Shown: positions 1 through 64,000 of the stretch, one piece after another | How positions within the stretch are numbered: position 1 is the stretch's first letter | Layout: each line of letters starts with the position of its first letter | Made by a program: the position numbers and the translations under genes | The notes under the pieces: generated by a model | The model's input: the letters and a program-made list of their open reading frames with translations, nothing else | Database searches by the model: none | Told to the model about the DNA's origin: nothing | Source: Lytechinus pictus | Taxonomy: Eukaryota | DNA: 64,000 nt | Reading direction: 5' to 3' | Assembly: GCF_037042905.1 (NCBI RefSeq) | Contig: NC_087245.1 | Span: forward strand, 34,412,001-34,476,000

Positions 1-543
1 ATTCCGAAGATTCTTTATTTCGAAGGTTCGTAATTCCGAAACACGTAAATTGCCTATACCTCGATGTTCGTTAATCCGAAAACATAAAAGGGTTCGTTAA
101 TCCGAACATTTGTGGCGTTATTCCGAAGGTTCGTTATTCCGAAGGTTTGATAATCCAAAAACGAAATAAGGTTCGATGTTCCGAAGGCTCGTTAGTTCGA
201 AAACGAAATAAGGTTCGTTGTTCCGAAGGTTCGTTAATCCGAAAACGAAATAAGGTTCGTTGTTCCGAAGGTTCGTTAGTCCGAAAACCAAACAAGGTTC
301 GTTAATCATTACGTTTTCGGACTAACGAACCTTCGGAATTACGAACCTCATTTCTTTTTCGGATCAACGAACCTTCGGAATTACGAACCTCACTTTGTTT
401 TCGGACTAACGAACCTTCGGAATTACGAACCTCATTTCGTTTTCGGGCTTACGAACCTTCGGAATTACGAACCTTCGGAAATACCAACCTTCGGAATAAC
501 GAACCTTCGGAATAACGAAGCTTCGGAATTACGAATGTATGCG
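1..543. mobile_element. Foldback/MITE-like element built of short TTCCGAAGG/GTTCGTTAAT sub-repeats; left end beyond the window
   Basis: 1-~308 is an array of GTTCGTTA(A/G)TCCGAA and TTCCGAAGG units; ~315-540 is the reverse-complement array (TTCGGACTAACGAAC, CCTTCGGAA). ORF 118-309 is only the repeat translation. Confidence 0.75.
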
Positions 544-815
544 ATATCCTTGATACTGGAGCTATGATAGAACATGGTACAATGATTGATCATGATAGTG
601 GTGAGTTCACAGAACTGTTCACAGAACTTTATGCACTATTATATCCTTGATAGTGGAGCTATGATAGAACATGGTACAATGATTGATCATGATAGTGATG
701 AGTTCACAGAACTGTTCACAGAACTTTATTCACTATTATATCCTTGATAGTGGAGCTATGATAGAACATGGTACAATGATTGATCATGATAGTGGTGAGT
801 GTATAGAACTTTATA
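544..815 (+). repeat. 97-bp tandem repeat (about 2.8 copies), each with a Hippo-linker-like coding stretch and a splice-donor-like motif
   Basis: ATATCCTTGATA starts at 544, 641 and 738. Each unit encodes GAMIEHGTMIDHDS, followed by G|GTGAGT in copies 1 and 3 or G|ATGAGT in copy 2. Confidence 0.9.
751..794 (+). CDS. Candidate 44-nt micro-exon (or duplicated exon end) of the Hippo/MST kinase linker, GAMIEHGTMIDHDS(G)
   Basis: AG at 749-750 and GTGAGT at 795-800. The phase-1 donor joins exon 1751 in frame to give ...DHDSG-TMIEHG. The acceptor is weak and the upstream phase cannot be checked. Confidence 0.35.
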
Positions 816-1139
816 TTGCCCTCTCAGTCTTTTCATCCTATGGTATTCTTTTCTTTTGTGTGACCAGGACATGGGAAGTCTTCAGGACAGTTACCATAGT
901 AACAATCAGACCCCACTGCTTGTCAGCCAATCAAAATCGAGGAAAGATGTCAGACTAACAACTTGAGTTCAGTTCTGAAAATCTAATTTCTGAGCTCTCA
1001 AATGATGTCAATTATGGAGGCGATCATATGAAACACGCTAGTGCATTGTTAGGATGCACTGCATATTTTATTTTAACGCTCTTCTATTGTGATTGGCATC
1101 TAAAAAACTTATTAAAAGTTACATATATTTACATCCCTG

Positions 1140-1309
1140 TTGGGTGTTTCATAAAGCTGTTCGTAAGATACGAATGACTTTACGCACGACTGGTGATAAT
1201 TTCTTGTGCTATGTAATATCCTTATGTAATTGAGTTATGACATAAGAACATGTTCCAGTCGTGCGTAAAGTCATGCGTAACTTTACGAACAGCTTTATGA
1301 AACATCCAC
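1140..1309. mobile_element. PIF/Harbinger-like MITE
   Basis: TIR GGGTGTTTCATAAAGCTGTTCGTAA ... TTACGAACAGCTTTATGAAACATCC, CWG flanks. Related copies at 7313 and 17164. Confidence 0.75.
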
Positions 1310-1750
1310 CAGATATGTACATTTAAACGCACTTATTTAGTTATTTTGAGATTTGAAGAAACAAAAATTCTGTCATTCCAGTTCATATTTTACATCTTTA
1401 ACTGACTGTCAGTCTATGCCAGAGATACAGTTTCTACACAAAGTGAGTGCATCCTTCACAAAAAAACATATTTCACCGTAGCTCATCATCAAAATGATAA
1501 GCTGGTATAAAGAATAGAGAACACCGGATAGGATACCTCATTTTCTTTTGACAATAAAGCATTTGTTCCTATTAAAAACAAAGATCCATACATATTGTGT
1601 ATATTTTTTGTATAAACATACATGTATCCATAGAGGGTATGATGTACATTGTGTACTCACTCCTGAAGGATATTGTACATGCTCAGAGACTATTGCGCAA
1701 TAATGGTTTGGACATCATCTCACATGAATGTTGTTTTTTGCATCATTTAG

Positions 1751-1993
1751 GGACCATGATAGAACATGGCACAATGATTGACCACGATAGCGGGACCATG
1801 ATCGACCACGATAGCGGGACCATGATCGACCACGATAGCGGGACCATGATCGACCATGATAGCGGCACGATGGTGGACCACGACAGTGGGACGATGATCA
1901 AACATGGAAGTTTGAACGACCTGGAATCCAATATGGGCACCATGGTTATTAACAATGATGACAGCGATTCGGGTAATGACGGAACGATGAAGA
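1751..1993 (+). CDS. STK3/4: Hippo/MST1/2 (STK3/STK4-type) kinase, regulatory linker exon
   Basis: tttag acceptor (AG at 1749-1750), A|gtaagt donor at 1994, phase 1-1. Peptide GTMIEH...NMGTMVINNDDSDSGNDGTMK(R) resembles the MST1/2 linker TMIEH...GTMVIN...GTMKR. Confidence 0.93.
1768..1899 (+). repeat. Coding 24-bp minisatellite: 5 full GTM(I/V)DHDS units plus a partial
   Basis: GGGACCATGATCGACCACGATAGC-type units in frame, differing mainly at third codon positions. Confidence 0.95.
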
Positions 1994-2373
1994 GTAAGTA
2001 TGCATTAAAAGATCCTCCTTATTAGGGGATTAGTGGGGCTATTAGTGCTTGATTTCAAGATCAGTTATTTTCATAAAGTTTAAGTTCATTTCTACTGAAA
2101 TGTACAAACTCTGCGTGAGGGCCTGCTGGGCATGATATCGCATTTCATTCAGTTCCGGTTATTTATTCCTGTAATTTTGTTGTGGATGTCATGATTTTAT
2201 GTAAGTTTTTGAGACTACGCTACTTATATGTTATACTCTGTCATAGAAAATGAGTTTGCTATTGGTAATTGTTTTATCTGGGCTAAACGCTTTAGTTCGA
2301 TATTTTATATGAATGTTGGTAAATAGGTTTTTGTATCACCTTAAACTCTGATATATGATTTCACTCTTTATAG

Positions 2374-2630
2374 GAACAGATACAGCCAAAGCAGACGCCT
2401 ACAAACCTCAGTTCCTAGAACACTATGAGAGACAAGATGAAGCCAAACAAGCTAAGATCTCCTCACCTCCTATCAATCCATCTAACGCACCCACGGTACC
2501 TTCTAATGCCCCTATGCACGTTGCCCCTGGTAACCATCGGGTGAGTGCTCCTCCCCCTGCTAATCAAGAGGCCCCACCCCCAAAACCACTGCAATTCCAC
2601 CGGCCATTCAACGAAGCAGACTTTGATTTT
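2374..2630 (+). CDS. STK3/4: Hippo/MST kinase exon: linker end, Pro-rich segment and lead-in to the SARAH domain
   Basis: ttatag acceptor (AG at 2372-2373), gtgagt donor at 2631. (R)TDTAKADAYKPQFLEHYERQ...EADFDF resembles MST KPSFLEYFE...DGDYEF; phases fit both neighbours. Confidence 0.93.
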
Positions 2631-3798
2631 GTGAGTTTCTGTTCTTTTCATTTGTTTTTTTTTTGTTTTACTCAGCTTATTGCTTTGCTATGATTTTGTT
2701 CCACTCATCTTAAACTAACATTAAGGAAGGTTGTGATGTACATGTAGTCTAGTGAAGTACTAAAGTTTCAGAGCAAGAGAAGCTAGAGTTACGGTTGACA
2801 GGATTTTGAATTAGTTTAGAAGTCCACAAATCATTCATAACTAACACTGTTTGTGTATGATTTCAGGCGACGTTTTCATGAACTAATTCACCTCTTTTTC
2901 ATGGTCACTTTGTAGAATAAAGGGGGTGGGTAGATAGAGGGTATTATTGAAGGGAGAAGGTATGTGTTGTGGCTATGACTTTTGTCGTTCAATAAGAGGA
3001 TCACAGTTTGGAATCCCTGGGCTGAAATTGTTTATATCTGAATAAGTAAAGTAAAATTCACAGAGCAAAATGCTGAAAATTTCATCAAAATCTGACAACA
3101 AATAGCGAAGTTATTGAATTTAAAAGTTTAACAATATATTGTGAAACATAAACTTTATATGCACGTTTCCATGCATATTAATTAGGTGGGCTGATGATGT
3201 CACAACCCCACTTTCCTTTTCTATACGCCCGTACTAGACGAGACGTATTATGGTATCATGATTGGTGTTCGTCTGTCCATCCGTCCATTAACTTTTTGTT
3301 GTAAACGCGATAACTTCAGTTTTACTTAACCTAGGCTCATGTAATTTGGTGTGTATGATACTAGCATGGATCCCAGGAAGCCTCTTGATTTTGAAGTCGA
3401 AAGGTCAAAGGTCAAGGTCACAGTGATATGCTTTTATTTTACCCTTCTAAAGTCTTTGTAAACGTGATATCTTTAGTGTAATTTATCCTAGGCTCATGTA
3501 ATTTGATGTGTATGATACTAGCATGGATCCCAGGAATCCTATCGATTTTGAGGTCCAAAGGTTAAGGTCACAGTGGCATGCTTTCATCTTACCCTTCTGA
3601 AGTCTTTGTAAATGCGATAACTTCAGTTTAACTTTACTGAGGCTCATATAATTTGATATGTATGATACTAGCATGGATCCCAGGAATCCTATCGATTTTG
3701 AGGTCAAAAGGTCAAGGTCACAGTGACATGCTTTCATCTTACCCTTCTGCAGTCCTTGTAAAGGTGATAACTTCAGTTTAACTTAACCTAGGATCATT

Positions 3799-5397
3799 CA
3801 GTCAGTCTGCAAGTCCCCATGTTAATGAGCAAATGAGCAAGATTTATCCAAGTCCTCTCGTGCCTGAATTCATGTCCCTGCAAAATCTTGTGAATTGTGA
3901 GAATTTCTTTCTCAAAGAATGTAACCACTTTCTCCTTGAGTAATATTAATTATTTTTGCACCATAGGAAAGAGTAAATGTTACTCTTTTATATTGGGTTT
4001 TTTTTCTTCATATTTTGAAAAATAAGTGCACTTTTTACCTGAATAGATGCCTCAAACAGAATTTTCTTCCTCGGTTTTCACTTGCAAATTGTGCAAAATG
4101 TTGTATTTTTGGCACAAACATTATATATACAGTATCATCAGAAAGCTCAAGCTCTCTACTTCCATACAATGTCACTCTTGATATGTGACACCTTTAAGAT
4201 GGGTCAGCAGCCAGCTTTTTCCACCAAGATGCAAGACAAGATTTCTGAAATTTCTGAGTAACATGAAATTCAGAGTTCTGATTAGCTAAATAATGTTTTC
4301 AAAACAACAGGTGCGGGTAATTTGGTTAGTGTGACCTTGCAGAGGCCCAGTGTGGGGAACATTGGAATTTGCATGGGTGTGTGGTCTCTATGACCAATTA
4401 GAGAGCAGTATCGAGCACTTTTAGAAATGTACGTCCACATAGTGGACTGGTACGAGATGACGTCATTTTTTGGCCTGCCATATGCCTCACGTGTCCTCAC
4501 ACACGTCCACGATCAGAATCGAGAACCTCGCCACATCCATTTGCGGTTCTCCCAAATCATAGACGACGTGCACGTGAGTGACGTCATTTTAACTGTTCAA
4601 GCCCAGCATGAAGATCAACCTTTCCCTTTTAAAACACAGTTTTCAGCGACTTTTCACAAAATTTATGTAAGTTGTACGATGCATTATGTTTATCATATTT
4701 GAAATTGCATTCTGATCTCCAAAATATACATCGAAATATATCCTAACTCGCGTAAAAAGGAATCAAAGCAAGTGAAAGGGCACATGTGCACAAGTTGCAC
4801 CGTCGCATCACCCGACCGGGCCGCCAGGCGATGGTGCGCCAGATCTTCCGGGTCGGGCAGCGTGTCATGACCCGCTGGTTATCGCGCTGTTTCATGTGGA
4901 CGTACGTACACGTACAAGTCGAGTGAAATCTAAAGTATTCGTATCTGTAGTGAACAAGGGCAAACGATGACGTTGACTCGAAGGATCAGCTGGCTGCTGA
5001 CCCATCTAAAATACATCTTCTTATAAAAATTATATTATATTAAAGCTTAGATCTTCAGCTTTATCATAATCTAAAAATCATTTGAGGTCAAACAGAAATT
5101 AAGTGGAAAAATAACTTTAGTTACATGATAATTATTTTCTTTCATGTTTTAGATCAAAAGTTTCACCTATATCACACAATCTTTTTAAAAATCCAAACAC
5201 ATGACCTGAAAGAATGATTTTTCTTCTTTATAAAGATACCAAAAAACATTAAATTTTGTCAAAATTTAGAGCAGCAATGGCCGAATAAAAAGAGGTGTTT
5301 TCGTCCGCACCAAGCTCATTAACAATGCAAAAACCCTCTAGTCATGAATATCACTTGGATAAAAGAAGCTACTTTTTCAGGGCTTGCCGACTGACTG
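3799..5397. mobile_element. 1.6-kb non-autonomous TIR element with a 4-bp TSD (CATT)
   Basis: TIR CAGTCAGTCTGCAAGTCC / GGGCTTGCCGACTGACTG. CATT at 3795-3798 and 5398-5401; removing the element restores the host repeat unit. Superfamily not assigned. Confidence 0.8.
4197..5007. mobile_element. Probable further nested TIR element with a CpG-rich core
   Basis: Perfect 20-bp inverted repeat AGATGGGTCAGCAGCCAGCT at 4197-4216 and 4988-5007; TTAA/TAAA-like flanks. Confidence 0.55.
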
Positions 5398-6089
5398 CAT
5401 TTAATTTGGTGTGTATGATACTAGCATGGATCCCAGGAAGCCTATTGATTTTGAGGTCAAAAGGTCAAAGGTCAAGGTCACAGTGACATGCTTTCATCCT
5501 ACCCTTTTAAAGTTATTGTAAATGCCTTAACCTAGGCTCATATAATTTGGTGTGTATGATACTAGCATGGATCCCAGGAATTCAGGAGTCAAAGGTGAAG
5601 TTTCCACTTTTCTTACTTGACCAATAACTCAATTTTCCGCGTTACAGGCGGGCATATTATGTGCTCGCCTTAGTGACACTCTTGTTTTATGTTATTAGAG
5701 GAAATCATAATTGTTTCATTTTTTTCATACAAATGATTGCTTCCCTTATAATGAAGAAAGTTGCAGCAATGAATATCTAATCCACGAAATCAGTTGTCAA
5801 TCCAATTTTTTTATTTTTAGAGGAAAAATTTGAATAAACCCTATTTCATATAATAAAATACAAAAGAACAAGTGGTGATATGACATCATCAGTTTGCTCA
5901 TTGAATATTCATGAAGACATGCCTAGAACTGTTTCACCGGAATAATGCAAATCTTTAAAATATCATAACTTTGTTATTCCTTGTCAGATTTTGATCAAGT
6001 TTTCAGTGTCTTGTTTTTCTGATTTTCCTTTATCTGTTCAAATCATTATTTTCATCCTGGAGTACCCCTTTAAGCAAGAAATATACCTG

Positions 6090-6305
6090 CAGTGGTGCTC
6101 AGAAGTAAGTGAACCCCACGAGAAATTGAACATCAAGTTTCACCATGTTTTAGATATTTAATTGTGAAGTCTGGTGATGAAATAATTACATTCAATGAAG
6201 TTTGTTTCTCTGGGCTTGCCAAACATTGTAGTGTTGTCTACATTCAACACTCCGGACGAAGGAGTGCATTTTGTGGTGGGGTTTACTAACTTATGAGCAC
6301 AACTG
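6090..6305. mobile_element. Tc1/mariner-like MITE
   Basis: TIR CAGTGGTGCTCAGAAGTAAGTGAACCCCAC / GTGGGGTTTACTAACTTATGAGCACAACTG, followed by TA. Confidence 0.7.
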
Positions 6306-7244
6306 TACACTGTTCTACACTCAACCTAATAGGTACCTGGTAGGATTAATGTCTTGACTGCACAGGCTGAAAACAGCAGCTAAAGCTGGGGTAGTAATAA
6401 CAGTGTGCCTCAGATTATATTATTTGTAAAAAGATGGCGCTGTATAAATGCCGATTAGAAGAGGTTGATGAAAATGCCAAGACAGAATGGTTTGATAAAA
6501 GGAGAGCATGTATGCTGCTAGTAAGGTGTGGTTTAAATAGGGAGTTGTTGATAGTCTGCTTACGATTGCATCATAGGCCATTTTCTGATGTGGAAGCTTG
6601 GAAGTCCCAAGCATTTTGTGGTTAAAGAGATAGTATCATCTCTTAAACCATAAAAGGCTTAGGAACTTTTAGTTTCCACATCAGAAAAAAAACAAAGTAT
6701 CAGATAAGTTTGCCCATATTAAAGATACCCCCCCCCCCTTCAAATCAGTGCATGACAAGACAAAACCAAATTAAATGCTCTCCTCTCGTGATGGGAACCG
6801 ATCAATGTCCATGGTCACATTTTTGTCTCTCCCCACCAGAGGTGAAGGCGAGACTTTAGGGATCCAAATGTCGTACGTCACAAACATTATGACACAATAG
6901 TCTATCCACAATATATTCTAGTGGTGCCCCAAAGAGGAAGTAGGCAAGAAAAAACAACTTTCAGATAAATCCTTATGAAGCCCCATTTTTTAATTTTTTT
7001 TAAAGAAGACTATGAAATGTACTAAAGAGATAATCTCTTCTTTGGCACAGACATGTGTATAAGCTTGAATCAGTTGGTACATGCATGAGAGCCTTTCATT
7101 TTCTTATTTGTTGCAATGATTAAACTAACACTGATTATCATCAGTTGAATCGGCCTTGGAAAAGTGGAGATAACAGGTTCTGTTCACACGAGCTCAACCC
7201 ACAGTGTGTGGACTATAGTGTGAACCTGGCAGACCATGTACTAT

Positions 7245-7638
7245 AGGGTACCGAAGCGATGACGTCGGTTGCCATGGTGTCATGGCGGCCTGGTTCTAAA
7301 CAAATGAACCAGGGGGCCATTTCATAAAGTTGTTCGTAATTAGGAGCGACTCTACGAAGGACTGGTGATCCTTTCTTACGTGCTAAACCATCGCCAATTT
7401 TTATACACCATTTACCTCAAGAAAGGATCACCAGTAGTTCTTAAATTCGCTCTTAACCTACGAGCAGCTTTATAAAACGGCGCCCTGTTATGACTCTCAG
7501 AATGATGGTAACAACCAGGGACAAAACACATCACCATTTTGCAAATACAAATGTGTATAGACGATCGTGCAGCTGCGACTCGGTTTAGAACCAGCCGGAT
7601 CGTTGTCATGACATCGTGATGTCACATTTTGGTACTCT
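7245..7638 (-). mobile_element. Non-autonomous TIR element (ISL2EU-like) retaining the start of a THAP-like domain
   Basis: AT|AGGGTACC ... GGTACTCT|AT termini; minus-strand MVMCFVPGCYHHSESHN from 7537; interrupted by the MITE at 7313-7484. Confidence 0.55.
7313..7484. mobile_element. PIF/Harbinger-like MITE (family of 1140-1309)
   Basis: GGGGCCATTTCATAAAGTTGTTCGTAA ... TACGAGCAGCTTTATAAAACGGCGCC. Confidence 0.7.
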
Positions 7639-8856
7639 ATAAAGTAAAACAAATGTTTTGAAATATATGTGCAGACATGTGATCAAGAACTATGAAGAAA
7701 TGGATTTTCCCTGTAATTGATGTAAAGATTTGGGCCATCATTATGAATATGGTATCTTTGCCATTATATACTACCATGGAAATCTTGGACCTGATTGCTG
7801 TTACCATGGAAATTCTTGTAATGGAAAAATAACCGTAATTGTAAGTTTATATGAAATGATACCTCTACTTTTAATCATTTCACGATGAGCGAACCTATTG
7901 TTTAGGTGCAGGGGGCAATCTATTGTTTCCACTCCCCCCCTCCCCATTTGAATAGTATGACATCATAATGTCTACACCCATGGAATCCTTTACATTACTT
8001 TACGCTTGGTCAGCCACTTGGATTATGACGCAAAGCAAAAGTCGCATCAAAGAAGCAAAGATTTTGCAGTCAATCCATTTACAGGATTTGACATGCATTG
8101 CTACATCATGAGAAAAGAGGAATTATTATCCCTCCGATTTAACTAGTTCTTGATGCCATTTGTCAGTATCTAATCATAGAAGAAGAACAAATAATGAAGG
8201 TTGGAGGATCTTTCAAGAAAGGGGTTAAAAAATAACCAGGGCATGAGTGATGTTGTGTCTCGCCCTCTTGTGAAAATAACTGAAAATATCGCGATCTCCT
8301 TTTCCAACAGAATCGTATCAAAACCTCATTGTGAAAATACCTGGTATAGACTGGAATACCAAATCAAATTTTAGAAGGGCAATTTCATGAATTGCTACGT
8401 CTTTTCACCTTCCCCTGTACCTACTCTAATGACATTATTGCACCAATTTTTTACATGCATGAAGGTTAAATGTGTTTGTGGGTGCACTGCAGTCTAGCTG
8501 AGGGCTCTAGAAGATGAAAAAGTTAGAGAACAAAGTGTTAGTTAAATTTAGAGGAAAATTCAACATTTTGAAAATAACTTTCACCCTTTTACTCCTGGGG
8601 TATTATTTTTTATACACCTGTTCTAGACGGGACGTATTATTGTATCACGCTCGGTGTCCGTCCGTCCTTACCATGTGACCTACAAAGGCATCATAACATG
8701 AATTTACCCCCAAGTGCATATATCACCCAAGTTTGGTTGCCATTGAAACATGTGCAGAGTTATGTATTGATCATTATTTTTTTAATGAAATTATTGCTAG
8801 CCAAAACTAAATCTTTCTTCAACGGATCAATCCTATGGAAGTCTGGGAACGTTTAG

Positions 8857-9250
8857 TTTTTGTCTCGCCCACCGGAAGTGAAAGTATGAATAAGGGATCC
8901 AAACGTCCGTCTGTCACAAAAATTATGACAGATAACTGTGCAACTGTAAGTCACTTTTCAACCAAACTTGGGTTGTAGATGTAATAAAGGGGTGTAGTCG
9001 GCTGTCATATGGTAAGGTTTCAAGCTTTCAAACATTAAAGCTCATGTGCAAGACTCTCTTATGACACATAACCTTGTCTTACTCATCAACCATACTTGGG
9101 TTGCAGATGTGTTTAAGGGGACCTGCATGTTATGGTGCAGTAGGCAGTCACTTCATTTAATTTCAGGTCAAAGGTTACAGTTTATGTGCAAGACTCTCTC
9201 ATGACACATAACTCTGCAACCATGTCTCACTTTTCAACCAAACTTTGGGA
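8857..9250 (+). mobile_element. HINE-like element fragment with internal tandem repeats; shorter copy at 6819-6897
   Basis: TTTTTGTCTCGCCCACC start, GGGATCCAAA and GTCCGTCTGTC core, repeated ATGACACATAAC...TCAACCAAACTT units. Confidence 0.55.
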
Positions 9251-9725
9251 CACTGACCTCTGAACATAGTAAATCTCCTGCCATACATGTAGGCATTCGT
9301 GTACATGTATGTACACATGGGTATTCTTAATGAATACACCTGATCATCAAGCAATTTCGGTTTATGAAAATAAGATGGTCATTTGATGGTTATTGAATAA
9401 CAGAAATGCCCAAAACCATGCTGAAAACATAATTTCTTGGCAATACTGTGGCTATAAGTGTTGTAAAGGTTAGAAGGGAATTATTCATCATTGTAGTGGG
9501 TATATATTATCAGACTGCATGTCAACCTGTTGCAGTTTGGATAGTAAAAGCATGCATGGTCCCTGATGGTACTGATGAGGTAGTATTGGTCTTGAGATTG
9601 CTCCTTTCAAATTGGCTGAGCTTAGTGACTTAGTCAAATCTTTTATGAATAATGTAAGTTGTGGTTTTGATACCCTTAACCTACTGTATTTTACTTAAAT
9701 CTTTCTCAATCCTCTTACTGTTCAG

Positions 9726-9884
9726 TTGAAGCAGCTATCAATAGATGAATTACGGGAGAGATTAACGTCGTTAGATCCCCAGATGGAAGCAGAGATTGAG
9801 GAGCTTAGGAAGCGATATCAGGAGAAAAGGAGACCGATCATTGAAGCCATGGAGGTCAAGAGAAAGAGAACGCAGCATTTTTAA
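9726..9884 (+). CDS. STK3/4: Hippo/MST kinase terminal exon, SARAH domain
   Basis: Pyrimidine tract and cag acceptor (AG at 9724-9725). LKQLSIDELRERLTSLDPQMEAEIEELRKRYQEKRRPIIEAMEVKRKRTQHF* closely resembles the MST1/2 SARAH domain; TAA at 9882-9884. Absent from the ORF track. Confidence 0.96.
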   Translation: MKQLSIDELRERLTSLDPQMEAEIEELRKRYQEKRRPIIEAMEVKRKRTQHF

Positions 9885-12450
9885 TGGTCATTTTCTTACT
9901 TGTTGCAGAATCAATGCCATATTTGTTCATTTTGTATTGTTTCAATGCCCCCCCCCCCTCCCTTGAAAGGGGAAGTGATATTTGGAGTCTCAAATTGTAG
10001 TGTAGTAAACAAGTGACTAACCAAGTTCATGTGTCAAAGGTCAGGGGTCAAAGTTGTATTTATGTCTATGATATCTGGGATCTTCTTACCATTATCTGGA
10101 TTCCGCAACCTATTCAAATATGGGTGTGAAAATCATGATTTGTTTGATGAATTGGTAATTCAAGAACATTATCAATTGCTGACAGACAAGGATAGATGCG
10201 AGCCAATAACACATACCTGTATGAACAGAAGCGGGCAGGCCAGATATAATCTGAGTAGCATAGATTTTGACATGATTAAAATATGGTAAACTACATGTAC
10301 TTCTAAATCACAGCAACATTCGCTTTTCGATCAGATATATTTTGCCCGGACATATTTCCTGTAATTTTGATGACATAATAGTTCATTCCTTTAAAAAAAA
10401 AAATGAATGACTTTGGTTTCGGCATTGAAATTCATTCCTGGAAAATAGTTGAATGATTTAGTATTTTGTTTGTTTTATAGCCGGTAGATATTTGTAAAAA
10501 AATCTCACAATGGCATGAGTACGATTTGACAGATAGAAGTCGCTCATGGTTCATTTACGCTTAAAGGAGAAGTCCACCCCAACAAAAAGTTGATTCGAAT
10601 AAAAAGAGCAAAATCCAACAAGCTTAATGCTGAAAATTTCATCAAAATCGGATGTAAAATAAGAAAGTTATGACATTTTATAGTTTCGCTTAATTTCACA
10701 AAACAGTTATATGCACTTCCTGGTCGGTATGCAAATGAGGAGACTGATGATGTCATCCACTCACTATTTCTTTTGTATATTATTATATGTAATATGGAAT
10801 ATTCTAATTTTCTCCTCAATTGTCAAGTGAAATAACGATTAATTCCTCCCTGAAAATGTGGAATTAGCATTGTTTAATACTCTATGATTCAGTCAAGTTG
10901 GTACTTATTGTAAAATCTGTAAAAAATGAAATATTGTATAATTCAAACAATAAAAGACAAAAGAAATAGTGAGTGAGGGACATCATCAACTGTCTCATTT
11001 GCATGTCACTGAGTTGTGCTTATCACCGTTTTGCGAAAAATAACCGAAACTTAAATAGAGTCACAACTTTTTTATTTTACATCTGATTTTGATGAAATTT
11101 TCAGCGTTATGCTAGTTTGATTTTTCTCTATTTATTGAAATCAACATTTTGCTGGGGTGGACTTGACCTTTAATGGTGATCTGATGATATTTGGGGTTTC
11201 CAGTGTCAGAAGTTAAAGTTGAAAAGATCATCAAAATGGCTTGTTCTTGCGTTACCTGAACACCCAATAGCAGAATTGATATCAAATTCAAACTGGATTG
11301 AAATATCTCAATTAGACATCTAGCCAATCATGTAAAGGTTACTGAACTCATTAAAAGGCTTGTTTTGCAATAACCTGTGAAACTTCTTTGAAGAGAAGTT
11401 CAAAACAGTCCATTTGATAACACAAGAAAAGTAAAATATGTAGGAGGTAGTCTGTTTGGATTAACTGCCGGTTTAATTTTGAAAACAAATCTTTCGATAA
11501 ATGATTGCATAATTTGTTCTTGAAAATTCAACATGAGCGTATTGATATGTTATTTTCTGTGAAATAGGGAGTATTTTCTGGCATATTTGAATGGGGTTGA
11601 GAATCCAACATATGTTGCAATATAAGAACAAACAATTGAAAGTAATAAATAATTCAGAAAAAAAAACATGACCGTCCTTATAGCTCCATATTGATTACTT
11701 CTCCTGGATTGCATTGCTATCACTTTGTACCATGTCTTTTGTTTTTGTATCAGATGTATTTAATGTACATACTGTAAATATATTAGATTATTATGTAGAA
11801 AGAAATTATTTCAGTCTCTCCAGTTAGAATTGAGAATTTAGTGTACTGAAAAATCTTTTAACGGGTGTGTCACAAATATGTGTACGATACTCTATCATAA
11901 AAACATCTTAGGATTGTAATTCTTCCTCTAGATTTAAACAATATTTTGTGTGAAAAATCACAAAAACAGTAACCACTTCTCATTTAAAAAAATAAATAGA
12001 TAGAACAGAAAACTAAAAAAGATGTTGTTATATTTGTAGTATGAGTACAAATTAAATGTAAAATAAACATAAGATACACATGCTGATAGCCTGAGGATAA
12101 AGAACGAAAACAGAACACATTATTATGAAAAGCAAGTCTTTGAAGCTTGTATATGGAAATTGAATACTTATTGTTTGTACTCAAGGATGGTTTGACTTGT
12201 TTTCTCCTTTCCTGTATTTTTTTTATACATGTCTCATTTTCATAGACCCCTTTCCTATTTTCATCCTAGTTAATGGAGTCCATTTGCATCCAACAAGTCT
12301 GGTTTCTTTTATCTTCACCTTCCTTTCTTTTTGCTTCTTACCTTTTCATGTGTGTATAGATAATGAATACCTGTTATGATTTTTTTTTCTGAAACTAAAA
12401 AAAAAGCAAAATATGTGTCAATTAAAGTGCAAATAGTATTTTAATCTTCC
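9885..12450 (+). other. Putative 3' UTR of the Hippo kinase gene (end uncertain)
   Basis: T-rich sequence after the stop; candidate polyadenylation signals AATAAA near 11644, 11991 and 12062, and ATTAAA at 12421. Confidence 0.35.
10565..11169 (+). mobile_element. Kolobok/T2-like MITE with TTAA TSD
   Basis: TTAA|AGGAGAAGTCCACCCC ... GGGGTGGACTTGACCT|TTAA; similar copies at 18763 and 19800. Confidence 0.88.
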
Positions 12451-12805
12451 CATCTTGTAAATATTTATGTAGATTACCATAATATCTGTTCTTGTTCAAT
12501 CTCTTGAATTACTCTCTGAGAACAGGTAGTTATATAATTTGTGTGTTTGTAACTCTGTATATTTTTGTTTGGTATTTGTTCTGTTTCTGTGCTACATTAA
12601 CCTTACAAAGTTACGTTATAGGTCTACAAAATATTCCCATTTATTTAAAGGAAAGTATTCACATGTATTTCGGGTCGACACTGCGCTTCTTACTGAGGGC
12701 TGTGAAATTTGATGATTATTCAATGAAACATCAAATATTAAGTAGCATCCATTACAGTTTGATTGAAACATTCCTGTTTCATTACAAGTGTTGTTGTAAT
12801 GATGC

Positions 12806-13652
12806 AGAGCATTGTGGCCCAGTGGACTAGGCTCCGGACTTTGAAATAGAGGGTTGCTGGTTTTTATGCCAGCCATGGCATAATCTCCTTCACCCCCCCC
12901 CCCTCCCAAACAATAATAATCCACATTGTGCTGCACTCCTCCAAGGTGTGGTTAATGGATGTGTGGCAGGGGTTTTCGGGGGGGGGGGGCAGTCAAATGT
13001 ATTGCTCTACACATGCGTGACCAAATTATTTCCAAACACCCCCCTAAACAAGTTTTTCTCTGTGTGTGCAAAATAACAAATAACCCACTAAACAAGTTTT
13101 TCGCAGGCTTTATCTATACATTTTGGCCCCTAAACAAGTTATCGCAAGAATATGACCCCTAAACAAGTTTTGTATACAATCGGGAAGAACCCGAACACTT
13201 TTCAGAAACGAGGAGGAAAAAGCCTTGGGGAAAAAGCTAGGGGAAAAACATGCCCTTAACACGTTTGGTTAGTCTTTAAAAAAAACTTTGGAAAACAATA
13301 CCCTAAAGTTGACCCCATGATTGACCATTCACCAGTCTTTCAAAACCACCCTTTTTCTTGAAAATCAGCATTTTTGATACCCTTAACAAATGCACGCGCG
13401 GACCACGTCCAAAACTGAAAAAAAAACCTTTAAACATGCTTTTTATGTTACGCATGTCTACAGCAATATATTTGGAAACCCCCCCCCCCCCCCCCCCCCG
13501 GGGGATTTTATTCTTTGAAATGCCTTTGCGCTGTAAGAGGCTTGCCGGGCGCTACTAGGGTAACGATGTCCGAGTCCCCTTGAGAAGCGCAGAGTTATGC
13601 TACAAGAGGTACATGATATATGCACTACACAAGAACTGAATTTTATCATTAT
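12806..13652 (+). mobile_element. Degenerate tRNA-derived SINE interrupted by a MITE
   Basis: The head GAGCATTGTGGCCCAGTGG...GGACTTTGAAA and ATCCACATTGTGCTGCACTC match the 53192 SINE; the 3' part resumes after ~13503. Confidence 0.7.
12977..13502. mobile_element. MITE with poly-G/poly-C termini inserted in the SINE
   Basis: G-run + CAGTCAAATGTATTGCTCTACACATGCGTGAC is inverted as GTTACGCATGTCTACAGCAATATATTTGG + C-run; internal CCCTAAACAAGTT repeats. Confidence 0.65.
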
Positions 13653-13864
13653 AGTCATTGGTTTCATTGGAAATTGGAATTGCTGGTCTTCATGTTTACA
13701 GGAGTTATATTATTTTTCTTGATCACATTGTGGCGTATCCTGTGTACTGTATGGTGATTGAAATAACTTTTGATTATATGTAAACAGAGTATTTTTATAC
13801 TAGTGATGATGTTTTAATGTAATTTTAGGCAGTGATAATGTAGTCACTTGTATGATATTAACCG

Positions 13865-14097
13865 GGGGGGGGGGGGGGTGTTTCACAAAGATTTAAGTGT
13901 AAAAGTCACACTTAAATGCCTGGTTGCGTGCAGTATAAAAGGCATGACCGCATCGGTGAGATCATGTTAAGAGGATGTGCGCTACTGCGTATTGCATATC
14001 ATGCATGCATGGGGCTACTACAGCTCCATGATGTATGCGTCAGCATTTAAGTGCGACTCTACGTCATACTTAAACCTTTGTGAAACACCCCTCCCCT
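13865..14097. mobile_element. PIF/Harbinger-like MITE (same family as 30757-30981, opposite orientation)
   Basis: GGGGTGTTTCACAAAG ... CTTTGTGAAACACCCC TIRs; interior shared with the 30757 copy. Confidence 0.75.
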
Positions 14098-15121
14098 CTG
14101 GAGAAAGCCACTGTTTAGTGATAGCTCATCCTCTTATGTCTAATCTTCCCTGGCCTTGTTCAGACTTGGGGCTGTTTTAGTAGGAGTAAGGTCGGTGGAA
14201 ATGGCGGAATAGTGCCGTCCGTACGACAGAGTTTGTGATAAGTTACTCCAACCTTGCTCCGACCAAAGCCTTGTTCATGGGTGTGTTCCTTTTTTTTTAA
14301 ATGGATTAAATTTCCAAAGTCTCATTCAGACGCGGGGGATCCTGGTAAGATTAAAATTCTGTCATGAATTGATTAAAATTCAAAAAGATCTTTAAATTTC
14401 TAATTTAAATTTTTCGACCCAGATGTAGACTGTTTTTGGTCAAAGGAAGGGTACAGAGATACTCTAACGTCAGCCTATGTCATTGTATCTTTGGAATTTT
14501 AATCCATTCACAATAGCAGTTTACTCAGACTTGTATCCCACTCCTGATCAAGGCTAATGTCTGATAACATAGGGCCTGCTTTTTAACACTCCTCTTTAAT
14601 AGTCCTTTTTTTAAATGAATATAATGAGCCTCTTCTATGTCCTGGGTTTCTCTTTCAAGCCCTATCCTTTCCCTGGCATCTTTCATAACCCCTGATTATC
14701 CTCATGGGTGTCTCCTGTCAGCTCTTTGTTCCCCTCTTTTGATCTCTTCTAGTAATCCGTTAATTCCCTTTATGCTTTTATCTATATTCAAGATCGTTAG
14801 TCTGGGGTTCTGGTTGAGCAGTTTCATCCACCATCCAGAGCTTTCTATGCCCTTCATGTAGGTCAGCGTGGCCTGTGCGTGATCAGGGCAAAAATCTTGA
14901 GTTGGAAAATCAATCTTAAATTCAGACTGATATAAATTTCATATCTTTTACCTATATTATTTGAGAACAATGTCAATTTGAGTTTGATTTGAATCAATTG
15001 CAACTCTTTGTGAGACTGGGGGGCACAGGGACGCCACTCACTTTCCAGGCAAGAATCTAAACTGAATTGAATCTCTGCAATGTATTATCAGGCTAGTTTA
15101 ACATGTGTCCCAGAAGTATTT

Positions 15122-15270
15122 CAGGGATGTGAGAGCTCACCTTTTTAGCTAATTTCAGCTAGTTTTGCTTTTGATTTTCAGCTTAATTTTAGCTTTCCTC
15201 TTTCCAATTACGGGAGCTCTTTCAATTTTAACTTTTTTCAGCTCTTTTTGTGATCGCTCACACGCCCCTG
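15122..15270. mobile_element. hAT-like MITE (family of 21055-21219, opposite orientation)
   Basis: CAGGGATGTGAG ... CTCACACGCCCCTG with internal TTTTCAGCT repeats. Confidence 0.65.
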
Positions 15271-16278
15271 ATATTTGTTTCGATTTACACTCAACACTAA
15301 CAGTTTGTATCAGATCTCTTCTTCAATTTGATATCGAATATGTCGGTAGTGATTTGTTCAAGCATGGCATATTTTATGATGAATGATATCCGAACAACCA
15401 CTTATGACCATCAAACCTGTACTTTCTCTTCATTTCTCATAATTATAAAGTAACGATTGAAAATGCTGTTTCCCTTGTGATTAATGTATATCCTCTCTCT
15501 ATTGTGCAATGGTTTGGCGGAAGAATGCCTTAGTAATGTTCCAGTTTCATGATAAATTATTGGACCACTTTACTACTAAGACCCCATACGGTATGGTCTA
15601 ATAAGCTGTATATCATTATTCCTAAACCATCATTTTGGATTGGGTGTTCACAGTTGAAATTACACAGGTTTAGTGCATGTGGTAAAGCTGTACAAACGAT
15701 CCCTTCTATTGTTGTAAAGTCACCCATTAAAGTTTTTTTTTAACTGAAGCTATTTTCTTATGTCAGGAAATATTTCAATTTGGCCTTATTTTACTTGTAT
15801 TTGGATGTAGAGACCACACACTCAGAATTTACCCCGAGTTTGAGAGCTAAGTACATAATGTTTTTAAAAAGAATTCTCACTAATTCTATAGCATTGCAGT
15901 TAATTCTAATAGGTGCTCAAACGTTAGTAATATCCATTTAGTTAATATCCATGTCTGTAAGGAAGTGCTTGCCAAGATTCCTTTATCATGAATATAAAAA
16001 TATGTTAAGGTGTTAATTGTAAATGGCTAGAAAATATTTGATGCTGCATCTGGTTGTAGAAGTTTAGAACATGTCATACAATTAAAAATTCATATTACAT
16101 TTGTTCACAAACTTTGAGATTTCAATTGAACTACCAAACAATGTGTAGATGAATTTAACCTTTGAGCACTGTAACTAGGGGCTTCCAATGAAGAAAAAAA
16201 AGCACCTTCAGTTGATTACTAGTTTACACAAGCCACTTGTGTTACTATGTCAGTGCAAATATCATCTTTTGTTTGGTA

Positions 16279-16763
16279 TACTTGCAGCCCCCAATCGAGA
16301 ATTACCATTAAAAAAAAACATCACTCGAACTGAATAGATAGCTTACTATTAAAGTGATTCAGATTTAAGAATGTTTCTTTCCTAAGTACCTATAGTGACC
16401 AGGTATTCCATCAACCTGTTTTAATTAATGAACTACAATCCTTGCAATCTGCCTTGCATGTACATTACCTTTTGCTATGTCTGGCAAGCTTTCAGGTTGT
16501 CAAGACCAACTTTTGTTTTGGGGGCGTACTTGCAGCCCCCAATTGAGAATTACTATTAAAAAACAGCACTCAAACTGAATAGACAGCTTACTATTTTTAA
16601 GTGATTCAGATTTAAGGATGTTTCTTTCCTATGGACCTATAGTGACCAGGTATTTCATCAACCTGTTTTAATTAATGAACTACACTCCTTGCAATCTGCC
16701 TTGCATGTACATTACCTTTTGCTATGTCTGGCAAGCTTTCAGGTTGTCAAGACCAACTTTTGT
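16279..16763. repeat. Tandem duplication of about 248 bp (2 copies)
   Basis: TACTTGCAGCCCCCAAT at 16279 and 16527; both copies end GTCAAGACCAACTTTTGT. Confidence 0.92.
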
Positions 16764-17163
16764 CTCAAAAGTATGCATAAAATCTGAGCAAATATAAATT
16801 GGTCCTTTGGTCATACAGACATGATGTTCACGCATTGATAATAAGTTGATGGATATTCTATCACCCCCCCCCCCCTTCAGACAAGTTCTTGCATTGTACA
16901 ATGTTTGGTTATACAATGTTTTTTATTCTTAAATTGATGCATCAGTTCAGTTTATTGAAGCACATTGCATCTGAATAGCCACATATCGTATTTCGCGTAT
17001 AATATATCCTACCAAACACATGACATTTTCAGAATACTTCTTCAAAATGTCTTAAGGTTTTGAGATCGTTTTGGGCAATTCTGTAAAAGTTATGTTTGCT
17101 GGGATACAATGAGTTTGTGCATCCAAACACCAGGAAAACCAAAGGAGAATTGTTTGATAACTG

Positions 17164-17320
17164 GTAGGTGTTTCATAAGATACCAAGGATTTTACAAACG
17201 ACTGGTGATCCTTTTGTAGGCGCTTAACCAACAGCAATGAAAATTACGTGTATATCATTTACCACGTAAAGGGTCACCAGTTGTTCATAAAGTCACTCCT
17301 AACTTATATGAAACACTCAC
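17164..17320. mobile_element. PIF/Harbinger-like MITE (family of 1140-1309)
   Basis: GTAGGTGTTTCATA ... TATGAAACACTCAC with ACGACTGGTGA/TCACCAGT internal arms. Confidence 0.65.
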
Positions 17321-17949
17321 CAGATCATCAACATGTTATTAAAGGAAAGGTTTTATTTATGTCTCGATGCATAGTATGAAACGAAACCAGTGACCCGTCG
17401 CCTGTATGATAAGATGTTGGTCTATTGAGTGTGTTTGATTTGGGGTGTACTTTTTCATTTTTTTTAATTCATGAAAGAATTTTAGACAACTAACATTTCA
17501 TGTGGATAGAATGATCAGCTTGGTAGGTAAGCTAAGAAGAAGTTATTTAAATACGAGAGAAATAAAAGTACATTTAAAATGATTTTATATATAAAATACA
17601 GTGTGTTCCTGGTTTTCTGTTGTATGTGCTGATTACACTAACAGTCTTGAGCCCAATACCTGTAATACAACGCATTATCAAATCACATACACAAAACACA
17701 ATGGTTCAAAATTTCATCAAATCCTATTTTACTTTTTGGTAAAGTCTCCATAAGTGCGTGTCACTATCCCAATTCATTACTTGATTACATAAAAGTGTGT
17801 GCCCCATTGGGGTTATGATGAGAAGGGTATACTAGCACATCAATGATGTGGAGCTCATCCGGCATCTTGCAACAAAATTTAACACAATTTTAAATTAATT
17901 TCAGCCCAGTTGACGATGTAGTTAATTATATTGGTGACATAAATTGAGG

Positions 17950-18725
17950 AAACAGAATTGAAATTGATGAAGAAATGACAGAGAAGAATCATTTTTCGGG
18001 GGATTTATGAATAAATTTTGTATAAATTAGCATAATATTTTTTCTAGTCAAATTTTTTTTCAAAATTCTGTGTGGAACCTTGGTGAACCTCATGTAGCTC
18101 TCAGATGGAACACACAAAAAAATCAAAATCAGTCAACAAATAAATAAGAAGCATTTTTTATGAGTTTTGAAAAATATGCATAAATTAGCATATTTAATGA
18201 ATTTCAAGATTCTGTGCAGAAATTTTGAATATCCCACCTAGTCCCACCTAGTGCTATCATATAAAGCAAACAAATTGAAATCGGACGTACGAAGAAGAAG
18301 CATTTTGAAATTTTGTCAACAAACAAAGAAGAGGCATTTTCTGTGATTTGTGAATAAATTTCGCATAAATTAGCATAAAGAACTTTCTACTCAAAATTAT
18401 GTGTAGAAATTTTGGTGAACCTCATGAAGCTCTACCAGATGGAAGAAAATAAATCAAAATCGGTCAAGAAATGAAGAAGCATTTTTGTTAGTTTTTAAGA
18501 ATATGCATAAATAAGCATTAAAAAAATTTTTAGTCAAAATTTCAAAATTCTGTATAGAAGTTACCGTACATGTAGGTGAACCTCATCATGAAGCTCTACC
18601 AGATGTAAGCAAAAAAAATATCGGTCAACGAATAAAGAAGTATTTTTTTGTGAATTTTGAAAAATGTGCATAAATTAGCATATTTTATGATTTTCAAAAT
18701 TCTGTGTAGAACTTTTGAATCCAAG
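17950..18725. repeat. Degenerate tandem array (~140-190 bp spacing), probably the interior of a HINE-like element
   Basis: Recurring GCATAAATTAGCAT, AAAATTCTGTGTAGAA, GGTGAACCTCAT and AAATCGGTCAA motifs. Confidence 0.7.
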
Positions 18726-18762
18726 TTCAACAAGTTTTTGTTGGGGTGGACTTGTCCTTTAA

Positions 18763-19295
18763 AGGACAAATCCACCCCAAATAAAAAAATATTTGAATAA
18801 AAAGAGAAAAATCCAACAAGCAAAACACTGAAAATTTTATCAAAATCGGATGTAAAATAAGAAAGTTATGACATTTTAAAGTTTTGCTCAATTTCACAAA
18901 ACAGTTATACGCACATCCTGGTCGGTATGCAAATGAGGAGACTGATGATGTCATCCACTCACTATTTCTTTTATATTTCATTATATGAAATATGAAATAT
19001 TCTAATTTTCTCCGAATTGTCAAGTGAAACAGTGATTAATTCTTCCCTATACACGTGGAATTAGCATTGTTTAATACTATATGGTTCAGTCAAGTCGGTC
19101 CCTTGTGGTCAAATCTGTAAAAAATGAAATTATGTATAATTCAAACAATAAAAAACTAAGAAATAGTGAGTGATGGACATCATCGAATGACTCATTTGCA
19201 TGTCATTGAGTTGTGCATATCACTGTTTTGCGTTATGCTAGTTTGATTTTGCTCTATTTATTCAAATCAACATTTTTCTGGGGTGGACTTGACCT
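18763..19295 (+). mobile_element. Kolobok/T2-like MITE with TTAA TSD
   Basis: TTAA at 18759-18762, AGGACAAATCCACCCC ... GGGGTGGACTTGACCT, TTAA at 19296-19299; internal deletion relative to the 10565 copy. Confidence 0.88.
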
Positions 19296-19799
19296 TTAAG
19301 ATTTGTAATAATTTTGGTCACAATGTGACCAAGAATGGCCCATATCGGTTTATCTTTAGTCATGTTTTCTTTCTAAATTAAACAATCCTAGATTTACAAT
19401 CTAAACTTGTTTGTCGTAAAAGATCAAGGTCAGAAGAGAGCCATTGAATTTTAGATAAGAATGAACATCGTCACAAACTGTTTCTCTTATTTAATCAATG
19501 TCATGTGTCCAAGACTGTTTCGAAAATGATTAATTATGAAGATGTAAAATTGTTTCAGGATGCTAATTTATAAACTTTGACTATCAGGATTGGGGAGGAT
19601 ATTTTGAGTAAATGCTAAACAGGTAGAAGTCATTTTTCTGTTATATGAAATAAATTGAGGAATGTTCATTTATATTACTCAGTAATGAAATTACATTAAC
19701 AGTTTACCAATTTAATCATGGAATTACAATTGAATTATATACACTGTGTGAATATTGTGAAACTTGAAGATATTATTCCTTAGATTATTCATAGTTTAA

Positions 19800-20210
19800 A
19801 GGTCAAGTCCACCCCGAAAAAATGTTGATATGAACAAATAGAAAAAAATCAAACAAGCATAACGCTAAAAATTTCATCAAAGTTATGGCACTTTTAAAGT
19901 TTTGCTTATTTTTCACAAATAGTGATTTGCATAACTCAGTGACATGCAAATGAGTCAGTGGATGATGTCCATCACTATTTCTTTTGTTTTTTATTAACTC
20001 AGTGACATGCAAATGAGTCAGTGGATGATGTCCATCACTATTTCTTTTGTTTTTTATTGTTTGAATTATGCAGTATTTCATTTTTTACAAACTTGACAGT
20101 AAGGACCAACTTGACTGAACCATATAGCATTAAACAATTCTAATTCCACATGTTCAGAGAAGAATTAATTGTTATTTCACTTAACAATGAGGAGTAAATT
20201 AGAATATTTC
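19800..20210 (-). mobile_element. Truncated Kolobok/T2-like MITE in reverse orientation with an internal ~62-bp tandem duplication
   Basis: TTAA|AGGTCAAGTCCACCCC start; TAACTCAGTGACATGCAAATGAGTCAGTGG duplicated at ~19932 and ~19994. Confidence 0.8.
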
Positions 20211-20435
20211 AGTTCGACGTGAATGACTACATGCAGGGAATGGTCCAGAATCCCTCCATGTTGGTTTTCTTTTCTTGATGCTCTAACATGGACTTCAATT
20301 TGCAGAGCAATCTGCCATAAATTTGAGCTTGAAATTTCCAGCATCACTTTAAACCCATAGTTCCTGCATGTAGTGCAGATAATAGTGAAGCTCAACTGCT
20401 AGACAAGGCAACACGCCCAATTAATGCAAACATGT

Positions 20436-20563
20436 TTGATCCACCTGTAGAACTTGGTATACAGAGAGCGGTGGAGCCTGACTGGTTTATTCTGTCTTTG
20501 ACTATTATGTACGTAACAATAGGCCAGGGCATGGCATTGACCGGAACGGTTGAATCCATAATA
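20436..20563 (+). repeat. Dispersed repeat fragment; second copy at ~25725-25852
   Basis: Shared TTGATCCACCTGT...GGAGCCTGACTGGTTTATTC...ACAATAGGCCAGGGCA...GGAACGGTTGAATC. Confidence 0.8.
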
Positions 20564-21054
20564 GATAAAGTTTTCCACAATATCATTTTGAGAAGTCCCT
20601 ATTTTGAGCTATGAACCCAAGGCCCTGTGAGATATTAAGACCGAAGCAAATGTCGCAGGAGCAAATGTCATAGGAGCAAATGTCGCAGGAGCAAATTTCA
20701 TGTCACCACTAAACAAAGAGAAAAGTAATGTTTGATTGTATTCTATTCTACACAGCAAATTTATTCTTTTCTCAAATGGGGGGGGGGTGGATCCAGGAAT
20801 TTAAGATAGCAGGGACATATATGTAAATAGCAAATTTGAAAACGGGACGCAGAATACAATTTTCACAGATTTAGCTATATTGATATACATGTACATGTTC
20901 CATGGGCGATTCTCAAAATATAGATTGGGTTTGTGTACCTTGTACCCCCGTCTGGATCGGCCGAGGGGATGGGGTGGGGGAGTGGTGGGCGTTCTGGGGC
21001 AACAACTAGCAACATAAACATAGTTCATTCTCACAGGCATTTTGTGAATGAAAT

Positions 21055-21219
21055 CAGGGGTGTGAGTGGTCACAAATAAAAAGATCTGAAAAAAGCTGAA
21101 GAGTGTTGAAAAAGTCTGAAATAGAAAGAGCTCCCATAATTTGTGTACAGAGGAAGGCCAAAAATAAGCTGAAATTAAGCTGAAAATCAAAACAAAAAAT
21201 CTGAACTCTCACACCCCTG
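21055..21219. mobile_element. hAT-type MITE with a perfect 8-bp TSD
   Basis: AATGAAAT|CAGGGGTGTGAG ... CTCACACCCCTG|AATGAAAT. Confidence 0.88.
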
Positions 21220-21619
21220 AATGAAATGGATTTACCATTAGCTCCTGTTGTTAATTCTCACTTATAAAATGGGTTGAGTATACATTTATCTATTTATTTG
21301 TTATTTGTATAGTATAAAGAAAAAAACGCCCTGATAATAAAAAAGGCAACAATGGAACTCAACAAAGACATAATTCACATAAAATAAGATTTTTACAAAT
21401 ATATTCTGGAACACTCCTATCTCAATTCCTCTTTGTTTCTTAATCTTTCACTTTTCCTTAATATGTTTCCCACTTCCAGATCTCTCTCTCTCTCTCTCCA
21501 TTCATATCTCCAAACTTTTCAATTTCTCACTTTCCGTCAATCTGTTTCTTCCTCCATCTCTTTTTCCTCGTCATCCCCCATACATGCACTTCACAAAAAA
21601 AGAATGAAAACGTACATGT

Positions 21620-24600
21620 TTATGAAAAAATGCTGGTGAATTTATTGATGGCAGACATCTTTAAGAAGGGATAAAAACCAAAGGACAAAAGGGGAATAAG
21701 GTGATATATTATTATAAACACATAACAATGCTCAAAGCTAAAATGCCTTATGTGTGTTTCAAATTGAGTCATTTTAGATAGGCTAGATTACTCTTATATT
21801 TATTGTCAAATAAAAAAGGCAATTTAAAATCCTGATTTAAAAAAATCAAAAGGTTAAAATTTAAGACGGTGATAAAAAAAAAGATCCCAGTTTAGTTTCA
21901 TGCAAATTGATTAGCTGACGCAGTTCTGTAGCTGATACTATATAGCATTTTGTGGATACTGAAAGCAATTCACAGCATTTAATTAACTTTGGTCCACAAA
22001 CAAACAAGAAAATATCCAACATTGACAAATTTCAGTCATCATAAAGATAGTTGTATCTCACAATACAGGATAACACTAACCTTCCCCCCTTTTCTAAAAA
22101 TTTACTTGCACTTTTGTGTGAAATCATGTCAAAACTTTGTATACCAGCCTACCACTTAAAGTATCATTATAACTGAATTATTTCTTTTTCTTTCATCAGA
22201 GAAGTTCACATTAATTGTATATATTTGAAATGCTAGTATGCCAAACAACCCAATATTCTTACACTAGATTAGAATATTACTATAAGAATGAAGGAATCAA
22301 AAGTATTATCAATTTTTTTAAATAAAATTTTGGATCAGAAGACTTTTGATTGTCTCTTCTTGATTATGAATAAAGCCGAGTTCAGTCATTTGTATGAAAA
22401 TTAAAATCACGACTAACATGATCACTGACAATTGAACTCACTACTAAAGATTAAATAATTATCTATTCATTTTCAGGGTCGCATAAATCGTGCATAGTTC
22501 TTGATGTTTTTACACAAATTACAAATTACACACATCTTTTTTTGTACACATGACGTTCAATCAAATCAGTTTAAAATGTAACTTCAGCTAACATATCAGT
22601 AAAAATAAACCAAGTAAAAACATGCAAACGAGACATGCTAGCCTGCCTGCCTGATAAACTTAAAATGGATCTGTATTTTCTTAGAAGAATGGTCAATCGA
22701 TTTCAGGAAAAAGGTCGATTAGACATATGAATGAGTAATATCAGAGGTATAAATAGAGCTTGAATAGTCTTTGAATATTTTTTTTTATGAGTAACTGAAA
22801 TAAGCAGGTAGATTGTGCAAATTGCGCATATTGCTATATGAATTTGAAATTTAAACAAAAATGATGACCAGATAGAGATCACTATAACTCTCAATACTAC
22901 GCCTCTGAATGTGTAGAACTTTGTTCTTAAAATTGGTTAATAATATACATGAAATTCTACCACCAATATAATAATAAAAGAAAGCAAGCTTAAAAGCATA
23001 TATACAGTCTTGCATTGGCAAATACTCATATTATGCCTCAGCATCTAAAATTACTCTGTTAAATATCTTAACGTACATGGAAAACCCGCTATGTAACTTA
23101 TACAAGTATTGAATAAAGAAAATGCTACATTCTTTGTACAAATTTCATATGTGTAGCGTTTTTGAAATCACTAACTTAGAGAAAAAATGTCAATACATTG
23201 AAGTCACTTTTTAACAATAAACATTTTCTTACACATGTTACGTTTTACAGGTTACAAATAGCTCACAAAAAGAAACACAATATGTAAAAATGAATATATT
23301 TCACAACTTTCCACATCAATTTCTTACTTCTGATTTGATTTGTAAAGGAACTCTGAAAAATTGATATTTTTTTTATTCTTCCTTTTCTTTTTAGTATCCA
23401 TGTAGTATTGTGAAACAAAGAGCTTTTATATATCTTTTATCTACTTAAATTCATCAAACAATCAAAATACTGTAAACTTTTGGGTTGATCAAATGTCAAG
23501 ATGCAATTGTGCCATTCTTTTCAGTATATCTGGGTTTATTCTTCCAGACAAAATAAACAAATACCTACACCACTCTTGCAAATTCATTCATCCCATAAAA
23601 ATAAGTTCATCCACACAATCAAGCTAACAAATTAAATTTCTTCACTGGCAGTAAAACCTATCGCTATGTTGTATAAAAATGAGAGTGCAATAACTTACTG
23701 TTAACTTACATTTAGTGCCATGTGTTTATCATCAACACACAGTAGCCATTAATAAGTACAACTCCATATTTCATGCTTGATAATAATCTTGATATTTTTT
23801 CTTATAAAAACATCCAACATACTGGTATGCAATTGATACATGATTGATCACAGGGAGGTCTGAAACTATTAGAGGAAACATCAAACAACCGAGTTCACTA
23901 ATACAAATATAACTAGACGAAGTCTACAGCCATTTCATCTATCATACTTCCTTTATACATATACACATTTCTCTTGTTGGTGTTTTGTTTTTGATGGAGG
24001 CACATTTCATAGTAATAATTAAGAGAATAAAGTGAAGAAAGGAAAGAGTTCCGGATGAAAACAGGCTTCAATATCTTATACGGTATCATAGATTATTTTG
24101 GGAAAGATCTTGCTTTATTTCCTATTTTGATTTGGATATTCTGAATGAAAACAGCGATTTCTAATTCATATAAAAGAATCTACAATGTATCATGTCAAAT
24201 GTATTCTAACTGGAGAATAAACATATGAAGTGTGGAATGAATTAATGAAAGAATGCTGTTGACCTACCGGTTGATTGGATCTACATGTATAATCCAATTC
24301 AGTGTTCTTCAAAATGAAGATTACATGGAAGATTTAATTCAGTCTTAAGTACACAATGTTCTCTTTTCAAGGTAAAAATAAAACTAAAGTACAATCAAGA
24401 AAAAAAAAATCAAAAGGCTAAAACGTTGTGCAAAGATACATCATAAAAGTGCAAAATTTCTGTAGAAAATATACCATTCAACTTAAATAATCATTTACCG
24501 GCTTCTTCATTCGCATTTTGTTTGTAACCCAACAACAAGATCCCATTATAATTTACTTTTCATTAGATGATTCAAAACTCGAAAGATAAAAAGAAACCGT

Positions 24601-25011
24601 ATGAAGTGTATCTTTTTATCATTACGGATTAAAAACATAATATGAACAACTATTAAAAGAGGATAACTTTCCTCAATTAGTACACCCTGAGACCTAAGCA
24701 CTGAAGAAAAAAAATACCTTCGACATTCCCCTTTTTGTTGGATGTATAAACAAAACTACTCATTTCTTTCAAAGAAACAAAACATACCCTTGCATATAAC
24801 AATTTAGAATTCGAGGCCAGTCAGTCAGTTCGTGATGGAAAGAAGTTTATGCAGGCCTGTATGATGTTGCGTTCTTCCAAATTTGATCGTTGAAATAAAG
24901 AGTCATAATGGTTGGCGAGTCGACCTGAGCATTATCCCTGCCCCGCCTTCTCCCAAAACAAGATACGCGAATAAAATAAAAATCTCTTCGAAGAAAAAAG
25001 GTGAAAGTGTT
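21620..25011 (-). other. Putative long (~3.4 kb) syndecan 3' UTR
   Basis: AT-rich with no recognisable transposons downstream of the stop; minus-strand AATAAA at 21641-21646 (others near 21293 and 21800). Confidence 0.45.
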
Positions 25012-25178
25012 TTATGCGTAGAACTCTTTAGTGTCTTTCCAGTATGCTGTGGGGTCCTTGACTTTGTGTGGCTCGTCGAGGGAGTAGCTTCCTTCATCCT
25101 TCTTCTTGATGCGGTAGATGACAAAGAGGAAGAGAAGAACAACTGTCAGAAGAATCAGAACCACAGCGCCAACCATAC
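25012..25178 (-). CDS. SDC: Syndecan terminal exon: transmembrane helix and cytoplasmic tail
   Basis: ttgtag acceptor. (G)MVGAVVLILLTVVLLFLFVIYRIKKKDEGSYSLDEPHKVKDPTAYWKDTKEFYA* contains the C1 motif RxKKKDEGSY and the PDZ-binding EFYA end. Not in the ORF track in this frame. Confidence 0.97.
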
Positions 25179-26776
25179 CTACAAGCGAACAGGAACAAAA
25201 AAAAATAATAATTTCTTAGTCATCTTAAAGGTACAAGAATGTAGTTCCAGCAAACAATTATTTGATGAGAAAGTCTTTTGATTCAAGGTTAATTGTCACA
25301 TATCATAGATCTAGATCGGGTACATTAACGTAGACTTATCATTGTGAAGTCATGAAATGCTACTGTACATGTAGCTGAAAAATGCTGATAATCACTATAC
25401 AGAATAGCAGATGTGGAACAGTTATTTTGCTTATTTCTCTATTTACACATTTGCTCCCAGAACCGTTTGGCACATGTTTTTTATATATATGTACAAAACA
25501 TGTGGGTGGTAATTCTATTGGATAAAATAGAATAAACATAAAAATATATAACAAAAATATATTAACATTGATATAAAAATGTCAACAGTTTCACAAACCA
25601 AGTCCAGGTTGAAGTCAAAGTTTTATTAAGATCCAATTGATATGTGTGTAATTTTGATAAAATGCAGTATTTGTATGACATGACCAGGAATATGACTAGA
25701 AAATGTTTGGAGAAATAGTCCCATTGATCCACCTGTTAAACCTGGTACAGAGAGGCGGAGCCTGACTGGTTTATTCAGTCTTTTTTTATTATTTAATATG
25801 TACATAACAATAGGCCAGGGCAGAGCATTGAGGGGAACGGTTGAATCAATAATCCATTACCAAGTAAACAATTTTTAAAAAACATCTCCATTTATAATTT
25901 CAAAAGAGAGATATGGAATGCAATGTCAGAGTGAATGAGGAAATAACACTTCATATCACTTCAAACCAGGATATTTCCAATTAATCATTTGCTTTTGAAA
26001 GCATTGTGTTCCAATTATAAGCACACTTATATGAAAATCTGTTTCACATTAATAACATGATGTCATCGTATTTTGATTGATTCTACTTCAGACTGACCAA
26101 GAAGTGAGGGGAAACTATTTCTACTTTTTTAATAGCTGCATGTTCTCATCAAGAGTTAAGTGTGACTAAAAGGAGCACTTCATTTATTAATAGTTGTTGC
26201 ACTATAAAGTGCATTGGTCAGAGTGTATTTACACAAGGAGCAAAGCGTGACTTATGCCAAGTTTTTTAAAGGGGACACACACAACCAGGTATTCATGAAT
26301 GAGATTACTTGTAAGATATCAAGTGTACACTAGGACGTGTTTCACAAGTGTTACTTTTTGTCACTCTAAACTGCCTAGTTGAATGAAGTACAACGCATCA
26401 TCACTTTGGGCAGATCATGCTCAGTGGGTGCGGGCTCCCACCTAAACTTCAATGAGGTTACGTATGTAAGGAACCATGTGGGCATGACTTTAAGTCTACC
26501 ACACTTAAATCTTTACCAACCAACTCCCCTCCCCCCAAAAAAGGTAGGCAGGTTTTTAATTTCAACATGGGGGGTGGGGGATCAATGCTACTATTCTATG
26601 GGGCAAAATTTATATAATAAAGCATACATGTGCATGTACATGTGGGCAAAAAAAAAATGGCACAAACAAATTTTCAAAGGCCAACAAAAGGGGCATAGAG
26701 GTCAAATATTGGGTCATCCACGAACTTGACCTTGGATTAGTTCAAGCCCATGGTTGGAATATGAACTTCTTCCTAC

Positions 26777-26987
26777 CTGCTAAGATAGCGGGATTCTCAA
26801 AGATCATCTTGAAGAAGTTCTGGGGCTCTTCATTGACATCATTGGGTCCAGCTCCGAGGGCATCATTTCCATTCTTATACCTCACATTCCCATCCTCGTC
26901 ATAAATTGGTCCAATGCCATTTGAAATTGTGGGTCCACCATTCCCGCCAGTGTTCTCGTTTATATCGTTATTCATAGTCGTTACTTT
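26777..26987 (-). CDS. SDC: Syndecan membrane-proximal ectodomain exon
   Basis: ctccacag acceptor, G|gtagga donor, phase 0-1; KVTTMNND...QNFFKMIFENPAILA(G) joins the transmembrane exon in frame. Confidence 0.92.
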
Positions 26988-28667
26988 CTGTGGAGGAGAA
27001 AAGGGGAGAGATTCATAGTGTGGGCTTTAAAATAAAATAAATGATGATGATCTAATTATTGTTATCAGTGAAAATGTATCAAAATTATATAATCTTGAAT
27101 AGGAATATTTTCAACAGGTTTCATTTTCTTATGAGACCCAACAAGTTTCTCCAGCTATGAAGCATTAACGGTAATGATTCATTGTTATTATTGTTCACTA
27201 AAAGCCTTTTATTGATGTGATCATTGTTCCCCTCCTTCAAAATATTTTCAGGGCAGTGTGGAATTCCTTTACATAATGGCTTGTTACTTTTTGTAATGCA
27301 GAATTGCGCCTAAAATCCCCCCCCCAAAAAAAAAAAATTATGCTTTGGGGCAACTATGCTTTCTCGAGTCTCCCAAAGATCTGTTCCATACAATATTTAA
27401 GATTTAGAAAAATCAATATTCTTAGCTGTGGCTGAAGAATATTTTCTTTTACTGCACAATTACTTTTACCCCTTAAAAGTAGCCCTTCAAATGAGAGGAA
27501 TCTCCCCCAAAATTCTGCAATCGCCCCGATGTGGAAAAGAAAAATGGCATTACGAATCATTTCCTACCCTGGGTGCATTTTTATCACAGGTCTATTTTAA
27601 AAGATGTAGACTTCAGTGAAAGCTTGATAATAAAATTCAGCCTGTATTGTTTTTAAAACCTACATATGTTTATCCTTCTTTGTGCTTACACATGTCTGAC
27701 ATTAGACTTTACTAACACCAAGGTCCTAATAGTATTATTGCATTACCATGGAAACCTTGATGTTGATTGGCTGCTGAGCCCTGTTACCATGGTTGTTGCC
27801 ATGACAAAATTACCATACAGGTATGTAAGAAGGCAATCAACACAGCCAACAGACATTTTGAATTTGAGAAATCTGGGAATGAACTAAATGTGATTCCAAG
27901 ACAGTAATCAAAATTAGGCAAATAAATTGCTCTTTGTGGATAATAATAAAGTCTTTAATTGTATATATTGCTGTATATTTTAGAGTGTTTAAAGACAAAT
28001 ACAAGCATTCTATACACATGTTTGATGAAAGTTTGAGAATATTATTACCCATATCAGACATCTGAGCTGGTGGTTTACGATACTGTATTGCCCTAGATTT
28101 TCTAAATATTGGGAAGGGATAGGTATATTATTCGTATTTTGCTCGGTCTCTATGTGCGTACTGACTTTGCATGGAGAGACGAAGCAAAATGTACCTTTGA
28201 ATTTTTCCCTGGTCTCACATCAAGTCATCTGAAGATGCATAGAAAGAGATACACATCATATTGATCTGTGCAGCAATAGCAGATGAGACAACACTGGGTA
28301 CTGCATCCCCAGATCAGAAAAGCAACATCTCAATAATGTCACAATGGCCATAATGGTAAAGCTCAGAGGCTTCGCTCAACATGACATAACAGAATCCCAT
28401 TTTTAAAGGGTAAAATATCTCAATTTTCATGATTTTGCTCTTGATGTCTGATTTGGATTATAATAAAAATATTGCCTGGCTCTTCTTTCTCGGAACATCA
28501 AATATATTGCCCTTTAAAAGAACGACATTGCCCTCGTCTGAAGACTCGGGCCAATATGATTCTGTTGCTGGCACCATATTTGGTACCCCCCCCTCAAGGC
28601 CAGTCAATACCATACAATAAGCTTTGCACAAAGTGCACTTAACCTTAAATATATAAGAAATACTTAC

Positions 28668-28708
28668 TGATGTGGGAGAGAAAGAGACTGCAGGATCAAC
28701 AAGGTTAT
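28668..28708 (-). CDS. SDC: Syndecan 41-nt internal exon (N)NLVDPAVSFSPTS
   Basis: Strong tttactttgcag acceptor and gtaagt donor; phase 1-0 bridges the flanking exons, which are otherwise out of frame. Confidence 0.85.
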
Positions 28709-30409
28709 CTGCAAAGTAAAAAGAAGTAAATAAGTTCATTTACATGTGAATTCTATTGATGAATTGAAGAATGGCCATCATTGGAAGAGTGGTGATCCAA
28801 ATATCACTACTTCCCAGGGTTCTCTCGAAAAATCTCTATTGTTCACTTTTCACAGGCCACTGGGATGTGTTTTTAATTTCAATCCGACTATATTTTTTTC
28901 AAACCATAGATCATTGTGTTTCCTAATGCATTTTCTGAACCGTACAAAAATGCAGTGTGGAGGATGTGAGAAAGGCAGACCTACTCTGGTTTCCATCACC
29001 TACAAGTTCACAGGTCAACAAGAAAACAGAATAGAATTTTTCCTACAAGAGTGGACTTACTCAACCTTTTCTCAATAAAAATTATGTTTATTCTATTACA
29101 AAACAAACCGCTACTTTGAATATCAAAATGCATGATAATCTATTTTCTATCTTCTTTCACCTGAAACAAAATGAACGCTTCGCAACTTCATTGTATTTGT
29201 AGCGCCACGCATTGCAGAACCTCTTTTGGGGGGAGATTGGTTGAGCACAGATTAATCAGTCGTGAATACTTTCAATGACTTTTAATAAGTTTCTATTGTT
29301 CACGGGTCAATAAAACTCTTATAAAGGAATTCCCATTTACATCTACATGGACATGCATATTACTGTGATATTTATTACCAAGCAAAATTTTGTTTCTCTC
29401 ATCCCTTTTATAGTATGCAGAGTATACACAGTTTAATCTCCTTAAATTGGAATAATGTTAAATGTCCATTTAATCAAACTTAACAATATAAACCATCAAG
29501 TGTATTTTTATTTTGTAGGGTTTTTTTCTTAACAGCAAAAGAGAGCATGTTACAAATTTATCAACTGTATTCAAAGACCTTGAATTTTTTTAAAATAATT
29601 TATCAACAGTGGCCAAGATTCTGAACTCTAGTTTGCTGTAATAAGTTTGCTTTATGCTATTTGAGGCAGGAACATTTGCTAAACATAATAATACTAGTTC
29701 TATTATATGATCTGTCAGTTAATGTAAAATAATACTTTTTACATTAGGCCAAAATATACCACTACTTCTACAATATTTTAGAATCGATTGACCAAAAAAA
29801 AAAAGATTTGTGAAGTCATTGTTAGGAATGTAGGCCTAAAGGGATCAGTTTGATATCCCTCAACCATCTCTCTGGCCACGCCTTCCTCTCAGTTCTAAAA
29901 GTAGAAACAGTAGTGACCTTTAACTTCAAACATATCACAAGACACTTTCCTGCTACAATGTCATGCAACATAGCAATCGATAATGGAGCTCCGGTGAGCA
30001 GCGGATTTCGTAAGATTGTTTTAATTGGTTTAATTTAGCAGGTTGATGGACATGAATATCCTGTATGCTTGCTTCTATCCTTCCAGTCATGTACAGCTTG
30101 GGTTGTACCAGGTATAATACATGTACATGTTTATTGTAAACATCATCTACCTACCCAGAAACTAACTGGTGGATAAATGATTATTTCAAACCTTACAAAG
30201 TAGAAACAAATATGCACAATGTTTTTGGAACAAAATGGGTTGCTTTTTATTATGCTTTTTGGCTTTTTCAAAATTGTAAGTGGGTGCACGCATTTTCATT
30301 TTGCAAGGCTTCATGCTCATCAGTATCATAAAGTGGTTGAAATAAATGGAAATGCGATGGGTACTATCATTACCAATGTGTGCACTTTTTTCAGTATCAT
30401 CCGTGAATC

Positions 30410-30740
30410 AACCATTTTGAAACCCCACAGCAATTTTACAGGGCTATTTTGCTATATCAAAAGAGGACTATATTCCGCAATTTGGGAGCAAATGGCTCAA
30501 TACTCCTGTGTGTTTTATCAGTGATCTGGAAAGAATGTTTACTTCCTTTTTGTGGCAATTTCTTTTATATAGATGTTGTTTATTCAAACTACCAATACTT
30601 GAAATCACTATATTTATCAAACCCCACAGAAATTTTCCAAGGGCATTTTGCTATTGAAGAGGGCTATGTTCCACAGTTTGGGAGCAAATGGCTCGATACT
30701 TGTGTGTGTTTTATCAGTGATCTGAAGCAAATGGCCCTCT
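30410..30740. repeat. Degenerate tandem repeat, about 199-bp period, 2 copies
   Basis: AAACCCCACAG...TTTGGGAGCAAATGGCTC...TTTTATCAGTGATCTG at ~30421 and ~30619. Confidence 0.7.
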
Positions 30741-30756
30741 ACTGAACAGCGATCAG

Positions 30757-30981
30757 GGGGGTGTTTCACAAACAGTAAAGTATGACTTAGAGTCCCACTT
30801 AAATGCCGACGCGTACATGATATTCAATGCGTGATGGTATTGATCAATACGCAGTAGTGCACGTCCTCTTGGCATGATCTGACCAATGTGGTCAAGCCTT
30901 TTATACCACATGCAGCTACATGTAGGCATTTTAGTGTGACTCTACATGTAAGTCATACTCAACTCTTTGTGAAACACCCCC
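30757..30981. mobile_element. PIF/Harbinger-like MITE next to a syndecan splice donor
   Basis: GGGGGTGTTTCACAAA ... TTTGTGAAACACCCCC TIRs. Confidence 0.8.
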
Positions 30982-30998
30982 CTGGAAAATATACTTAC

Positions 30999-31152
30999 TT
31001 CCTGATCCCTCTGTGGGTATAAGATCCTCATCGTCTGTCGTTGTGCCACCAATGGCATTTGGTCCGTCACCGCTCACCTCAATAGCCTCCATTATCTCAG
31101 CGGGCAGAGCCCGAACATTATCAGTTCCATCATCAATGTAGATTTCACCATT
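30999..31152 (-). CDS. SDC: Syndecan exon with glycosaminoglycan attachment sites
   Basis: T-run + gccag acceptor, A|gtaagt donor. NGEIYIDDGTDNVRALPAEIMEAIEVSGDGPNAIGGTTTDDEDLIPTEGSG has Ser-Gly sites in acidic context. Confidence 0.92.
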
Positions 31153-31326
31153 CTGGCACATGAAAAAAAAAGTTAAAATTTTCTTAGAACTTACAAATCA
31201 AAACTCCACCTGCAACATAACTAAGTTGTGGTAAATAAACAGCAAAATAGAATATAATATGGTATAAATTTGTAAGTTTTTTTAGCACTGATCATTAACA
31301 AAGCTTCATTTGACTGAATTTCAGAT

Positions 31327-31614
31327 GGTAAATTGCCAAATCGTCTACTGCCAACTGGTCCACTCACCACATGGTCTACTTTCATTTAGTCTAATGCCTT
31401 TCCGTCCAACAACCATTTGGTCCAATTAGCACTTAGATCAAATGGTACATGGACTATTGGCTATTGGACCAACTGGTTAAAGACGGAATGGCATTAGACT
31501 AAATGAAAGTACACTGTAGACCATGTGGTGCGTGGACAAACTGATGGTAGACCAAATGATAGTAGAAGAGTTGGCAATTGGATGAATTGGCATTAGACGA
31601 ATAGGAAATAAACC
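31327..31614. mobile_element. Palindromic MITE built of short sub-repeats
   Basis: ACCACATGGTCTACTTTCATTTAGTCTAATGCC is mirrored by GGCATTAGACTAAATGAAAG...GACCATGTGGT; GGT...ACC ends. Confidence 0.75.
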
Positions 31615-32444
31615 TTTGAGAGATTATAGAACATTTTAACTTCCTTCGAAGAATAATATAATGAAAGACAAAAGCTGAGACAAAGAATATATCAATCCAT
31701 GAAAAAAAAATCTACCACTAACCTCCCTCCTCCATCTCTATCTATATCACTCTATCTCCACCCCCCCCCCCCCCCCCGGCCCGCTGACTTGAGACTACTT
31801 CTACATTGCCAAGTCACAAGTCATCAATGAACATGCACGCTCCAAACATTGACAAATCATTTTCTTATCTCTCATACCGATCTTCATCAACATTTTGCTC
31901 CACAAACAGGAAATCTTCAATTCAGTTCCTCAGACAACCATGCTACAAATTCATCCTTTATATTACAGTCACACTAGCGAAACCGATTCTACACTGATCA
32001 AATCGACTACATTATTTCAAATGCCATATATCATTGGTCAGATTGGAGTCAATTTCTTTGGTGGGACTGTAGTCTGTAGCATTAGTGTAAAGTATGCATT
32101 TTCTTATTAAAACACTCAGTTACTCATATATAAGCTTACTCATATACATGCAGCATCATTCATACAAAATAATTTTTTAACCTTTATGCATTAGAACACT
32201 TCAGAATAATGAATGATAATATTAAATGATGAAATGGCTTTTATAGTGCACCCTAAATATCAACAAATATACAACTAGAAAACATGAACTGAAAATCTGA
32301 AATGATAAGCGAAACTGCAATTTCAGGGAATATCTGATACATTGTATCTTTGAGAAAGTTGATCTCCATTGTCTAAATTCAACAAAACATATAAAAATGG
32401 TAGGCCTACATTTTTTCCACAACACTCTGAAATAGCCATCAATA

Positions 32445-32808
32445 GGTGGTGCTGCACCATCCCGAGTTTGCCCAATATCGAGATTCAAGAAACCCCGTCT
32501 CCACCATCGCAAGAAGAGCAATTCCTGCTCGAGCGAGGCATCGATGCATTATGGTCTGACGCCGTGAATAAATGATGCCGAGTGCATCTGCACCTACGAA
32601 TTAGCGCGACAATTCGTGAAATAGCGCGCTATTTTGCAAATAATCCCAAGTTGACTTGGGATTGCAATCTCGAGATTAATCCTACGAACTAGCTCGATAA
32701 TTGCGTCTCCATTGCAAATAATCTCGAGATTGTTCAGACAGATCGGGATAATTTGCCGGATCAGAAATAGCGCACTAATTTGAAAACTTGGGATGGTGCA
32801 GACGGCCC
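32445..32808. mobile_element. PIF/Harbinger-like MITE
   Basis: CTGCACCATCCCGAGTTT ... AAACTTGGGATGGTGCAGACGGCCC inverted termini; CpG-rich interior. Confidence 0.7.
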
Positions 32809-34348
32809 TACTAGAACACATTTCAGTTCAGACATCGGAACAGGGAGGATAGATTCTTGCAAAGAGATGGTGAAGATTATCTAAGTGGAACAGGAACCAT
32901 GGACTTGTGGATGGTCCATGTACAGGAACTACGGGTGCTACAGGATCAGGGTCGCAAGATCAAAATCAATGTCTGCAGATCCTACAAAACATGTAGGCCT
33001 AGAGCGATACCGTATCAACTACTGCATTCGGATTTTCATGTGTTCCTACAAAGTTCAAACTTGTATGGAATTATCCCAGTTTACCTTCTTTTTTTTTAAT
33101 ATGGGGGATGGGTTTTCTTTTTAGATCAGACAATAAATATTCAAGGTTCCCATCCATACTTTCTTTAGTAATGGGTCAAGGAGGGATTTTGCATTCTTAA
33201 AAAAAAATATGCAATTTAGAAAATATATACTGCATATAGATACATGACAGGTTAAACAGGGCTAAATAATGATATTAAAAACCTTTATCTAAAATTTCAT
33301 CTTTTGACAAAGAGTAACTTTGAGGTCACTTTTCAATAACAACAACAACAAAATAAACAGTATTTCCACCATCTCTTGTATCGATAAACACAAAGAACAG
33401 CAGTAAAGTTATTTTGAACAACATGCCACCATGAGCCAACTTGTAGACAGTAGCTGGTGGCGCAATCTAATCCCTATCATATTATATCAGTTGTGTATCA
33501 AATTGTAACAAGATATGTAAAAAATATCCTGGATGTGCAGTATTAAATGCTCATCCATGGTCTACGTGACTGAGTGTTGATAAACGCCAATTGGAAGTAA
33601 TTCAGAGGAACTTTCTTCAACTGGATATGCATGTACAAATCTGTAGGCAAAATATTACTAGTTAAAAAATCAAGGGCTATTTAAAGCTCACTAGCCAATA
33701 TTGGACGCTATGGTATTTCAGGGGCATTTTAAAAAAAAATAGTTTTCCAGTGATCTTTAATAAGGGAATTTAAGGGGCAAATTAGCCCCAAATGCATTTT
33801 CTTCTGTGAGGCAAAACCTCTACATCAATAGAGTATGGTATTTGGTATTTGTTTAATATACCTGGATGGGGTTACATGTAGATGCTATTCTAGGGGTTGA
33901 AATCTATCTATTTGATGTCAAAATCTCAGTTTTTGTGATCGTCTTCTAATGTCTACTTTAAAGTTATTCAAATAGTTATGTACATACAGTCATACAAACA
34001 TCACATTCTCCAACATGGTTGAATGAAATGATTACATTGAAATTAAAATAACTGGAAGGTTTCATTCATCAACTGAACGAGATAGTAGTTTTTGCTTTCA
34101 TATCTTTCTGTGGCACCAGGGGCTGTCAACGCAATTGCATCATGTGGTCTTATCTGATACTGAGGTGTAGTATGTTTATTAAACATCTGTCCCAATTCCC
34201 AATTCTATTCTTGGTTCTGATACACGCTCATGCCAACACTACTCACACAATATGATACAGTCAGTGAAAACTTTACGAAAATCAAGATGTACAATGTACA
34301 TGAAGGTTTTTTTTATACTGTACACCCTGATGCAGAATGCATTGCAAT

Positions 34349-34600
34349 GCATTATAAAGACGGAATTCTATCAAATATCATGGCAGTAGCTGTATTTAAT
34401 GGAACACTGTTATAGACAATACTTTTTTATCATTATTTGATCAATATAACATCACCTTTATGGAAATTGTATAGGCATTATAAAGACGGAATTTTATCAA
34501 ATATCATGGCAATTAGCTGTATTTAATGGAACACTGTTATAGACAATACTTTTTTATCATTATTTGATCAATATAACATCACCTTTATGGAAATTGTATA
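34349..34600. repeat. Near-identical 126-bp tandem duplication
   Basis: GCATTATAAAGACGGAATT at 34349 and 34475. Confidence 0.92.
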
Positions 34601-37600
34601 TTTTTTGCATTTTTCTTCTTTTGCACTGATTTATGCAAAAATTATTTTTAATTCATAATTCAGTGCTTTTTCAATAAAATAAATAACAATTCTAGGTGAG
34701 AAAATAGTACTTTAATGCATTATAACAGGCCATGGGCCTACATGTACAGGTATATACCGGTAGTATATAGTAGTACAGTAGCTTTATACATTGGGCAGTA
34801 GGAATGTTTGCTACTGTTCATGCGATTGTCTGTGTACTTGCTTTCCATCAGAGAGATAACGAGTCCTGAACGTGGAAATTGAATTAGCATGTCATACGTC
34901 ATAGCATACCACACTCTATGTAGGTGGAATTGAAAGCAATCCAAAAAGCATTGGCCAGTATTTTGTGGATATGTTTTCATTCCAACAAGGGGAGAAACAT
35001 TCTATATCGCATCATATTCCATTCTTTAACCTGGGTATCTAAAGCTTGCACTCATCGATGGGCTTACAAAGCCTTTTATTTGCATGCATGACTACTAAAC
35101 AGAAGGAACCAAAAGTAAAATGTGAAAAATTGTTTTAATACCAACTAAGAAATATTACAAAACTTTCCCCAGGAATAGACAGTATGACAGTACTACATAC
35201 AGAAGTGACAAAATGGTGAATCACAAAATTCAGTTTAAATATATAATAAGGCCATGGAATTGACCTGTTCAGGTCAATTCCATGGCCTTATATATAGTGA
35301 GATTGAGAGACAGATGCATGTACTACAGGCAGAGGGAAGGGTGGTGGATTGGGGGCCGGTTTTTCAACTTTTATCTTTTAGGGTTGGCAATCATTTATTG
35401 CACACAGTAGCATTTACATCAATCATCATGTCCTTGTAATTATTCTAAATATATAAAAGATAGAGAGTGCAAGAAGCTGTCAATGAACATTGATAATTTG
35501 GGTTTTGATGCATTTAATGAAGGAGGCACATGTACTATGCATAATGACTTTGGACAATACATTGTGAAGACATCTGCAGATCTCAAACCTTGTAGCATAA
35601 CTTGCGTTTAATCGATTTTTTTCATTGATTGTAAAAATAAATATTTTTAAAACGCATACATGGAAAATGCATTTTTTTTTGTCTTTGTGAAAGGCAATTG
35701 TGCAAGAGCAAAGACTCCAAACTTTGCATGAACACAGCAGAGTTTTCAATCATCCGTTTTGGACATGTCTCGTTTTGAATACACTCCAAGTCTGGCCTTA
35801 ACTTCCTGGGTAGAACTCATTGATCTGTGATGTATAGTAGGTGGGCTTAAAAAAGAGAGTTCAAAAATAACAGTGTTTGTGGTCTAATTTGGGTTTATTT
35901 CTTTTGATTGTATTAGAAATTTGATTGAAAGTTTAGAACGCACACTTACAGCTACATTATATGATGTCAATCTATACATATCAAAGGAACATACTGTACA
36001 TACCCTATACAGCATTTGTCTTGGTATCTGCATCAAAACAAAAGGTCTGAGGGGCAAAGACTATGGCATCAACAAAATATTTCCAGCCAAAGAAACAGAT
36101 GATTATTAGTTTACCGAAAATAACACTCCCTCTCCCTATCTCTCTCTCGCCAAAGGCTAACTTGATGAAATATGACATGTACTGATGTACATATGATGTA
36201 GATCTGTGGTGCATTAGCATTTGGAATAGGAATTAGCCAATCATATTGCTACATATTGACTTGTTATGTACACTGTATAGATATTATAAAATTACTCTCT
36301 ATCTGCCATGAATGTGCACATTTTGGCATACATGCACATGAAAGCATTTAACCAACAGTGTGACCTTTCAGATAATGGATGTCTATTCTGTTTGAGCTTC
36401 ACATATAAAATTTAGGGAAGAAAAGCACTACAATGGGCCTACATGTATACATGTTTCATAGATGGTGAATAATTCTTGATACAAAAGCTAAGTGAATTCT
36501 GTTAATTACCGGTAAACAAAAATAATAACAATAAATGGGAAAAATTATACCAAATTCTGGAACTTGTCTGGCTTTGATGAGGAAAAGCCTCTTTCCCGAA
36601 AAAGATGCAATGTTGGATTTGCACATGTACGTATACATGTACAGTGTACATGGTCATATTTCTTTTCATAAAACTCAAGAATAACACACAAGTGAAGCTT
36701 ACTTATAATTTAATAATCCAGGTTTTGATATAGACCACTAATCTGAAAATATGCAGCAATTCAGTTACAATTATCACCTCCCATTCTAATAGAACACAAT
36801 AAATCATTTCATTCGTATGAAATTCATCTCAATTTATACTTGATAATATCTTGATATGGTACTAATTCAATTTAAATGAATTTTATAACAGTACATGTAC
36901 ATCTCTTTCTGATCCTAATTTCATGGATTTACGTCGTAGCACCATTGTGTCATCCATTATAATCTCTTGACTCCCTCAGAACACAGCTGCCGTAAAATTA
37001 TTCCCAAATGACGTTTATCTCCTGATTAATTAGCTCATTTCCCCCACCCAGAATAACTTCCCCAAATCCCCTTGTTAAAAAAATACATGATAAAAACAAA
37101 TACATGTATGCATCAACACTTTATACTCTGAAGGAAATAAGTTTTGATTTTCATAAAATGATTTCATATGCACTGCAGGCCTATGTGTATGATATTGTTC
37201 TTGAAACAATAACCTCCTTCTGCAGGATCATAAAAACACTTTAATTGTTTGGTTTACAATGAATACCCATAACTTTTACTCTTCAAGATTATAAATGTCA
37301 GCAAATTCAGCATTAACTTTGTATGGGTTGTTTGGTTTCACAATTCGCATTGTCTCATAAATGTCATGTATGTCCTGTTTCTTTCCTTCCAATATTTACT
37401 GTATGTGGACCTGCTTCTGCTGGCATTGTGAATGAAGTGTACCAATGAAAACTTCTGAAAACTGGAAAAATAATCCTTGTACATTATACTCTGCATGAAT
37501 GTGCCCAGTGAATTAAAAATCACAAACTTTCTGAGGATAAAGGGATTAAATCAAATTTTATGGAAAACAAATGTAGACTCTCCCTCTTACCTGCTGCACT

Positions 37601-40600
37601 TGATTGCCCAAGTATTAAAGGACAATTATTGAGAGGGTAAAAAAAATTGTTTCCGGTACTGTAAGAATGGAATTCAGAGTCCCTTCCCGTCATTTTCGTC
37701 TACAAAATTTTTAGCATAATTCATGAACAAGAATACTCCAAAGTACAGATTATTTCACTATGGAAAAACTTTAATATAAAGATTTTATTTCTTTTCCTTA
37801 TTTTCATTTTCCTCTAATGTAAAAATCTAAAGGAACCAATGCATTTGTTTCTCTGCAAAAGGCAGTAGGCTATACACTGTACATGTACAATACATGAGCA
37901 TGGAACAGGACTTTATAATGCCTGTTGGAGAAACTGTAAAAAAAAAATCTGTCAAATTTGCCACCTGTGCTATTTATTTCCAACTGAACCATCAAAGATT
38001 AATAGAATGCCATAGCAACTAGGCACTAATGGCAACATCAATGCAAACAAACGCAGGAGTGGCATTGGTGTTCAAATAATTGTACATACAACCCATTGCT
38101 ATATATGTCTGCCTAGAAACAATTAAAGAGTATAATTAGTTTAATAACAAGCATCCTCAGGCTTTACATCAGAAGTATTTAGACCTACAGTCCCTGTACA
38201 TACAATGTACCAAGTGCAAACAAAGAAAATTACAAGTATTTCACTTTTCAGTATAAATTTCAATAGGAATTTGGTGGTGATACATGTAAATGTCTTCACT
38301 CACCACTTCGAGAGAAGAATATAGCAAGGAAAATTTTTCACTTTCTCTTTTCAGTAGTAACCAGTGACACTGTCCCTTTTAATATGTAGCCCTACATGTA
38401 CATGTCGGCCTACATGCATACATTTGAGAGGGAAACCCCGCCAACTCCCCAAACTTTGAGAAGGGATTATGTTATGAATTCATCAGGTAAAACCTACAAT
38501 CTACAAGTAAAGTACACGTAAATCCAGGCCGACAAGTAAATCTTATTATTTCAAAAATAGTAATATCCACAAACTGAAAGGTTAAAATATCATATCATTC
38601 ACCTCACACCCGTTTTCATTGAATTCATGACTGATAATGATATAGTTGCATGGTCAATGTACAGTACATGTATGTTCATTTTCTGTTACTTTTTAAACAC
38701 ATGCATGTACACTGGAGATAAGAAAACTTTTAAAAGGGGGGAGTGAACTGTGTGTGGTCTCTCATTGGCTGTGTGTTATAATTACATAGTCTTAAAATAT
38801 ACATTTTCGGATATCTACTAATACTACAGAGAATAAATTGACTTATAATTGTATTTGTATAGAGAAACTAAAATGTTTTGTAGAGGAAAAGTAATTGTTT
38901 TGCTTCTTAGTACATAATTATTGCGGTATAAATGTATTGAGTAGTTAATTAGCATGTTATCATTCAAGTGGGTCTATATTACTAAACTACACTAGCATTA
39001 TGGGTCAGGAAACTGGCCAGGTATGAGAAGTTGAGGACTCGAGATGGCACTATTGGTTCGTATCTGCTTTAAGAACCAGAAAAGTGTTTTGAATTGATAG
39101 ACCAAACCATTTTTAATATATTCCTGCATTATTACAGTGATAATGCAAGCCAGCACTTTTGCCTGTTTCAAACAACAACCATAATACAAAATAAAGTCAT
39201 ACAAATTGTAATCAGAACAAGGAACTGAGCATAATTATATTCACTGTCTTTAACTCTATTATATAAGATTGTTTGTTAAAATTGGGACATTGCATACTGT
39301 ACATATACGCCTACTGGTAGAGTAGCTTCAATTATATATTTTTTTTAAGGTATGGTAATTTTGTTTTGATAGTTTCACATAAGTGTCAGACAACACCGAG
39401 TCTGAACAGAGCATTGGGTCACATGACCAATATCCTTTCCGTCAGGCTCTTCCTAAAATTGGCACTCATTCCAGAATGTGTCACTTCCTAGATTGAAAAT
39501 GGATTTGGCTTCCAGACTTTGCCTGTAATAACCTCTGCAGCTCTCCCCAATGCCCTCAGATGTGACCCTGTTCTATGGGAAAACTTCCACTAAAAATAGC
39601 TCTTTAAAAAAAAAATTGCTATATACCATTTCTGGCACCTTCCTCTACACTTTTCCCCTAAACTTGCTACAGTACATGTACATGTATATATTTTAATTGA
39701 ATTCTACATGTATGTAATTACAGCATGACCCTTCAATAGGCTATTGGTATACATGTAGAGTACAGAAGATAATCTTTTCCGGTATAATTTCTGATGCATT
39801 TTGTGTGCATTCACCTCCCCAAAGTTCACTTGTGTTTTGTACTTCATACCAGTGATAATGTTATGTAGTGTACATTACCTCCAAGCACCTGATCTTCAGA
39901 TGAATTATAGATCATTATCAAGTATCCTATTATGACTGTTAAAATATTGGCACGTACATCATAACTAGACCCATTTTATATTTTAAAGAATTGAATAATG
40001 AAAAATAAAAGGAAGACAAAGGAGGAGGATAGGATAGCAGAACCTCTATACAGAATGATGAGAATTAGGATTTGAATATGCAAGTGAAAAAATAAATGTC
40101 ATGTACCAGCGTGCATGTACTGTAAATCATTTCTAATTGAAATATTATCAAGTTTATTATATTTCTGTGCTGATTAGGCCTATATGAAATGTATATATAT
40201 TTTATTAGAGTGAATTTGATTGAATTAAAAAGTATTTTCAACATTATATTTGAATGTGATATGTACATGTATCCTACATGTACCAGCATTGCCGGTTTTA
40301 TAGGATGCTTCATGAAGTCGTTTAAAAACCACGGATGTCACAATTCCCTGTTTAAACATTGAAAGAACAATGGCCATTCATCAAGCTCTCAATAAAGGGG
40401 TCATAAATTTTCGCAGAGAACAGCCGAAGCACCTTTTGATTTATCATCTTCCAAAGTACAAAGTCATGACTAACATAATCCCATACACATTCACTTTAAT
40501 TTCCCTGTAAATTACATGGAGTGCCTATTGTGATTCATTTCTGCTGGTAGAGCGAAGCCATACAGCAGGGAGTACCAGTTTACTCTCAATTGGATTATGA

Positions 40601-41214
40601 AGGGAGATGGTTAAAAATGATTTTTTTTTTTCACCGATACTGTTCTATAATCCTCCAATGTTCCAAGATGAATTGGTGGATGGGGCAGGTACATGTATCT
40701 CAGAGACTTTTACACAAATTTGAAAATATCAATGTTACAGAGCTCAGAGATAGACAATCAAAATAAATTATTAATCAATATTAATTTTCATTTCTATTGA
40801 ACTGTGCAATCCGAGGGGATCTAAAACTTTGGACAGGACATATCTTCCGTTTTTTATAAATATGAAATTGAATAGAACAAAAACAACCTAGCATTATTAA
40901 TGGTATACAAAAGTTTTTGCATTCTAACAAAGGTGTGCACACTAGCTTGGAGAACAATACAGTTTAACTCTGCATAAGTCGAAGTTGCATTAGTTGAATA
41001 ATCACAATCACCTTTAATATAAGTCCAAGGCCCAATCCTGGTCACTAGTCTTTTTTTTTCTTTTGTTTTGGACCCATCATAAATAGATTTTTGCGTATTA
41101 GAGTCGAATCTATTTCTTCAGTCCCCACAGACTCGACTTATGCGGATTTAATTGTACGTACATGTAGTGAAACTGGTACGGAGTAATATCCGACTTGATG
41201 ACATAAGAGGTCTG

Positions 41215-41477
41215 GGCCCCGTCTTACAAAGAGTTCAGATTGATCCAATCAATCGTAACTCTATGGAAATCCATCAGTGTCATAATTTTTTCTACAGGAA
41301 ATTTGCAAAATATCCTTTGTAAACAAAGGATAAATTGTCAAGAAATCAATGAATTTATGGATATACATTCATATCTAAAAAAAAATTTGAACAAACATGC
41401 ATTTTATATGTTGACTTTGCTGGCTTTCCATAGTTGCAATTGATCGGATCGGTCGCAACTCTTTGTAAGATGGGCCC
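41215..41477. mobile_element. PIF/Harbinger-like MITE with CTG TSD
   Basis: CTG|GGCCCCGTCTTACAAAGAG ... CTCTTTGTAAGATGGGCCC|CTG. Confidence 0.82.
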
Positions 41478-42471
41478 CTGGTCTTACCACGCTCCTCAAA
41501 CTAACAACTGAGAACATGCATTGTCAAAGCCAAGCACTTGCCTCTCATTCGGGTTAAACTCAACGCATCACTCATCCTGAGCACTCCTTCATTACGGCTA
41601 AATTCACAAATTATCACTCGCAGGCAATCGCGGCGCTGCGGTCATTAAGAGGCACAGCTTCGCCGTGGTGATAATCACTATGCACAACCTCCAGGGGAAT
41701 GAGACGCTAGGAGACGCAGCGCGAGGAAGTGCGAGAATCAGGTGACAAAAAATCCCATACATTTTTTTCGTGGCAATGTTACCTTATCCCCACAATTTTG
41801 GAGAAGAGGACCTCCTTTTCTTTTCGTATGATCGGATGCGCCTGTGGGGGGAAACGGGGATGAAGTTGTGAATATTCAATTGCTTTGTGTGGATATCTTG
41901 GTCTTCACTCATGCGTAAGGTGTGTGTGCATGTGCAATGCCTCTTTGTTTTGAGCTATCCTATCAAAACAAATCTACAATGTATTTCAGACACCTCACAT
42001 TACATTATCATTTCTCGTTTCTCAATCTCATTCATATCAGCTGAATGCCATCAGTAATGACCATGAAAAATGGAAATTTGAACAGGACACAGGAGAACCT
42101 TCCAATGGAATATTGTAGACTTCATATGATCACTTGATGTTTGATGTAGTACATACAATCGACTGATTCGGTTTGGGTGCTGTTTTCATAAGGGCTGGGA
42201 CTAAAACCCGGGTCCCGCACAGAAACCTCGGGTACCCGGGTAGAAAAATCAATACCCGATACCCGAAAATTGCTTACCCGTATAACGTATATGTATTTGA
42301 TTTGTATTGCGTAGTGTAAGACATGATTGTAACTCATAACAGTACACAAATCTCATCTTGAATCTCGCCAATCTGGGAGGTTTCAAGATGATCTTTGCAC
42401 TGACATAGCAACACACCTGACTTATTGCATAATCTATTGAAAGTGATTTTGTTCTTCTTTGGGAGCCCATA

Positions 42472-42924
42472 CACACCGTTCTCACTACCTTCCTGAAACT
42501 AGTTTCCTGGAAACTAGTTTAGTGGAAACTAGTTTAACGTATAATGAGAACTGTCAAAGCGATCTTCCAAACTTATTCATAAAACCACCTCGCGATGTAG
42601 TTTTCAGGATCGCTTTGCCTCGTTAAACTGGTTTTAGCGTAAAAAAGGACACAACCGTTCTTCAGGAAGTGATCTTCGCACATTTTGAGCGCGCTACTCC
42701 ACGCACTGTGTGTAGAATGCCTACGCCGCGGTTTCAAATTTCACCCGAAAACGTGTCACCCCACTGAGAGCGTTCCCAAAGCAACGAGATCACTTTACGT
42801 GAAGTGATTTTGAAAACCACTTTCGTGTGATCAAATGGGAACGCTAGCAGAGCGATCTTCTAAACTGGTTTCCTGAACCGGTTTCCAGTAGACTAGTGAC
42901 AGAAAGCATAATGAGAACAGTGTC
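42472..42924 (+). mobile_element. ~450-bp MITE, copy 1 of 3 (GACACCGTTCTCA TIR family)
   Basis: ACACCGTTCTCA ... TGAGAACAGTGTC; colinear with 55209-55658 and reversed relative to 51668-52115. Confidence 0.85.
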
Positions 42925-42974
42925 CTAGTTATGGCTGCTAAAGAGGCTTCCCATGAGCAGCCATGTTGAAAAGA

Positions 42975-43419
42975 ATCCCTGTTAAATTACGAGAATATTT
43001 TTAGGCTAAAAAATACCCATTAATTATTCCTGCATTCACACCGCCCCGAAACATACCCTTCGGGATAAATTCCTGAAGTTAGGAGCATGCGCAGTATGGT
43101 CTAATAAGCAGGCAAGGCGCGAGATTCAAAACCACTAGCCCAGCAGCCACCCACGGCGCCCGCGCCCAACGACACGCTTGGCTAAAAGTTCCCGTAAATT
43201 GCTTTCACATTGCCAAAATACCTGCGACCTTGGAAAAATCCCCGCGAAAGTTCTCGTAATTTCGCCAAGTACCTACTATTTAGCGGGTATTATCTTTCGG
43301 GGAAATTACGCGTAGTTTGCTTTCACATTACCAAAATACCTGGTATTTTCTGATCGGGGTAAATTTCCCGATCAGAGAATACCTGGAACTGACGAACTTC
43401 GAGGCGGTCTGAAACCACC
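42975..43419. mobile_element. Truncated MITE with repeated GC(A/T)TTCACA modules, inside a smaller inverted-repeat element
   Basis: Terminal GAGGCGGTCTGAAACCACC; the flanks GAGCAGCCATGTTG (~42955) and CAACATAGCTGCTT (~43435) are inverted. Confidence 0.5.
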
Positions 43420-44095
43420 TATTGTTACATCCTCCAACATAGCTGCTTGTGACGTCACATGGAAACCCTTAATTAGTTCCAGTGTACTGGAAGTAAATTT
43501 CATCTGTAGAAGTGTCATTATGAAGAAGTATGAACATTAAGAGCTGAACAGATAGTCTCGACCACTACAGTATCAATCTAAAAAAAAAATCAGTCTTTCA
43601 CAGTCAAGGAGGTACTGAATAGGATGAGGACCATTCATGAGGACCGGCCGAGCTATAATGTGGGCTGTAATTGTGGGCCCTGTATTGCATGTAGTTTATA
43701 ATCAAGTTTTTTGTCAGTTTTCTATAATTGATTGCATTGATTATTATGTATGATCTATGGTAAAAAAAATCAACCCCACTATCAATCGCTATAAAGCTTT
43801 ATATCTATACGAAGCCTTGCAATTATCAGGACTGATGTAGTCTTCTAGATTGCTTTGCTGCATACATGTAGATCGGTTTAGGATGTAATGAGGACGGAAA
43901 CCACACCGCAAAGTGGTCTACATGAGGAAGTATAAATTGTGTGATTTGTGGGAAATTATTGGGTGGCCAAGAACAATGCGTCAAGTTTGTATACCATGAG
44001 ATTGATTGAGTCGCACTCCCGTGACTGCCCCAATAGCAACAACAACTTCACTGATGCTGCAATGTGAACAGAAAGGAAGCATACCTCTGGATCTG

Positions 44096-44266
44096 GGGCC
44101 TGTTTGATAAAGAGTTGCAAGGACTTGCAACTGTTGTAACTTTGCCATTATGGCAACTACCATGGCAACCTTGATTCTGATTAAATTGGCTGCTGAGCCC
44201 TGTTGCCATGGTAGTTGCCATTATGGCAAAGTTACAACAGTTGCAAGTCCTTTGTGAAACGGGCCC
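44096..44266. mobile_element. PIF/Harbinger-like MITE with CTG TSD, almost fully palindromic
   Basis: CTG|GGGCCTGTTT...GGACTTGCAACTGTTGTAACTTTGCCAT / ATGGCAAAGTTACAACAGTTGCAAGTCC...AAACGGGCCC|CTG. Confidence 0.82.
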
Positions 44267-44902
44267 CTGATCAGTGGATTGGTCCATAATGAATTGCACA
44301 AGAATGAAAGAACATGGATAATGGTTAAATCTCTTACATGTATTTGGAATCAAATTAATCTACTGTAATTTTTAAAAAATTGAGAAATATAGATATTTCA
44401 CATTCAAACTTGTTCTTCAACAGTTGAAGGCTTTTTCAGACAGATTTTTCTTTATCTCTTTTTTAATATTCCACTTTTCAAAGAATACATGTAAACTAAC
44501 TTAAAATATTCAAAATACATTTTGAATAAAAACCTAGACTGAAAATGACTACCTTTTGCACTTTTGTTATTGCACAGGAAGTCAGATGGTAGGTTCTGAT
44601 GACATGTCAGTTTAGCTTATTCTATTGATGATACTATCAATTCAAACACATATTATTACAATTGTGTCATGAACAAGGGTAAGAGATTTCCCTAAATAAG
44701 CACTAAGCTTTGGGAAAAAAACAAAGAAGCACTGTATGGCAAAATACTTGGTCTACAATAAACACCAACATGTAGATGGTCAGTCAACCAAATTGTTATC
44801 GGAGTACAGGTATCCTCTGACTTTAGTAGTATTTTAGTAGTGTATTGGTTAATCTACCAAAAGTTCTGTAGTACACATATTCTGTACATGTAGTTTAAAA
44901 CT

Positions 44903-45581
44903 AACAAGTGGAGCACCTCTGGCAGTCTAACCTGCATCACACGATTCAATATAGCAGCAGTGCTGACTTTGAAAACTACTATAAAATAATTATTCACAAA
45001 AAACACCATTCATATAATGATACAATACTCTGTTAATTGACAATAAATGACATTTGACCTTGATCATGCGACCTAATACTTGTCAGTAATAATTGATTAC
45101 CCCTATATCCACATTTCATAAACTCTGAAAGTTATGACAGCAATCTAATAGTTACCTCCTAAATGGCCAAAGTTCATTGACCTTAAATTACCTTTGACTT
45201 TGGTCATGTGACCTGAAACTAAAATGAGATGTTCAGTGATACTTGATTACCCTTATGGCCAAGTTTCATGAACTAGGTCCATATATTTTCTAAGTTATGA
45301 TGCCATTTCAAAAACTTGACCATAAGTTAAGATTTTGATGTTGATTCCCCCACATGGTCCAAGTTCATTGACCCTAAATGACCTTTGACCTTGGTCATGT
45401 GACCTGAAACTCAGGCAGGATGTTAAGTAATACGTGATTAACCTTATGTCCAAGTTTCATGAACTAGGTCCATATACTTTGTAAGTTATGCTGTCATTTC
45501 AAAAACTTGGTGTTGACGCCGCCACCGCCATCGGAAAAGCGGTGCCTATAGTCTCACTCTGCTATGCAGGTGAGACAAAAA
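44903..45581 (-). mobile_element. HINE-like element with internal TGACCTTTGACC tandem repeats
   Basis: AACAAG start with inverted sub-terminal repeats GTCTAACCTGCAT / ATGCAGGTGAGAC, A-run end, and three degenerate internal units. Confidence 0.7.
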
Positions 45582-47024
45582 TCACATGGATGTGTAGGCC
45601 TATCCTAACAAGACCCGTATAAAATATTGATAGTATTCATAATTAACATGAAAATGCATTTTGATTTGGAAAAAAATACAATTATGTAGGCCTACTTGTA
45701 TTTTGTCATCTGAAAAACTAAAAAAGAAAAAGCTACAAACATGTACCATATGTATAAAGCTGGTGTAATTTTCTTCGTCTTTTTTTTTTCTATCAAGTTT
45801 TGAGGAGCTCTAATCTGGTATTCATATCAGGAAGTCTTGCTCTCTTGAATTTCATTTCTGGAAAGACTGCTGGGCCAGATCATCCCCTCACTCACCTTGC
45901 CATTGACCTTAACTGACCTTGGAGGAGAAGTGGGCTAAAAAACATCCTGCTTTTATAAGGGAAAGATTTTTTATACAGAATGCTGAGGGTTTCCACCTCA
46001 GCTACAATATCAGCCCTACGCACATGATATTAAGATACATGTAATGCATGCCAAATAACAGTTTGAATATATTGTTTACGTGATTACATGTATTTACATG
46101 GAAATGAAAACAGTAGGATATTTACGCCTACATGTAAATCATACAGCTGGAGGTGATTCTCAAAGAGTTTGAAACACGTACATGAAAGTGTGACTGTCAA
46201 TTTTTAAAGTCATGATTAAAGCCGACACACATACAGAGCTACTGGACACCAGGGGCCGCAGAAAGGTTTTTGCAAGTAGGGGAATGGCTGACCGAGCAAA
46301 AAAAAGCACAATTAAGTGGCAATATTTATGTTTACATGTATGTACTTTTTTTTTAATAGATGGGGGGGCTGAGGCCTCCATCCCCCTCCCCCATTCAAAT
46401 TTTTAGTCTAACAATAACTTGCAATGCTGAAGTATACTCATTTGTACCAGTTTAACTACTGTATACCATGGTTGAGCAACCCATGCTTATGGTACCTTGA
46501 TCAACCTAGCACTTTAAAGCCTATTCTATTATCAAGACCCTGTTACATCTAGAAAATTGGTGGCCCGGCCAGGCCAGCCCAAGGCCTGCCTCATGGAGAA
46601 GAAAAGGAAGAAGAAAGAACTTTTCACGAAGAATCTGTGGTCGAAAACAACCCTCTCAGGATGGAATGATGCTCCAGTATAATTCTCATTTTCCTTTACA
46701 TAAGGTTTAGACAAACTTTTACAGTAAGTATCTGTCTATGAATCTGCAACAATAGGTCAAGATTTGGATTACAAAGAAACAAACAAGAGAGAGAGAGAGA
46801 ACAGAAGGTAAACCCAGCAGGATTTTGGGTGTGGAGGACTCTGAAATCTCAGGAAGCGGAAAGAGTGATAAATGTGACATTAACCCCCCCCCCCCTTGAA
46901 GTACAGGATATTGGGTCTAACTGAGGAGATAATAATACCAAAAAATAAGTATCATAATACATGTAATATACATGTACATACATGTAGAGGGGAATATATT
47001 ATACTAAATGTATGATACGGTCGA

Positions 47025-47503
47025 CAAATAATGAATGTTTATGAGTGCAATGGACAGAATACTTCATGAGGTGAAAGATGAAATGATCCATTCAACGAGG
47101 CGAAGTCGAGTTGAATGGATCATTCATTTCTTCTTTCACCGCAATGAAGTATTCTGTCCATTGCATGAATGAAAAGAACATTCATTATTTGGTATATGAC
47201 ACCTAAAATAGATTCTTTTTCATATGAAATTTATTAATATTGATGCAAAATATGCTCATGCAGTGCGAGCTCGGTGCGCTGATTATCGCGTACATACAAC
47301 ATGCATGCTGCTGCACACGAGTGGTTGTTTTACTTGTGGTGATTGCAGTCTCGGTGTGCGCGTGCAATGGACAAAATCATATGGATCCAAAATTGCACGA
47401 TGAATGGATCCAAAATTGCACGGCTGATGTCATTGTAAAATGGGCTGAATTATCGATATCAAACAACCAATCAAATGACAAGGATCTATCTAGGTGTCAT
47501 ATA
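47025..47503. mobile_element. Non-autonomous element with a long terminal palindrome plus a second inverted repeat (Crypton-like architecture)
   Basis: Hairpin 47025-47191 centred on GAGGCGAAGTCGAG; TATATGACACCTA (47193-47205) / TAGGTGTCATATA (47491-47503). Confidence 0.55.
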
Positions 47504-49063
47504 ATTTGTAATATCAGGCATGATACCATCACGTATTTGAGATGCAACAAGTATCTGTGTACAAGAGACAACCAAGCCTTGAATTGAAAAATAATATGGC
47601 ATACTCTTGGAAAATTGCAATCCCTAATATTTCGATAAACTATCCCAATTATATCCTTGCCGATCGGTATCGGGTAAATAGTGTTTTATACAAGAATGAG
47701 ATACATTCTTGTGATAGGAAGACACAATCATGTGGATAGAGAAAGGACATTTTGTCAGTATTAAAAGCATACAGCCATGCACATGTACGTAGTACTAGTA
47801 TTCTATACTACTGACGCAGTGGTTTATATTACACCAGTCCTCAAGGCACTCAAAGAGACAGAGAAAACACTGCATGCGAATGCCCGATCTACTGAATAAA
47901 GTGGTCTGCTTGGAGAACGAGGATTGGGAGTTCACTGCAGCTCGCATGCTCATCTCATGCATTTTCATGTACATGGAATGAAGAAATGGCCCATTTGCAG
48001 GAATGCACTCCTTGATCACAGTGAATAATCTCAACGGCAAAGGATTGGGAAATATACAGGACTTTACACATGTACATCTGTACAAGTACATGTACATGTA
48101 GGCCTACAAACTCAGTTCAAGGAATAGCATGCATCAAAAGCTTATTGTAAAACCGTTTCTTTTCCAAATATTACTTAAAAATGCAAGAGATTTCATGACC
48201 ATAATAATTTTCCATAAATACACATTACAACAGTCATAATTTGATGCCTGCCTCCTCATTCACACATGTACAACATGTGAGATTTTATTGACATGTCTTC
48301 ATACATTGTAAAGAGGATTAATTAGGATTTCTCTCCAAAGCTGAAAAGTCCTCTAAAAGAAATGAGCATTTAAGCCTATCTCATCCTATTGTTATACATG
48401 TACATATAGCCTGGTATCATCTAAAATCTATTAAAAATAGAAAGTCTTTCAATTTGTCAGCATCATATAGAGTGGTCGCAAAGCTATAGAGCAATCAGTT
48501 TGGATGGTTTTTTTTACAGTAATTTTCAACTGGGGAAGGGGGTTTTCAAGTACATGTATGCCTTTAATTCATAAACTGACATTGGAGAAAAAAAAACATT
48601 ACATGAGAGTGCCTTTGTAGTTAAAAACAATTATCTATTCTGCATTGGAAATATTGACCAAAAAAAGACACCAGACCCTCCCCCCCCCCCCCTCCTGCCT
48701 CATACCAATAAGATTGGACAGAAGCCAGCTTGTAAATTTAATTCAAGGTGTTGTTTCACAGATAAAAACAGACAATAAAAGTTCAAGGATAAACATCTGA
48801 GACATGATAATCAAAATATCTGTTTACTCATCACTGAGCTGTTTCAATGGGAATTACAGAGCAATATTAATTACTTATGTAATTTTTCTCATTTTCTCCA
48901 TAATCAAAACCAAATCAAAATACATGTACAAGGGAAAATAGCCATTAATTACATCTACATGGATGTACATGTAACAATGTAAAATGTTCAATTTTTTTAG
49001 AATTCTCACAACCCCCCCCCCCAAAAAAAAAAAAAAACCCTCCCTTTAACCAAAGCCGAAAAA

Positions 49064-50976
49064 TAGTCCAGGATAGAAGGGGTCGAACCTTGTTTTTTTA
49101 TATATACAATGTTTTTTGATGGTTTCTTGTCAATTCGAGGGTGCTGATTCCGAATCTGAATGATGCCACTCGTGTAAGCTTGAGCATTTTCTGCAAATTG
49201 GCAAAATCCAATATGGCCGCCAAAATATTCAAATTACCCATGAAAATCATAAAATTGTCCACACATTGGCTTTAAAGTACATGCAATTGTGCTGCCGGAG
49301 TGAAATAATATCTGAAAAAATGATTTTTGTCAAAATATTTATTTTCTTGATATCAAAATGGCCGCTATCATAGACCCCTGTACAATTTTGCACTGAAATG
49401 CAAGTAATTATGATCTAAAAAGAGTGAAGCAATGTCTGTAAACATGATTGCTAACGATATATATCATTTGTTATGTCAGTTATGTGATAAATCCTGTATT
49501 TTGATATTCAAAATGGCCTTCAAAAGCCCTAACACTATTATGTACAATGTGAATGGTGACACAAAAAAATCACAAGAGTGAGCACTAAAATGCATTTTGT
49601 TGAGATAAACGAGTGGAATACTGACTAAAAACATTTTTGTTAACGAAATTTATTATTTAACATGCCATGTATGTGATAAACCCTGTATTTTGATATTTAA
49701 TATGACCGCCAAAGGCCCTAAAATTATGATCTACGATGTGAGAGAGGACAAAAACAATCACAAGGTGAGCACTAAAAGGTATTTTTTGTGGTAAATTAGT
49801 GGAATACTGTCTTCAAATATAATTTGCAACGAAATATATTATTCGGGTTTCATATTTGTGTTAAATATTGTATTTTGACTTTCAAAATGGCCGCCAAAAG
49901 ACATTGACTGTATTATGTACAATCGATCTGGGAAACCAATTTTCACATGAGTCAGCACCATAACATGCATATAATTGTGATTTAAGAGTAAAATATTGTC
50001 TGAAAACATAATTCCTAACAAGATATATCATTCATTCTGCCAGGTAGGTGATAAATAATGTATTTTGAAAGTCAAAATGGCCGCTACAGGCCCTAACAGT
50101 AGGCCTATTATGTACTTTGTGAATGGGAACATATAATTTTAACAGAATTTGGCTTTGCTTGACTAAATGGTGTTGCATGTATGAGTGAAATATCGTCTGA
50201 AAATATGATTTTGTAACCAAATAGATCATTTCTTATGTTATTTAGGTGATAAATGCTATATTTAAATTTCAAAATGGCTGCAATATGTTTCATGCAGCAT
50301 AATTACCGAAATTGCAAGGGAAATTATATGTTTCGTTAGAAATCCTTGTTGTCAGACAGTGTTACACCAATATTTCGCAGTTATTGGCATTTTAAAGTCA
50401 AACAAATTCAAAGGTTGTGAAAATTATTTGTCCCCTTTTATAGTATTGTACACAGTATAAGGGGTCTATGACAGCCATTTTGAATATCATAATACAGCAT
50501 TTATCACATTAGATAGTATACAAATGACATAGTTTTGTTAATAGTCATGTTTTCAGACAGTAGTCCACTCGCAGGTCACAATCACATGCAATAATAGTGC
50601 TCTTGTTTGAAAAAATATTTTCCCCATTCATATTCTACATAATAAAGTATACAGGGGTTATGGCGGCCATTTTGAATATCAATAAAATAAATATTTTGTC
50701 AAATATCGCTTTTCCAATTGGTATTTCACTTCTGCACAACAACTACATGCATTTTATAGCTAATGTGTTGGCAATTTTATGATTTTCATGGGTAATTTGC
50801 ATATTTTGGCGGCCATATTGGATTTTGCCAATTTGCGGAAAATGCTCAAGGTTACAAGAGTGGCATCATTCAGATTCGGAATCAGCACCCTCGAATTGAC
50901 AAGAAACCATCAAAAAACATTGTATATCTAAAAAAACAAGGTTCGACCCCTTGTCTATGGGGCCTATCCTGGACTA
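49064..50976. mobile_element. 1.9-kb non-autonomous Academ-like element with long TIRs
   Basis: AAA|TAGTCCAGGATAG ... CTATCCTGGACTA|AAA; >200 bp of highly similar inverted arms; internal CAAAATGGCCGC modules; no transposase ORF. Confidence 0.8.
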
Positions 50977-51170
50977 AAACACCCATTCATGGTGATTGAG
51001 TTGGTTTGAGAGCACCTTCAGTCTCTCCATGCAGATCCAGCTTCAGCCGGGTTTAGGCCAGGTTTAGGCCAGGTATTGTTCAAAAAGAATATGGCCCCCA
51101 AAATGGTATCAGGCTGGGTCTGTGGCCTGTCTCCATGTGTGACATAAAATGACTTTTAATACTTTGAACA

Positions 51171-51286
51171 AAATGTATCTTTGAGAAATATACAAGGTTC
51201 TTTTAATATACAAAGGACTTGAAAGTAAATGTATCTTTGAGAAATATACAAGGTTCTTTTAATATACAAAGGACTTGAAAGTAAAT
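51171..51286. repeat. Perfect 56-bp tandem duplication
   Basis: AAATGTATCTTTGAGAAATATACAAGG at 51171 and 51227. Confidence 0.92.
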
Positions 51287-51667
51287 CCAGTTAAGATGGT
51301 TAGAAAAATCTTCAGAACTATAATGATTTCTTTTTCAAAGTTTTTATCAGCCAGGGTTCAAACCCAGACCATAATTGGGTGTGTCTGAAATAGGGAACTT
51401 CTATCGTTCCTGTCCAATGACCCAGCGGAGTATTGAGCAGGCCTATACGGAAGAGGATTAATACTAGTCTGCTGTGCAAACCCTTCACTCGAGTTAAGGG
51501 TCTGAATGTGCAGCCTACTCATGCCTAGAGTACTGAAGGCCCTCTTGCCCAGCAAGTTTTGTATGTGCTAGTCTTAGCGTGGAGACACACTTGTTGATCA
51601 AAGTTCAAATCAGGGTATGTGCCTACAGACTAGATTCATATGGTATCGAGACAACTTCACTGGCTAA

Positions 51668-52115
51668 GACCCCGTTCTCATTACAATTTCTAAAACTGGT
51701 TTACTGGAAACCGGTTCAGGAAACCAGTTTGGAAGATCACTTTGCTAGCGTCCCCATTTGATCGCCGGAAAGTGGATTTCAAAATCACTTCACGTAAAGC
51801 GATCTTGTTGCTATGGGAATGCTCTCAGTGGGGTGACACGTTTCGCGCAAATTCAAAACCGCAGCGTACGCATTCTACACACAGTGTGCGGAGTAGCGCG
51901 CTAAAAATGTTTGAAGATCGCTTCCCGAAGAATGGTTGTGTCCTCACGCTAAAACCAGTATAACAAGGCAAAGCAATCATGAAAACTACATCGCGAGGTG
52001 GTTTTATGAACCGGTTTGGAAGATCACTTTGACCATTCTCATTACACATTAAACTAGTTTCCACTTAACTAAAATACCAGTAAACTAGTTTTAGGAAAGT
52101 AGTGAGAATGGTGTC
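51668..52115 (-). mobile_element. ~450-bp MITE, copy 2 of 3
   Basis: GACCCCGTTCTCA ... TGAGAATGGTGTC; reverse complement of the 42472 and 55209 copies. Confidence 0.85.
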
Positions 52116-53191
52116 TTATTCATCTGCCTACCAAAGAAAAAAAATGCAAGAACATGATCAGGCCTACAAGTAGCTTCTGTAGGCCTATCCTAGTAAATTG
52201 TTTGTAGTCAAGGAGTGTGTATCTCAGTGTATTATTGATGTTCATGGCTCCTGTTTTTTAAGTTTCTACCAGGTAAACATTTCGGGAGCAAACTTGCCAA
52301 AAGTATCAGTGTAATTTTTTTCCCTGCATATCAAAAACCATTATTCAATGTTCAATATTTTTCATTATATTACCCAGCATTACAAAGTTCTCAAAATTTC
52401 CTTTCAAACACCATAGCAGGTCCATGCAATTACCTATGCCTTGGGAGAAATTTCGAACTCTAAAAAGTACATGTACATTTTAAGGTACTACATGTACATG
52501 TAATTGGGAATGCGGGTATAACTATATTGCTTGTAATGGCCTACTGCCCCCAAAAAACTTTTCTTATACCTGATCAGAAAATACAAGATGTGTTCCTGGA
52601 TGGGCGGGAGTGAATATGTTTCATGAGGTTGCTCATAGAGCCTTTTCAAAACAGTATTGAAAAGACCTGAAATGTAAAGCCATATGAAGACTATTTGGGC
52701 TCCTCAATGAGATCAAGAATGGCAAGGATTCTTATATAAAAGCTCTTTTATTAATTGATCTATGGTAACTGGAAAGCTTATAATGTAATCTGTTTTTGTA
52801 GACTCCAATGTGAAAAGGGGCATCCAAGTGAACAAACTCTGCGGACTTAAAAAGAGATTTATATGGATTCACAGTATTTCACACTGCAAGGCTTTCTCAT
52901 GTCGGCCTACATACAGTATGTTGGCCTACATATTAGGTGCAGTACATGTACATGTAAGTACAAAATTATTGACCTGACGTCCTCACATTTTGCAAAGTAT
53001 AGTGAAAAACTAAGGAAACTTGAGATGTTTTATATTACTAAATGGCTGTACAACTCAAGAAAAATATTCATATCATTTTCAGCTATCAAAATACAATTGT
53101 TTGAAATATAAAAATGTACATGTATCCCTATAAATTGCATTTTGATATAATGTGGGCATTGGTGATTTTCTACTAATAAACCACTTTCTGT

Positions 53192-53464
53192 GGAGCGTTG
53201 TGGCCCAGTGGATTAGTCTTCGGACTTTGAAACAGAGGGTCGTGGGTTCGAATCCCAGCCATGGCGTAATTTCCAGCAAGAAACTGATCCACAGTGTGCT
53301 GCACTCAACACAGGTGAGGTAAATGGGTACCGGTAGGAAGTAATTCCTTAAAAAGCTGTGTGCGCTATGAACGCCTAGCTTAGCCGGGTAATATAGGAGC
53401 GCCTTGAGCACCTAACAAGGTGGATATGTGCGCAATATAAATATCCTATATTATTATTATTATT
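53192..53464 (+). mobile_element. tRNA-derived SINE, apparently full length
   Basis: Pol III A box TGGCCCAGTGG (53201-53211), B box GGTTCGAATCC (53245-53255), central CAGGTGAGGTAAATGGGTACC segment and (ATT)n tail. Confidence 0.9.
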
Positions 53465-55208
53465 CTGATTTTGATTACAAAACTCTCTGTATACATGTAT
53501 ACAGGGAGAGTTTTGTAATGTAGGCTACTGACTTCTCAGAAGAAAATCAACTAAAGACAAATAAAATCTGTGAAACCAAATAAATCAACAATAGGCTACG
53601 TGTATATCCTGGGTGAACATTAATCTTCAAATTAATGATTTTATATGTCATATTGGCAAGTTTGACAGATGCAGTAGGCAATATCTCAGTTTAGTATTTC
53701 AAAATGCATTTATCTTATTTCAAAGTTTGATAGGTCAGTCCCAGCCAAGAGAGATCATCAACACTGAAACCAGTGAATGGGAAACCAGTTTCCTTCACCA
53801 ACATCCTTATAAATCACTTTACATGATCCCAGGAAGCTTCCTCTTCAGAAAGAAATTTATGACTTTATGAGTTCGTCCTCACCAGCTACACATAAGTTTG
53901 CACAAACTCAAGATTCCATTCTCTTCTCTCTTAATATTCATGTAGGCGTACATGTACGTACGTACGAGCCATACTCTCTTTTAAGAATTATTTCTCTCTC
54001 CAAAACTGGGCTGAGTTCAGGTAGGCCTATTTAATACGAGTGAAGGGGAGGGTTTTTTTTTAGTTGTTACCATTACCAAAATGCTTTTGGCTGATTTCGA
54101 GACAGGGCTTTTGTCTTGGCTGTCACCTTGGACCTGAAATAATAACCAGCCTTCGGATACAAGACCCGTGCGATTCTTCTGATATGTAACTTGAACCAAC
54201 AATGGAAAGTTCTACATGCGACAGTACAAACCTATTTTCTCCGAACAGTGCACTTTTATCATTCATGAGCGAGATGAATAAGTCGACTACCTCCATGTAC
54301 ATTTTGTGACAATACCAAAGATATGCATGATGAAGCTCAAGAGCGCATAACTTTGTCAATGCCATGACCTACATCATCGGAAATCTAAATTTTGATTTTT
54401 ACTGTTGTGCCCTTTAATGATTAGAGTTTACTTTAATGACAAAATTACCATAAATTCAAGTACTTTTTAAACCCCAATGTGACAATTCCCTCTAATAAAA
54501 CTATCAACATCTCAATAAACATAGTGGACAATGTAGGCCCTATGTGCACAGGATTTAGACAAATTCTACAAGTTTGCAGGTCTACAATGTACACTCTTGT
54601 GTACATGTAGATGTAGGCCTACAGCCGTGAAGTATACCATCACAAAGCCAACATGAACTCGTTCGTCATCATGAAGTATTGAATCTTTTGATTGTCTCTC
54701 TGTTGATCTAACCTTGCTTTGGGTTTAGTAGCAAATAAACTTTAGGTGAGAATTTAACCTATCACTTCATGTACATTGAACGTGTACACTGTACATACAT
54801 ATACTGTACATGTAGGTCCATGTGCAGTATGAATTTGTAATGAAAAGTTGTAATGGTTCACTCCTGATGATCAGTGATCATGGCAACATTTTAGTGGGTT
54901 GTACCAGGGAATTGCTAGTGGGTTTTAACTACAAGTATTCTCTGATCGAACACTGTCAGAAATGATATCCATGGGGGTAATAGTGAGTAATGCAAACAAA
55001 GTGTGAATGTTGCAAGGTTTGCCATGTTTGGAGAGAGCTCACTCTGAAGATGAAACACCCACAGACCTTCACTGTTTACTCATGGAGGTAGTGTGAATCA
55101 TGCAAGTACTATGCATCTTCTTGGAAAAGATCATTGACCATACTGATCACTATTGTGTACATGTACACAAGTGCCATCATATCCTATCTGTGGTGAGTTG
55201 GTATCATT

Positions 55209-55658
55209 GACACCGTTCTCACTACTGTCCTAAAACTACAGTGTAGTTTACTGGAAAATACAATTAACGTGTAATGAGAACGGTCCAAGCAGTCTTGGAA
55301 GCGATCTTCCAAACCGGTTCAGAAAACCACCTCACGATGAAGTTTTGAAGATCGCTTTGCCTCGTTAAATTGGTTTTAGCGTGAGGACACCACCATTCTT
55401 CAGGAAGCGATCTTTGCACATTTCGAGCATGCTACTCCACACACTGTATGTGGAATGCCTACGCTGCGGTTTCAAATTTCGCGCGAAACATGTCACCCCA
55501 TTGAGAGTGTTCCCATAGCAACAAGCCCACCTTAAGTGAAATGGTTTTGAAAACCACTTTCGGATGATCGAATGGGAACGCTAGCAAAGCGATCTTCCAA
55601 ACTGGTTTCCTGAACCGGTTTCCAGTAAACCTGTTTTAGAAAGTATGAGAACGGTGTC
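55209..55658 (+). mobile_element. ~450-bp MITE, copy 3 of 3, with 3-bp TSD ATT
   Basis: ATT|GACACCGTTCTCA ... TGAGAACGGTGTC|ATT. Confidence 0.88.
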
Positions 55659-56334
55659 ATTTGACTTCCTGACAAAAGGGGCATGACACAGAGGTTTAGG
55701 GCATACATGTACATAATGTACATTTCAGAGTTCAAGTTTAGGAAAAAGTGTACAGGTACATGTACATGAAGTTTCACTTAATAGACATTTAAAGGTTGAG
55801 TCAATCATTCATTGCCATTATTTCACATGTAGGCCTACCTACATATATACTGACAATAATATCTTTAAGAACTGTAACATTGTATATGTGCCGATATTGC
55901 TCAAGGATGACAAAGTTACAACTGATGTACATGTAAATGTAGCCTACATCAAGTGTATGGAAAAAGAGTGTAAACTATGCTCAAAGATTGCTGACTGCCA
56001 CTGTACATGTACATGCACAAACGAAAAATGCTTTTAAAAACAAAATAAATATTAATTTAGAAAACTATAATATTCGATGCAATATTATCAGCAAAACTAC
56101 AGATTGACAACAAAGGTCTGACATGGACATGTACATGAAAATTCAACTGAATTATCAGGAACTCTGAATTTTAATCCCCTACATGTATACAGTATGTAAA
56201 TGTTATGTACATTTTGATGAGATTCCCCCAGTAGCCTTTACATTCAGCAATGTTGACATTGATAGCAAGGCAATAGGGATGTTTATGAGTGAATGAAATG
56301 AAAACATCAGTAGTTTTATTGTATCCCTGAAGAA

Positions 56335-56865
56335 GTGAGCTTTATTGTATCCCTGAAGAAGACGTGGGATTTACGTCGAAAATTTGGACTTGGAAATAAA
56401 CTCTGTTGGAACTAGTATAATGCATGACCTCTTTGCCTCTTATATAAATCAACACTTGATTTCAAGAAAGAGTGATTTTGGAGGTCATTGTCATCTCCTT
56501 TTATTGTAAATTTGTTTCATGATACATAGGTCTTTATCCATTATCTCATTCTTTTCACGCACTTTCATGAATGTGGTTGCGTCATTAGCAAGTTACTATG
56601 ACATAACAATGATGTCCTCACTTACGCAATAATATTTACAGCCTGCGACTCAAGTATGCTTTCATTATGATGGTGATGCTTTTTTAACCTGCACGTTTCC
56701 ATGACTACCATAATCATGAATACATCTATTATTTCACTTGTCATATTATCTTGTCACTGTGAGCTTTGTATCCCTGACGAAGACGTGAGGTTTACGTGGA
56801 AAATTTTGACTTTGAAATAAACTTTGTTGGAACTACAATGCATTTACCTCTTTGTCTCTTATATA
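56335..56865 (+). mobile_element. Penelope-like/retrozyme-like remnant with ~110-bp direct terminal repeats
   Basis: Direct repeats at 56335-56446 and 56759-56865, each CCCTGA(A/C)GAAGACGT...ACGT(C/G)GAAAATTT...AATAAA. Confidence 0.65.
56347..56390 (+). ncRNA. Candidate minimal type I hammerhead ribozyme (second, degenerate copy at ~56768-56810)
   Basis: CTGAAGA (56353-56359), stem II GACGT/ACGTC, GAAA (56378-56381), palindromic AATT in place of stem III, short TCC/GGA stem I. Confidence 0.55.
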
Positions 56866-57990
56866 TCATATATATATTCTATGGGAAGCATCTGACTGTT
56901 TGCATAGTTTGTAAACAGTCATTCATGCTGCCAGGTAAAATTCAACAGAAGTAATTGAAATATTTTCCATAGCAATGACAATTATTCAGTGTAGATACTG
57001 AAGAGTGTATGGCAGTGCCAGGTTATTTTGATAATGTGAGGATTTTTCTTTCCTCAAATAATATTGGGTACTGAGATTTTTGTATACATATAGACTTCTG
57101 CAGTCCTACATGTACATGTAGGACCCACGACCCAGAACTCTCTATTTCAAATACTACATGCACAATAAATTGAGCTGAAATTTTTAAGCGAAAAAAAAAA
57201 AATTCTACAAATAATACTTGAAACACCAAAGAGGGTTCATCGCTCCCCCACCCCAATGTAAGGTGCTTCCCCTACATGAACATATGCCCCAAATAGGTGA
57301 ATAAAAATAATACTGCATTCTAGCACATGTTTCTTTTGACATGGGAGATCTACAATTTATTACATGTGGGCCCTACATGTATATGAAGGACAAGGCTCCT
57401 GTGAAGATACCAGTGGCTTGAAAGATGACGAAAAGAGAAGAGTTGTGCTGGAAAATTCATAGAGTGCCGGGTGAAATTGGGCATGTAATTTGAGTCTGCA
57501 GTAGTGATTTGAGCATGTCAATATTGGGCGCCTATAATGAACTTAGAGATATGATATGAAATATTGAGCAGACGGGTGCACAGGGGGGAAGCATTGATAC
57601 AGGGCAGGGGTAGTAGTCTGAGCAACTCCAACCACCAAGCAACCCACACGAAAGAAAAGTAGTAGTCCATCTAAAAATCATGTATTCCATTCCTCAAGGT
57701 CGTTCTCCTCTTTCCAACACTGTACAGGACACAATTATGCTTTCACTAAATCATCCAATCCTTTGAAATATTTGATTTCCTTCAATTCTTAAAATAACAA
57801 TGAAGACGTCATTTTTTTTGTACCGCACATGTAGTGCTGTTATCGGTAAGAAAATTCTCTATCAATATATATCGCAAAGAATATCTTACCGATATCGACA
57901 ACTATTGACAAAAGAACAGGTGACAATTCTGTTTATTTGTACATGGAAAATCAAAATCAAATGCATTGATTAGCGATGGCACAATACTAA

Positions 57991-58541
57991 CGGTGGTCAA
58001 AATTTGTATCTGCCACTGTACCAACAACGCTTTGAAATCAAAGTTAATCAAATTCAAACAAGTACATAACATATTGAACAAAACATATTTAGCATGAATA
58101 CATCCTAACCTTTCAGGTTATTGGCATTATTTTAAGGTTGAATGAAATTTTATCGATGATTTGGGGGCTTTTTGGACATCGTTCTGAGCAGTCAACAACT
58201 TTCGTCTATCCACCATTTAGGATTTCGTGCAGTTACATCTTCGATCGTAGAGGGCAGCAACAAACAGCCGTGTTGCTTATTCAGTACTTGTTTTGGTAAG
58301 CTTCATATGCTGCGCTTATGAATGTTTTCGATACCATGGAGTCGATGGCAGTTTGGATTATCATGATTGTAGCGAAGTGAGATCTTGTTTTGTGGCTAGT
58401 AGTATTTGTATTTTGTTAAAATTTTGGAGTAATTTCTCTTGCTGTCCTGTGCATTTTGAGGAAAAATATGTTTTTCGTGATTTTCCATGAAATTGAAAAA
58501 GCCACTTTTTGTTTCAAAAAGCTGTTTCTGTGAATTCCGTC
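57991..58541 (-). mobile_element. Diverged, truncated inverted copy of the adjacent hAT-like element
   Basis: Its reverse complement matches 58767-59379, e.g. GGTCAAAATTTGTATCTGCCACTGTACCAACAAC vs GTTGTTGGTACAGTAGCAGATACAAATTTTGACC. Confidence 0.75.
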
Positions 58542-58732
58542 TAAAAATGGCCTCTTATTTATCACAATGTTATTTTATTGGTATTTTATTTCAAGATCAG
58601 CAGAACATGTCAAATAATCAAAGGTCCTGATATTTACATTACCAGTAGTCAAAGGAAGAAAGAGAGAGAGAGAGAAGGGGGATTACGAAACTTTGCCAGA
58701 ATATTAACTATATCAATGCTTGATTTTATATG

Positions 58733-59537
58733 TAGGGACAGTGATTTTCCGCGATCGCGGAAAACGGACGGAATTCACGGAAAGGGCCTTTTGAAACGGA
58801 AAATGGCATTTCAAACGGAAAATCACGGAAAACGTATTTTCCCTCAAAATACACAGTTCTATAGCAACAGAAATTACTCCAAAATCACAACAAAATGAGA
58901 ATATTAAATGGCCAAAAAAACCCAGAAAATACGATCTCACTTCGCTACTATCATGACAATTCACACATCGTGACTGCACTCGACATCAGCACACTCGATT
59001 GTACCCCGCTCCATACCCGTACCCCCGGCGCGGCCGGCCGGGTTGGGCTTCACATGCACACATGTATCGTTCAACTACATGTACACAGTTCTGTGTTGCT
59101 GCCCTCTACGTTTGAAGATGTAACAGCACGATATCGTGGTCTTAAAATCCAAGATGGCGGATTGGGAAAAGACGATGACTGATGATAACGATGTCCAAAA
59201 ACCCCCAAAATTATCGATGAAATATCATTTCACCGTGAAATAATGCTAATAATATGAAAGGTGAGGATGTATGCATGCAAAATGGGTGTGTTAAAATATT
59301 TTATTCACCCGCATAGATCCGATTAGAACGGATTTTATTGTGTTGTTGGTACAGTAGCAGATACAAATTTTGACCAGTGCGAGTGTGCATGTAAATGTGT
59401 AAACGGAATTGTCACTTTTCTGTGTGTACAAAGTCTATGGGGAAACGGAATTTCCGTTTTCTGACATGCTGAAACGGAATTTGAGATTTTCTGAAACGGA
59501 AAAGGCAATTTTTTGAAACGGAAAATCACTGTCCCTA
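58733..59537 (+). mobile_element. hAT-like non-autonomous element
   Basis: TAGGGACAGTGATTTTCCG ... CGGAAAATCACTGTCCCTA TIRs, sub-terminal ACGGAA repeats, TATATG on both flanks. Confidence 0.8.
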
Positions 59538-61821
59538 TATATGATTTTAGTGTCTCGGGTGATCAAAAAATATTTAATTGATTATATACAATATTAAAAT
59601 AAATAATACAAACAACAATTCTTTCATAATGAATAAAAGGGGAGGGGTGGATTCCAGAGAAGAATAAAAGCAGTCTAAAATGGTACTGGATTAGTCTACA
59701 GGGAAAGGGTGGCAGCTCCCCCCAAAAAAGAATAAACACAGTCTCAAATATAATGTGTGTTGCTATGTCGCACAAAACATCTATAGGCATCCTTGAAACG
59801 CCCCAGTTAAAAAATTACAATGAAAGGAGCACTGGACCAAATTGTTCTTATCTGCAGCCTTACAATTTTTTCACAAGTTTTTCAAACTTTTGTACCTTTT
59901 CTCCTTCCTTTCCACTCCCTGAGCACGTGATCAATATTCTTAGCTTTTGCGTCACAAAGAGTACAATGAGGGATTCACAAAAATCAGTGAAGTGACATGG
60001 AATATAGCCATTGATGGTCAATCATGCAGTAGTCCTGTTTTTGTGTTTTTTTTATTAGGGGATGGGGTGGGTCACATGTACAGTACACATGGACCCTCAA
60101 AATGGACTCCATGAAATGAGACTAGTATTAAACTAAGGCAAATTCAAATAATAAAAGTGGTTGATTGGACATTCCTTCAGGGATGTACAATAAAACATGC
60201 ACACTACATGATATACACATAGGAATCCAGTTACCTAATTGCTATATGTCTAGAAATCTTCTGGCAATATTTTGAACTACAAAAAGTACACTATGAATAG
60301 TTAAAGCAGGTTTATCGATAATTAATATCTCCTTCCACTTCCAGACCTGTGTTTCATACATGTATGTAGACATACACAAAAACACAAAAGGCCGCATACA
60401 CGTAGGCCTACATGTACATGTAGATCCATGTTCTATTGTTTGAGTTTTCAGAGATTTGCCTCATATCAAATTTTTATTCCAAGGAAAGTTACAGTTAGTA
60501 CAAAGTGATGAAAAAAAGAATGAATGCATATGAGTACACCCAGCAACCTATTCCACCGGTTCCATTTGCTCTGGACAGCGACAATTGCCCGGCTGTAAGT
60601 TCCACACACTTATGGAATGACCAACTTCAACCCTGGATTTAACACTATAGCCTATCCTAAACCTACAAAACCCTATTGCAACCGTATAATACAGAAATAA
60701 AGCAATTGTAATTGGAGCAAATGACATGACAGCATTCCACCAGCATTTTGCATTTCAATTGTTACCCACACACAACCTTAGAGTGTGGTTGGTTGTTGAT
60801 TTTTTTTTTGGGGGGGGTCTTGAAAAAGAAAATGGCAAAACTGTCTGTAAATCGTAAATGCACATGAATAGAATTTGTGAAATGATTTCAAATTCATCTA
60901 TGACCTTGTCCAACACTACATGTACATGTAGGAAAGTCCAGGATAGTAGATCACAAATAGTCTACATGTAGGTTTATTACAAGTAGGTAATAGCCAGCCT
61001 TTGACTTTCCATTCAATTTCTATTCATCAATCTTCTTTGTTTTCTTTCCCAGCACCACTGATATCATGGATTCACATGACAATAAAGTCTGCAAGTTGAT
61101 AATCCAAATCCCCTTTTCCAAGGCAGGGCTTCATAAGCAACAAAAGGAGTATTGATCTTTCCTCTTTCTCGAGTAACAAATACTCAGCAGAAGAGATATG
61201 GCTGCCTACACGTACTATAATAGGCCTTCATGTAGTGTGCATACATGTGGCCTACATAAATGTGGATGTGCAGTGCACAAGAAAACAAAAACTATACTGA
61301 ACGCACACTGTGTACAGAAAGCACAAACTGAAAAACAATCCAAGAAAGTGAGTAAACTGCAAACATATAACAAATACATCTACATGTACAGATAGGCCTA
61401 CATGTACATGTATGTTTGACCAGGAAAAATTTGAATACTTTGAGCTCCAACATGTATGCATACTTCTACATGTATGCAGGGAACACTTCCCTGATGTATG
61501 CATACTTCTTTGCGTATGCTCGAGGCAGTGTATATCCAGCAGACAGACCCGATTCTGTGCCGCCAGAATGAGTTTGTAAGAACCCTTGCGTTACTTTAGT
61601 TGCTTCGCTTCAATATACGGCTGGTACTGAGCCTAACTTGTTTACTTGACAGCCAATCACGGCTCGCCATTTAACGTCCATTGTCTAATCTCAGTTCTAT
61701 TATATACTGTTTTGCTCTAGCGTTAGTCATTCATGCGATTTTACTCCAATGAGTGCATGTCAAAAAGCTTCAGTACGTATGTCCGTTTTTAAAGCTATTT
61801 TACGATTTATGATTTCATGTA

Positions 61822-62030
61822 ACAAAGGAAAGGGGGATGTGACATCATCATCCCACCTAATGAATGACAATGTGCATATAACTAATTTCACAAAATATTG
61901 ATAAACTTTAAAATTCATTGACTTTGTTATTTGTTATCCGATTTTGATTAAATTTTCAGCATTTTGCTCCAGATGTGAATTTTACTCTACTCATTGAGAT
62001 ATAAATATTTTCAGCCCAAACCATCCCTTT
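61822..62030 (-). mobile_element. Kolobok-like MITE fragment related to the 3011-3220 segment
   Basis: TGTGACATCATCATCCCACCTAA...AAATTTTCAGCATTTTGCTC...TTTCAGCCC is the reverse complement of the 3011 element's left part. Confidence 0.65.
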
Positions 62031-62182
62031 TACATGTAATGTGATAAAGTCATTTGATGTCCACAGCCTCATTCATGAACTCCAAATTACCATGACAAAC
62101 CATCATAACCAGCAGGGGTTTTTGTTTTTTATCTGAGATTTCAGCGCAAGAATGTACATGTATGTAATGTACTTTCAACAAC

Positions 62183-62459
62183 AACAAGCTGGGGTGAGCA
62201 CATAATATGCCCACCTGTAACATAGAAAATGGAGTTATTGGTCAAGCAAGAAAAGTGGAAGGTGGCGACTTGCCTTTTTTTTTACCTCAATCAAAGGGCT
62301 TCCTGGGATCCATGCTAGTATCATACACACCAAATTATATGACCCTTGGTTATAAAGTTAAACTGAAGTTATCGCATTTACTAATTAAAGAAAAGTTAAC
62401 GGACAGACAGACACCAAAAGATACCATAATAAGTCCCGTAAGGACGGGCGTATAAAAAA
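62183..62459 (-). mobile_element. Short HINE-like element, same family as 3219-5686
   Basis: AACAAG...GAGCACATAATATGCCC...GGGATCCATGCTAGTATCATACACACCAAATTA...GACGGGCGTATAAAAA. Confidence 0.8.
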
Positions 62460-64000
62460 TGTTAAAATCTATCTTCAAAAGATAAAGCTCGTCGAAAATG
62501 CTCACAAAGCGATTTGCTTGAACATATTATTTTTGGACTGAAAAACAATTATCATGAGACCTAAGAATAGAAGACTTGAGATGTAATTTGTGAAACATCA
62601 AGAGAAGTGAACCAACTCAACTCAATTACATGAGCTGCTTTCATTCCATGGGTTTACTTTTGATTTAGCCAATATTAGTCCACTAACTCAATACACTGTA
62701 CATAGCAGAAATTTGTACATTTACAGTTTACCCCATGCTACGTTGCCTCGGATGCTCTCACAGAGGAGCTATCTCTTTTTTAATAAAAAGCAAACATGCA
62801 AGCGAGCCTCTTCCATAAACCTCTTCTGACAAGCATCTAATGATTTTGTTTGCTAAACAATCTCAATGTCTGTGGTAACTGGTAAAGCACAGAAAAAATC
62901 TTTATTTCTCTTTCGTTATTACATGTAGGGCCGATACACTTGCAATGTACACAGTCCTAAAAGCTGCACAGCGATTGCGGGTGAACATTTTGTTTCATAC
63001 TATGTAGTTGTATGTTTGTAATACTAAAAATGATATAAAAATAATCTTAGATATTTTTATAGAACATTTTCTAAAATAAGATTTAAGAAAAACATCAGAG
63101 GGCAGTGGTAGAAAGGATTTCCAGGTGTATCTATTGAACATTGGGACCAAATATTTCATGATGGTCTGTCTATTAGTATTAAAGAGCAACAAGTACATGG
63201 AAGAATTTATATTTAATGTACAACAGATTTATTGACTTTACTTCAATCAGCTCTACATGTATATATAAACTTAAGCCGTCCAAAAATGATACTCGATTAT
63301 TCTCTGATCAGACCATCAGGCAAGCTCCTGTGCTATAAAAGTTTTGAAAGATTATTCAGTAGACCTACAACTTAACATTTTTCAAATCAGAGTTGCAATT
63401 GAATGTTACCAAAGGCCTAAAATGGGAAATCCATCAAAATATTGGGATGTTGTTTCATCTTCCATGATTGCATCTGTCCATCTGTTTCCCCCTGGTCTAA
63501 GGTCAAGAGTTGAATCTGTGCTACCAACTTGTCTATGGCAGGGATTCCTTTCGTTCTCCCCTGCGAGCCTCTTTCTACATCATCGGTTGCCATCTTGTTT
63601 TTCATTCACCTGGATGCGAGCCATGTCTGTGTTAGTCTTGCTTTCTACACTTTCTAAGGAGGTCTTCGGTACATACAGTACCAGTACAAAAGAGCCCAAA
63701 TAAAACCTTTTGTAAAAGAACGTACACTAAACATTATAAACAATGTACACTTGTACAAGGCTACATGTGCAATGTTCACGTACAAAGACAGCCAACAGGC
63801 AACAGGAATATGCGGTGCTTTTAATACCTTTTTAAAGCCAAAATGGGTGTCACTTTGTACGTAGGTTATGGCTATTACAGAGTTTTCATTGAACATTGCC
63901 CTTCCTCTTGGCACAATTAATGCAAGCCTCTACAGTACGTTGTACATGGACATAATTATCAAAAAAAAGTTAGCTTTCCTATTCTTATCATTATTTTATT

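What the first reader, a model, noticed from the sequence alone, without database searches (positions are those of the whole stretch)
544..815. Intronic tandem array of in-frame Hippo-linker exon ends (possible cassette micro-exons)
Seen: three 97-bp units each encode GAMIEHGTMIDHDS-G, nearly the same peptide that opens exon 1751 (GTMIEHGTMIDHDS). Apart from T>A, the differences are synonymous third positions (GGT/GGC, GAT/GAC, CAT/CAC, AGT/AGC). Each ends at a phase-1 donor position that splices in frame to 1751. Copy 1 keeps the donor but has AC for AG, copy 2 keeps AG but has AT for GT, and copy 3 keeps both. Inference: repeated duplication of an exon or exon end could let splicing or copy number change how many Thr-Met docking sites the kinase carries.
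Basis: partly seen in the sequence, partly recalled or inferred. Interest (0 to 1): 0.7.

Follow-up and report, generated by a model that had tools for sequence, protein, structure and literature searches.

The report
Silent repeated splice donor, urchin Hippo
The end of one exon of a sea urchin growth-control kinase gene, together with its splice signal, has been copied several times into the next intron; the copies look like an ordinary, mostly ignored repeat of a kind already known from human and lancelet genes, not like extra mini-exons.

Summary
The 97-bp array (544-800) is real, but the copies are not cassette micro-exons. The window's exons match Lytechinus pictus Hippo/STK3-4 at 219 of 219 residues. 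That protein has a second GTMIEHGTMIDHDS unit, with Thr, at the end of the preceding exon E, which lies before base 1. Each repeat is the last 51 nt of E plus its phase-1 donor and a short intron piece. The synonymous pattern is inherited from E. All 4 laid runs hold the unit in an 85-bp form, including runs with the L. variegatus-type exon. No database isoform carries the Ala version (0 of 43). This is an exon/intron-boundary minisatellite like human F7 IVS7 or amphioxus 'mirages'; the scan noted the same kind before, twice in this genome (RCE1, UBR2). Thr-Met site number does vary, but through the 24-bp coding repeat inside exon 1751. Low-level pseudo-donor use is not excluded.

The parts
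1..549 (.). Palindromic MITE-like repeat (42- and 16-bp subunits in two inverted arms), left end off-window; abuts copy 1 and in this haplotype lies between exon E and the three copies
   Evidence: Inverted arms 121-288/313-480, 86% complementary; tandem subunits; no second copy in the window; 'MITE' label is inference from shape
544..640 (+).
641..737 (+). Copy 2: exon-E end 647-697, donor broken (AT at 698), spacer
   Evidence: contigs of X3 and X4 read G at 698 (table 3)
738..814 (+). Copy 3 (terminal): exon-E end 744-794, intact GT pseudo-donor at 795, 20-nt flank diverged from the unit (edge of array)
   Evidence: X10 record 8 runs from 769 into the unique intron (table 8)
605..616 (+). 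12-bp internal duplication in spacer 1 (also 702-713 in spacer 2) that turns the 85-bp unit into the window's 97-bp unit
   Evidence: 12 letters left out at 605 (X1, X10) or 702 (X3, X4): 4 of 4 runs (table 4); X4 record 23 is 115 bp = 85 + 30
1751..1993 (+). Hippo linker exon (phase 1 to phase 1), 9 Thr-Met motifs from here on; holds a 24-bp coding tandem repeat at 1774-1899
   Evidence: 0 mismatches to L. pictus isoforms; TRF; spliced joint 1993 to 2374, GT..AG, in X1 and X4 (table 5)
2374..2630 (+). Next exon, with an alternative donor after 2540 (isoforms X3/X4 lack 30 residues)
   Evidence: both forms match L. pictus isoforms with 0 mismatches
9726..9884 (+). Last coding exon, SARAH domain
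   Evidence: Pfam Mst1_SARAH PF11629, E 2.7e-22; 52 of 52 residues identical to P0030

Best explanation
An exon/intron-boundary minisatellite ('mirage', donor pseudo-site array). An 85-bp segment made of the last 51 nt of linker exon E and the first 34 nt of the following intron was duplicated in tandem and has since changed in copy number and been homogenised by unequal exchange (inferred). In this haplotype the unit gained a 12-bp internal duplication (97 bp) and a MITE-like element lies between E and the three visible copies. Splicing uses the authentic, most upstream donor of E and joins it to exon 1751; the copies are removed with the intron and add nothing to the protein. Shown: the array, its match to the end of E, E's phase and donor in a relative, the frame outcomes, presence of the unit in four runs. 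Inferred: that E itself is the first monomer and lies shortly before base 1, that the pseudo-donors are silent, and the mechanism of turnover.
For: Window exons joined in a script match L. pictus isoforms X1/X2 over 219 of 219 residues and X3/X4 over 189 of 189; the 22 residues before exon 1751 end in DIDSGTMIEHGTMIDHDS with Thr. tblastn finds no place in the window for the rest of E. 0 of 43 proteins then held contain the Ala form; all 12 full-length camarodont isoforms counted have exactly two 14-residue units. Logan ORF P0044 reads without a break through E and on as G-E-F, the same read-through as copy 1 (G-E-F-T), so E ends in phase 1 at a GTGAGTT-type donor and the Asp-Ser AG is internal. 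In RNA-bearing run X4 five depth bins are reproduced to rounding by the listed unit contig plus one contig of depth 64.7 lying on 744-793 and going on at 1750 (predicted 0, 0.91, 12.38, 45.98, 18.6; observed 0, 0.91, 12.4, 46, 18.6); a start at 751 predicts 7.95 and 44.2 instead. That puts the mRNA match start at 744, 7 nt before the supposed exon start. The changes between copies in the exon-derived part or donor (2 of 2) alter a residue or break the donor. The terminal copy's outer flank is diverged, as described for mirage cluster edges (PMC3087553, passages). Adjacent copies are too close to splice together in the 85-bp form (41-55 nt; minimum intron size is recalled knowledge).
Against: E's DNA was not seen (no genome held; metagenome scans empty), so 'first monomer spans the boundary' is inferred from protein. 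The E-1751 joint is not among the rows shown (97 joints and 222 letter differences hidden), so the X4 contig is a deduction from binned depth, and its base at 755 (Thr or Ala codon) was not read. The RefSeq models may come from another assembly than the window. The unit contig has depth 9.5 in X4 and begins and ends exactly at the donor (669-795), where a branch to exon 1751 would leave; this is unexplained and could mean some pseudo-donor use. Human CBS and 6-16 arrays do use the next two pseudo-sites (PMC1557585, introduction passage).
Confidence: 0.85

Rival explanations
1. Leaky donor array with a regulatory effect: a fraction of transcripts skip E's donor and use a downstream copy. E is then extended by one unit, which reads into a stop 16 codons after the donor codon in the window's 97-bp form, giving decay or a kinase without SARAH and with only 5 Thr-Met motifs; array length would tune Hippo dose.
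For: Intact GTGAG donors at 601 and 795. Read-through of copies 1 and 2 ends in a stop. X4 unit contig at depth 9.5, broken exactly at the donor (table 8). Use of two pseudo-sites is reported for CBS and 6-16. Unit-contig to flank depth ratios differ between runs: 4.2 (X1), 2.1-2.6 (X3), 6.5-8.5 (X10) (depth is a weak proxy only).
Against: F7, LMNB2 and PDGF arrays use only the first donor, and F7 mutagenesis shows an upstream-first rule. No such isoform among the urchin proteins seen. In this haplotype 550 or more bases of repeat lie between E and the copies. Unspliced pre-mRNA times copy number explains the unit contig equally well.
Confidence: 0.07
2. One reading: copies 1 or 3 act as in-frame cassette micro-exons through the AG at 570/764 (30 nt) or 561/755 (39 nt), adding one Thr-Met motif.
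For: Both exon lengths keep the frame to the normal stop. The gene already uses 10-codon cassette exons further upstream (isoform differences).
Against: These AGs have 6-10 pyrimidines in 17 against 12-13 for the three real acceptors, and one is GAG. None of 4 L. pictus, 3 L. variegatus or 4 S. purpuratus full-length isoforms has the insert. One more motif on 14 is a small change given redundancy in MST2.
Confidence: 0.04
3. One copy (copy 3) is the true exon end of this haplotype, either as a 44-nt exon after a phase-2 intron or because the MITE split E, with Thr to Ala as an allele.
For: The X4 mRNA contig was laid on copy 3 (deduced). The window's own upstream DNA was not seen.
Against: P0044 shows E continuous through Asp-Ser in a relative. 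Both L. pictus accessions of the 611-residue isoform have Thr. Six bases shared by the repeat end and the unit spacer precede copy 1, so the insertion falls in spacer, not in exon sequence. The laying tool puts a contig on any fitting copy.
Confidence: 0.04

Closest known systems
Human exon/intron-boundary minisatellites with 5' pseudo-sites: F7 IVS7 (37 bp, 5-9 copies), LMNB2 (100 bp), PDGF intron 4 (81 bp), CBS IVS13, 6-16 (PMC1557585; abstract, outline and 12 passages read)
   Same: Unit spans an exon end and its donor; donor reiterated in the intron; unit size close to LMNB2 and PDGF; annotated mRNA uses one exon end.
   Different: Long exon-derived part (51 nt, 17 codons) that happens to resemble the next exon because the linker is itself repetitive; few visible copies; array split by a MITE-like insertion; echinoderm gene.
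Amphioxus 'mirages' (Adh3, globins BflGb6 and BflGb9; PMC3087553; 6 passages read; supplements not read)
   Same: Invertebrate deuterostome; tandem copies of an exon boundary (BflGb9: 3' boundary of exon 2); 3-6 units differing between haplotypes; edge units excluded from homogenisation; no reported effect on splicing.
   Different: Unit 85/97 bp against 150-160 bp or 10-72 bp; here the unit is shared by samples with L. pictus-type and L. variegatus-type exons.
Thr-Met docking motifs of human MST2 linker (PMC4511216, 5 passages; PMC5663475, 8 passages)
   Same: The host exons encode the same motifs; seven in MST2, redundant for MOB1 binding, three for SLMAP-mediated feedback.
   Different: The urchin protein has 13-14 motifs, expanded by a 24-bp coding repeat; the intronic copies carry the Ala form at the first motif, the change used in those papers to inactivate a site.

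Membership tests
Exon/intron-boundary minisatellite (F7-type, mirage) | Tandem units each containing exon end, donor and intron start | tested here: met
   51 nt matching the end of E by protein, donor identical in read-through to P0044, 34/46-nt spacer
Exon/intron-boundary minisatellite (F7-type, mirage) | First monomer is the authentic exon boundary, directly upstream of the array | not testable with these tools
   E lies before base 1; no genome held; metagenome scans found nothing
Exon/intron-boundary minisatellite (F7-type, mirage) | Variation in unit number or form between alleles | tested here: inconclusive
   Unit form differs (85 bp in 4 of 4 runs, 97 bp in window: shown). Number: depth ratios 2.1-8.5 suggest variation but contig depth is not a copy count
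Exon/intron-boundary minisatellite (F7-type, mirage) | Mature mRNA uses the authentic (first) donor | tested here: inconclusive
   All database isoforms have one E end with Thr; X4 bins fit one exon end joined to 1751; rare use of pseudo-donors cannot be seen in contigs
Tandem cassette or mutually exclusive micro-exons | Each unit has its own acceptor (pyrimidine tract plus AG) duplicated from a parent exon's acceptor | tested here: not met
   The AG is coding sequence inside E; mRNA match starts 7 nt upstream; other AGs are purine-rich
Tandem cassette or mutually exclusive micro-exons | Inclusion keeps the reading frame | tested here: not met
   44-nt exon from AG 750 stops after three codons; of 18 AG-donor pairs tried, 5 stay open to the normal stop, all from weak AGs
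Tandem cassette or mutually exclusive micro-exons | Isoforms that include a unit exist | tested here: not met
   0 of 43 proteins carry the Ala form; 12 of 12 camarodont full-length isoforms have exactly two 14-residue units. Annotation misses rare isoforms
Hippo/MST1/2 kinase gene (host) | C-terminal SARAH domain and Thr-Met linker, STE20 kinase domain in the full protein | tested here: met
   PF11629 E 2.7e-22; identity to L. pictus STK4-like isoforms; kinase exons lie outside the window

The most novel reading that the evidence does not exclude
The array is a length-variable dial on Hippo output: in alleles where the 85-bp units follow exon E directly, a share of transcripts use a downstream donor and become stop-bearing (decayed, or a SARAH-less kinase with 5 instead of 14 Thr-Met sites, akin to the caspase-cleaved form), or take one unit as a 10-13-residue micro-exon, so that array length, shared by two Lytechinus lineages, modulates growth signalling. 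The one hint is the X4 unit contig that breaks exactly at the donor.
Probability: 0.07. Interest if true: 0.5.

Novelty: new member of a known kind. Interest (0 to 1): 0.14.

Why it matters
As it stands it is one more example of a known oddity, useful mainly as a warning: such copies attract short-overhang junction reads and can create false exons in annotation (compare PMC10632439, passages). If pseudo-donor use scaled with array length it would link a minisatellite to dosage of a core growth-control kinase. The more solid biology nearby is the expansion of Thr-Met motifs in camarodont urchin Hippo (13-14 against 6-10 in other ambulacrarians), a natural test bed for the open question of why the motifs are redundant (raised in PMC4511216, discussion passage).

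Tried and rejected
No whole genome is held, so exon E and the left end of the array could not be read. Metagenome scans with a 26-nt motif (0 stretches) and with P0044 (553 pattern matches, 0 confirmed) gave nothing. Run search: no RNA holder listed as such; 24 runs listed, 4 laid; X1 and X4 show a spliced joint. The lay was crowded by two multi-copy repeats at about 900-960 and 1130-1320 because I set likeness to 82, so 97 joints, 222 letter differences and most pieces were hidden; the E-1751 joint was not displayed. Parts without cover, noted only here: X3 and X4 have no depth at 530-602 and X10's depth there is fully explained by the unit contig from 575 (28.0 bases), so the MITE-copy 1 junction was not seen in these three runs; X4's bins leave no room for a third contig such as a cassette junction, but contigs drop rare forms; single-copy intron bins are empty in X4. 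X1's bins could not be solved uniquely. Two other placements of the X4 joint (794 to 1751, 795 to 1752) do not fit the bins. Assembly artefact was rejected for the unit as such (4 of 4 runs), though the 97-bp form was seen only in the window. Pfam's Gp5_trimer_C hit on the linker exon (E 5e-4, below cut-off) is a repeat artefact. In one search the motif counts for P0007 and P0013 were zero through a faulty anchor and were redone; there the Diadema linker end was not found, so its count of 9 runs to the C-terminus. Paper searches for a description of this locus found none: (5 papers listed, none on it); one search gave no divergence date that I read, so none is cited. Look-ups of earlier findings by place and sequence gave nothing relevant.

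Full report
Observation. The array is as described. Tandem Repeats Finder reports a 97-bp unit, 2.6 copies, 97% matches at 544-800; the 26-nt core occurs at 564, 661, 758 and 1756 and is not expected by chance (0.00 in 100 shuffles). Six of 14 codons differ from the start of exon 1751, five silently and one as Ala for Thr.

Host gene. An ORF at 9699-9881 hits Pfam Mst1_SARAH (E 2.7e-22). A search with the 1751 exon returned 22 proteins among 6987 candidates, led by sea urchin STK3/STK4. The window's exons 1751-1993, 2374-2630 and 9726-9884 give 0 mismatches over 219 residues to Lytechinus pictus isoforms X1 and X2, and with the alternative donor after 2540, 0 over 189 to X3 and X4. The window thus holds the 3' part of the L. 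pictus-type Hippo gene; the kinase exons and the preceding linker exon (called E here) are before base 1 (tblastn).

What the units copy. In all four L. pictus isoforms the residues before exon 1751 end in DIDSGTMIEHGTMIDHDS. L. variegatus and S. purpuratus proteins, and a Logan-derived full-length protein, have the same two 14-residue units (12 of 12 camarodont isoforms counted). The repeats read L-D-S-G-A-M-I-E-H and so on, so they match the end of E from the Ile codon onwards: 51 nt (744-794 in copy 3). None of the 43 proteins then held has the Ala form. A second protein search with E's region, among shorter proteins (5 hits of 11 candidates), returned P0044, a 54-residue ORF from a Logan contig whose sequence follows the Strongylocentrotus form. 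It runs without a break through D-I-D-S-G and ends G-E-F-L, that is, it reads on into the intron at a phase-1 donor. Copy 1 reads G-E-F-T at the same place.

Splicing arithmetic. With E ending in phase 1, I tried 18 AG-donor pairs. Reading on through a spacer, as extension to a downstream donor would need, meets a stop in copies 1 and 2. In the 85-bp form neighbouring copies are 41-55 nt apart between donor and AG, too short for an intron by general knowledge (recalled).

Reads. Of 24 listed runs I laid four, all as contigs. X1 and X4 show the 1993-2374 joint (GT..AG). All four hold the unit with 12 letters left out at 605 or 702, so the common unit is 85 bp (51 + 34); X4 record 23 is 115 bp, one turn of an 85-bp loop. 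X3 carries the exon form of the L. variegatus protein (24 letters left out at 1780, G at 1825), so the array is shared by both types. Unit-to-flank depth ratios are 4.2 (X1), 2.1-2.6 (X3) and 6.5-8.5 (X10); the tool warns that depth is no copy number, so this is only a hint of length variation. The E-1751 joint was not among the displayed rows (97 hidden). However, X4's bins can be solved: record 23 plus one contig of depth 64.7 on 744-793 that continues at 1750 predicts 0, 0.91, 12.38, 45.98 and 18.6 against observed 0, 0.91, 12.4, 46 and 18.6; a start at 751 predicts 7.95 and 44.2. The deduced start, 744, is where the protein match to E begins. This is a deduction from rounded depths, does not say which copy or E supplied the sequence, and the base that tells Thr from Ala was not displayed. 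One point stays unexplained: record 23 begins and ends exactly at the donor, where a branch to exon 1751 would leave the loop.

Mechanism. An 85-bp piece spanning E's end was duplicated in tandem; unequal exchange keeps inner copies alike, while the outer flank of the last copy has drifted (16 of the first 20 nt match the copy-2 spacer without its duplication, then unrelated). The window's haplotype added a 12-bp duplication to both spacers and a palindromic MITE-like element (1-549) in front of copy 1. The spliceosome most likely takes E's own, most upstream donor. Shown: anatomy, template, phase, frame outcomes, presence in four runs. Inferred: position of E, silence of the copies, mode of turnover.

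Comparison. This is the arrangement of human F7 IVS7 and of the LMNB2 (100 bp), PDGF (81 bp), CBS and 6-16 arrays (PMC1557585: outline, abstract and 12 passages); the first three use only the authentic donor, the last two also use two pseudo-sites. The scan's notes list the same kind in this genome at RCE1 and UBR2 (not checked by me). Membership of the cassette micro-exon class fails on acceptor, frame and isoform tests. Searches found no paper on this locus.

Verdict. Real, explained, a new member of a known kind; interest 0.14. A regulatory role through leaky pseudo-donors is possible at about 0.07.

Noticed in passing
window 1774-1899 (exon 1751) and proteins P0030, P0006, P0025, P0003: The 24-bp coding repeat has 5 units in L. 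pictus, 4 in L. variegatus, 6 in S. purpuratus. Linker Thr-Met counts: 13-14 in camarodont urchins, 9 Diadema, 10 starfish, 8-10 sea cucumbers, 6 Saccoglossus, 7 in human MST2. This is where docking-site number really varies.
   Followed up: partly
intron between exon E and window 1751; proteins P0045, P0012, P0018, P0044, P0039: Possible lineage-specific intron gain: three ORFs from unnamed contigs (one matching the Holothuria protein) run through the whole linker without a break, whereas urchins of the Lytechinus/Strongylocentrotus group have a phase-1 intron exactly between two 14-codon duplicates that Diadema lacks. Fits intron gain by internal duplication; Diadema gene structure not seen.
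   Followed up: partly
window 2541 and 2631: Two alternative donors 90 nt apart remove 30 residues that include the F-H-R-P-F...F-D-F stretch before SARAH; short and long forms occur in L. pictus, L. variegatus, S. purpuratus and Diadema proteins, so this alternative splice is conserved.
   Followed up: partly
window 1124-1325: A second inverted-repeat element in the same intron (arms 1124-1166/1283-1325), very high-copy in all four runs and related to 7320-7478; X10 record 8 joins 769-1137 to sequence further on with fewer letters between, suggesting this element is absent there.
   Followed up: no
proteins P0030, P0031, P0006, P0029, P0025, P0004, P0002: Two 10-residue cassette exons just before exon E are included in different combinations across urchin isoforms: the gene does use micro-exons, but upstream of the window.
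   Followed up: no
window 3299-3797 and 5385-5580: 150-bp tandem repeat (3.3 copies) with a dispersed relative in the long intron before the SARAH exon.
   Followed up: no

Follow-up and report, generated by a model that had tools for sequence, protein, structure and literature searches.

A tandem array of Thr-Met motifs enlarges the Hippo kinase linker of Lytechinus pictus

The window, a stretch of 64,000 nucleotides of Lytechinus pictus contig NC_087245.1, contains on its plus strand three exons of a Hippo (MST1/2) kinase gene (1751..1993, 2374..2630 and 9726..9884), all of them exact substrings of the RefSeq L. pictus STK4-like isoforms X1 and X2. The Ste20-type kinase domain lies outside the window, N-terminal in protein P0026, which holds all three exons exactly. 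The last coding exon (9726..9884) encodes the SARAH domain (PF11629, E 1.1e-21), and the exon at 2374..2630, which has an alternative donor after 2540, encodes the hydrophobic sequence FLEHY (the second MOB1 contact) and a Pro-rich stretch. Kinase domain, SARAH domain, conserved linker Thr-Met (TM) sites and FLEHY together identify a Hippo/MST1/2 protein; the initial annotation had assigned the sequence to a Hippo linker, and the SARAH exon at 9726, with its exact RefSeq match, bears this out.

The linker exon at 1751..1993 is 243 nt long, of phase 1-1, and is flanked by an acceptor (...TTTAG) and a GTAAGT donor. Its open frame from 1753 holds nine TM motifs at successive spacings of 6, 8, 8, 8, 8, 8, 16 and 15 residues; eight GTM motifs are fully contained, and the Gly codon of the ninth is interrupted by the upstream intron, the split codon corresponding to G in the RefSeq protein. 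Thus, flanking splice sites and frame confirm the exon as initially annotated. The donor is used in a GT..AG joint from 1993 to 2374 that is present in contigs of three of four runs (X1, X4 and X19, from three studies), where the contig evidence comprises the 15 of 93 joints and 24 of 908 loose ends listed. X4 and X19 are guessed to be RNA, the record of X1 does not settle its kind, and the fourth run, X3, which is without the joint, is of DNA type.

The exon has the phase symmetry of a cassette exon (1-1, 243 nt), and it had been proposed that it could be skipped in frame. None of the 11 camarodont RefSeq isoforms (three species) is without it, these isoforms differing at upstream exons and at the alternative donor after 2540, and its loss would remove two TMs that are invariant in 30 of 30 aligned orthologues; the proposal is therefore not upheld. 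For skipping in contigs, the comparison covers the same subset of joints and loose ends, and the upstream exon is probably outside the stretch compared. In the distant Hippo gene L001 a single exon of phase 0-1 encodes the linker and ends at the same T-M-K/R junction, so that the symmetry observed here probably stems from an extra intron within the array. The donor after 2540 is, to judge from isoform sequences, a conserved alternative splice. Its use drops the 30 residues of 2541-2630, including F-D-F immediately before the SARAH domain, and the short form is found in L. pictus isoforms X3 and X4, L. variegatus isoform X3, the S. purpuratus-like protein P0004 and Diadema antillarum P0011; a contig of run X19 ends at 2540.

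Several repetitive elements surround these exons. An intronic 97-bp tandem array (544..800, plus strand, 2.6 copies) is made up of copies of the 3' end of the upstream linker exon together with its donor. It reads GAMIEHGTMIDHDSG where RefSeq has GTMIEHG..., and therefore the upstream exon in use probably lies upstream of the window. Copy 1 is without the internal AG, copy 2 has AT for the donor GT, and copy 3 has both. The unit is 12 nt shorter in contigs of runs X1, X4 and X3, and depth over the array reaches about 2.6x that of single copy in DNA of organism B and, in run X1, about 4x that of the surrounding intron; this array resembles a true VNTR more closely than the coding repeat does. 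A GAG|CT acceptor within it could yield a 39-nt in-frame cassette with one additional TM, which is absent from the RefSeq isoforms. A micro-exon at this position was considered and set aside: the depth of run X19 at 722-795 corresponds to about 52 letters and extends 7 letters beyond the candidate AG, and the copies have Ala at a position that is Thr in RefSeq; duplicated exon ends are favoured, not proven. A 14-residue block (GTMIEH GTMIDHDS; 1753-1793 plus the upstream exon) is doubled across the intron in three camarodonts and not in Diadema; four synonymous sites and a single codon (Ala/Thr) distinguish the intronic copy from exon positions 1753-1793. Possibly the intron originated within the array. 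A long MITE-like hairpin (1-541; arms 121-288 and 313-480, 86% complementary) with 16- and 42-bp repeats and very high depth in all runs is located between the actual upstream exon and the duplicated ends. A short inverted-repeat element occupies 1124-1338; one contig of run X1 runs from 1137 to 1339 without it, which suggests a polymorphic insertion. The intron before the SARAH exon contains a 150-bp tandem repeat (3299-3797, 3.3 copies by TRF).

Two TM sites at the C-terminal end of the exon are conserved. The T-M-V-I motif at 1939..1950 (plus strand) is the equivalent of MST2 T364 and MST1 T367, the core MOB1 site, and the D-G-T-M-K-R motif at 1978..1993 (plus strand), whose Arg codon is split by the intron, is the equivalent of MST2 T378 and the sole full match to the SLMAP-FHA consensus in the linker. 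As T456-M-V-I and T471-M they are the same in each of the 30 orthologues aligned. They lie 31 and 16 residues before FLEHY, compared with 29 and 15 in sheep STK3, and their equivalence to MST2 sites was set by this spacing, the TM spacing of sheep STK3 being that of the human numbering. The TM expansion adjoins the two sites on their N-terminal side.

The expansion is encoded by a 24-bp tandem repeat (1774..1899, plus strand; TRF period 24, 5.2 copies, 88% matches) that includes a perfect 77-bp run at 1780-1856. Its unit is G-T-M-[IV]-D-H-D-S, with four full copies of GTMIDHDS and one of GTMVDHDS, and the sixth TM opens a partial unit; in each unit the TM stands in the context T-M-I/V-D, preceded by S at -2 and followed by D at +3. 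Frame reading and TRF agree with the initial annotation that there are nine motifs, six of them at 8-residue spacing, and that the 24-bp repeat multiplies them. The unit core G-T-M-[IV]-[DE]-H is that of the TMIEH site of vertebrate MST1/2 (sheep STK3, fish STK4), and the unit is, at the level of motif comparison, a copy of the MST1 T353/MST2 T349 class. According to the available text of PMC5461540, the site of this class is the best MOB1 binder in human, and a 15-mer around pT353 of human MST1 binds MOB1A at 280 nM without the hydrophobic sequence. Met+1 and Ile+2 of that peptide rest on hydrophobic MOB1 surfaces, residues N-terminal to the phosphothreonine have little effect on binding, a hydrophobic residue is favoured at +3, and MOB1 reads little past +3/+4; Lys at +2 is favoured by MST kinases (PMC5461540). 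Of the 13 TMs in the L. pictus linker, 12 have a hydrophobic +2 residue. The +3 residue is Asp, not hydrophobic, in all five units, and acidic +3 residues were also seen in the T353-class site of vertebrate orthologues. The unit thus resembles the best-binding MOB1 site, which accords with the MOB1 type of docking motif proposed at the outset.

His at +4, found in 40 of 41 echinoderm 8-mers, is not accounted for by MOB1, because MOB1 reads little beyond that point. This conservation would fit another reader of the array, such as MOB3 or MOB4, another FHA protein, or a property of the His and Asp residues (metal binding, a repeat fold or a sink for kinase substrate), and human MOB3 and MOB4 do bind pT367 weakly (available text of PMC5461540); the array also gives a sub-threshold Pfam match to an 8-residue beta-helix repeat (gp5; E 5e-4, 20.6 bits against a cut-off of 30.9). 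Such readers are nevertheless improbable, since His is mostly absent from the jellyfish units described below and an AlphaFold2 model, poor overall (mean pLDDT 48.5), has no structure over residues 307-485. A search of the PDB with the exon gave no relevant match (2 matches, E at least 0.2).

The repeats had also been proposed to dock SLMAP. The SLMAP FHA domain prefers E/D-G-pT-M-x-R/K, with human sites T325, T336 and T378 (PMC5663475). No repeat unit (0 of 5) fits this consensus, each having Asp at +3; in the whole linker one of the 13 TMs is a full match and three have a basic +3 residue. Human T349, of the same class as the repeat unit, is not among the SLMAP sites in the available text of PMC5663475, although T336 binds at 1.1 uM without being a consensus site (PMC5663475), so that SLMAP may bind despite a mismatch to the consensus. 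SLMAP docking by the repeats is thus not supported, and since the unit is of the MOB1 T353 class and lacks the SLMAP consensus, only the activating (MOB1) arm appears to have been multiplied.

Coding minisatellites, or coding VNTRs, are marked by an in-frame unit, a recent perfect run and copy numbers that differ between species. The array shares the in-frame 24-bp unit, the perfect run and a copy number that differs by species, with four full units in L. variegatus, five in L. pictus and six in S. purpuratus; in run X3 of organism B, which is of DNA type, 24 nt are missing at 1780 and position 1825 shows an Ile->Val change, as in L. variegatus. The array differs from such VNTRs in that its amino acids are constrained and that no length polymorphism within the species was found in the two testable runs. 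For the latter, contigs of k=31 were modelled for alleles of 4, 5, 6 and 7 units: five units predict a downstream contig from 1827 and 3x depth at 1780 and 1825, six predict 4x and 5x depth, and four predict no break. The contigs of both runs, X1 and X4, are interrupted at 1827, show depths of 2.7-3.2x and 2.6-3.1x, and fit the five-unit allele; this is a small sample, two of two organism A runs from two studies, in which the placement of short contigs is assumed and rare alleles are dropped by the contigs. Synonymous differences from the window occur at 1986 (X1 and X4) and 1863 (X1), so these runs carry alleles other than that of the assembly, with the same repeat count. Equal unit counts were likewise found within two Asterias species, two Diadema species and two Apostichopus assemblies, and between the S. 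purpuratus RefSeq protein and a Logan protein.

The idea of a VNTR held between species; within the species, the two runs gave no support for it. In its original form, a polymorphic coding VNTR would set the valency of both MOB1 and SLMAP/STRIPAK docking, with in-frame skipping as a switch. The species differences, the 24 nt missing from organism B DNA, the recent turnover indicated by the perfect 77-bp run and the binding of SLMAP by human T336 are all in keeping with this, but it is rendered quite improbable by the break at 1827 and the roughly threefold depths at both positions in X1 and X4, by the mismatch of every unit to the SLMAP consensus and the status of T349, and by the presence of the exon in all 11 RefSeq isoforms.

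The five units show eight distinct differences, seven of them synonymous and one Ile->Val, compared with an expected synonymous fraction of 0.17-0.29 (P 2e-5 to 1e-3, for units that share history); thus, the unit peptide is constrained. The 24-bp unit has turned over between species with its amino acids conserved, and we infer slippage or unequal crossover as the cause.

All seven TMs of human MST2 are autophosphorylated, and phosphorylation of MOB1 is supported only by the four nearest the hydrophobic sequence (available text of PMC4511216), which by sheep STK3 lie 15-44 residues from it. Seven of the nine exon TMs are 47-93 residues from FLEHY (repeat TMs 55-87, partial unit 47), so that the repeat TMs exceed the 44 residues of MST2 and productive bipartite binding may be out of their reach. 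This distance rule is confounded with sequence, because the three inactive MST2 sites also deviate (TMVK, TMRA and TMSE in sheep), and proximity to the hydrophobic sequence is unnecessary for binding of MOB1 to peptides (PMC5461540). The rule would favour another explanation, in which the array is tolerated redundancy: the T364- and T378-type sites would do the work while a slippage-prone unit drifts in a disordered linker, its copy number having no effect on signalling. The human sites are redundant to the extent that MOB1 binding is kept in single and double mutants (PMC4511216, PMC5461540), the adjoining intron shows how readily this sequence is duplicated, TM counts vary widely among echinoderms (8-13), and crinoids manage with 4 TMs and many protostomes with 3-4. 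We nevertheless consider mere redundancy unlikely, given the strong synonymous bias among the units, the equal unit counts in the close pairs named above, and the multiplication of the same motif class at the same place in separate lineages.

Counts of TMs in orthologues, which the initial annotation had suggested as a check, revealed 8-residue arrays in several echinoderm classes and not in crinoids. Runs with this period are present in sea urchins (8-14 TM), sea stars (10) and sea cucumbers (8-10), whereas two crinoid proteins (P0042 and P0046) have 4 TM, no array and no TM[IVL]xH site. One asterozoan-like protein has 7 TM spaced 10-11 apart, hemichordates have 6-7, mostly 9 apart, and many protostomes have 3-4. 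A wider comparison of 115 other Hippo proteins (114 countable) was drawn from the best 120 of 462 listed by likeness to the urchin linker and is non-independent, with many isoforms and a bias towards urchin-like linkers; within it 110 of 114 have at most 7 TM. The four with at least 8 (8-10 TM) group together with the scyphozoan Sanderia in a single clade (support 99/96). These linkers (P0059, P0071, P0017 and P0078) have arrays of their own with periods of 6-8, the unit being mostly the 7-residue GTMIENS and of 6 residues in P0078, and the TM count is the same in all four members of the P0059 cluster.

A search of the full library gave 146 matches, 141 of them new, and a filter yielded 9 Hippo-like linkers; P0170 was picked by eye among six further matches, the rest of which look like unrelated low-complexity repeats. 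P0170, a kinase with a SARAH domain whose source id Clim_evm68s88 presumably denotes Corallochytrium limacisporum, has 12 consecutive G-T-M-[IV] units of periods 6-8 at residues 354-437, without a single basic +3 site; its kinase part is 53% identical (153 of 286) and forms a long branch outside animals in the tree. Of three loci returned by a metagenome scan, two are identical Hippo genes from a distant organism and the third is a chance match of bacterial appearance. In a set of 101 closely spaced units taken from 21 proteins, with T and M fixed by the picking rule, 96 have Ile or Val at +2, 89 have Gly at -1 and a single one has a basic residue at +3. The recurrent feature is thus G-T-M-[IV], and not the period, His or Asp; a strict 8-residue period as a functional constant is contradicted by lineages that use 6, 7, 9 or 10-11. 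Because the periods differ, and given the crinoid and protostome states, independent origins of the arrays would be a simpler reading than an ancestral array with losses.

The same comparison bears on another use of the units, as phosphorylation-gated caspase sites ([IV][DE]HD-S) whose cutting would release active kinase from the SARAH domain. An Asp-Ser-Gly-Thr-Met site of ancestral type, which we take to be the equivalent of MST1 D326, is kept upstream in the L. pictus linker, and a single cut suffices. There are six of the repeated motifs in L. pictus, and sea stars have IEHD or VEHD followed by S or T; VEHD and LEHD are named as caspase-6 and caspase-9 substrates (PMC3924713), and the MST1 linker is cut after D326 (PMC11804562), both according to the available text. 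With no such motif in Apostichopus, in the scyphozoan arrays or in P0170, so that it is missing from some expanded lineages, this reading, whether as an additional or a main function, is most improbable.

The closest known system is the linker of human MST2 (STK3; available text of PMC4511216 and PMC5663475), which has the same kinase-linker-SARAH layout, the GTMVI and DGTMKR sites and several TMs upstream. The L. pictus linker differs in having 13 TMs (four of them upstream of exon 1751-1993) rather than 7, in that a DNA repeat encodes the additional ones as tandem, nearly identical copies of a single class, and in that its TMs reach up to about 107 residues from the hydrophobic sequence. With the MST1 pT353/MST2 pT349 site (PMC5461540) the units share the pT-M-I core and, directly after it, an acidic residue and His; they differ in that most urchin units have Asp, not Glu, at +3, and that TM[IVL]xH occurs once in 78 of 111 non-echinoderm proteins and nine times in L. 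pictus. The Hippo linker has been described as a "molecular rheostat" between MOB1/Mats and SLMAP-STRIPAK (PMC6131212), with multisite autophosphorylation and opposing adaptors as here, and its multisite tuning is already published (PMC6131212, PMC7096357); the difference suggested by the present sequence is that the MOB1-type site alone was multiplied. Two structural papers, one of them PMC5461540, leave the purpose of the redundant pThr-Met sites of MST1/2 unexplained in their available text, and the options offered there are buffering against phosphatases, the loading of several MOB1 at once, and fine tuning (PMC5461540). No earlier description of TM arrays was found in the literature searched, most subscription journals being outside its reach. 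Given the similar arrays in other echinoderms, in jellyfish and in a distant kinase, the arrays are an enlarged version of a known docking linker and not a new system, and they are real, constrained and recurrent across lineages.

Exon 1751-1993 is the C-terminal part of this enlarged autophosphorylation linker, spliced and in frame. By analogy with the human biochemistry, active Hippo would phosphorylate the repeat threonines, and each pT-M-I would be an independent MOB1 site; extra copies would raise the odds of a docked MOB1 despite phosphatases, and several MOB1 per kinase may load without sites for STRIPAK feedback being added, SLMAP-type sites remaining at one full match despite multiplication of the unit. 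That autophosphorylation and MOB1 binding would in this way give the activating arm robustness or a gain from multiple loading, with STRIPAK feedback unchanged, is a reading for which the chances seem to us about even, and a study cited in a review (available text of PMC7096357) questions whether stable binding of MOB1 to Hippo is needed. On this reading the array would be a redundancy or gain element of the activating arm that changes over species-level time, as distinct from a demonstrated population-level dial. More tentatively, and somewhat doubtfully, Hippo kinases of eleutherozoan echinoderms, scyphozoans and a unicellular relative of animals might repeatedly have turned one MOB1-type site into a tandem array that loads several MOB1-LATS and raises gain without STRIPAK sites, the number of units being selected in each lineage as its setting of pathway gain.

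If copy number matters, the array would provide a simple evolutionary route for retuning the gain of Hippo signalling; if it has no effect, this is an ordinary constrained coding repeat. Natural linkers with near-identical units at graded distances may allow the sequence of a site to be separated from its distance, and the number of sites from their function. Their site counts run from 4 in crinoids and 7 in human to 8-10 in Diadema, sea stars and jellyfish and 12-14 in camarodont urchins and P0170, and if arrays did arise repeatedly in this way, these natural linkers of 4-14 sites would be a ready-made test of the purpose of multiple sites in the Hippo linker.

Follow-up and report, generated by a model that had tools for sequence, protein, structure and literature searches.

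How one intron comes to be crowded with short palindromes bounded by TA is the question raised by the window, a 64,000-nucleotide stretch of the Lytechinus pictus genome. The initial annotation described 33880..63950 as a syndecan intron densely marked by such words, attributed to repeated transposon insertion and excision or to an unknown TA-directed mechanism. The region is syndecan intron 1. A scar field does lie there, but it continues past the window to 69.1 kb, at syndecan exon 1.

The scar field of syndecan intron 1

The field and the gene are laid out as follows:

33873..64000, no strand: in-window part of the scar field, with 69 TACATGTA together with TAGGCCTA, TACCGGTA, TACWGTA and TACACTGTA/TACAGTGTA
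31153..64000, minus strand: in-window part of syndecan intron 1 (whole intron 69,108 to 31,153, 37,956 bp)
69,174-69,109, minus strand: syndecan exon 1, 66 coding bp with the signal peptide, beyond the window end
30999..31152, minus strand: syndecan exon 2, the first internal exon, with Ser-Gly sites
28668..28708, minus strand: syndecan exon 3
26777..26987, minus strand: syndecan exon 4
25012..25178, minus strand: coding part of syndecan exon 5, transmembrane segment and cytoplasmic tail (PF01034)

The exon 1 peptide matches the N-terminus of proteins P0004 and P0005; the protein model of the source lacks this exon, to which the field edge points. The whole intron carries 91 TACATGTA (2.4/kb). 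Perfect scars occupy at most 851 bp, or 2.2% of the 38-kb intron, and the proposal that they made the intron grow substantially is rejected on this count.

Within 33,880-63,950, TACATGTA starts 68 times, against 13 starts earlier in the window (one at 33,873; P=6e-12 for the contrast), TAGGCCTA occurs 11 times against three, and TACAGTA plus TACTGTA 21 times against seven. These counts bear out the early impression of several dozen 8-mers in 30 kb where about one is expected, and of fewer scars in the first 30 kb. The number of TACATGTA expected is 1.0 at Markov order 0, 2.9 at order 2, 7.3 at order 3 and 21 at order 4, the last figure absorbing the motif because the model was trained on the region itself. 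Enrichment thus persists against higher-order backgrounds, and TACATGTA is the top 8-mer under every order. Among 16 palindromic TA-nnnn-TA words, strong enrichment is confined to the CATG, GGCC and CCGG cores. Over 182 kb of fields, observed/expected ratios reach 37 for TACATGTA, 22 for TAGGCCTA and 17 for TACCGGTA, and stay at or below 5.5 for the remaining 13 palindromes. Among the other words, TACACTGTA is found 12 times for 1.5 expected and TACAGTA 38 times for 19.6. The enriched cores of all classes are CATG, GGCC, CCGG, CWG and CACTG. TACCGTA and TACGGTA are absent from 33,880-63,950, the CC..GG end class being present as TACCGGTA instead.

Insertion at TA and likeness to excision footprints

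When multi-copy repeats were compared across all the DNA analysed, 22 sites were found scarred while most other copies had no scar. Many of them show an exact gap of 5, 6 or 7 bp (e.g. in 34/35, 32/33 and 24/31 copies), and the inserted bases are absent from the flanks (e.g. at site -184,690). Since other copies of the same repeats carry the bare TA, the scar words are discrete insertions at a pre-existing TA, as had been proposed. The expected footprint of Tc1/mariner/pogo (ITm) elements, a single-TA ancestor and a derived TA, short core and TA, is what these comparisons reveal. The clearest cases in the window, none assigned to a strand, are:

30943..30950: TA to TACATGTA within a palindromic repeat, 6-bp gap in 2/2 other copies
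31510..31518: TA to TACACTGTA, 7 bp, in one palindromic-repeat arm, by copy comparison
50100..50107: TAGGCCTA, a 6-bp insertion in one internal-repeat unit of the 49,077-50,952 element, gap against the neighbouring tandem unit
55235..55243: TA to TACAGTGTA, 7 bp, against a related copy at 52,086
4128..4134: TA to TACAGTA, 5 bp, outside the field, absent from 3/3 other copies

Six insertion sites had been claimed at the outset. Four are clean (30,943, 31,510, 50,100 and 55,237); the other two are compatible only, as the scar at 18,567 is missing in 3/3 copies with a gap that is never exactly 6 bp, and the 6-bp gap at 30,917 faces a copy without TA at that place. With four of 12 available sequencing runs aligned over 52,130-64,000, the 12 indel rows listed, ahead of 512 others, all fall inside high-copy repeats and none in unique sequence, and among them no TA site is empty in one individual and scarred in another. 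The flanks of the scars display a palindromic target bias, as expected for a transposase, with A at -3, pyrimidine at -2 and avoidance of T at -1 (P ~1e-14 to 1e-21). With chain-like flanks removed, A at -3 stands at 0.45 versus 0.30 and T at -1 at 0.15 versus 0.33.

The six clusters listed in the initial annotation are all present and match their description. Three are mixed chains, given without strand:

48065..48107: chain whose end is TACATGTACATGTAGGCCTA, footprints of two end types with a common TA
60398..60422: chain TAGGCCTACATGTACATGTA
61381..61412: chain TAGGCCTACATGTACATGTA plus one more single scar

Among 137 arrays, 115 are single, 20 double and two triple, and ten chains combine different core types. 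Triple units are phased from TA to TA in 449 cases versus 113 in shifted phases, about a fourfold difference. Seeding of (TACATG)n repeats, suggested earlier, agrees with arrays that grow unit by unit. Base composition, CpG decay and slippage during replication can hardly be credited with making the word, even though the fields are CpG-depleted and contain short (TACATG)n arrays. Composition leaves the excess over the order-4 background unexplained; slippage fits neither the prevalence of single units, nor the mixed cores, nor the TA-bounded phase, and the paralogue alignments, with a bare TA as ancestor and flanks devoid of CA/TG, largely refute it. Adjacent duplication and long arrays in any phase, the marks of a microsatellite, are not found, and that identity is rejected. 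CpG decay is likewise rejected as origin: its equally likely product TATGCATA is not enriched (11 vs 8.8), and control regions as CpG-depleted as the fields hold only 24 TACATGTA in 125 kb.

The cores correspond to the terminal two or three bases of elements that lie between TA dinucleotides elsewhere in this genome. CA..TG, GG..CC and CCG-ended elements, the classes named in the initial annotation, are all present. They comprise a young 1.9-kb Tc1 family with TA|CAC..GTG|TA ends and 364-aa open frames (99.3-99.8% identity), non-autonomous families with TA|CAG..CTG|TA ends, a 7-kb pogo-like element with TA|GG..CC|TA ends, Passer-like elements (BrkDBD+HTH+DDE_1) ending in TA|CCG, and MITEs of the CC..GG class. 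DDE_3 matches number 150 or more, and many of them fall in the 364-aa open frames at the same identity; DDE_1 matches number 76. To judge from these open frames, the genome probably encodes a competent transposase. As the enriched CATG, GGCC and CCGG cores match Tc1- and pogo-type ends, the words are read as excision footprints, in keeping with the first of the two mechanisms proposed. An unknown TA-directed mechanism is superfluous, because all three cores have matching element ends here. TACATGTA itself is the excision scar of Tc1/Tc3.

Comparison with known systems supports this reading and sets its limits. Overhangs of 2-3 nt with non-homologous end joining (NHEJ) yield such footprints, and Sleeping Beauty and Frog Prince leave C(A/T)GTA (PMC3878927). 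Tc1 breaks carry a 2-nt 3′ overhang (PMC4490562). The Tc1/mariner footprints share with the urchin scars the TA duplication plus 2-3 terminal element bases, the same TACAGTA/TACTGTA and the same geometry. They are known from single loci and assays, whereas ∼200,000 excess copies are fixed genome-wide here, a uniform blunt 2+2 product prevails among germ-line scars, mixed chains stack and scars become about ten times denser at gene starts. Other routes repair most Tc1 breaks in germ cells of C. elegans, where the blunt class is dominant only without polymerase theta (PMC4490562); on that pattern, uniform germ-line scars in the urchin would require an unusually dominant NHEJ. A survey of rice likewise derived excision as a genome-wide mutational force from sequence comparison (PMC4423477). 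Clean footprints are rare in rice (8/94 excisions), most events deleting bases or adding filler, whereas the urchin is dominated by one precise scar type (PMC4423477).

Fields at gene starts and the search for a donor

The new point is the location of the scars, with field onset at the start of this and several other genes. In syndecan, the field sets in 232 bp downstream of exon 1, declines over ∼35 kb and fades ∼2.7 kb short of exon 2. TACATGTA numbers two in the 8 kb upstream of exon 1 and 30 in the 8 kb downstream (P=2e-7), and scars per 4 kb around this exon run 1,1 | 17,13,9,11,5,13,5,11,5,3. In the exostosin gene, 8 kb upstream of exon 1 contains no scar versus 32 downstream (P=2e-9; per 4 kb 0,0 | 21,14,7,14,10,4,0,2,1,2), and the field fades ∼7 kb ahead of exon 2. 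The zone is thus asymmetric in these two fully mapped genes, and the step supports the region-biased process initially proposed. Among 10 further loci, chosen by presence of a triple scar, three agree with an onset at an identifiable 5′ gene end and two disagree. The ligase IV 3′ region (1/10) has no field; in acyl-CoA oxidase (1/10), it is the middle introns that hold the field, and the 6 kb closer to the beginning of the gene contain few scars. In 5/10, no gene start could be matched to the field within the edges as found. Placement at the 5′ end is not a general rule.

Field genes include syndecan, exostosin, a HEAT-repeat import factor and a ubiquitin-conjugating enzyme. The nearby DUF4772 and zf-CW/SWIRM genes, although CpG-depleted, have little or no field. 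The suggestion that scars might mark transcribed chromatin is sharpened rather than proven: the fields are strand-asymmetric with onset at exon 1, but some CpG-depleted gene bodies are free of them. DNA methylation alone is rejected as the guide, in view of the scarcity of TACATGTA in the CpG-depleted controls.

Passenger repeats give an estimate of the rate of scar gain. Nine scars were gained in 20.7 kb inside fields versus 13 in 239.6 kb outside, an 8-fold difference (P=2.5e-5); with doubles merged, six sites remain inside fields (P=0.003). Gain inside fields is thus 5-8 times faster than outside, a ratio inflated by the drawing of field limits on the motif itself. These insertions bear on a regulatory explanation, in which an ACATGT-type protein-binding site is selected and retained in first introns. 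First introns are a common location of enhancers and the zone is linked to gene starts. Recent multi-copy repeats nevertheless acquire the words anew, and faster in fields; TA stands on both sides; the unrelated GGCC and CCGG cores mirror transposon ends; and one-mismatch decay products are plentiful (0.54 per perfect copy). A selected motif is extremely unlikely as origin, and it is possible that some scars were later co-opted.

As initially claimed, scars far outnumber donors: genome-wide, 224,046 TACATGTA (mean 0.276/kb) compare with 5,000 and 1,270 ends in the two CA-ended families counted. None of the 40 solo young Tc1 copies chosen from 150 matches listed lies inside a field. Their flanks contain 33 TACATGTA in 153.6 kb (0.21/kb, compared with the genome mean), and their targets have A at -1 in 88% versus 32-38% for field scars. 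The CAC..GTG Tc1 family is rejected as the main field donor on both grounds. Tigger-like CAG..CTG elements, which favour CpG-depleted DNA (median o/e 0.45, Tc1 0.70), are rejected as well, since 0/19 paired copies, drawn from ends 1-100 of the 1,270 listed, are inside a field (12 scars in 38 kb, 0.32/kb). None of the best 20 of 76 pogo loci lies in a field (0-4 scars in 3.4 kb), and no convincing TA-CA..TG-TA element was found within 182 kb of fields. The donor family of the fields was accordingly not found among the young Tc1, Tigger-like and pogo copies compared. Scars at ≤31 bp from element ends amount to 35/1,270 for Tigger-like elements and 105/5,000 for Tc1-MITEs, or 2.5-3 times the genome mean; the two do not differ (P=0.17), and the excess is read as local TA hot spots common to both.

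A transcription-linked host activity (domesticated or abortive transposase, repair polymerase) adding fixed 4-base cores at TA would account for scars ∼35-fold above the counted CA-ended element ends, for fields to which no donor family maps and for a very uniform product. Such an enzyme would have no reason to produce three cores and 3-base variants that match real element ends, and it is very unlikely.

A further alternative places the bias in repair. H3K79me2 is linked to 53BP1 and H3K36me3 to homologous recombination. Insertion and excision would then be even along the genome, NHEJ in 5′ gene chromatin leaving a scar and repair from sister or homologue elsewhere leaving none. These chromatin links favour it, as do the lack of enrichment of surviving elements in fields and the somewhat raised TAGGCCTA (2.7x, P=0.0015) and TACCGGTA (3.9x) inside them. 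It predicts a like gain for all ends, but the rise is 13.6x for TACATGTA and only 2.7x for TAGGCCTA (partly ascertainment; Fisher P=2e-7). Moreover, the bases at -1 and -3 of scars within fields are not those of scars elsewhere (P=0.007), which points to different donors rather than one differently repaired pool. Repair choice is unlikely as the full cause.

Selection would create the zone if full elements were harmful in the 5′ introns of important genes and only excised alleles spread. The absence of intact CA-ended elements from fields agrees with it, and so do the affected genes listed above. Removal of elements alone, on the other hand, cannot lift scar density tenfold above that of unconstrained DNA, and fields tolerate non-scar repeats (8.4/35.3 kb and 4.0/23.5 kb), including the 7-kb pogo-like element. 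This makes selection distinctly improbable.

A proposed route and its meaning

The preferred account, in which TA-transposons leave footprints in the early-elongation zones of germ-line genes, is probable as a whole. Given the match of cores and ends, excision is very probably the source of the scars; a chromatin cause with germ-line expression, footprints being granted, stands slightly better than even. A cut-and-paste element of Tc1/mariner or pogo type would enter a TA, which is duplicated. At excision, staggered cuts would keep the last two bases of either end attached to the flanking DNA, and fill-in and blunt joining would seal the break. CA..TG ends would give TA-CA-TG-TA, GG..CC ends TA-GG-CC-TA and CC..GG ends TA-CC-GG-TA, with TACWGTA and TACACTGTA/TACAGTGTA as the 3-base variants. 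As a footprint offers a pair of TA targets whose surroundings are favoured, later rounds would make chains of one type or of several. From the first exon of certain genes, over 15-35 kb downstream, the CA..TG flux would be raised about tenfold. At least one CA-ended transposase would prefer the early-elongation chromatin of germ-line-transcribed genes for both insertion and re-excision, so that scars build up there and standing elements do not.

Two known patterns resemble this route in part. Passer (pogo superfamily, DD35D) favours 5′ ends of expressed genes, more so with expression (PMC9976928). Passer-like elements exist in the urchin genome, and the TA target and 5′ gene bias are common to Passer and the scar fields. 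Passer inserts on both sides of the start site with the target consensus AAG-TA-CTT, whereas the urchin fields extend for tens of kb on the downstream side alone, and the scars differ at -2. Urchin Passer-like copies, having CCG ends, would also yield TACCGGTA and not the dominant TACATGTA. The 5′ gene-body domain of H2Bub1 with H3K79me2 starts at the promoter, extends downstream only and reaches its peak where first introns are long (PMC4199367 citing Huff et al. 2010), and H2Bub1 drops past the first internal exon (PMC4199367). The syndecan field appears alike, a resemblance of shape only; the exostosin field fades well before exon 2, and one field lies in middle introns. In the literature, mainly outside subscription journals, no echinoderm account of genome-wide TACATGTA scars or 5′ fields was found.

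Transposon history is usually inferred from elements still present. Here, scars outnumber the counted donor ends many times over and sit away from the survivors, and standing copies would therefore badly misstate the amount and place of transposition. The scars may record the places of greatest germ-line transposon activity. It is tentatively proposed, with odds somewhat below even, that a CA-ended transposase family was steered to germ-line early-elongation chromatin, its hops in and out writing a strand-asymmetric map of long-term germ-line transcription over tens of kb. If true, a major localised insertion process would have operated almost without standing elements, and one 8-mer could reveal where genes start, which way they run and whether the germ line uses them. 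Fields that follow germ-line transcription would be a sequence-only, long-term record of transposase targeting or repair-pathway choice along genes and a free marker for gene starts. They would also supply 6-bp insertions to those parts of introns where regulatory DNA is most abundant.

Scar enrichment in a syndecan intron

The stretch from 33,880 to 63,950, assigned to a syndecan intron in the initial annotation, contains 68 starts of TACATGTA, the chief scar (short TA-flanked palindromic word), versus 13 in the remaining window. The corresponding numbers are 11 versus 3 for TAGGCCTA and 21 versus 7 for TACAGTA/TACTGTA. Scars are thus sparser outside this stretch, as had been suggested for the first 30 kb, and the clusters listed at that time are present as described. 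When the same stretch serves to train Markov models, 1.0, 2.9, 7.3 and 21 TACATGTA are predicted at orders 0, 2, 3 and 4; enrichment persists to order 4 (68 versus 21), and TACATGTA is the top 8-mer at every order tried. Genome-wide, it occurs 224,046 times in 811.7 Mb (0.276/kb), for an expectation of ~28,000 (order 0, the window's 36% GC being assumed).

The syndecan gene has a PF01034 domain match, and its exons are distributed as follows:

69,174–69,109 (L002:5174–5109, a genomic DNA piece), minus strand, exon 1 with signal peptide, outside the window
31,152–30,999, minus strand, exon 2
28,708–28,668, minus strand, exon 3
26,987–26,777, minus strand, exon 4
25,178–25,012, minus strand, exon 5

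The exon 1 peptide agrees with the N-terminal start of two other sea-urchin syndecans. The best protein match, database model P0001 (syndecan-like [Lytechinus pictus]), is without exon 1 and begins at an in-frame ATG upstream in exon 2. Intron 1 measures 37,956 bp and carries 91 TACATGTA (2.4/kb); given this length and the location of exon 1, the scar-rich stretch takes up the middle of intron 1 together with its distal portion, which makes the original assignment more specific. The companion idea that scars grow introns is weakened, since perfect scars cover no more than 851 bp of intron 1 (2.2%), which is therefore not built by them.

Other elements are found in and near the window. In runs X9 (organism B) and X5 (organism A), contigs lack a very high-copy short repeat (53,189–53,462) and join across its position; the repeat is a recent insertion, probably polymorphic. 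A 1.9-kb element (49,077–50,952) has 282-bp terminal inverted repeats and degenerate internal 189-bp units. Three copies of a 450-bp element, 81–86% identical (42,473–42,928, 51,664–52,114 and 55,209–55,658), have short inverted ends and apparent 3-bp target duplications, and are presumably Harbinger-like. The window opens with an inverted array of 16/42-bp units (1–535), a 97-bp tandem repeat (544–800) and a related 24-bp repeat (1,774–1,899). Open frames of 1,951 aa (L035–L036, −62,763 to −56,911, minus strand) and 1,044 aa (L030, −119,646 to −116,515) are taken by us to resemble retrotransposon proteins.

Insertion at TA and probable excision footprints

Judged by comparison of repeat copies, the scar words are insertions at existing TA, in agreement with the initial proposal. 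In an all-against-all comparison of the DNA examined, at least 60% of the other copies are without the scar word at 22 multi-copy-repeat sites. At example sites, an exact 6-bp gap lies opposite the scar in 34/35, 32/33 and 24/31 copies, and gaps of 5 and 7 bp lie opposite TACAGTA and TACACTGTA, respectively. Of the six individual TA insertion sites claimed at the outset, four hold up cleanly, and the other two fit but are ambiguous. Replication slippage is rejected as the source because arrays are mostly single (115 single, 20 double and 2 triple), chains of mixed cores occur (n = 10), the repeat phase of triples is more often TA-to-TA than shifted (449 versus 113), and flanks are without the inserted bases (3/3 copies for the scar at −184,690). 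CpG decay is likewise rejected, with 11 TATGCATA observed versus 8.8 expected. A tandem array of several kb-long units, 77–91% identical (L022–L026, about −200,000 to −158,800), displays a clean insertion of TA to TACATGTA in one unit.

Over 182 kb of scar-dense DNA, 16 palindromic words of the form TA-nnnn-TA were compared: CATG, GGCC and CCGG cores are enriched 37-, 22- and 17-fold, and the remaining 13 at most 5.5-fold. Elements flanked by TA whose ends correspond precisely to these three core types occur in the genome. CA..TG ends occur in a young 1.9-kb Tc1 family (364-aa open frames, 99.3–99.8% identity, ~200-bp inverted repeats, TA on each flank in 31 of the 32 copies scored) and in CAG-ended non-autonomous families, for which 5,000 and 1,270 ends were matched, the latter pattern giving 392 control matches. 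GG..CC ends delimit a 7-kb TA-flanked element (L116/L117, G000:C1:3,057,078–3,064,077) with 42 ends genome-wide and broken frames matching HTH_psq, OTU and PHD, a pogo-like transposon with a possible chromatin-reader domain. CC..GG ends belong to Passer-like elements (BrkDBD, HTH_Tnp_Tc5 and DDE_1) and short MITEs. The young Tc1 family (L042–L093 and many contigs of G000, the genome) also forms many inverted dimers, with transposase halves facing each other 1–2 kb apart.

TACATGTA is the usual excision scar of Tc1/Tc3. Excerpts of PMC3878927 describe Tc1/mariner excision leaving 2–3-base 3′ overhangs, the repair of which yields footprints such as the C(A/T)GTA of Sleeping Beauty, and excerpts of PMC4490562 give overhangs of 2 bases for Tc1. 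The scars are very probably excision footprints, the chemistry of which is itself already known. A literature search, with subscription journals poorly covered, retrieved no account of ~200,000 fixed scars per genome or of scar fields starting at first exons. According to the same excerpts, uniform blunt footprints dominate in worm germ cells only without polymerase theta (PMC4490562), and those of PMC4423477 report clean footprints in 8 of 94 rice excisions. The uniformity of the scars here thus calls for a separate explanation. Target bias is palindromic (A at −3, pyrimidine at −2, T avoided at −1) and persists after removal of chain-like flanks. A scar itself offers the favoured context (..ATG-TA), which would account for chains.

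Scar fields and gene starts

The scar field is a real feature. In 464 kb around the window, background is ~0.2/kb and two dense fields, with limits drawn using the scar motif itself, hold 161 TACATGTA in 58.8 kb versus 81 in the other 405 kb:

field 1, syndecan intron 1, minus-strand gene
field 2, after the first coding exon of an exostosin gene (PF03016, PF09258) 130 kb away, plus-strand gene

Scars per 4 kb across exon 1
Syndecan: upstream 1, 1; downstream 17, 13, 9, 11, 5, 13, 5, 11, 5, 3
Exostosin gene: upstream 0, 0; downstream 21, 14, 7, 14, 10, 4, 0, 2, 1, 2

Within 8 kb, this amounts to 2 scars upstream versus 30 downstream for syndecan and 0 versus 32 for the exostosin gene; the first syndecan scar lies 232 bp into intron 1. 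Since the two genes are oppositely oriented, the asymmetry follows transcription.

Generality was examined in the first 10 distinct triple-scar loci on contig C1 among the matches listed. Nine sit in fields, with 13–100 per 20 kb where 5.5 would be expected; the tenth falls in the 3′ portion of a ligase IV gene and outside any field. The field begins at a 5′ gene end in three:

L126, with an ATG and a donor site resembling those of a first exon, and scars beginning at 170 bp
a gene with a weak UQ_con match, which we take to encode a ubiquitin-conjugating enzyme
a HEAT-repeat gene, presumably importin-beta-like

Contrary to this pattern, the acyl-CoA oxidase gene has its field in middle introns, with few scars nearer the gene start. 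In five of the 10 loci, no gene start could be linked to the field, and close to the window, fields are slight or absent in two CpG-depleted genes. With three of 10 loci fitting and others not, the onset of a field tends to coincide with a gene start, but some genes are without a field. The acyl-CoA oxidase locus also contains two similar copies of one exon (L114:342–441 and L114:2003–2102), similar to alternative exon 3 of vertebrate ACOX1.

Place dependence and proposed transposon traffic

Recognisable repeats in both mapped fields carry 0.1–0.5 scars/kb versus 3.4/kb in unique sequence, as expected if scars build up over time. Repeats gained 9 scars per 20.7 kb inside fields versus 13 per 239.6 kb outside (P = 2.5e-5; six inside sites with doubles merged, P = 0.003). 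This faster gain favours a mutational process that depends on place over a motif kept by selection. One-mismatch variants number 0.54 per perfect copy, which, with steady accumulation, corresponds by rough hand calculation to ~17% substitution per site, so the process would be old. Insertions in copies 86–93% identical to their relatives show that scarring continued late.

Tests of the young Tc1 and Tigger-like families did not reveal the donor behind the fields. Young Tc1 is rejected, since among the matches listed 0/40 solo copies are in a field (flanks 0.21 scars/kb) and its target, with A at −1 in 88%, is unlike that of field scars. Tigger-like elements, which favour CpG-depleted DNA, are rejected with 0/19 copies in fields among the matches listed (flanks 0.32 scars/kb). 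No convincing CA..TG element was seen inside the fields examined. Around Tc1-MITE and Tigger-like ends (up to 31 bp away), scars across the genome reach 2.5–3 times the genome mean and often span short (TA)n runs, suggesting that the excess beside element ends may represent reused local hot spots.

Live rivals for explaining the zone are selection and repair-pathway choice. Family-specific traffic is favoured because CATG scars gain 13.6-fold inside fields versus 2.7-fold for GGCC scars (P = 2e-7) and because scar flanks differ between inside and outside. By analogy, it is also favoured by the preference of Passer, a pogo element, for 5′ ends of expressed genes (excerpts of PMC9976928), by that of ZB for active regulatory regions (excerpts of PMC7913693) and by H2Bub1, described in part of PMC4199367 as downstream-only and falling past the first internal exon, a shape similar to that of the fields. 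It is tempting to propose that a CA-ended transposase would insert more often in early-elongation chromatin and would also re-excise more often there. With both rates rising together, scars would increase while standing elements stay level, which would reconcile the negative donor tests with family-specific traffic as the origin of the zone.
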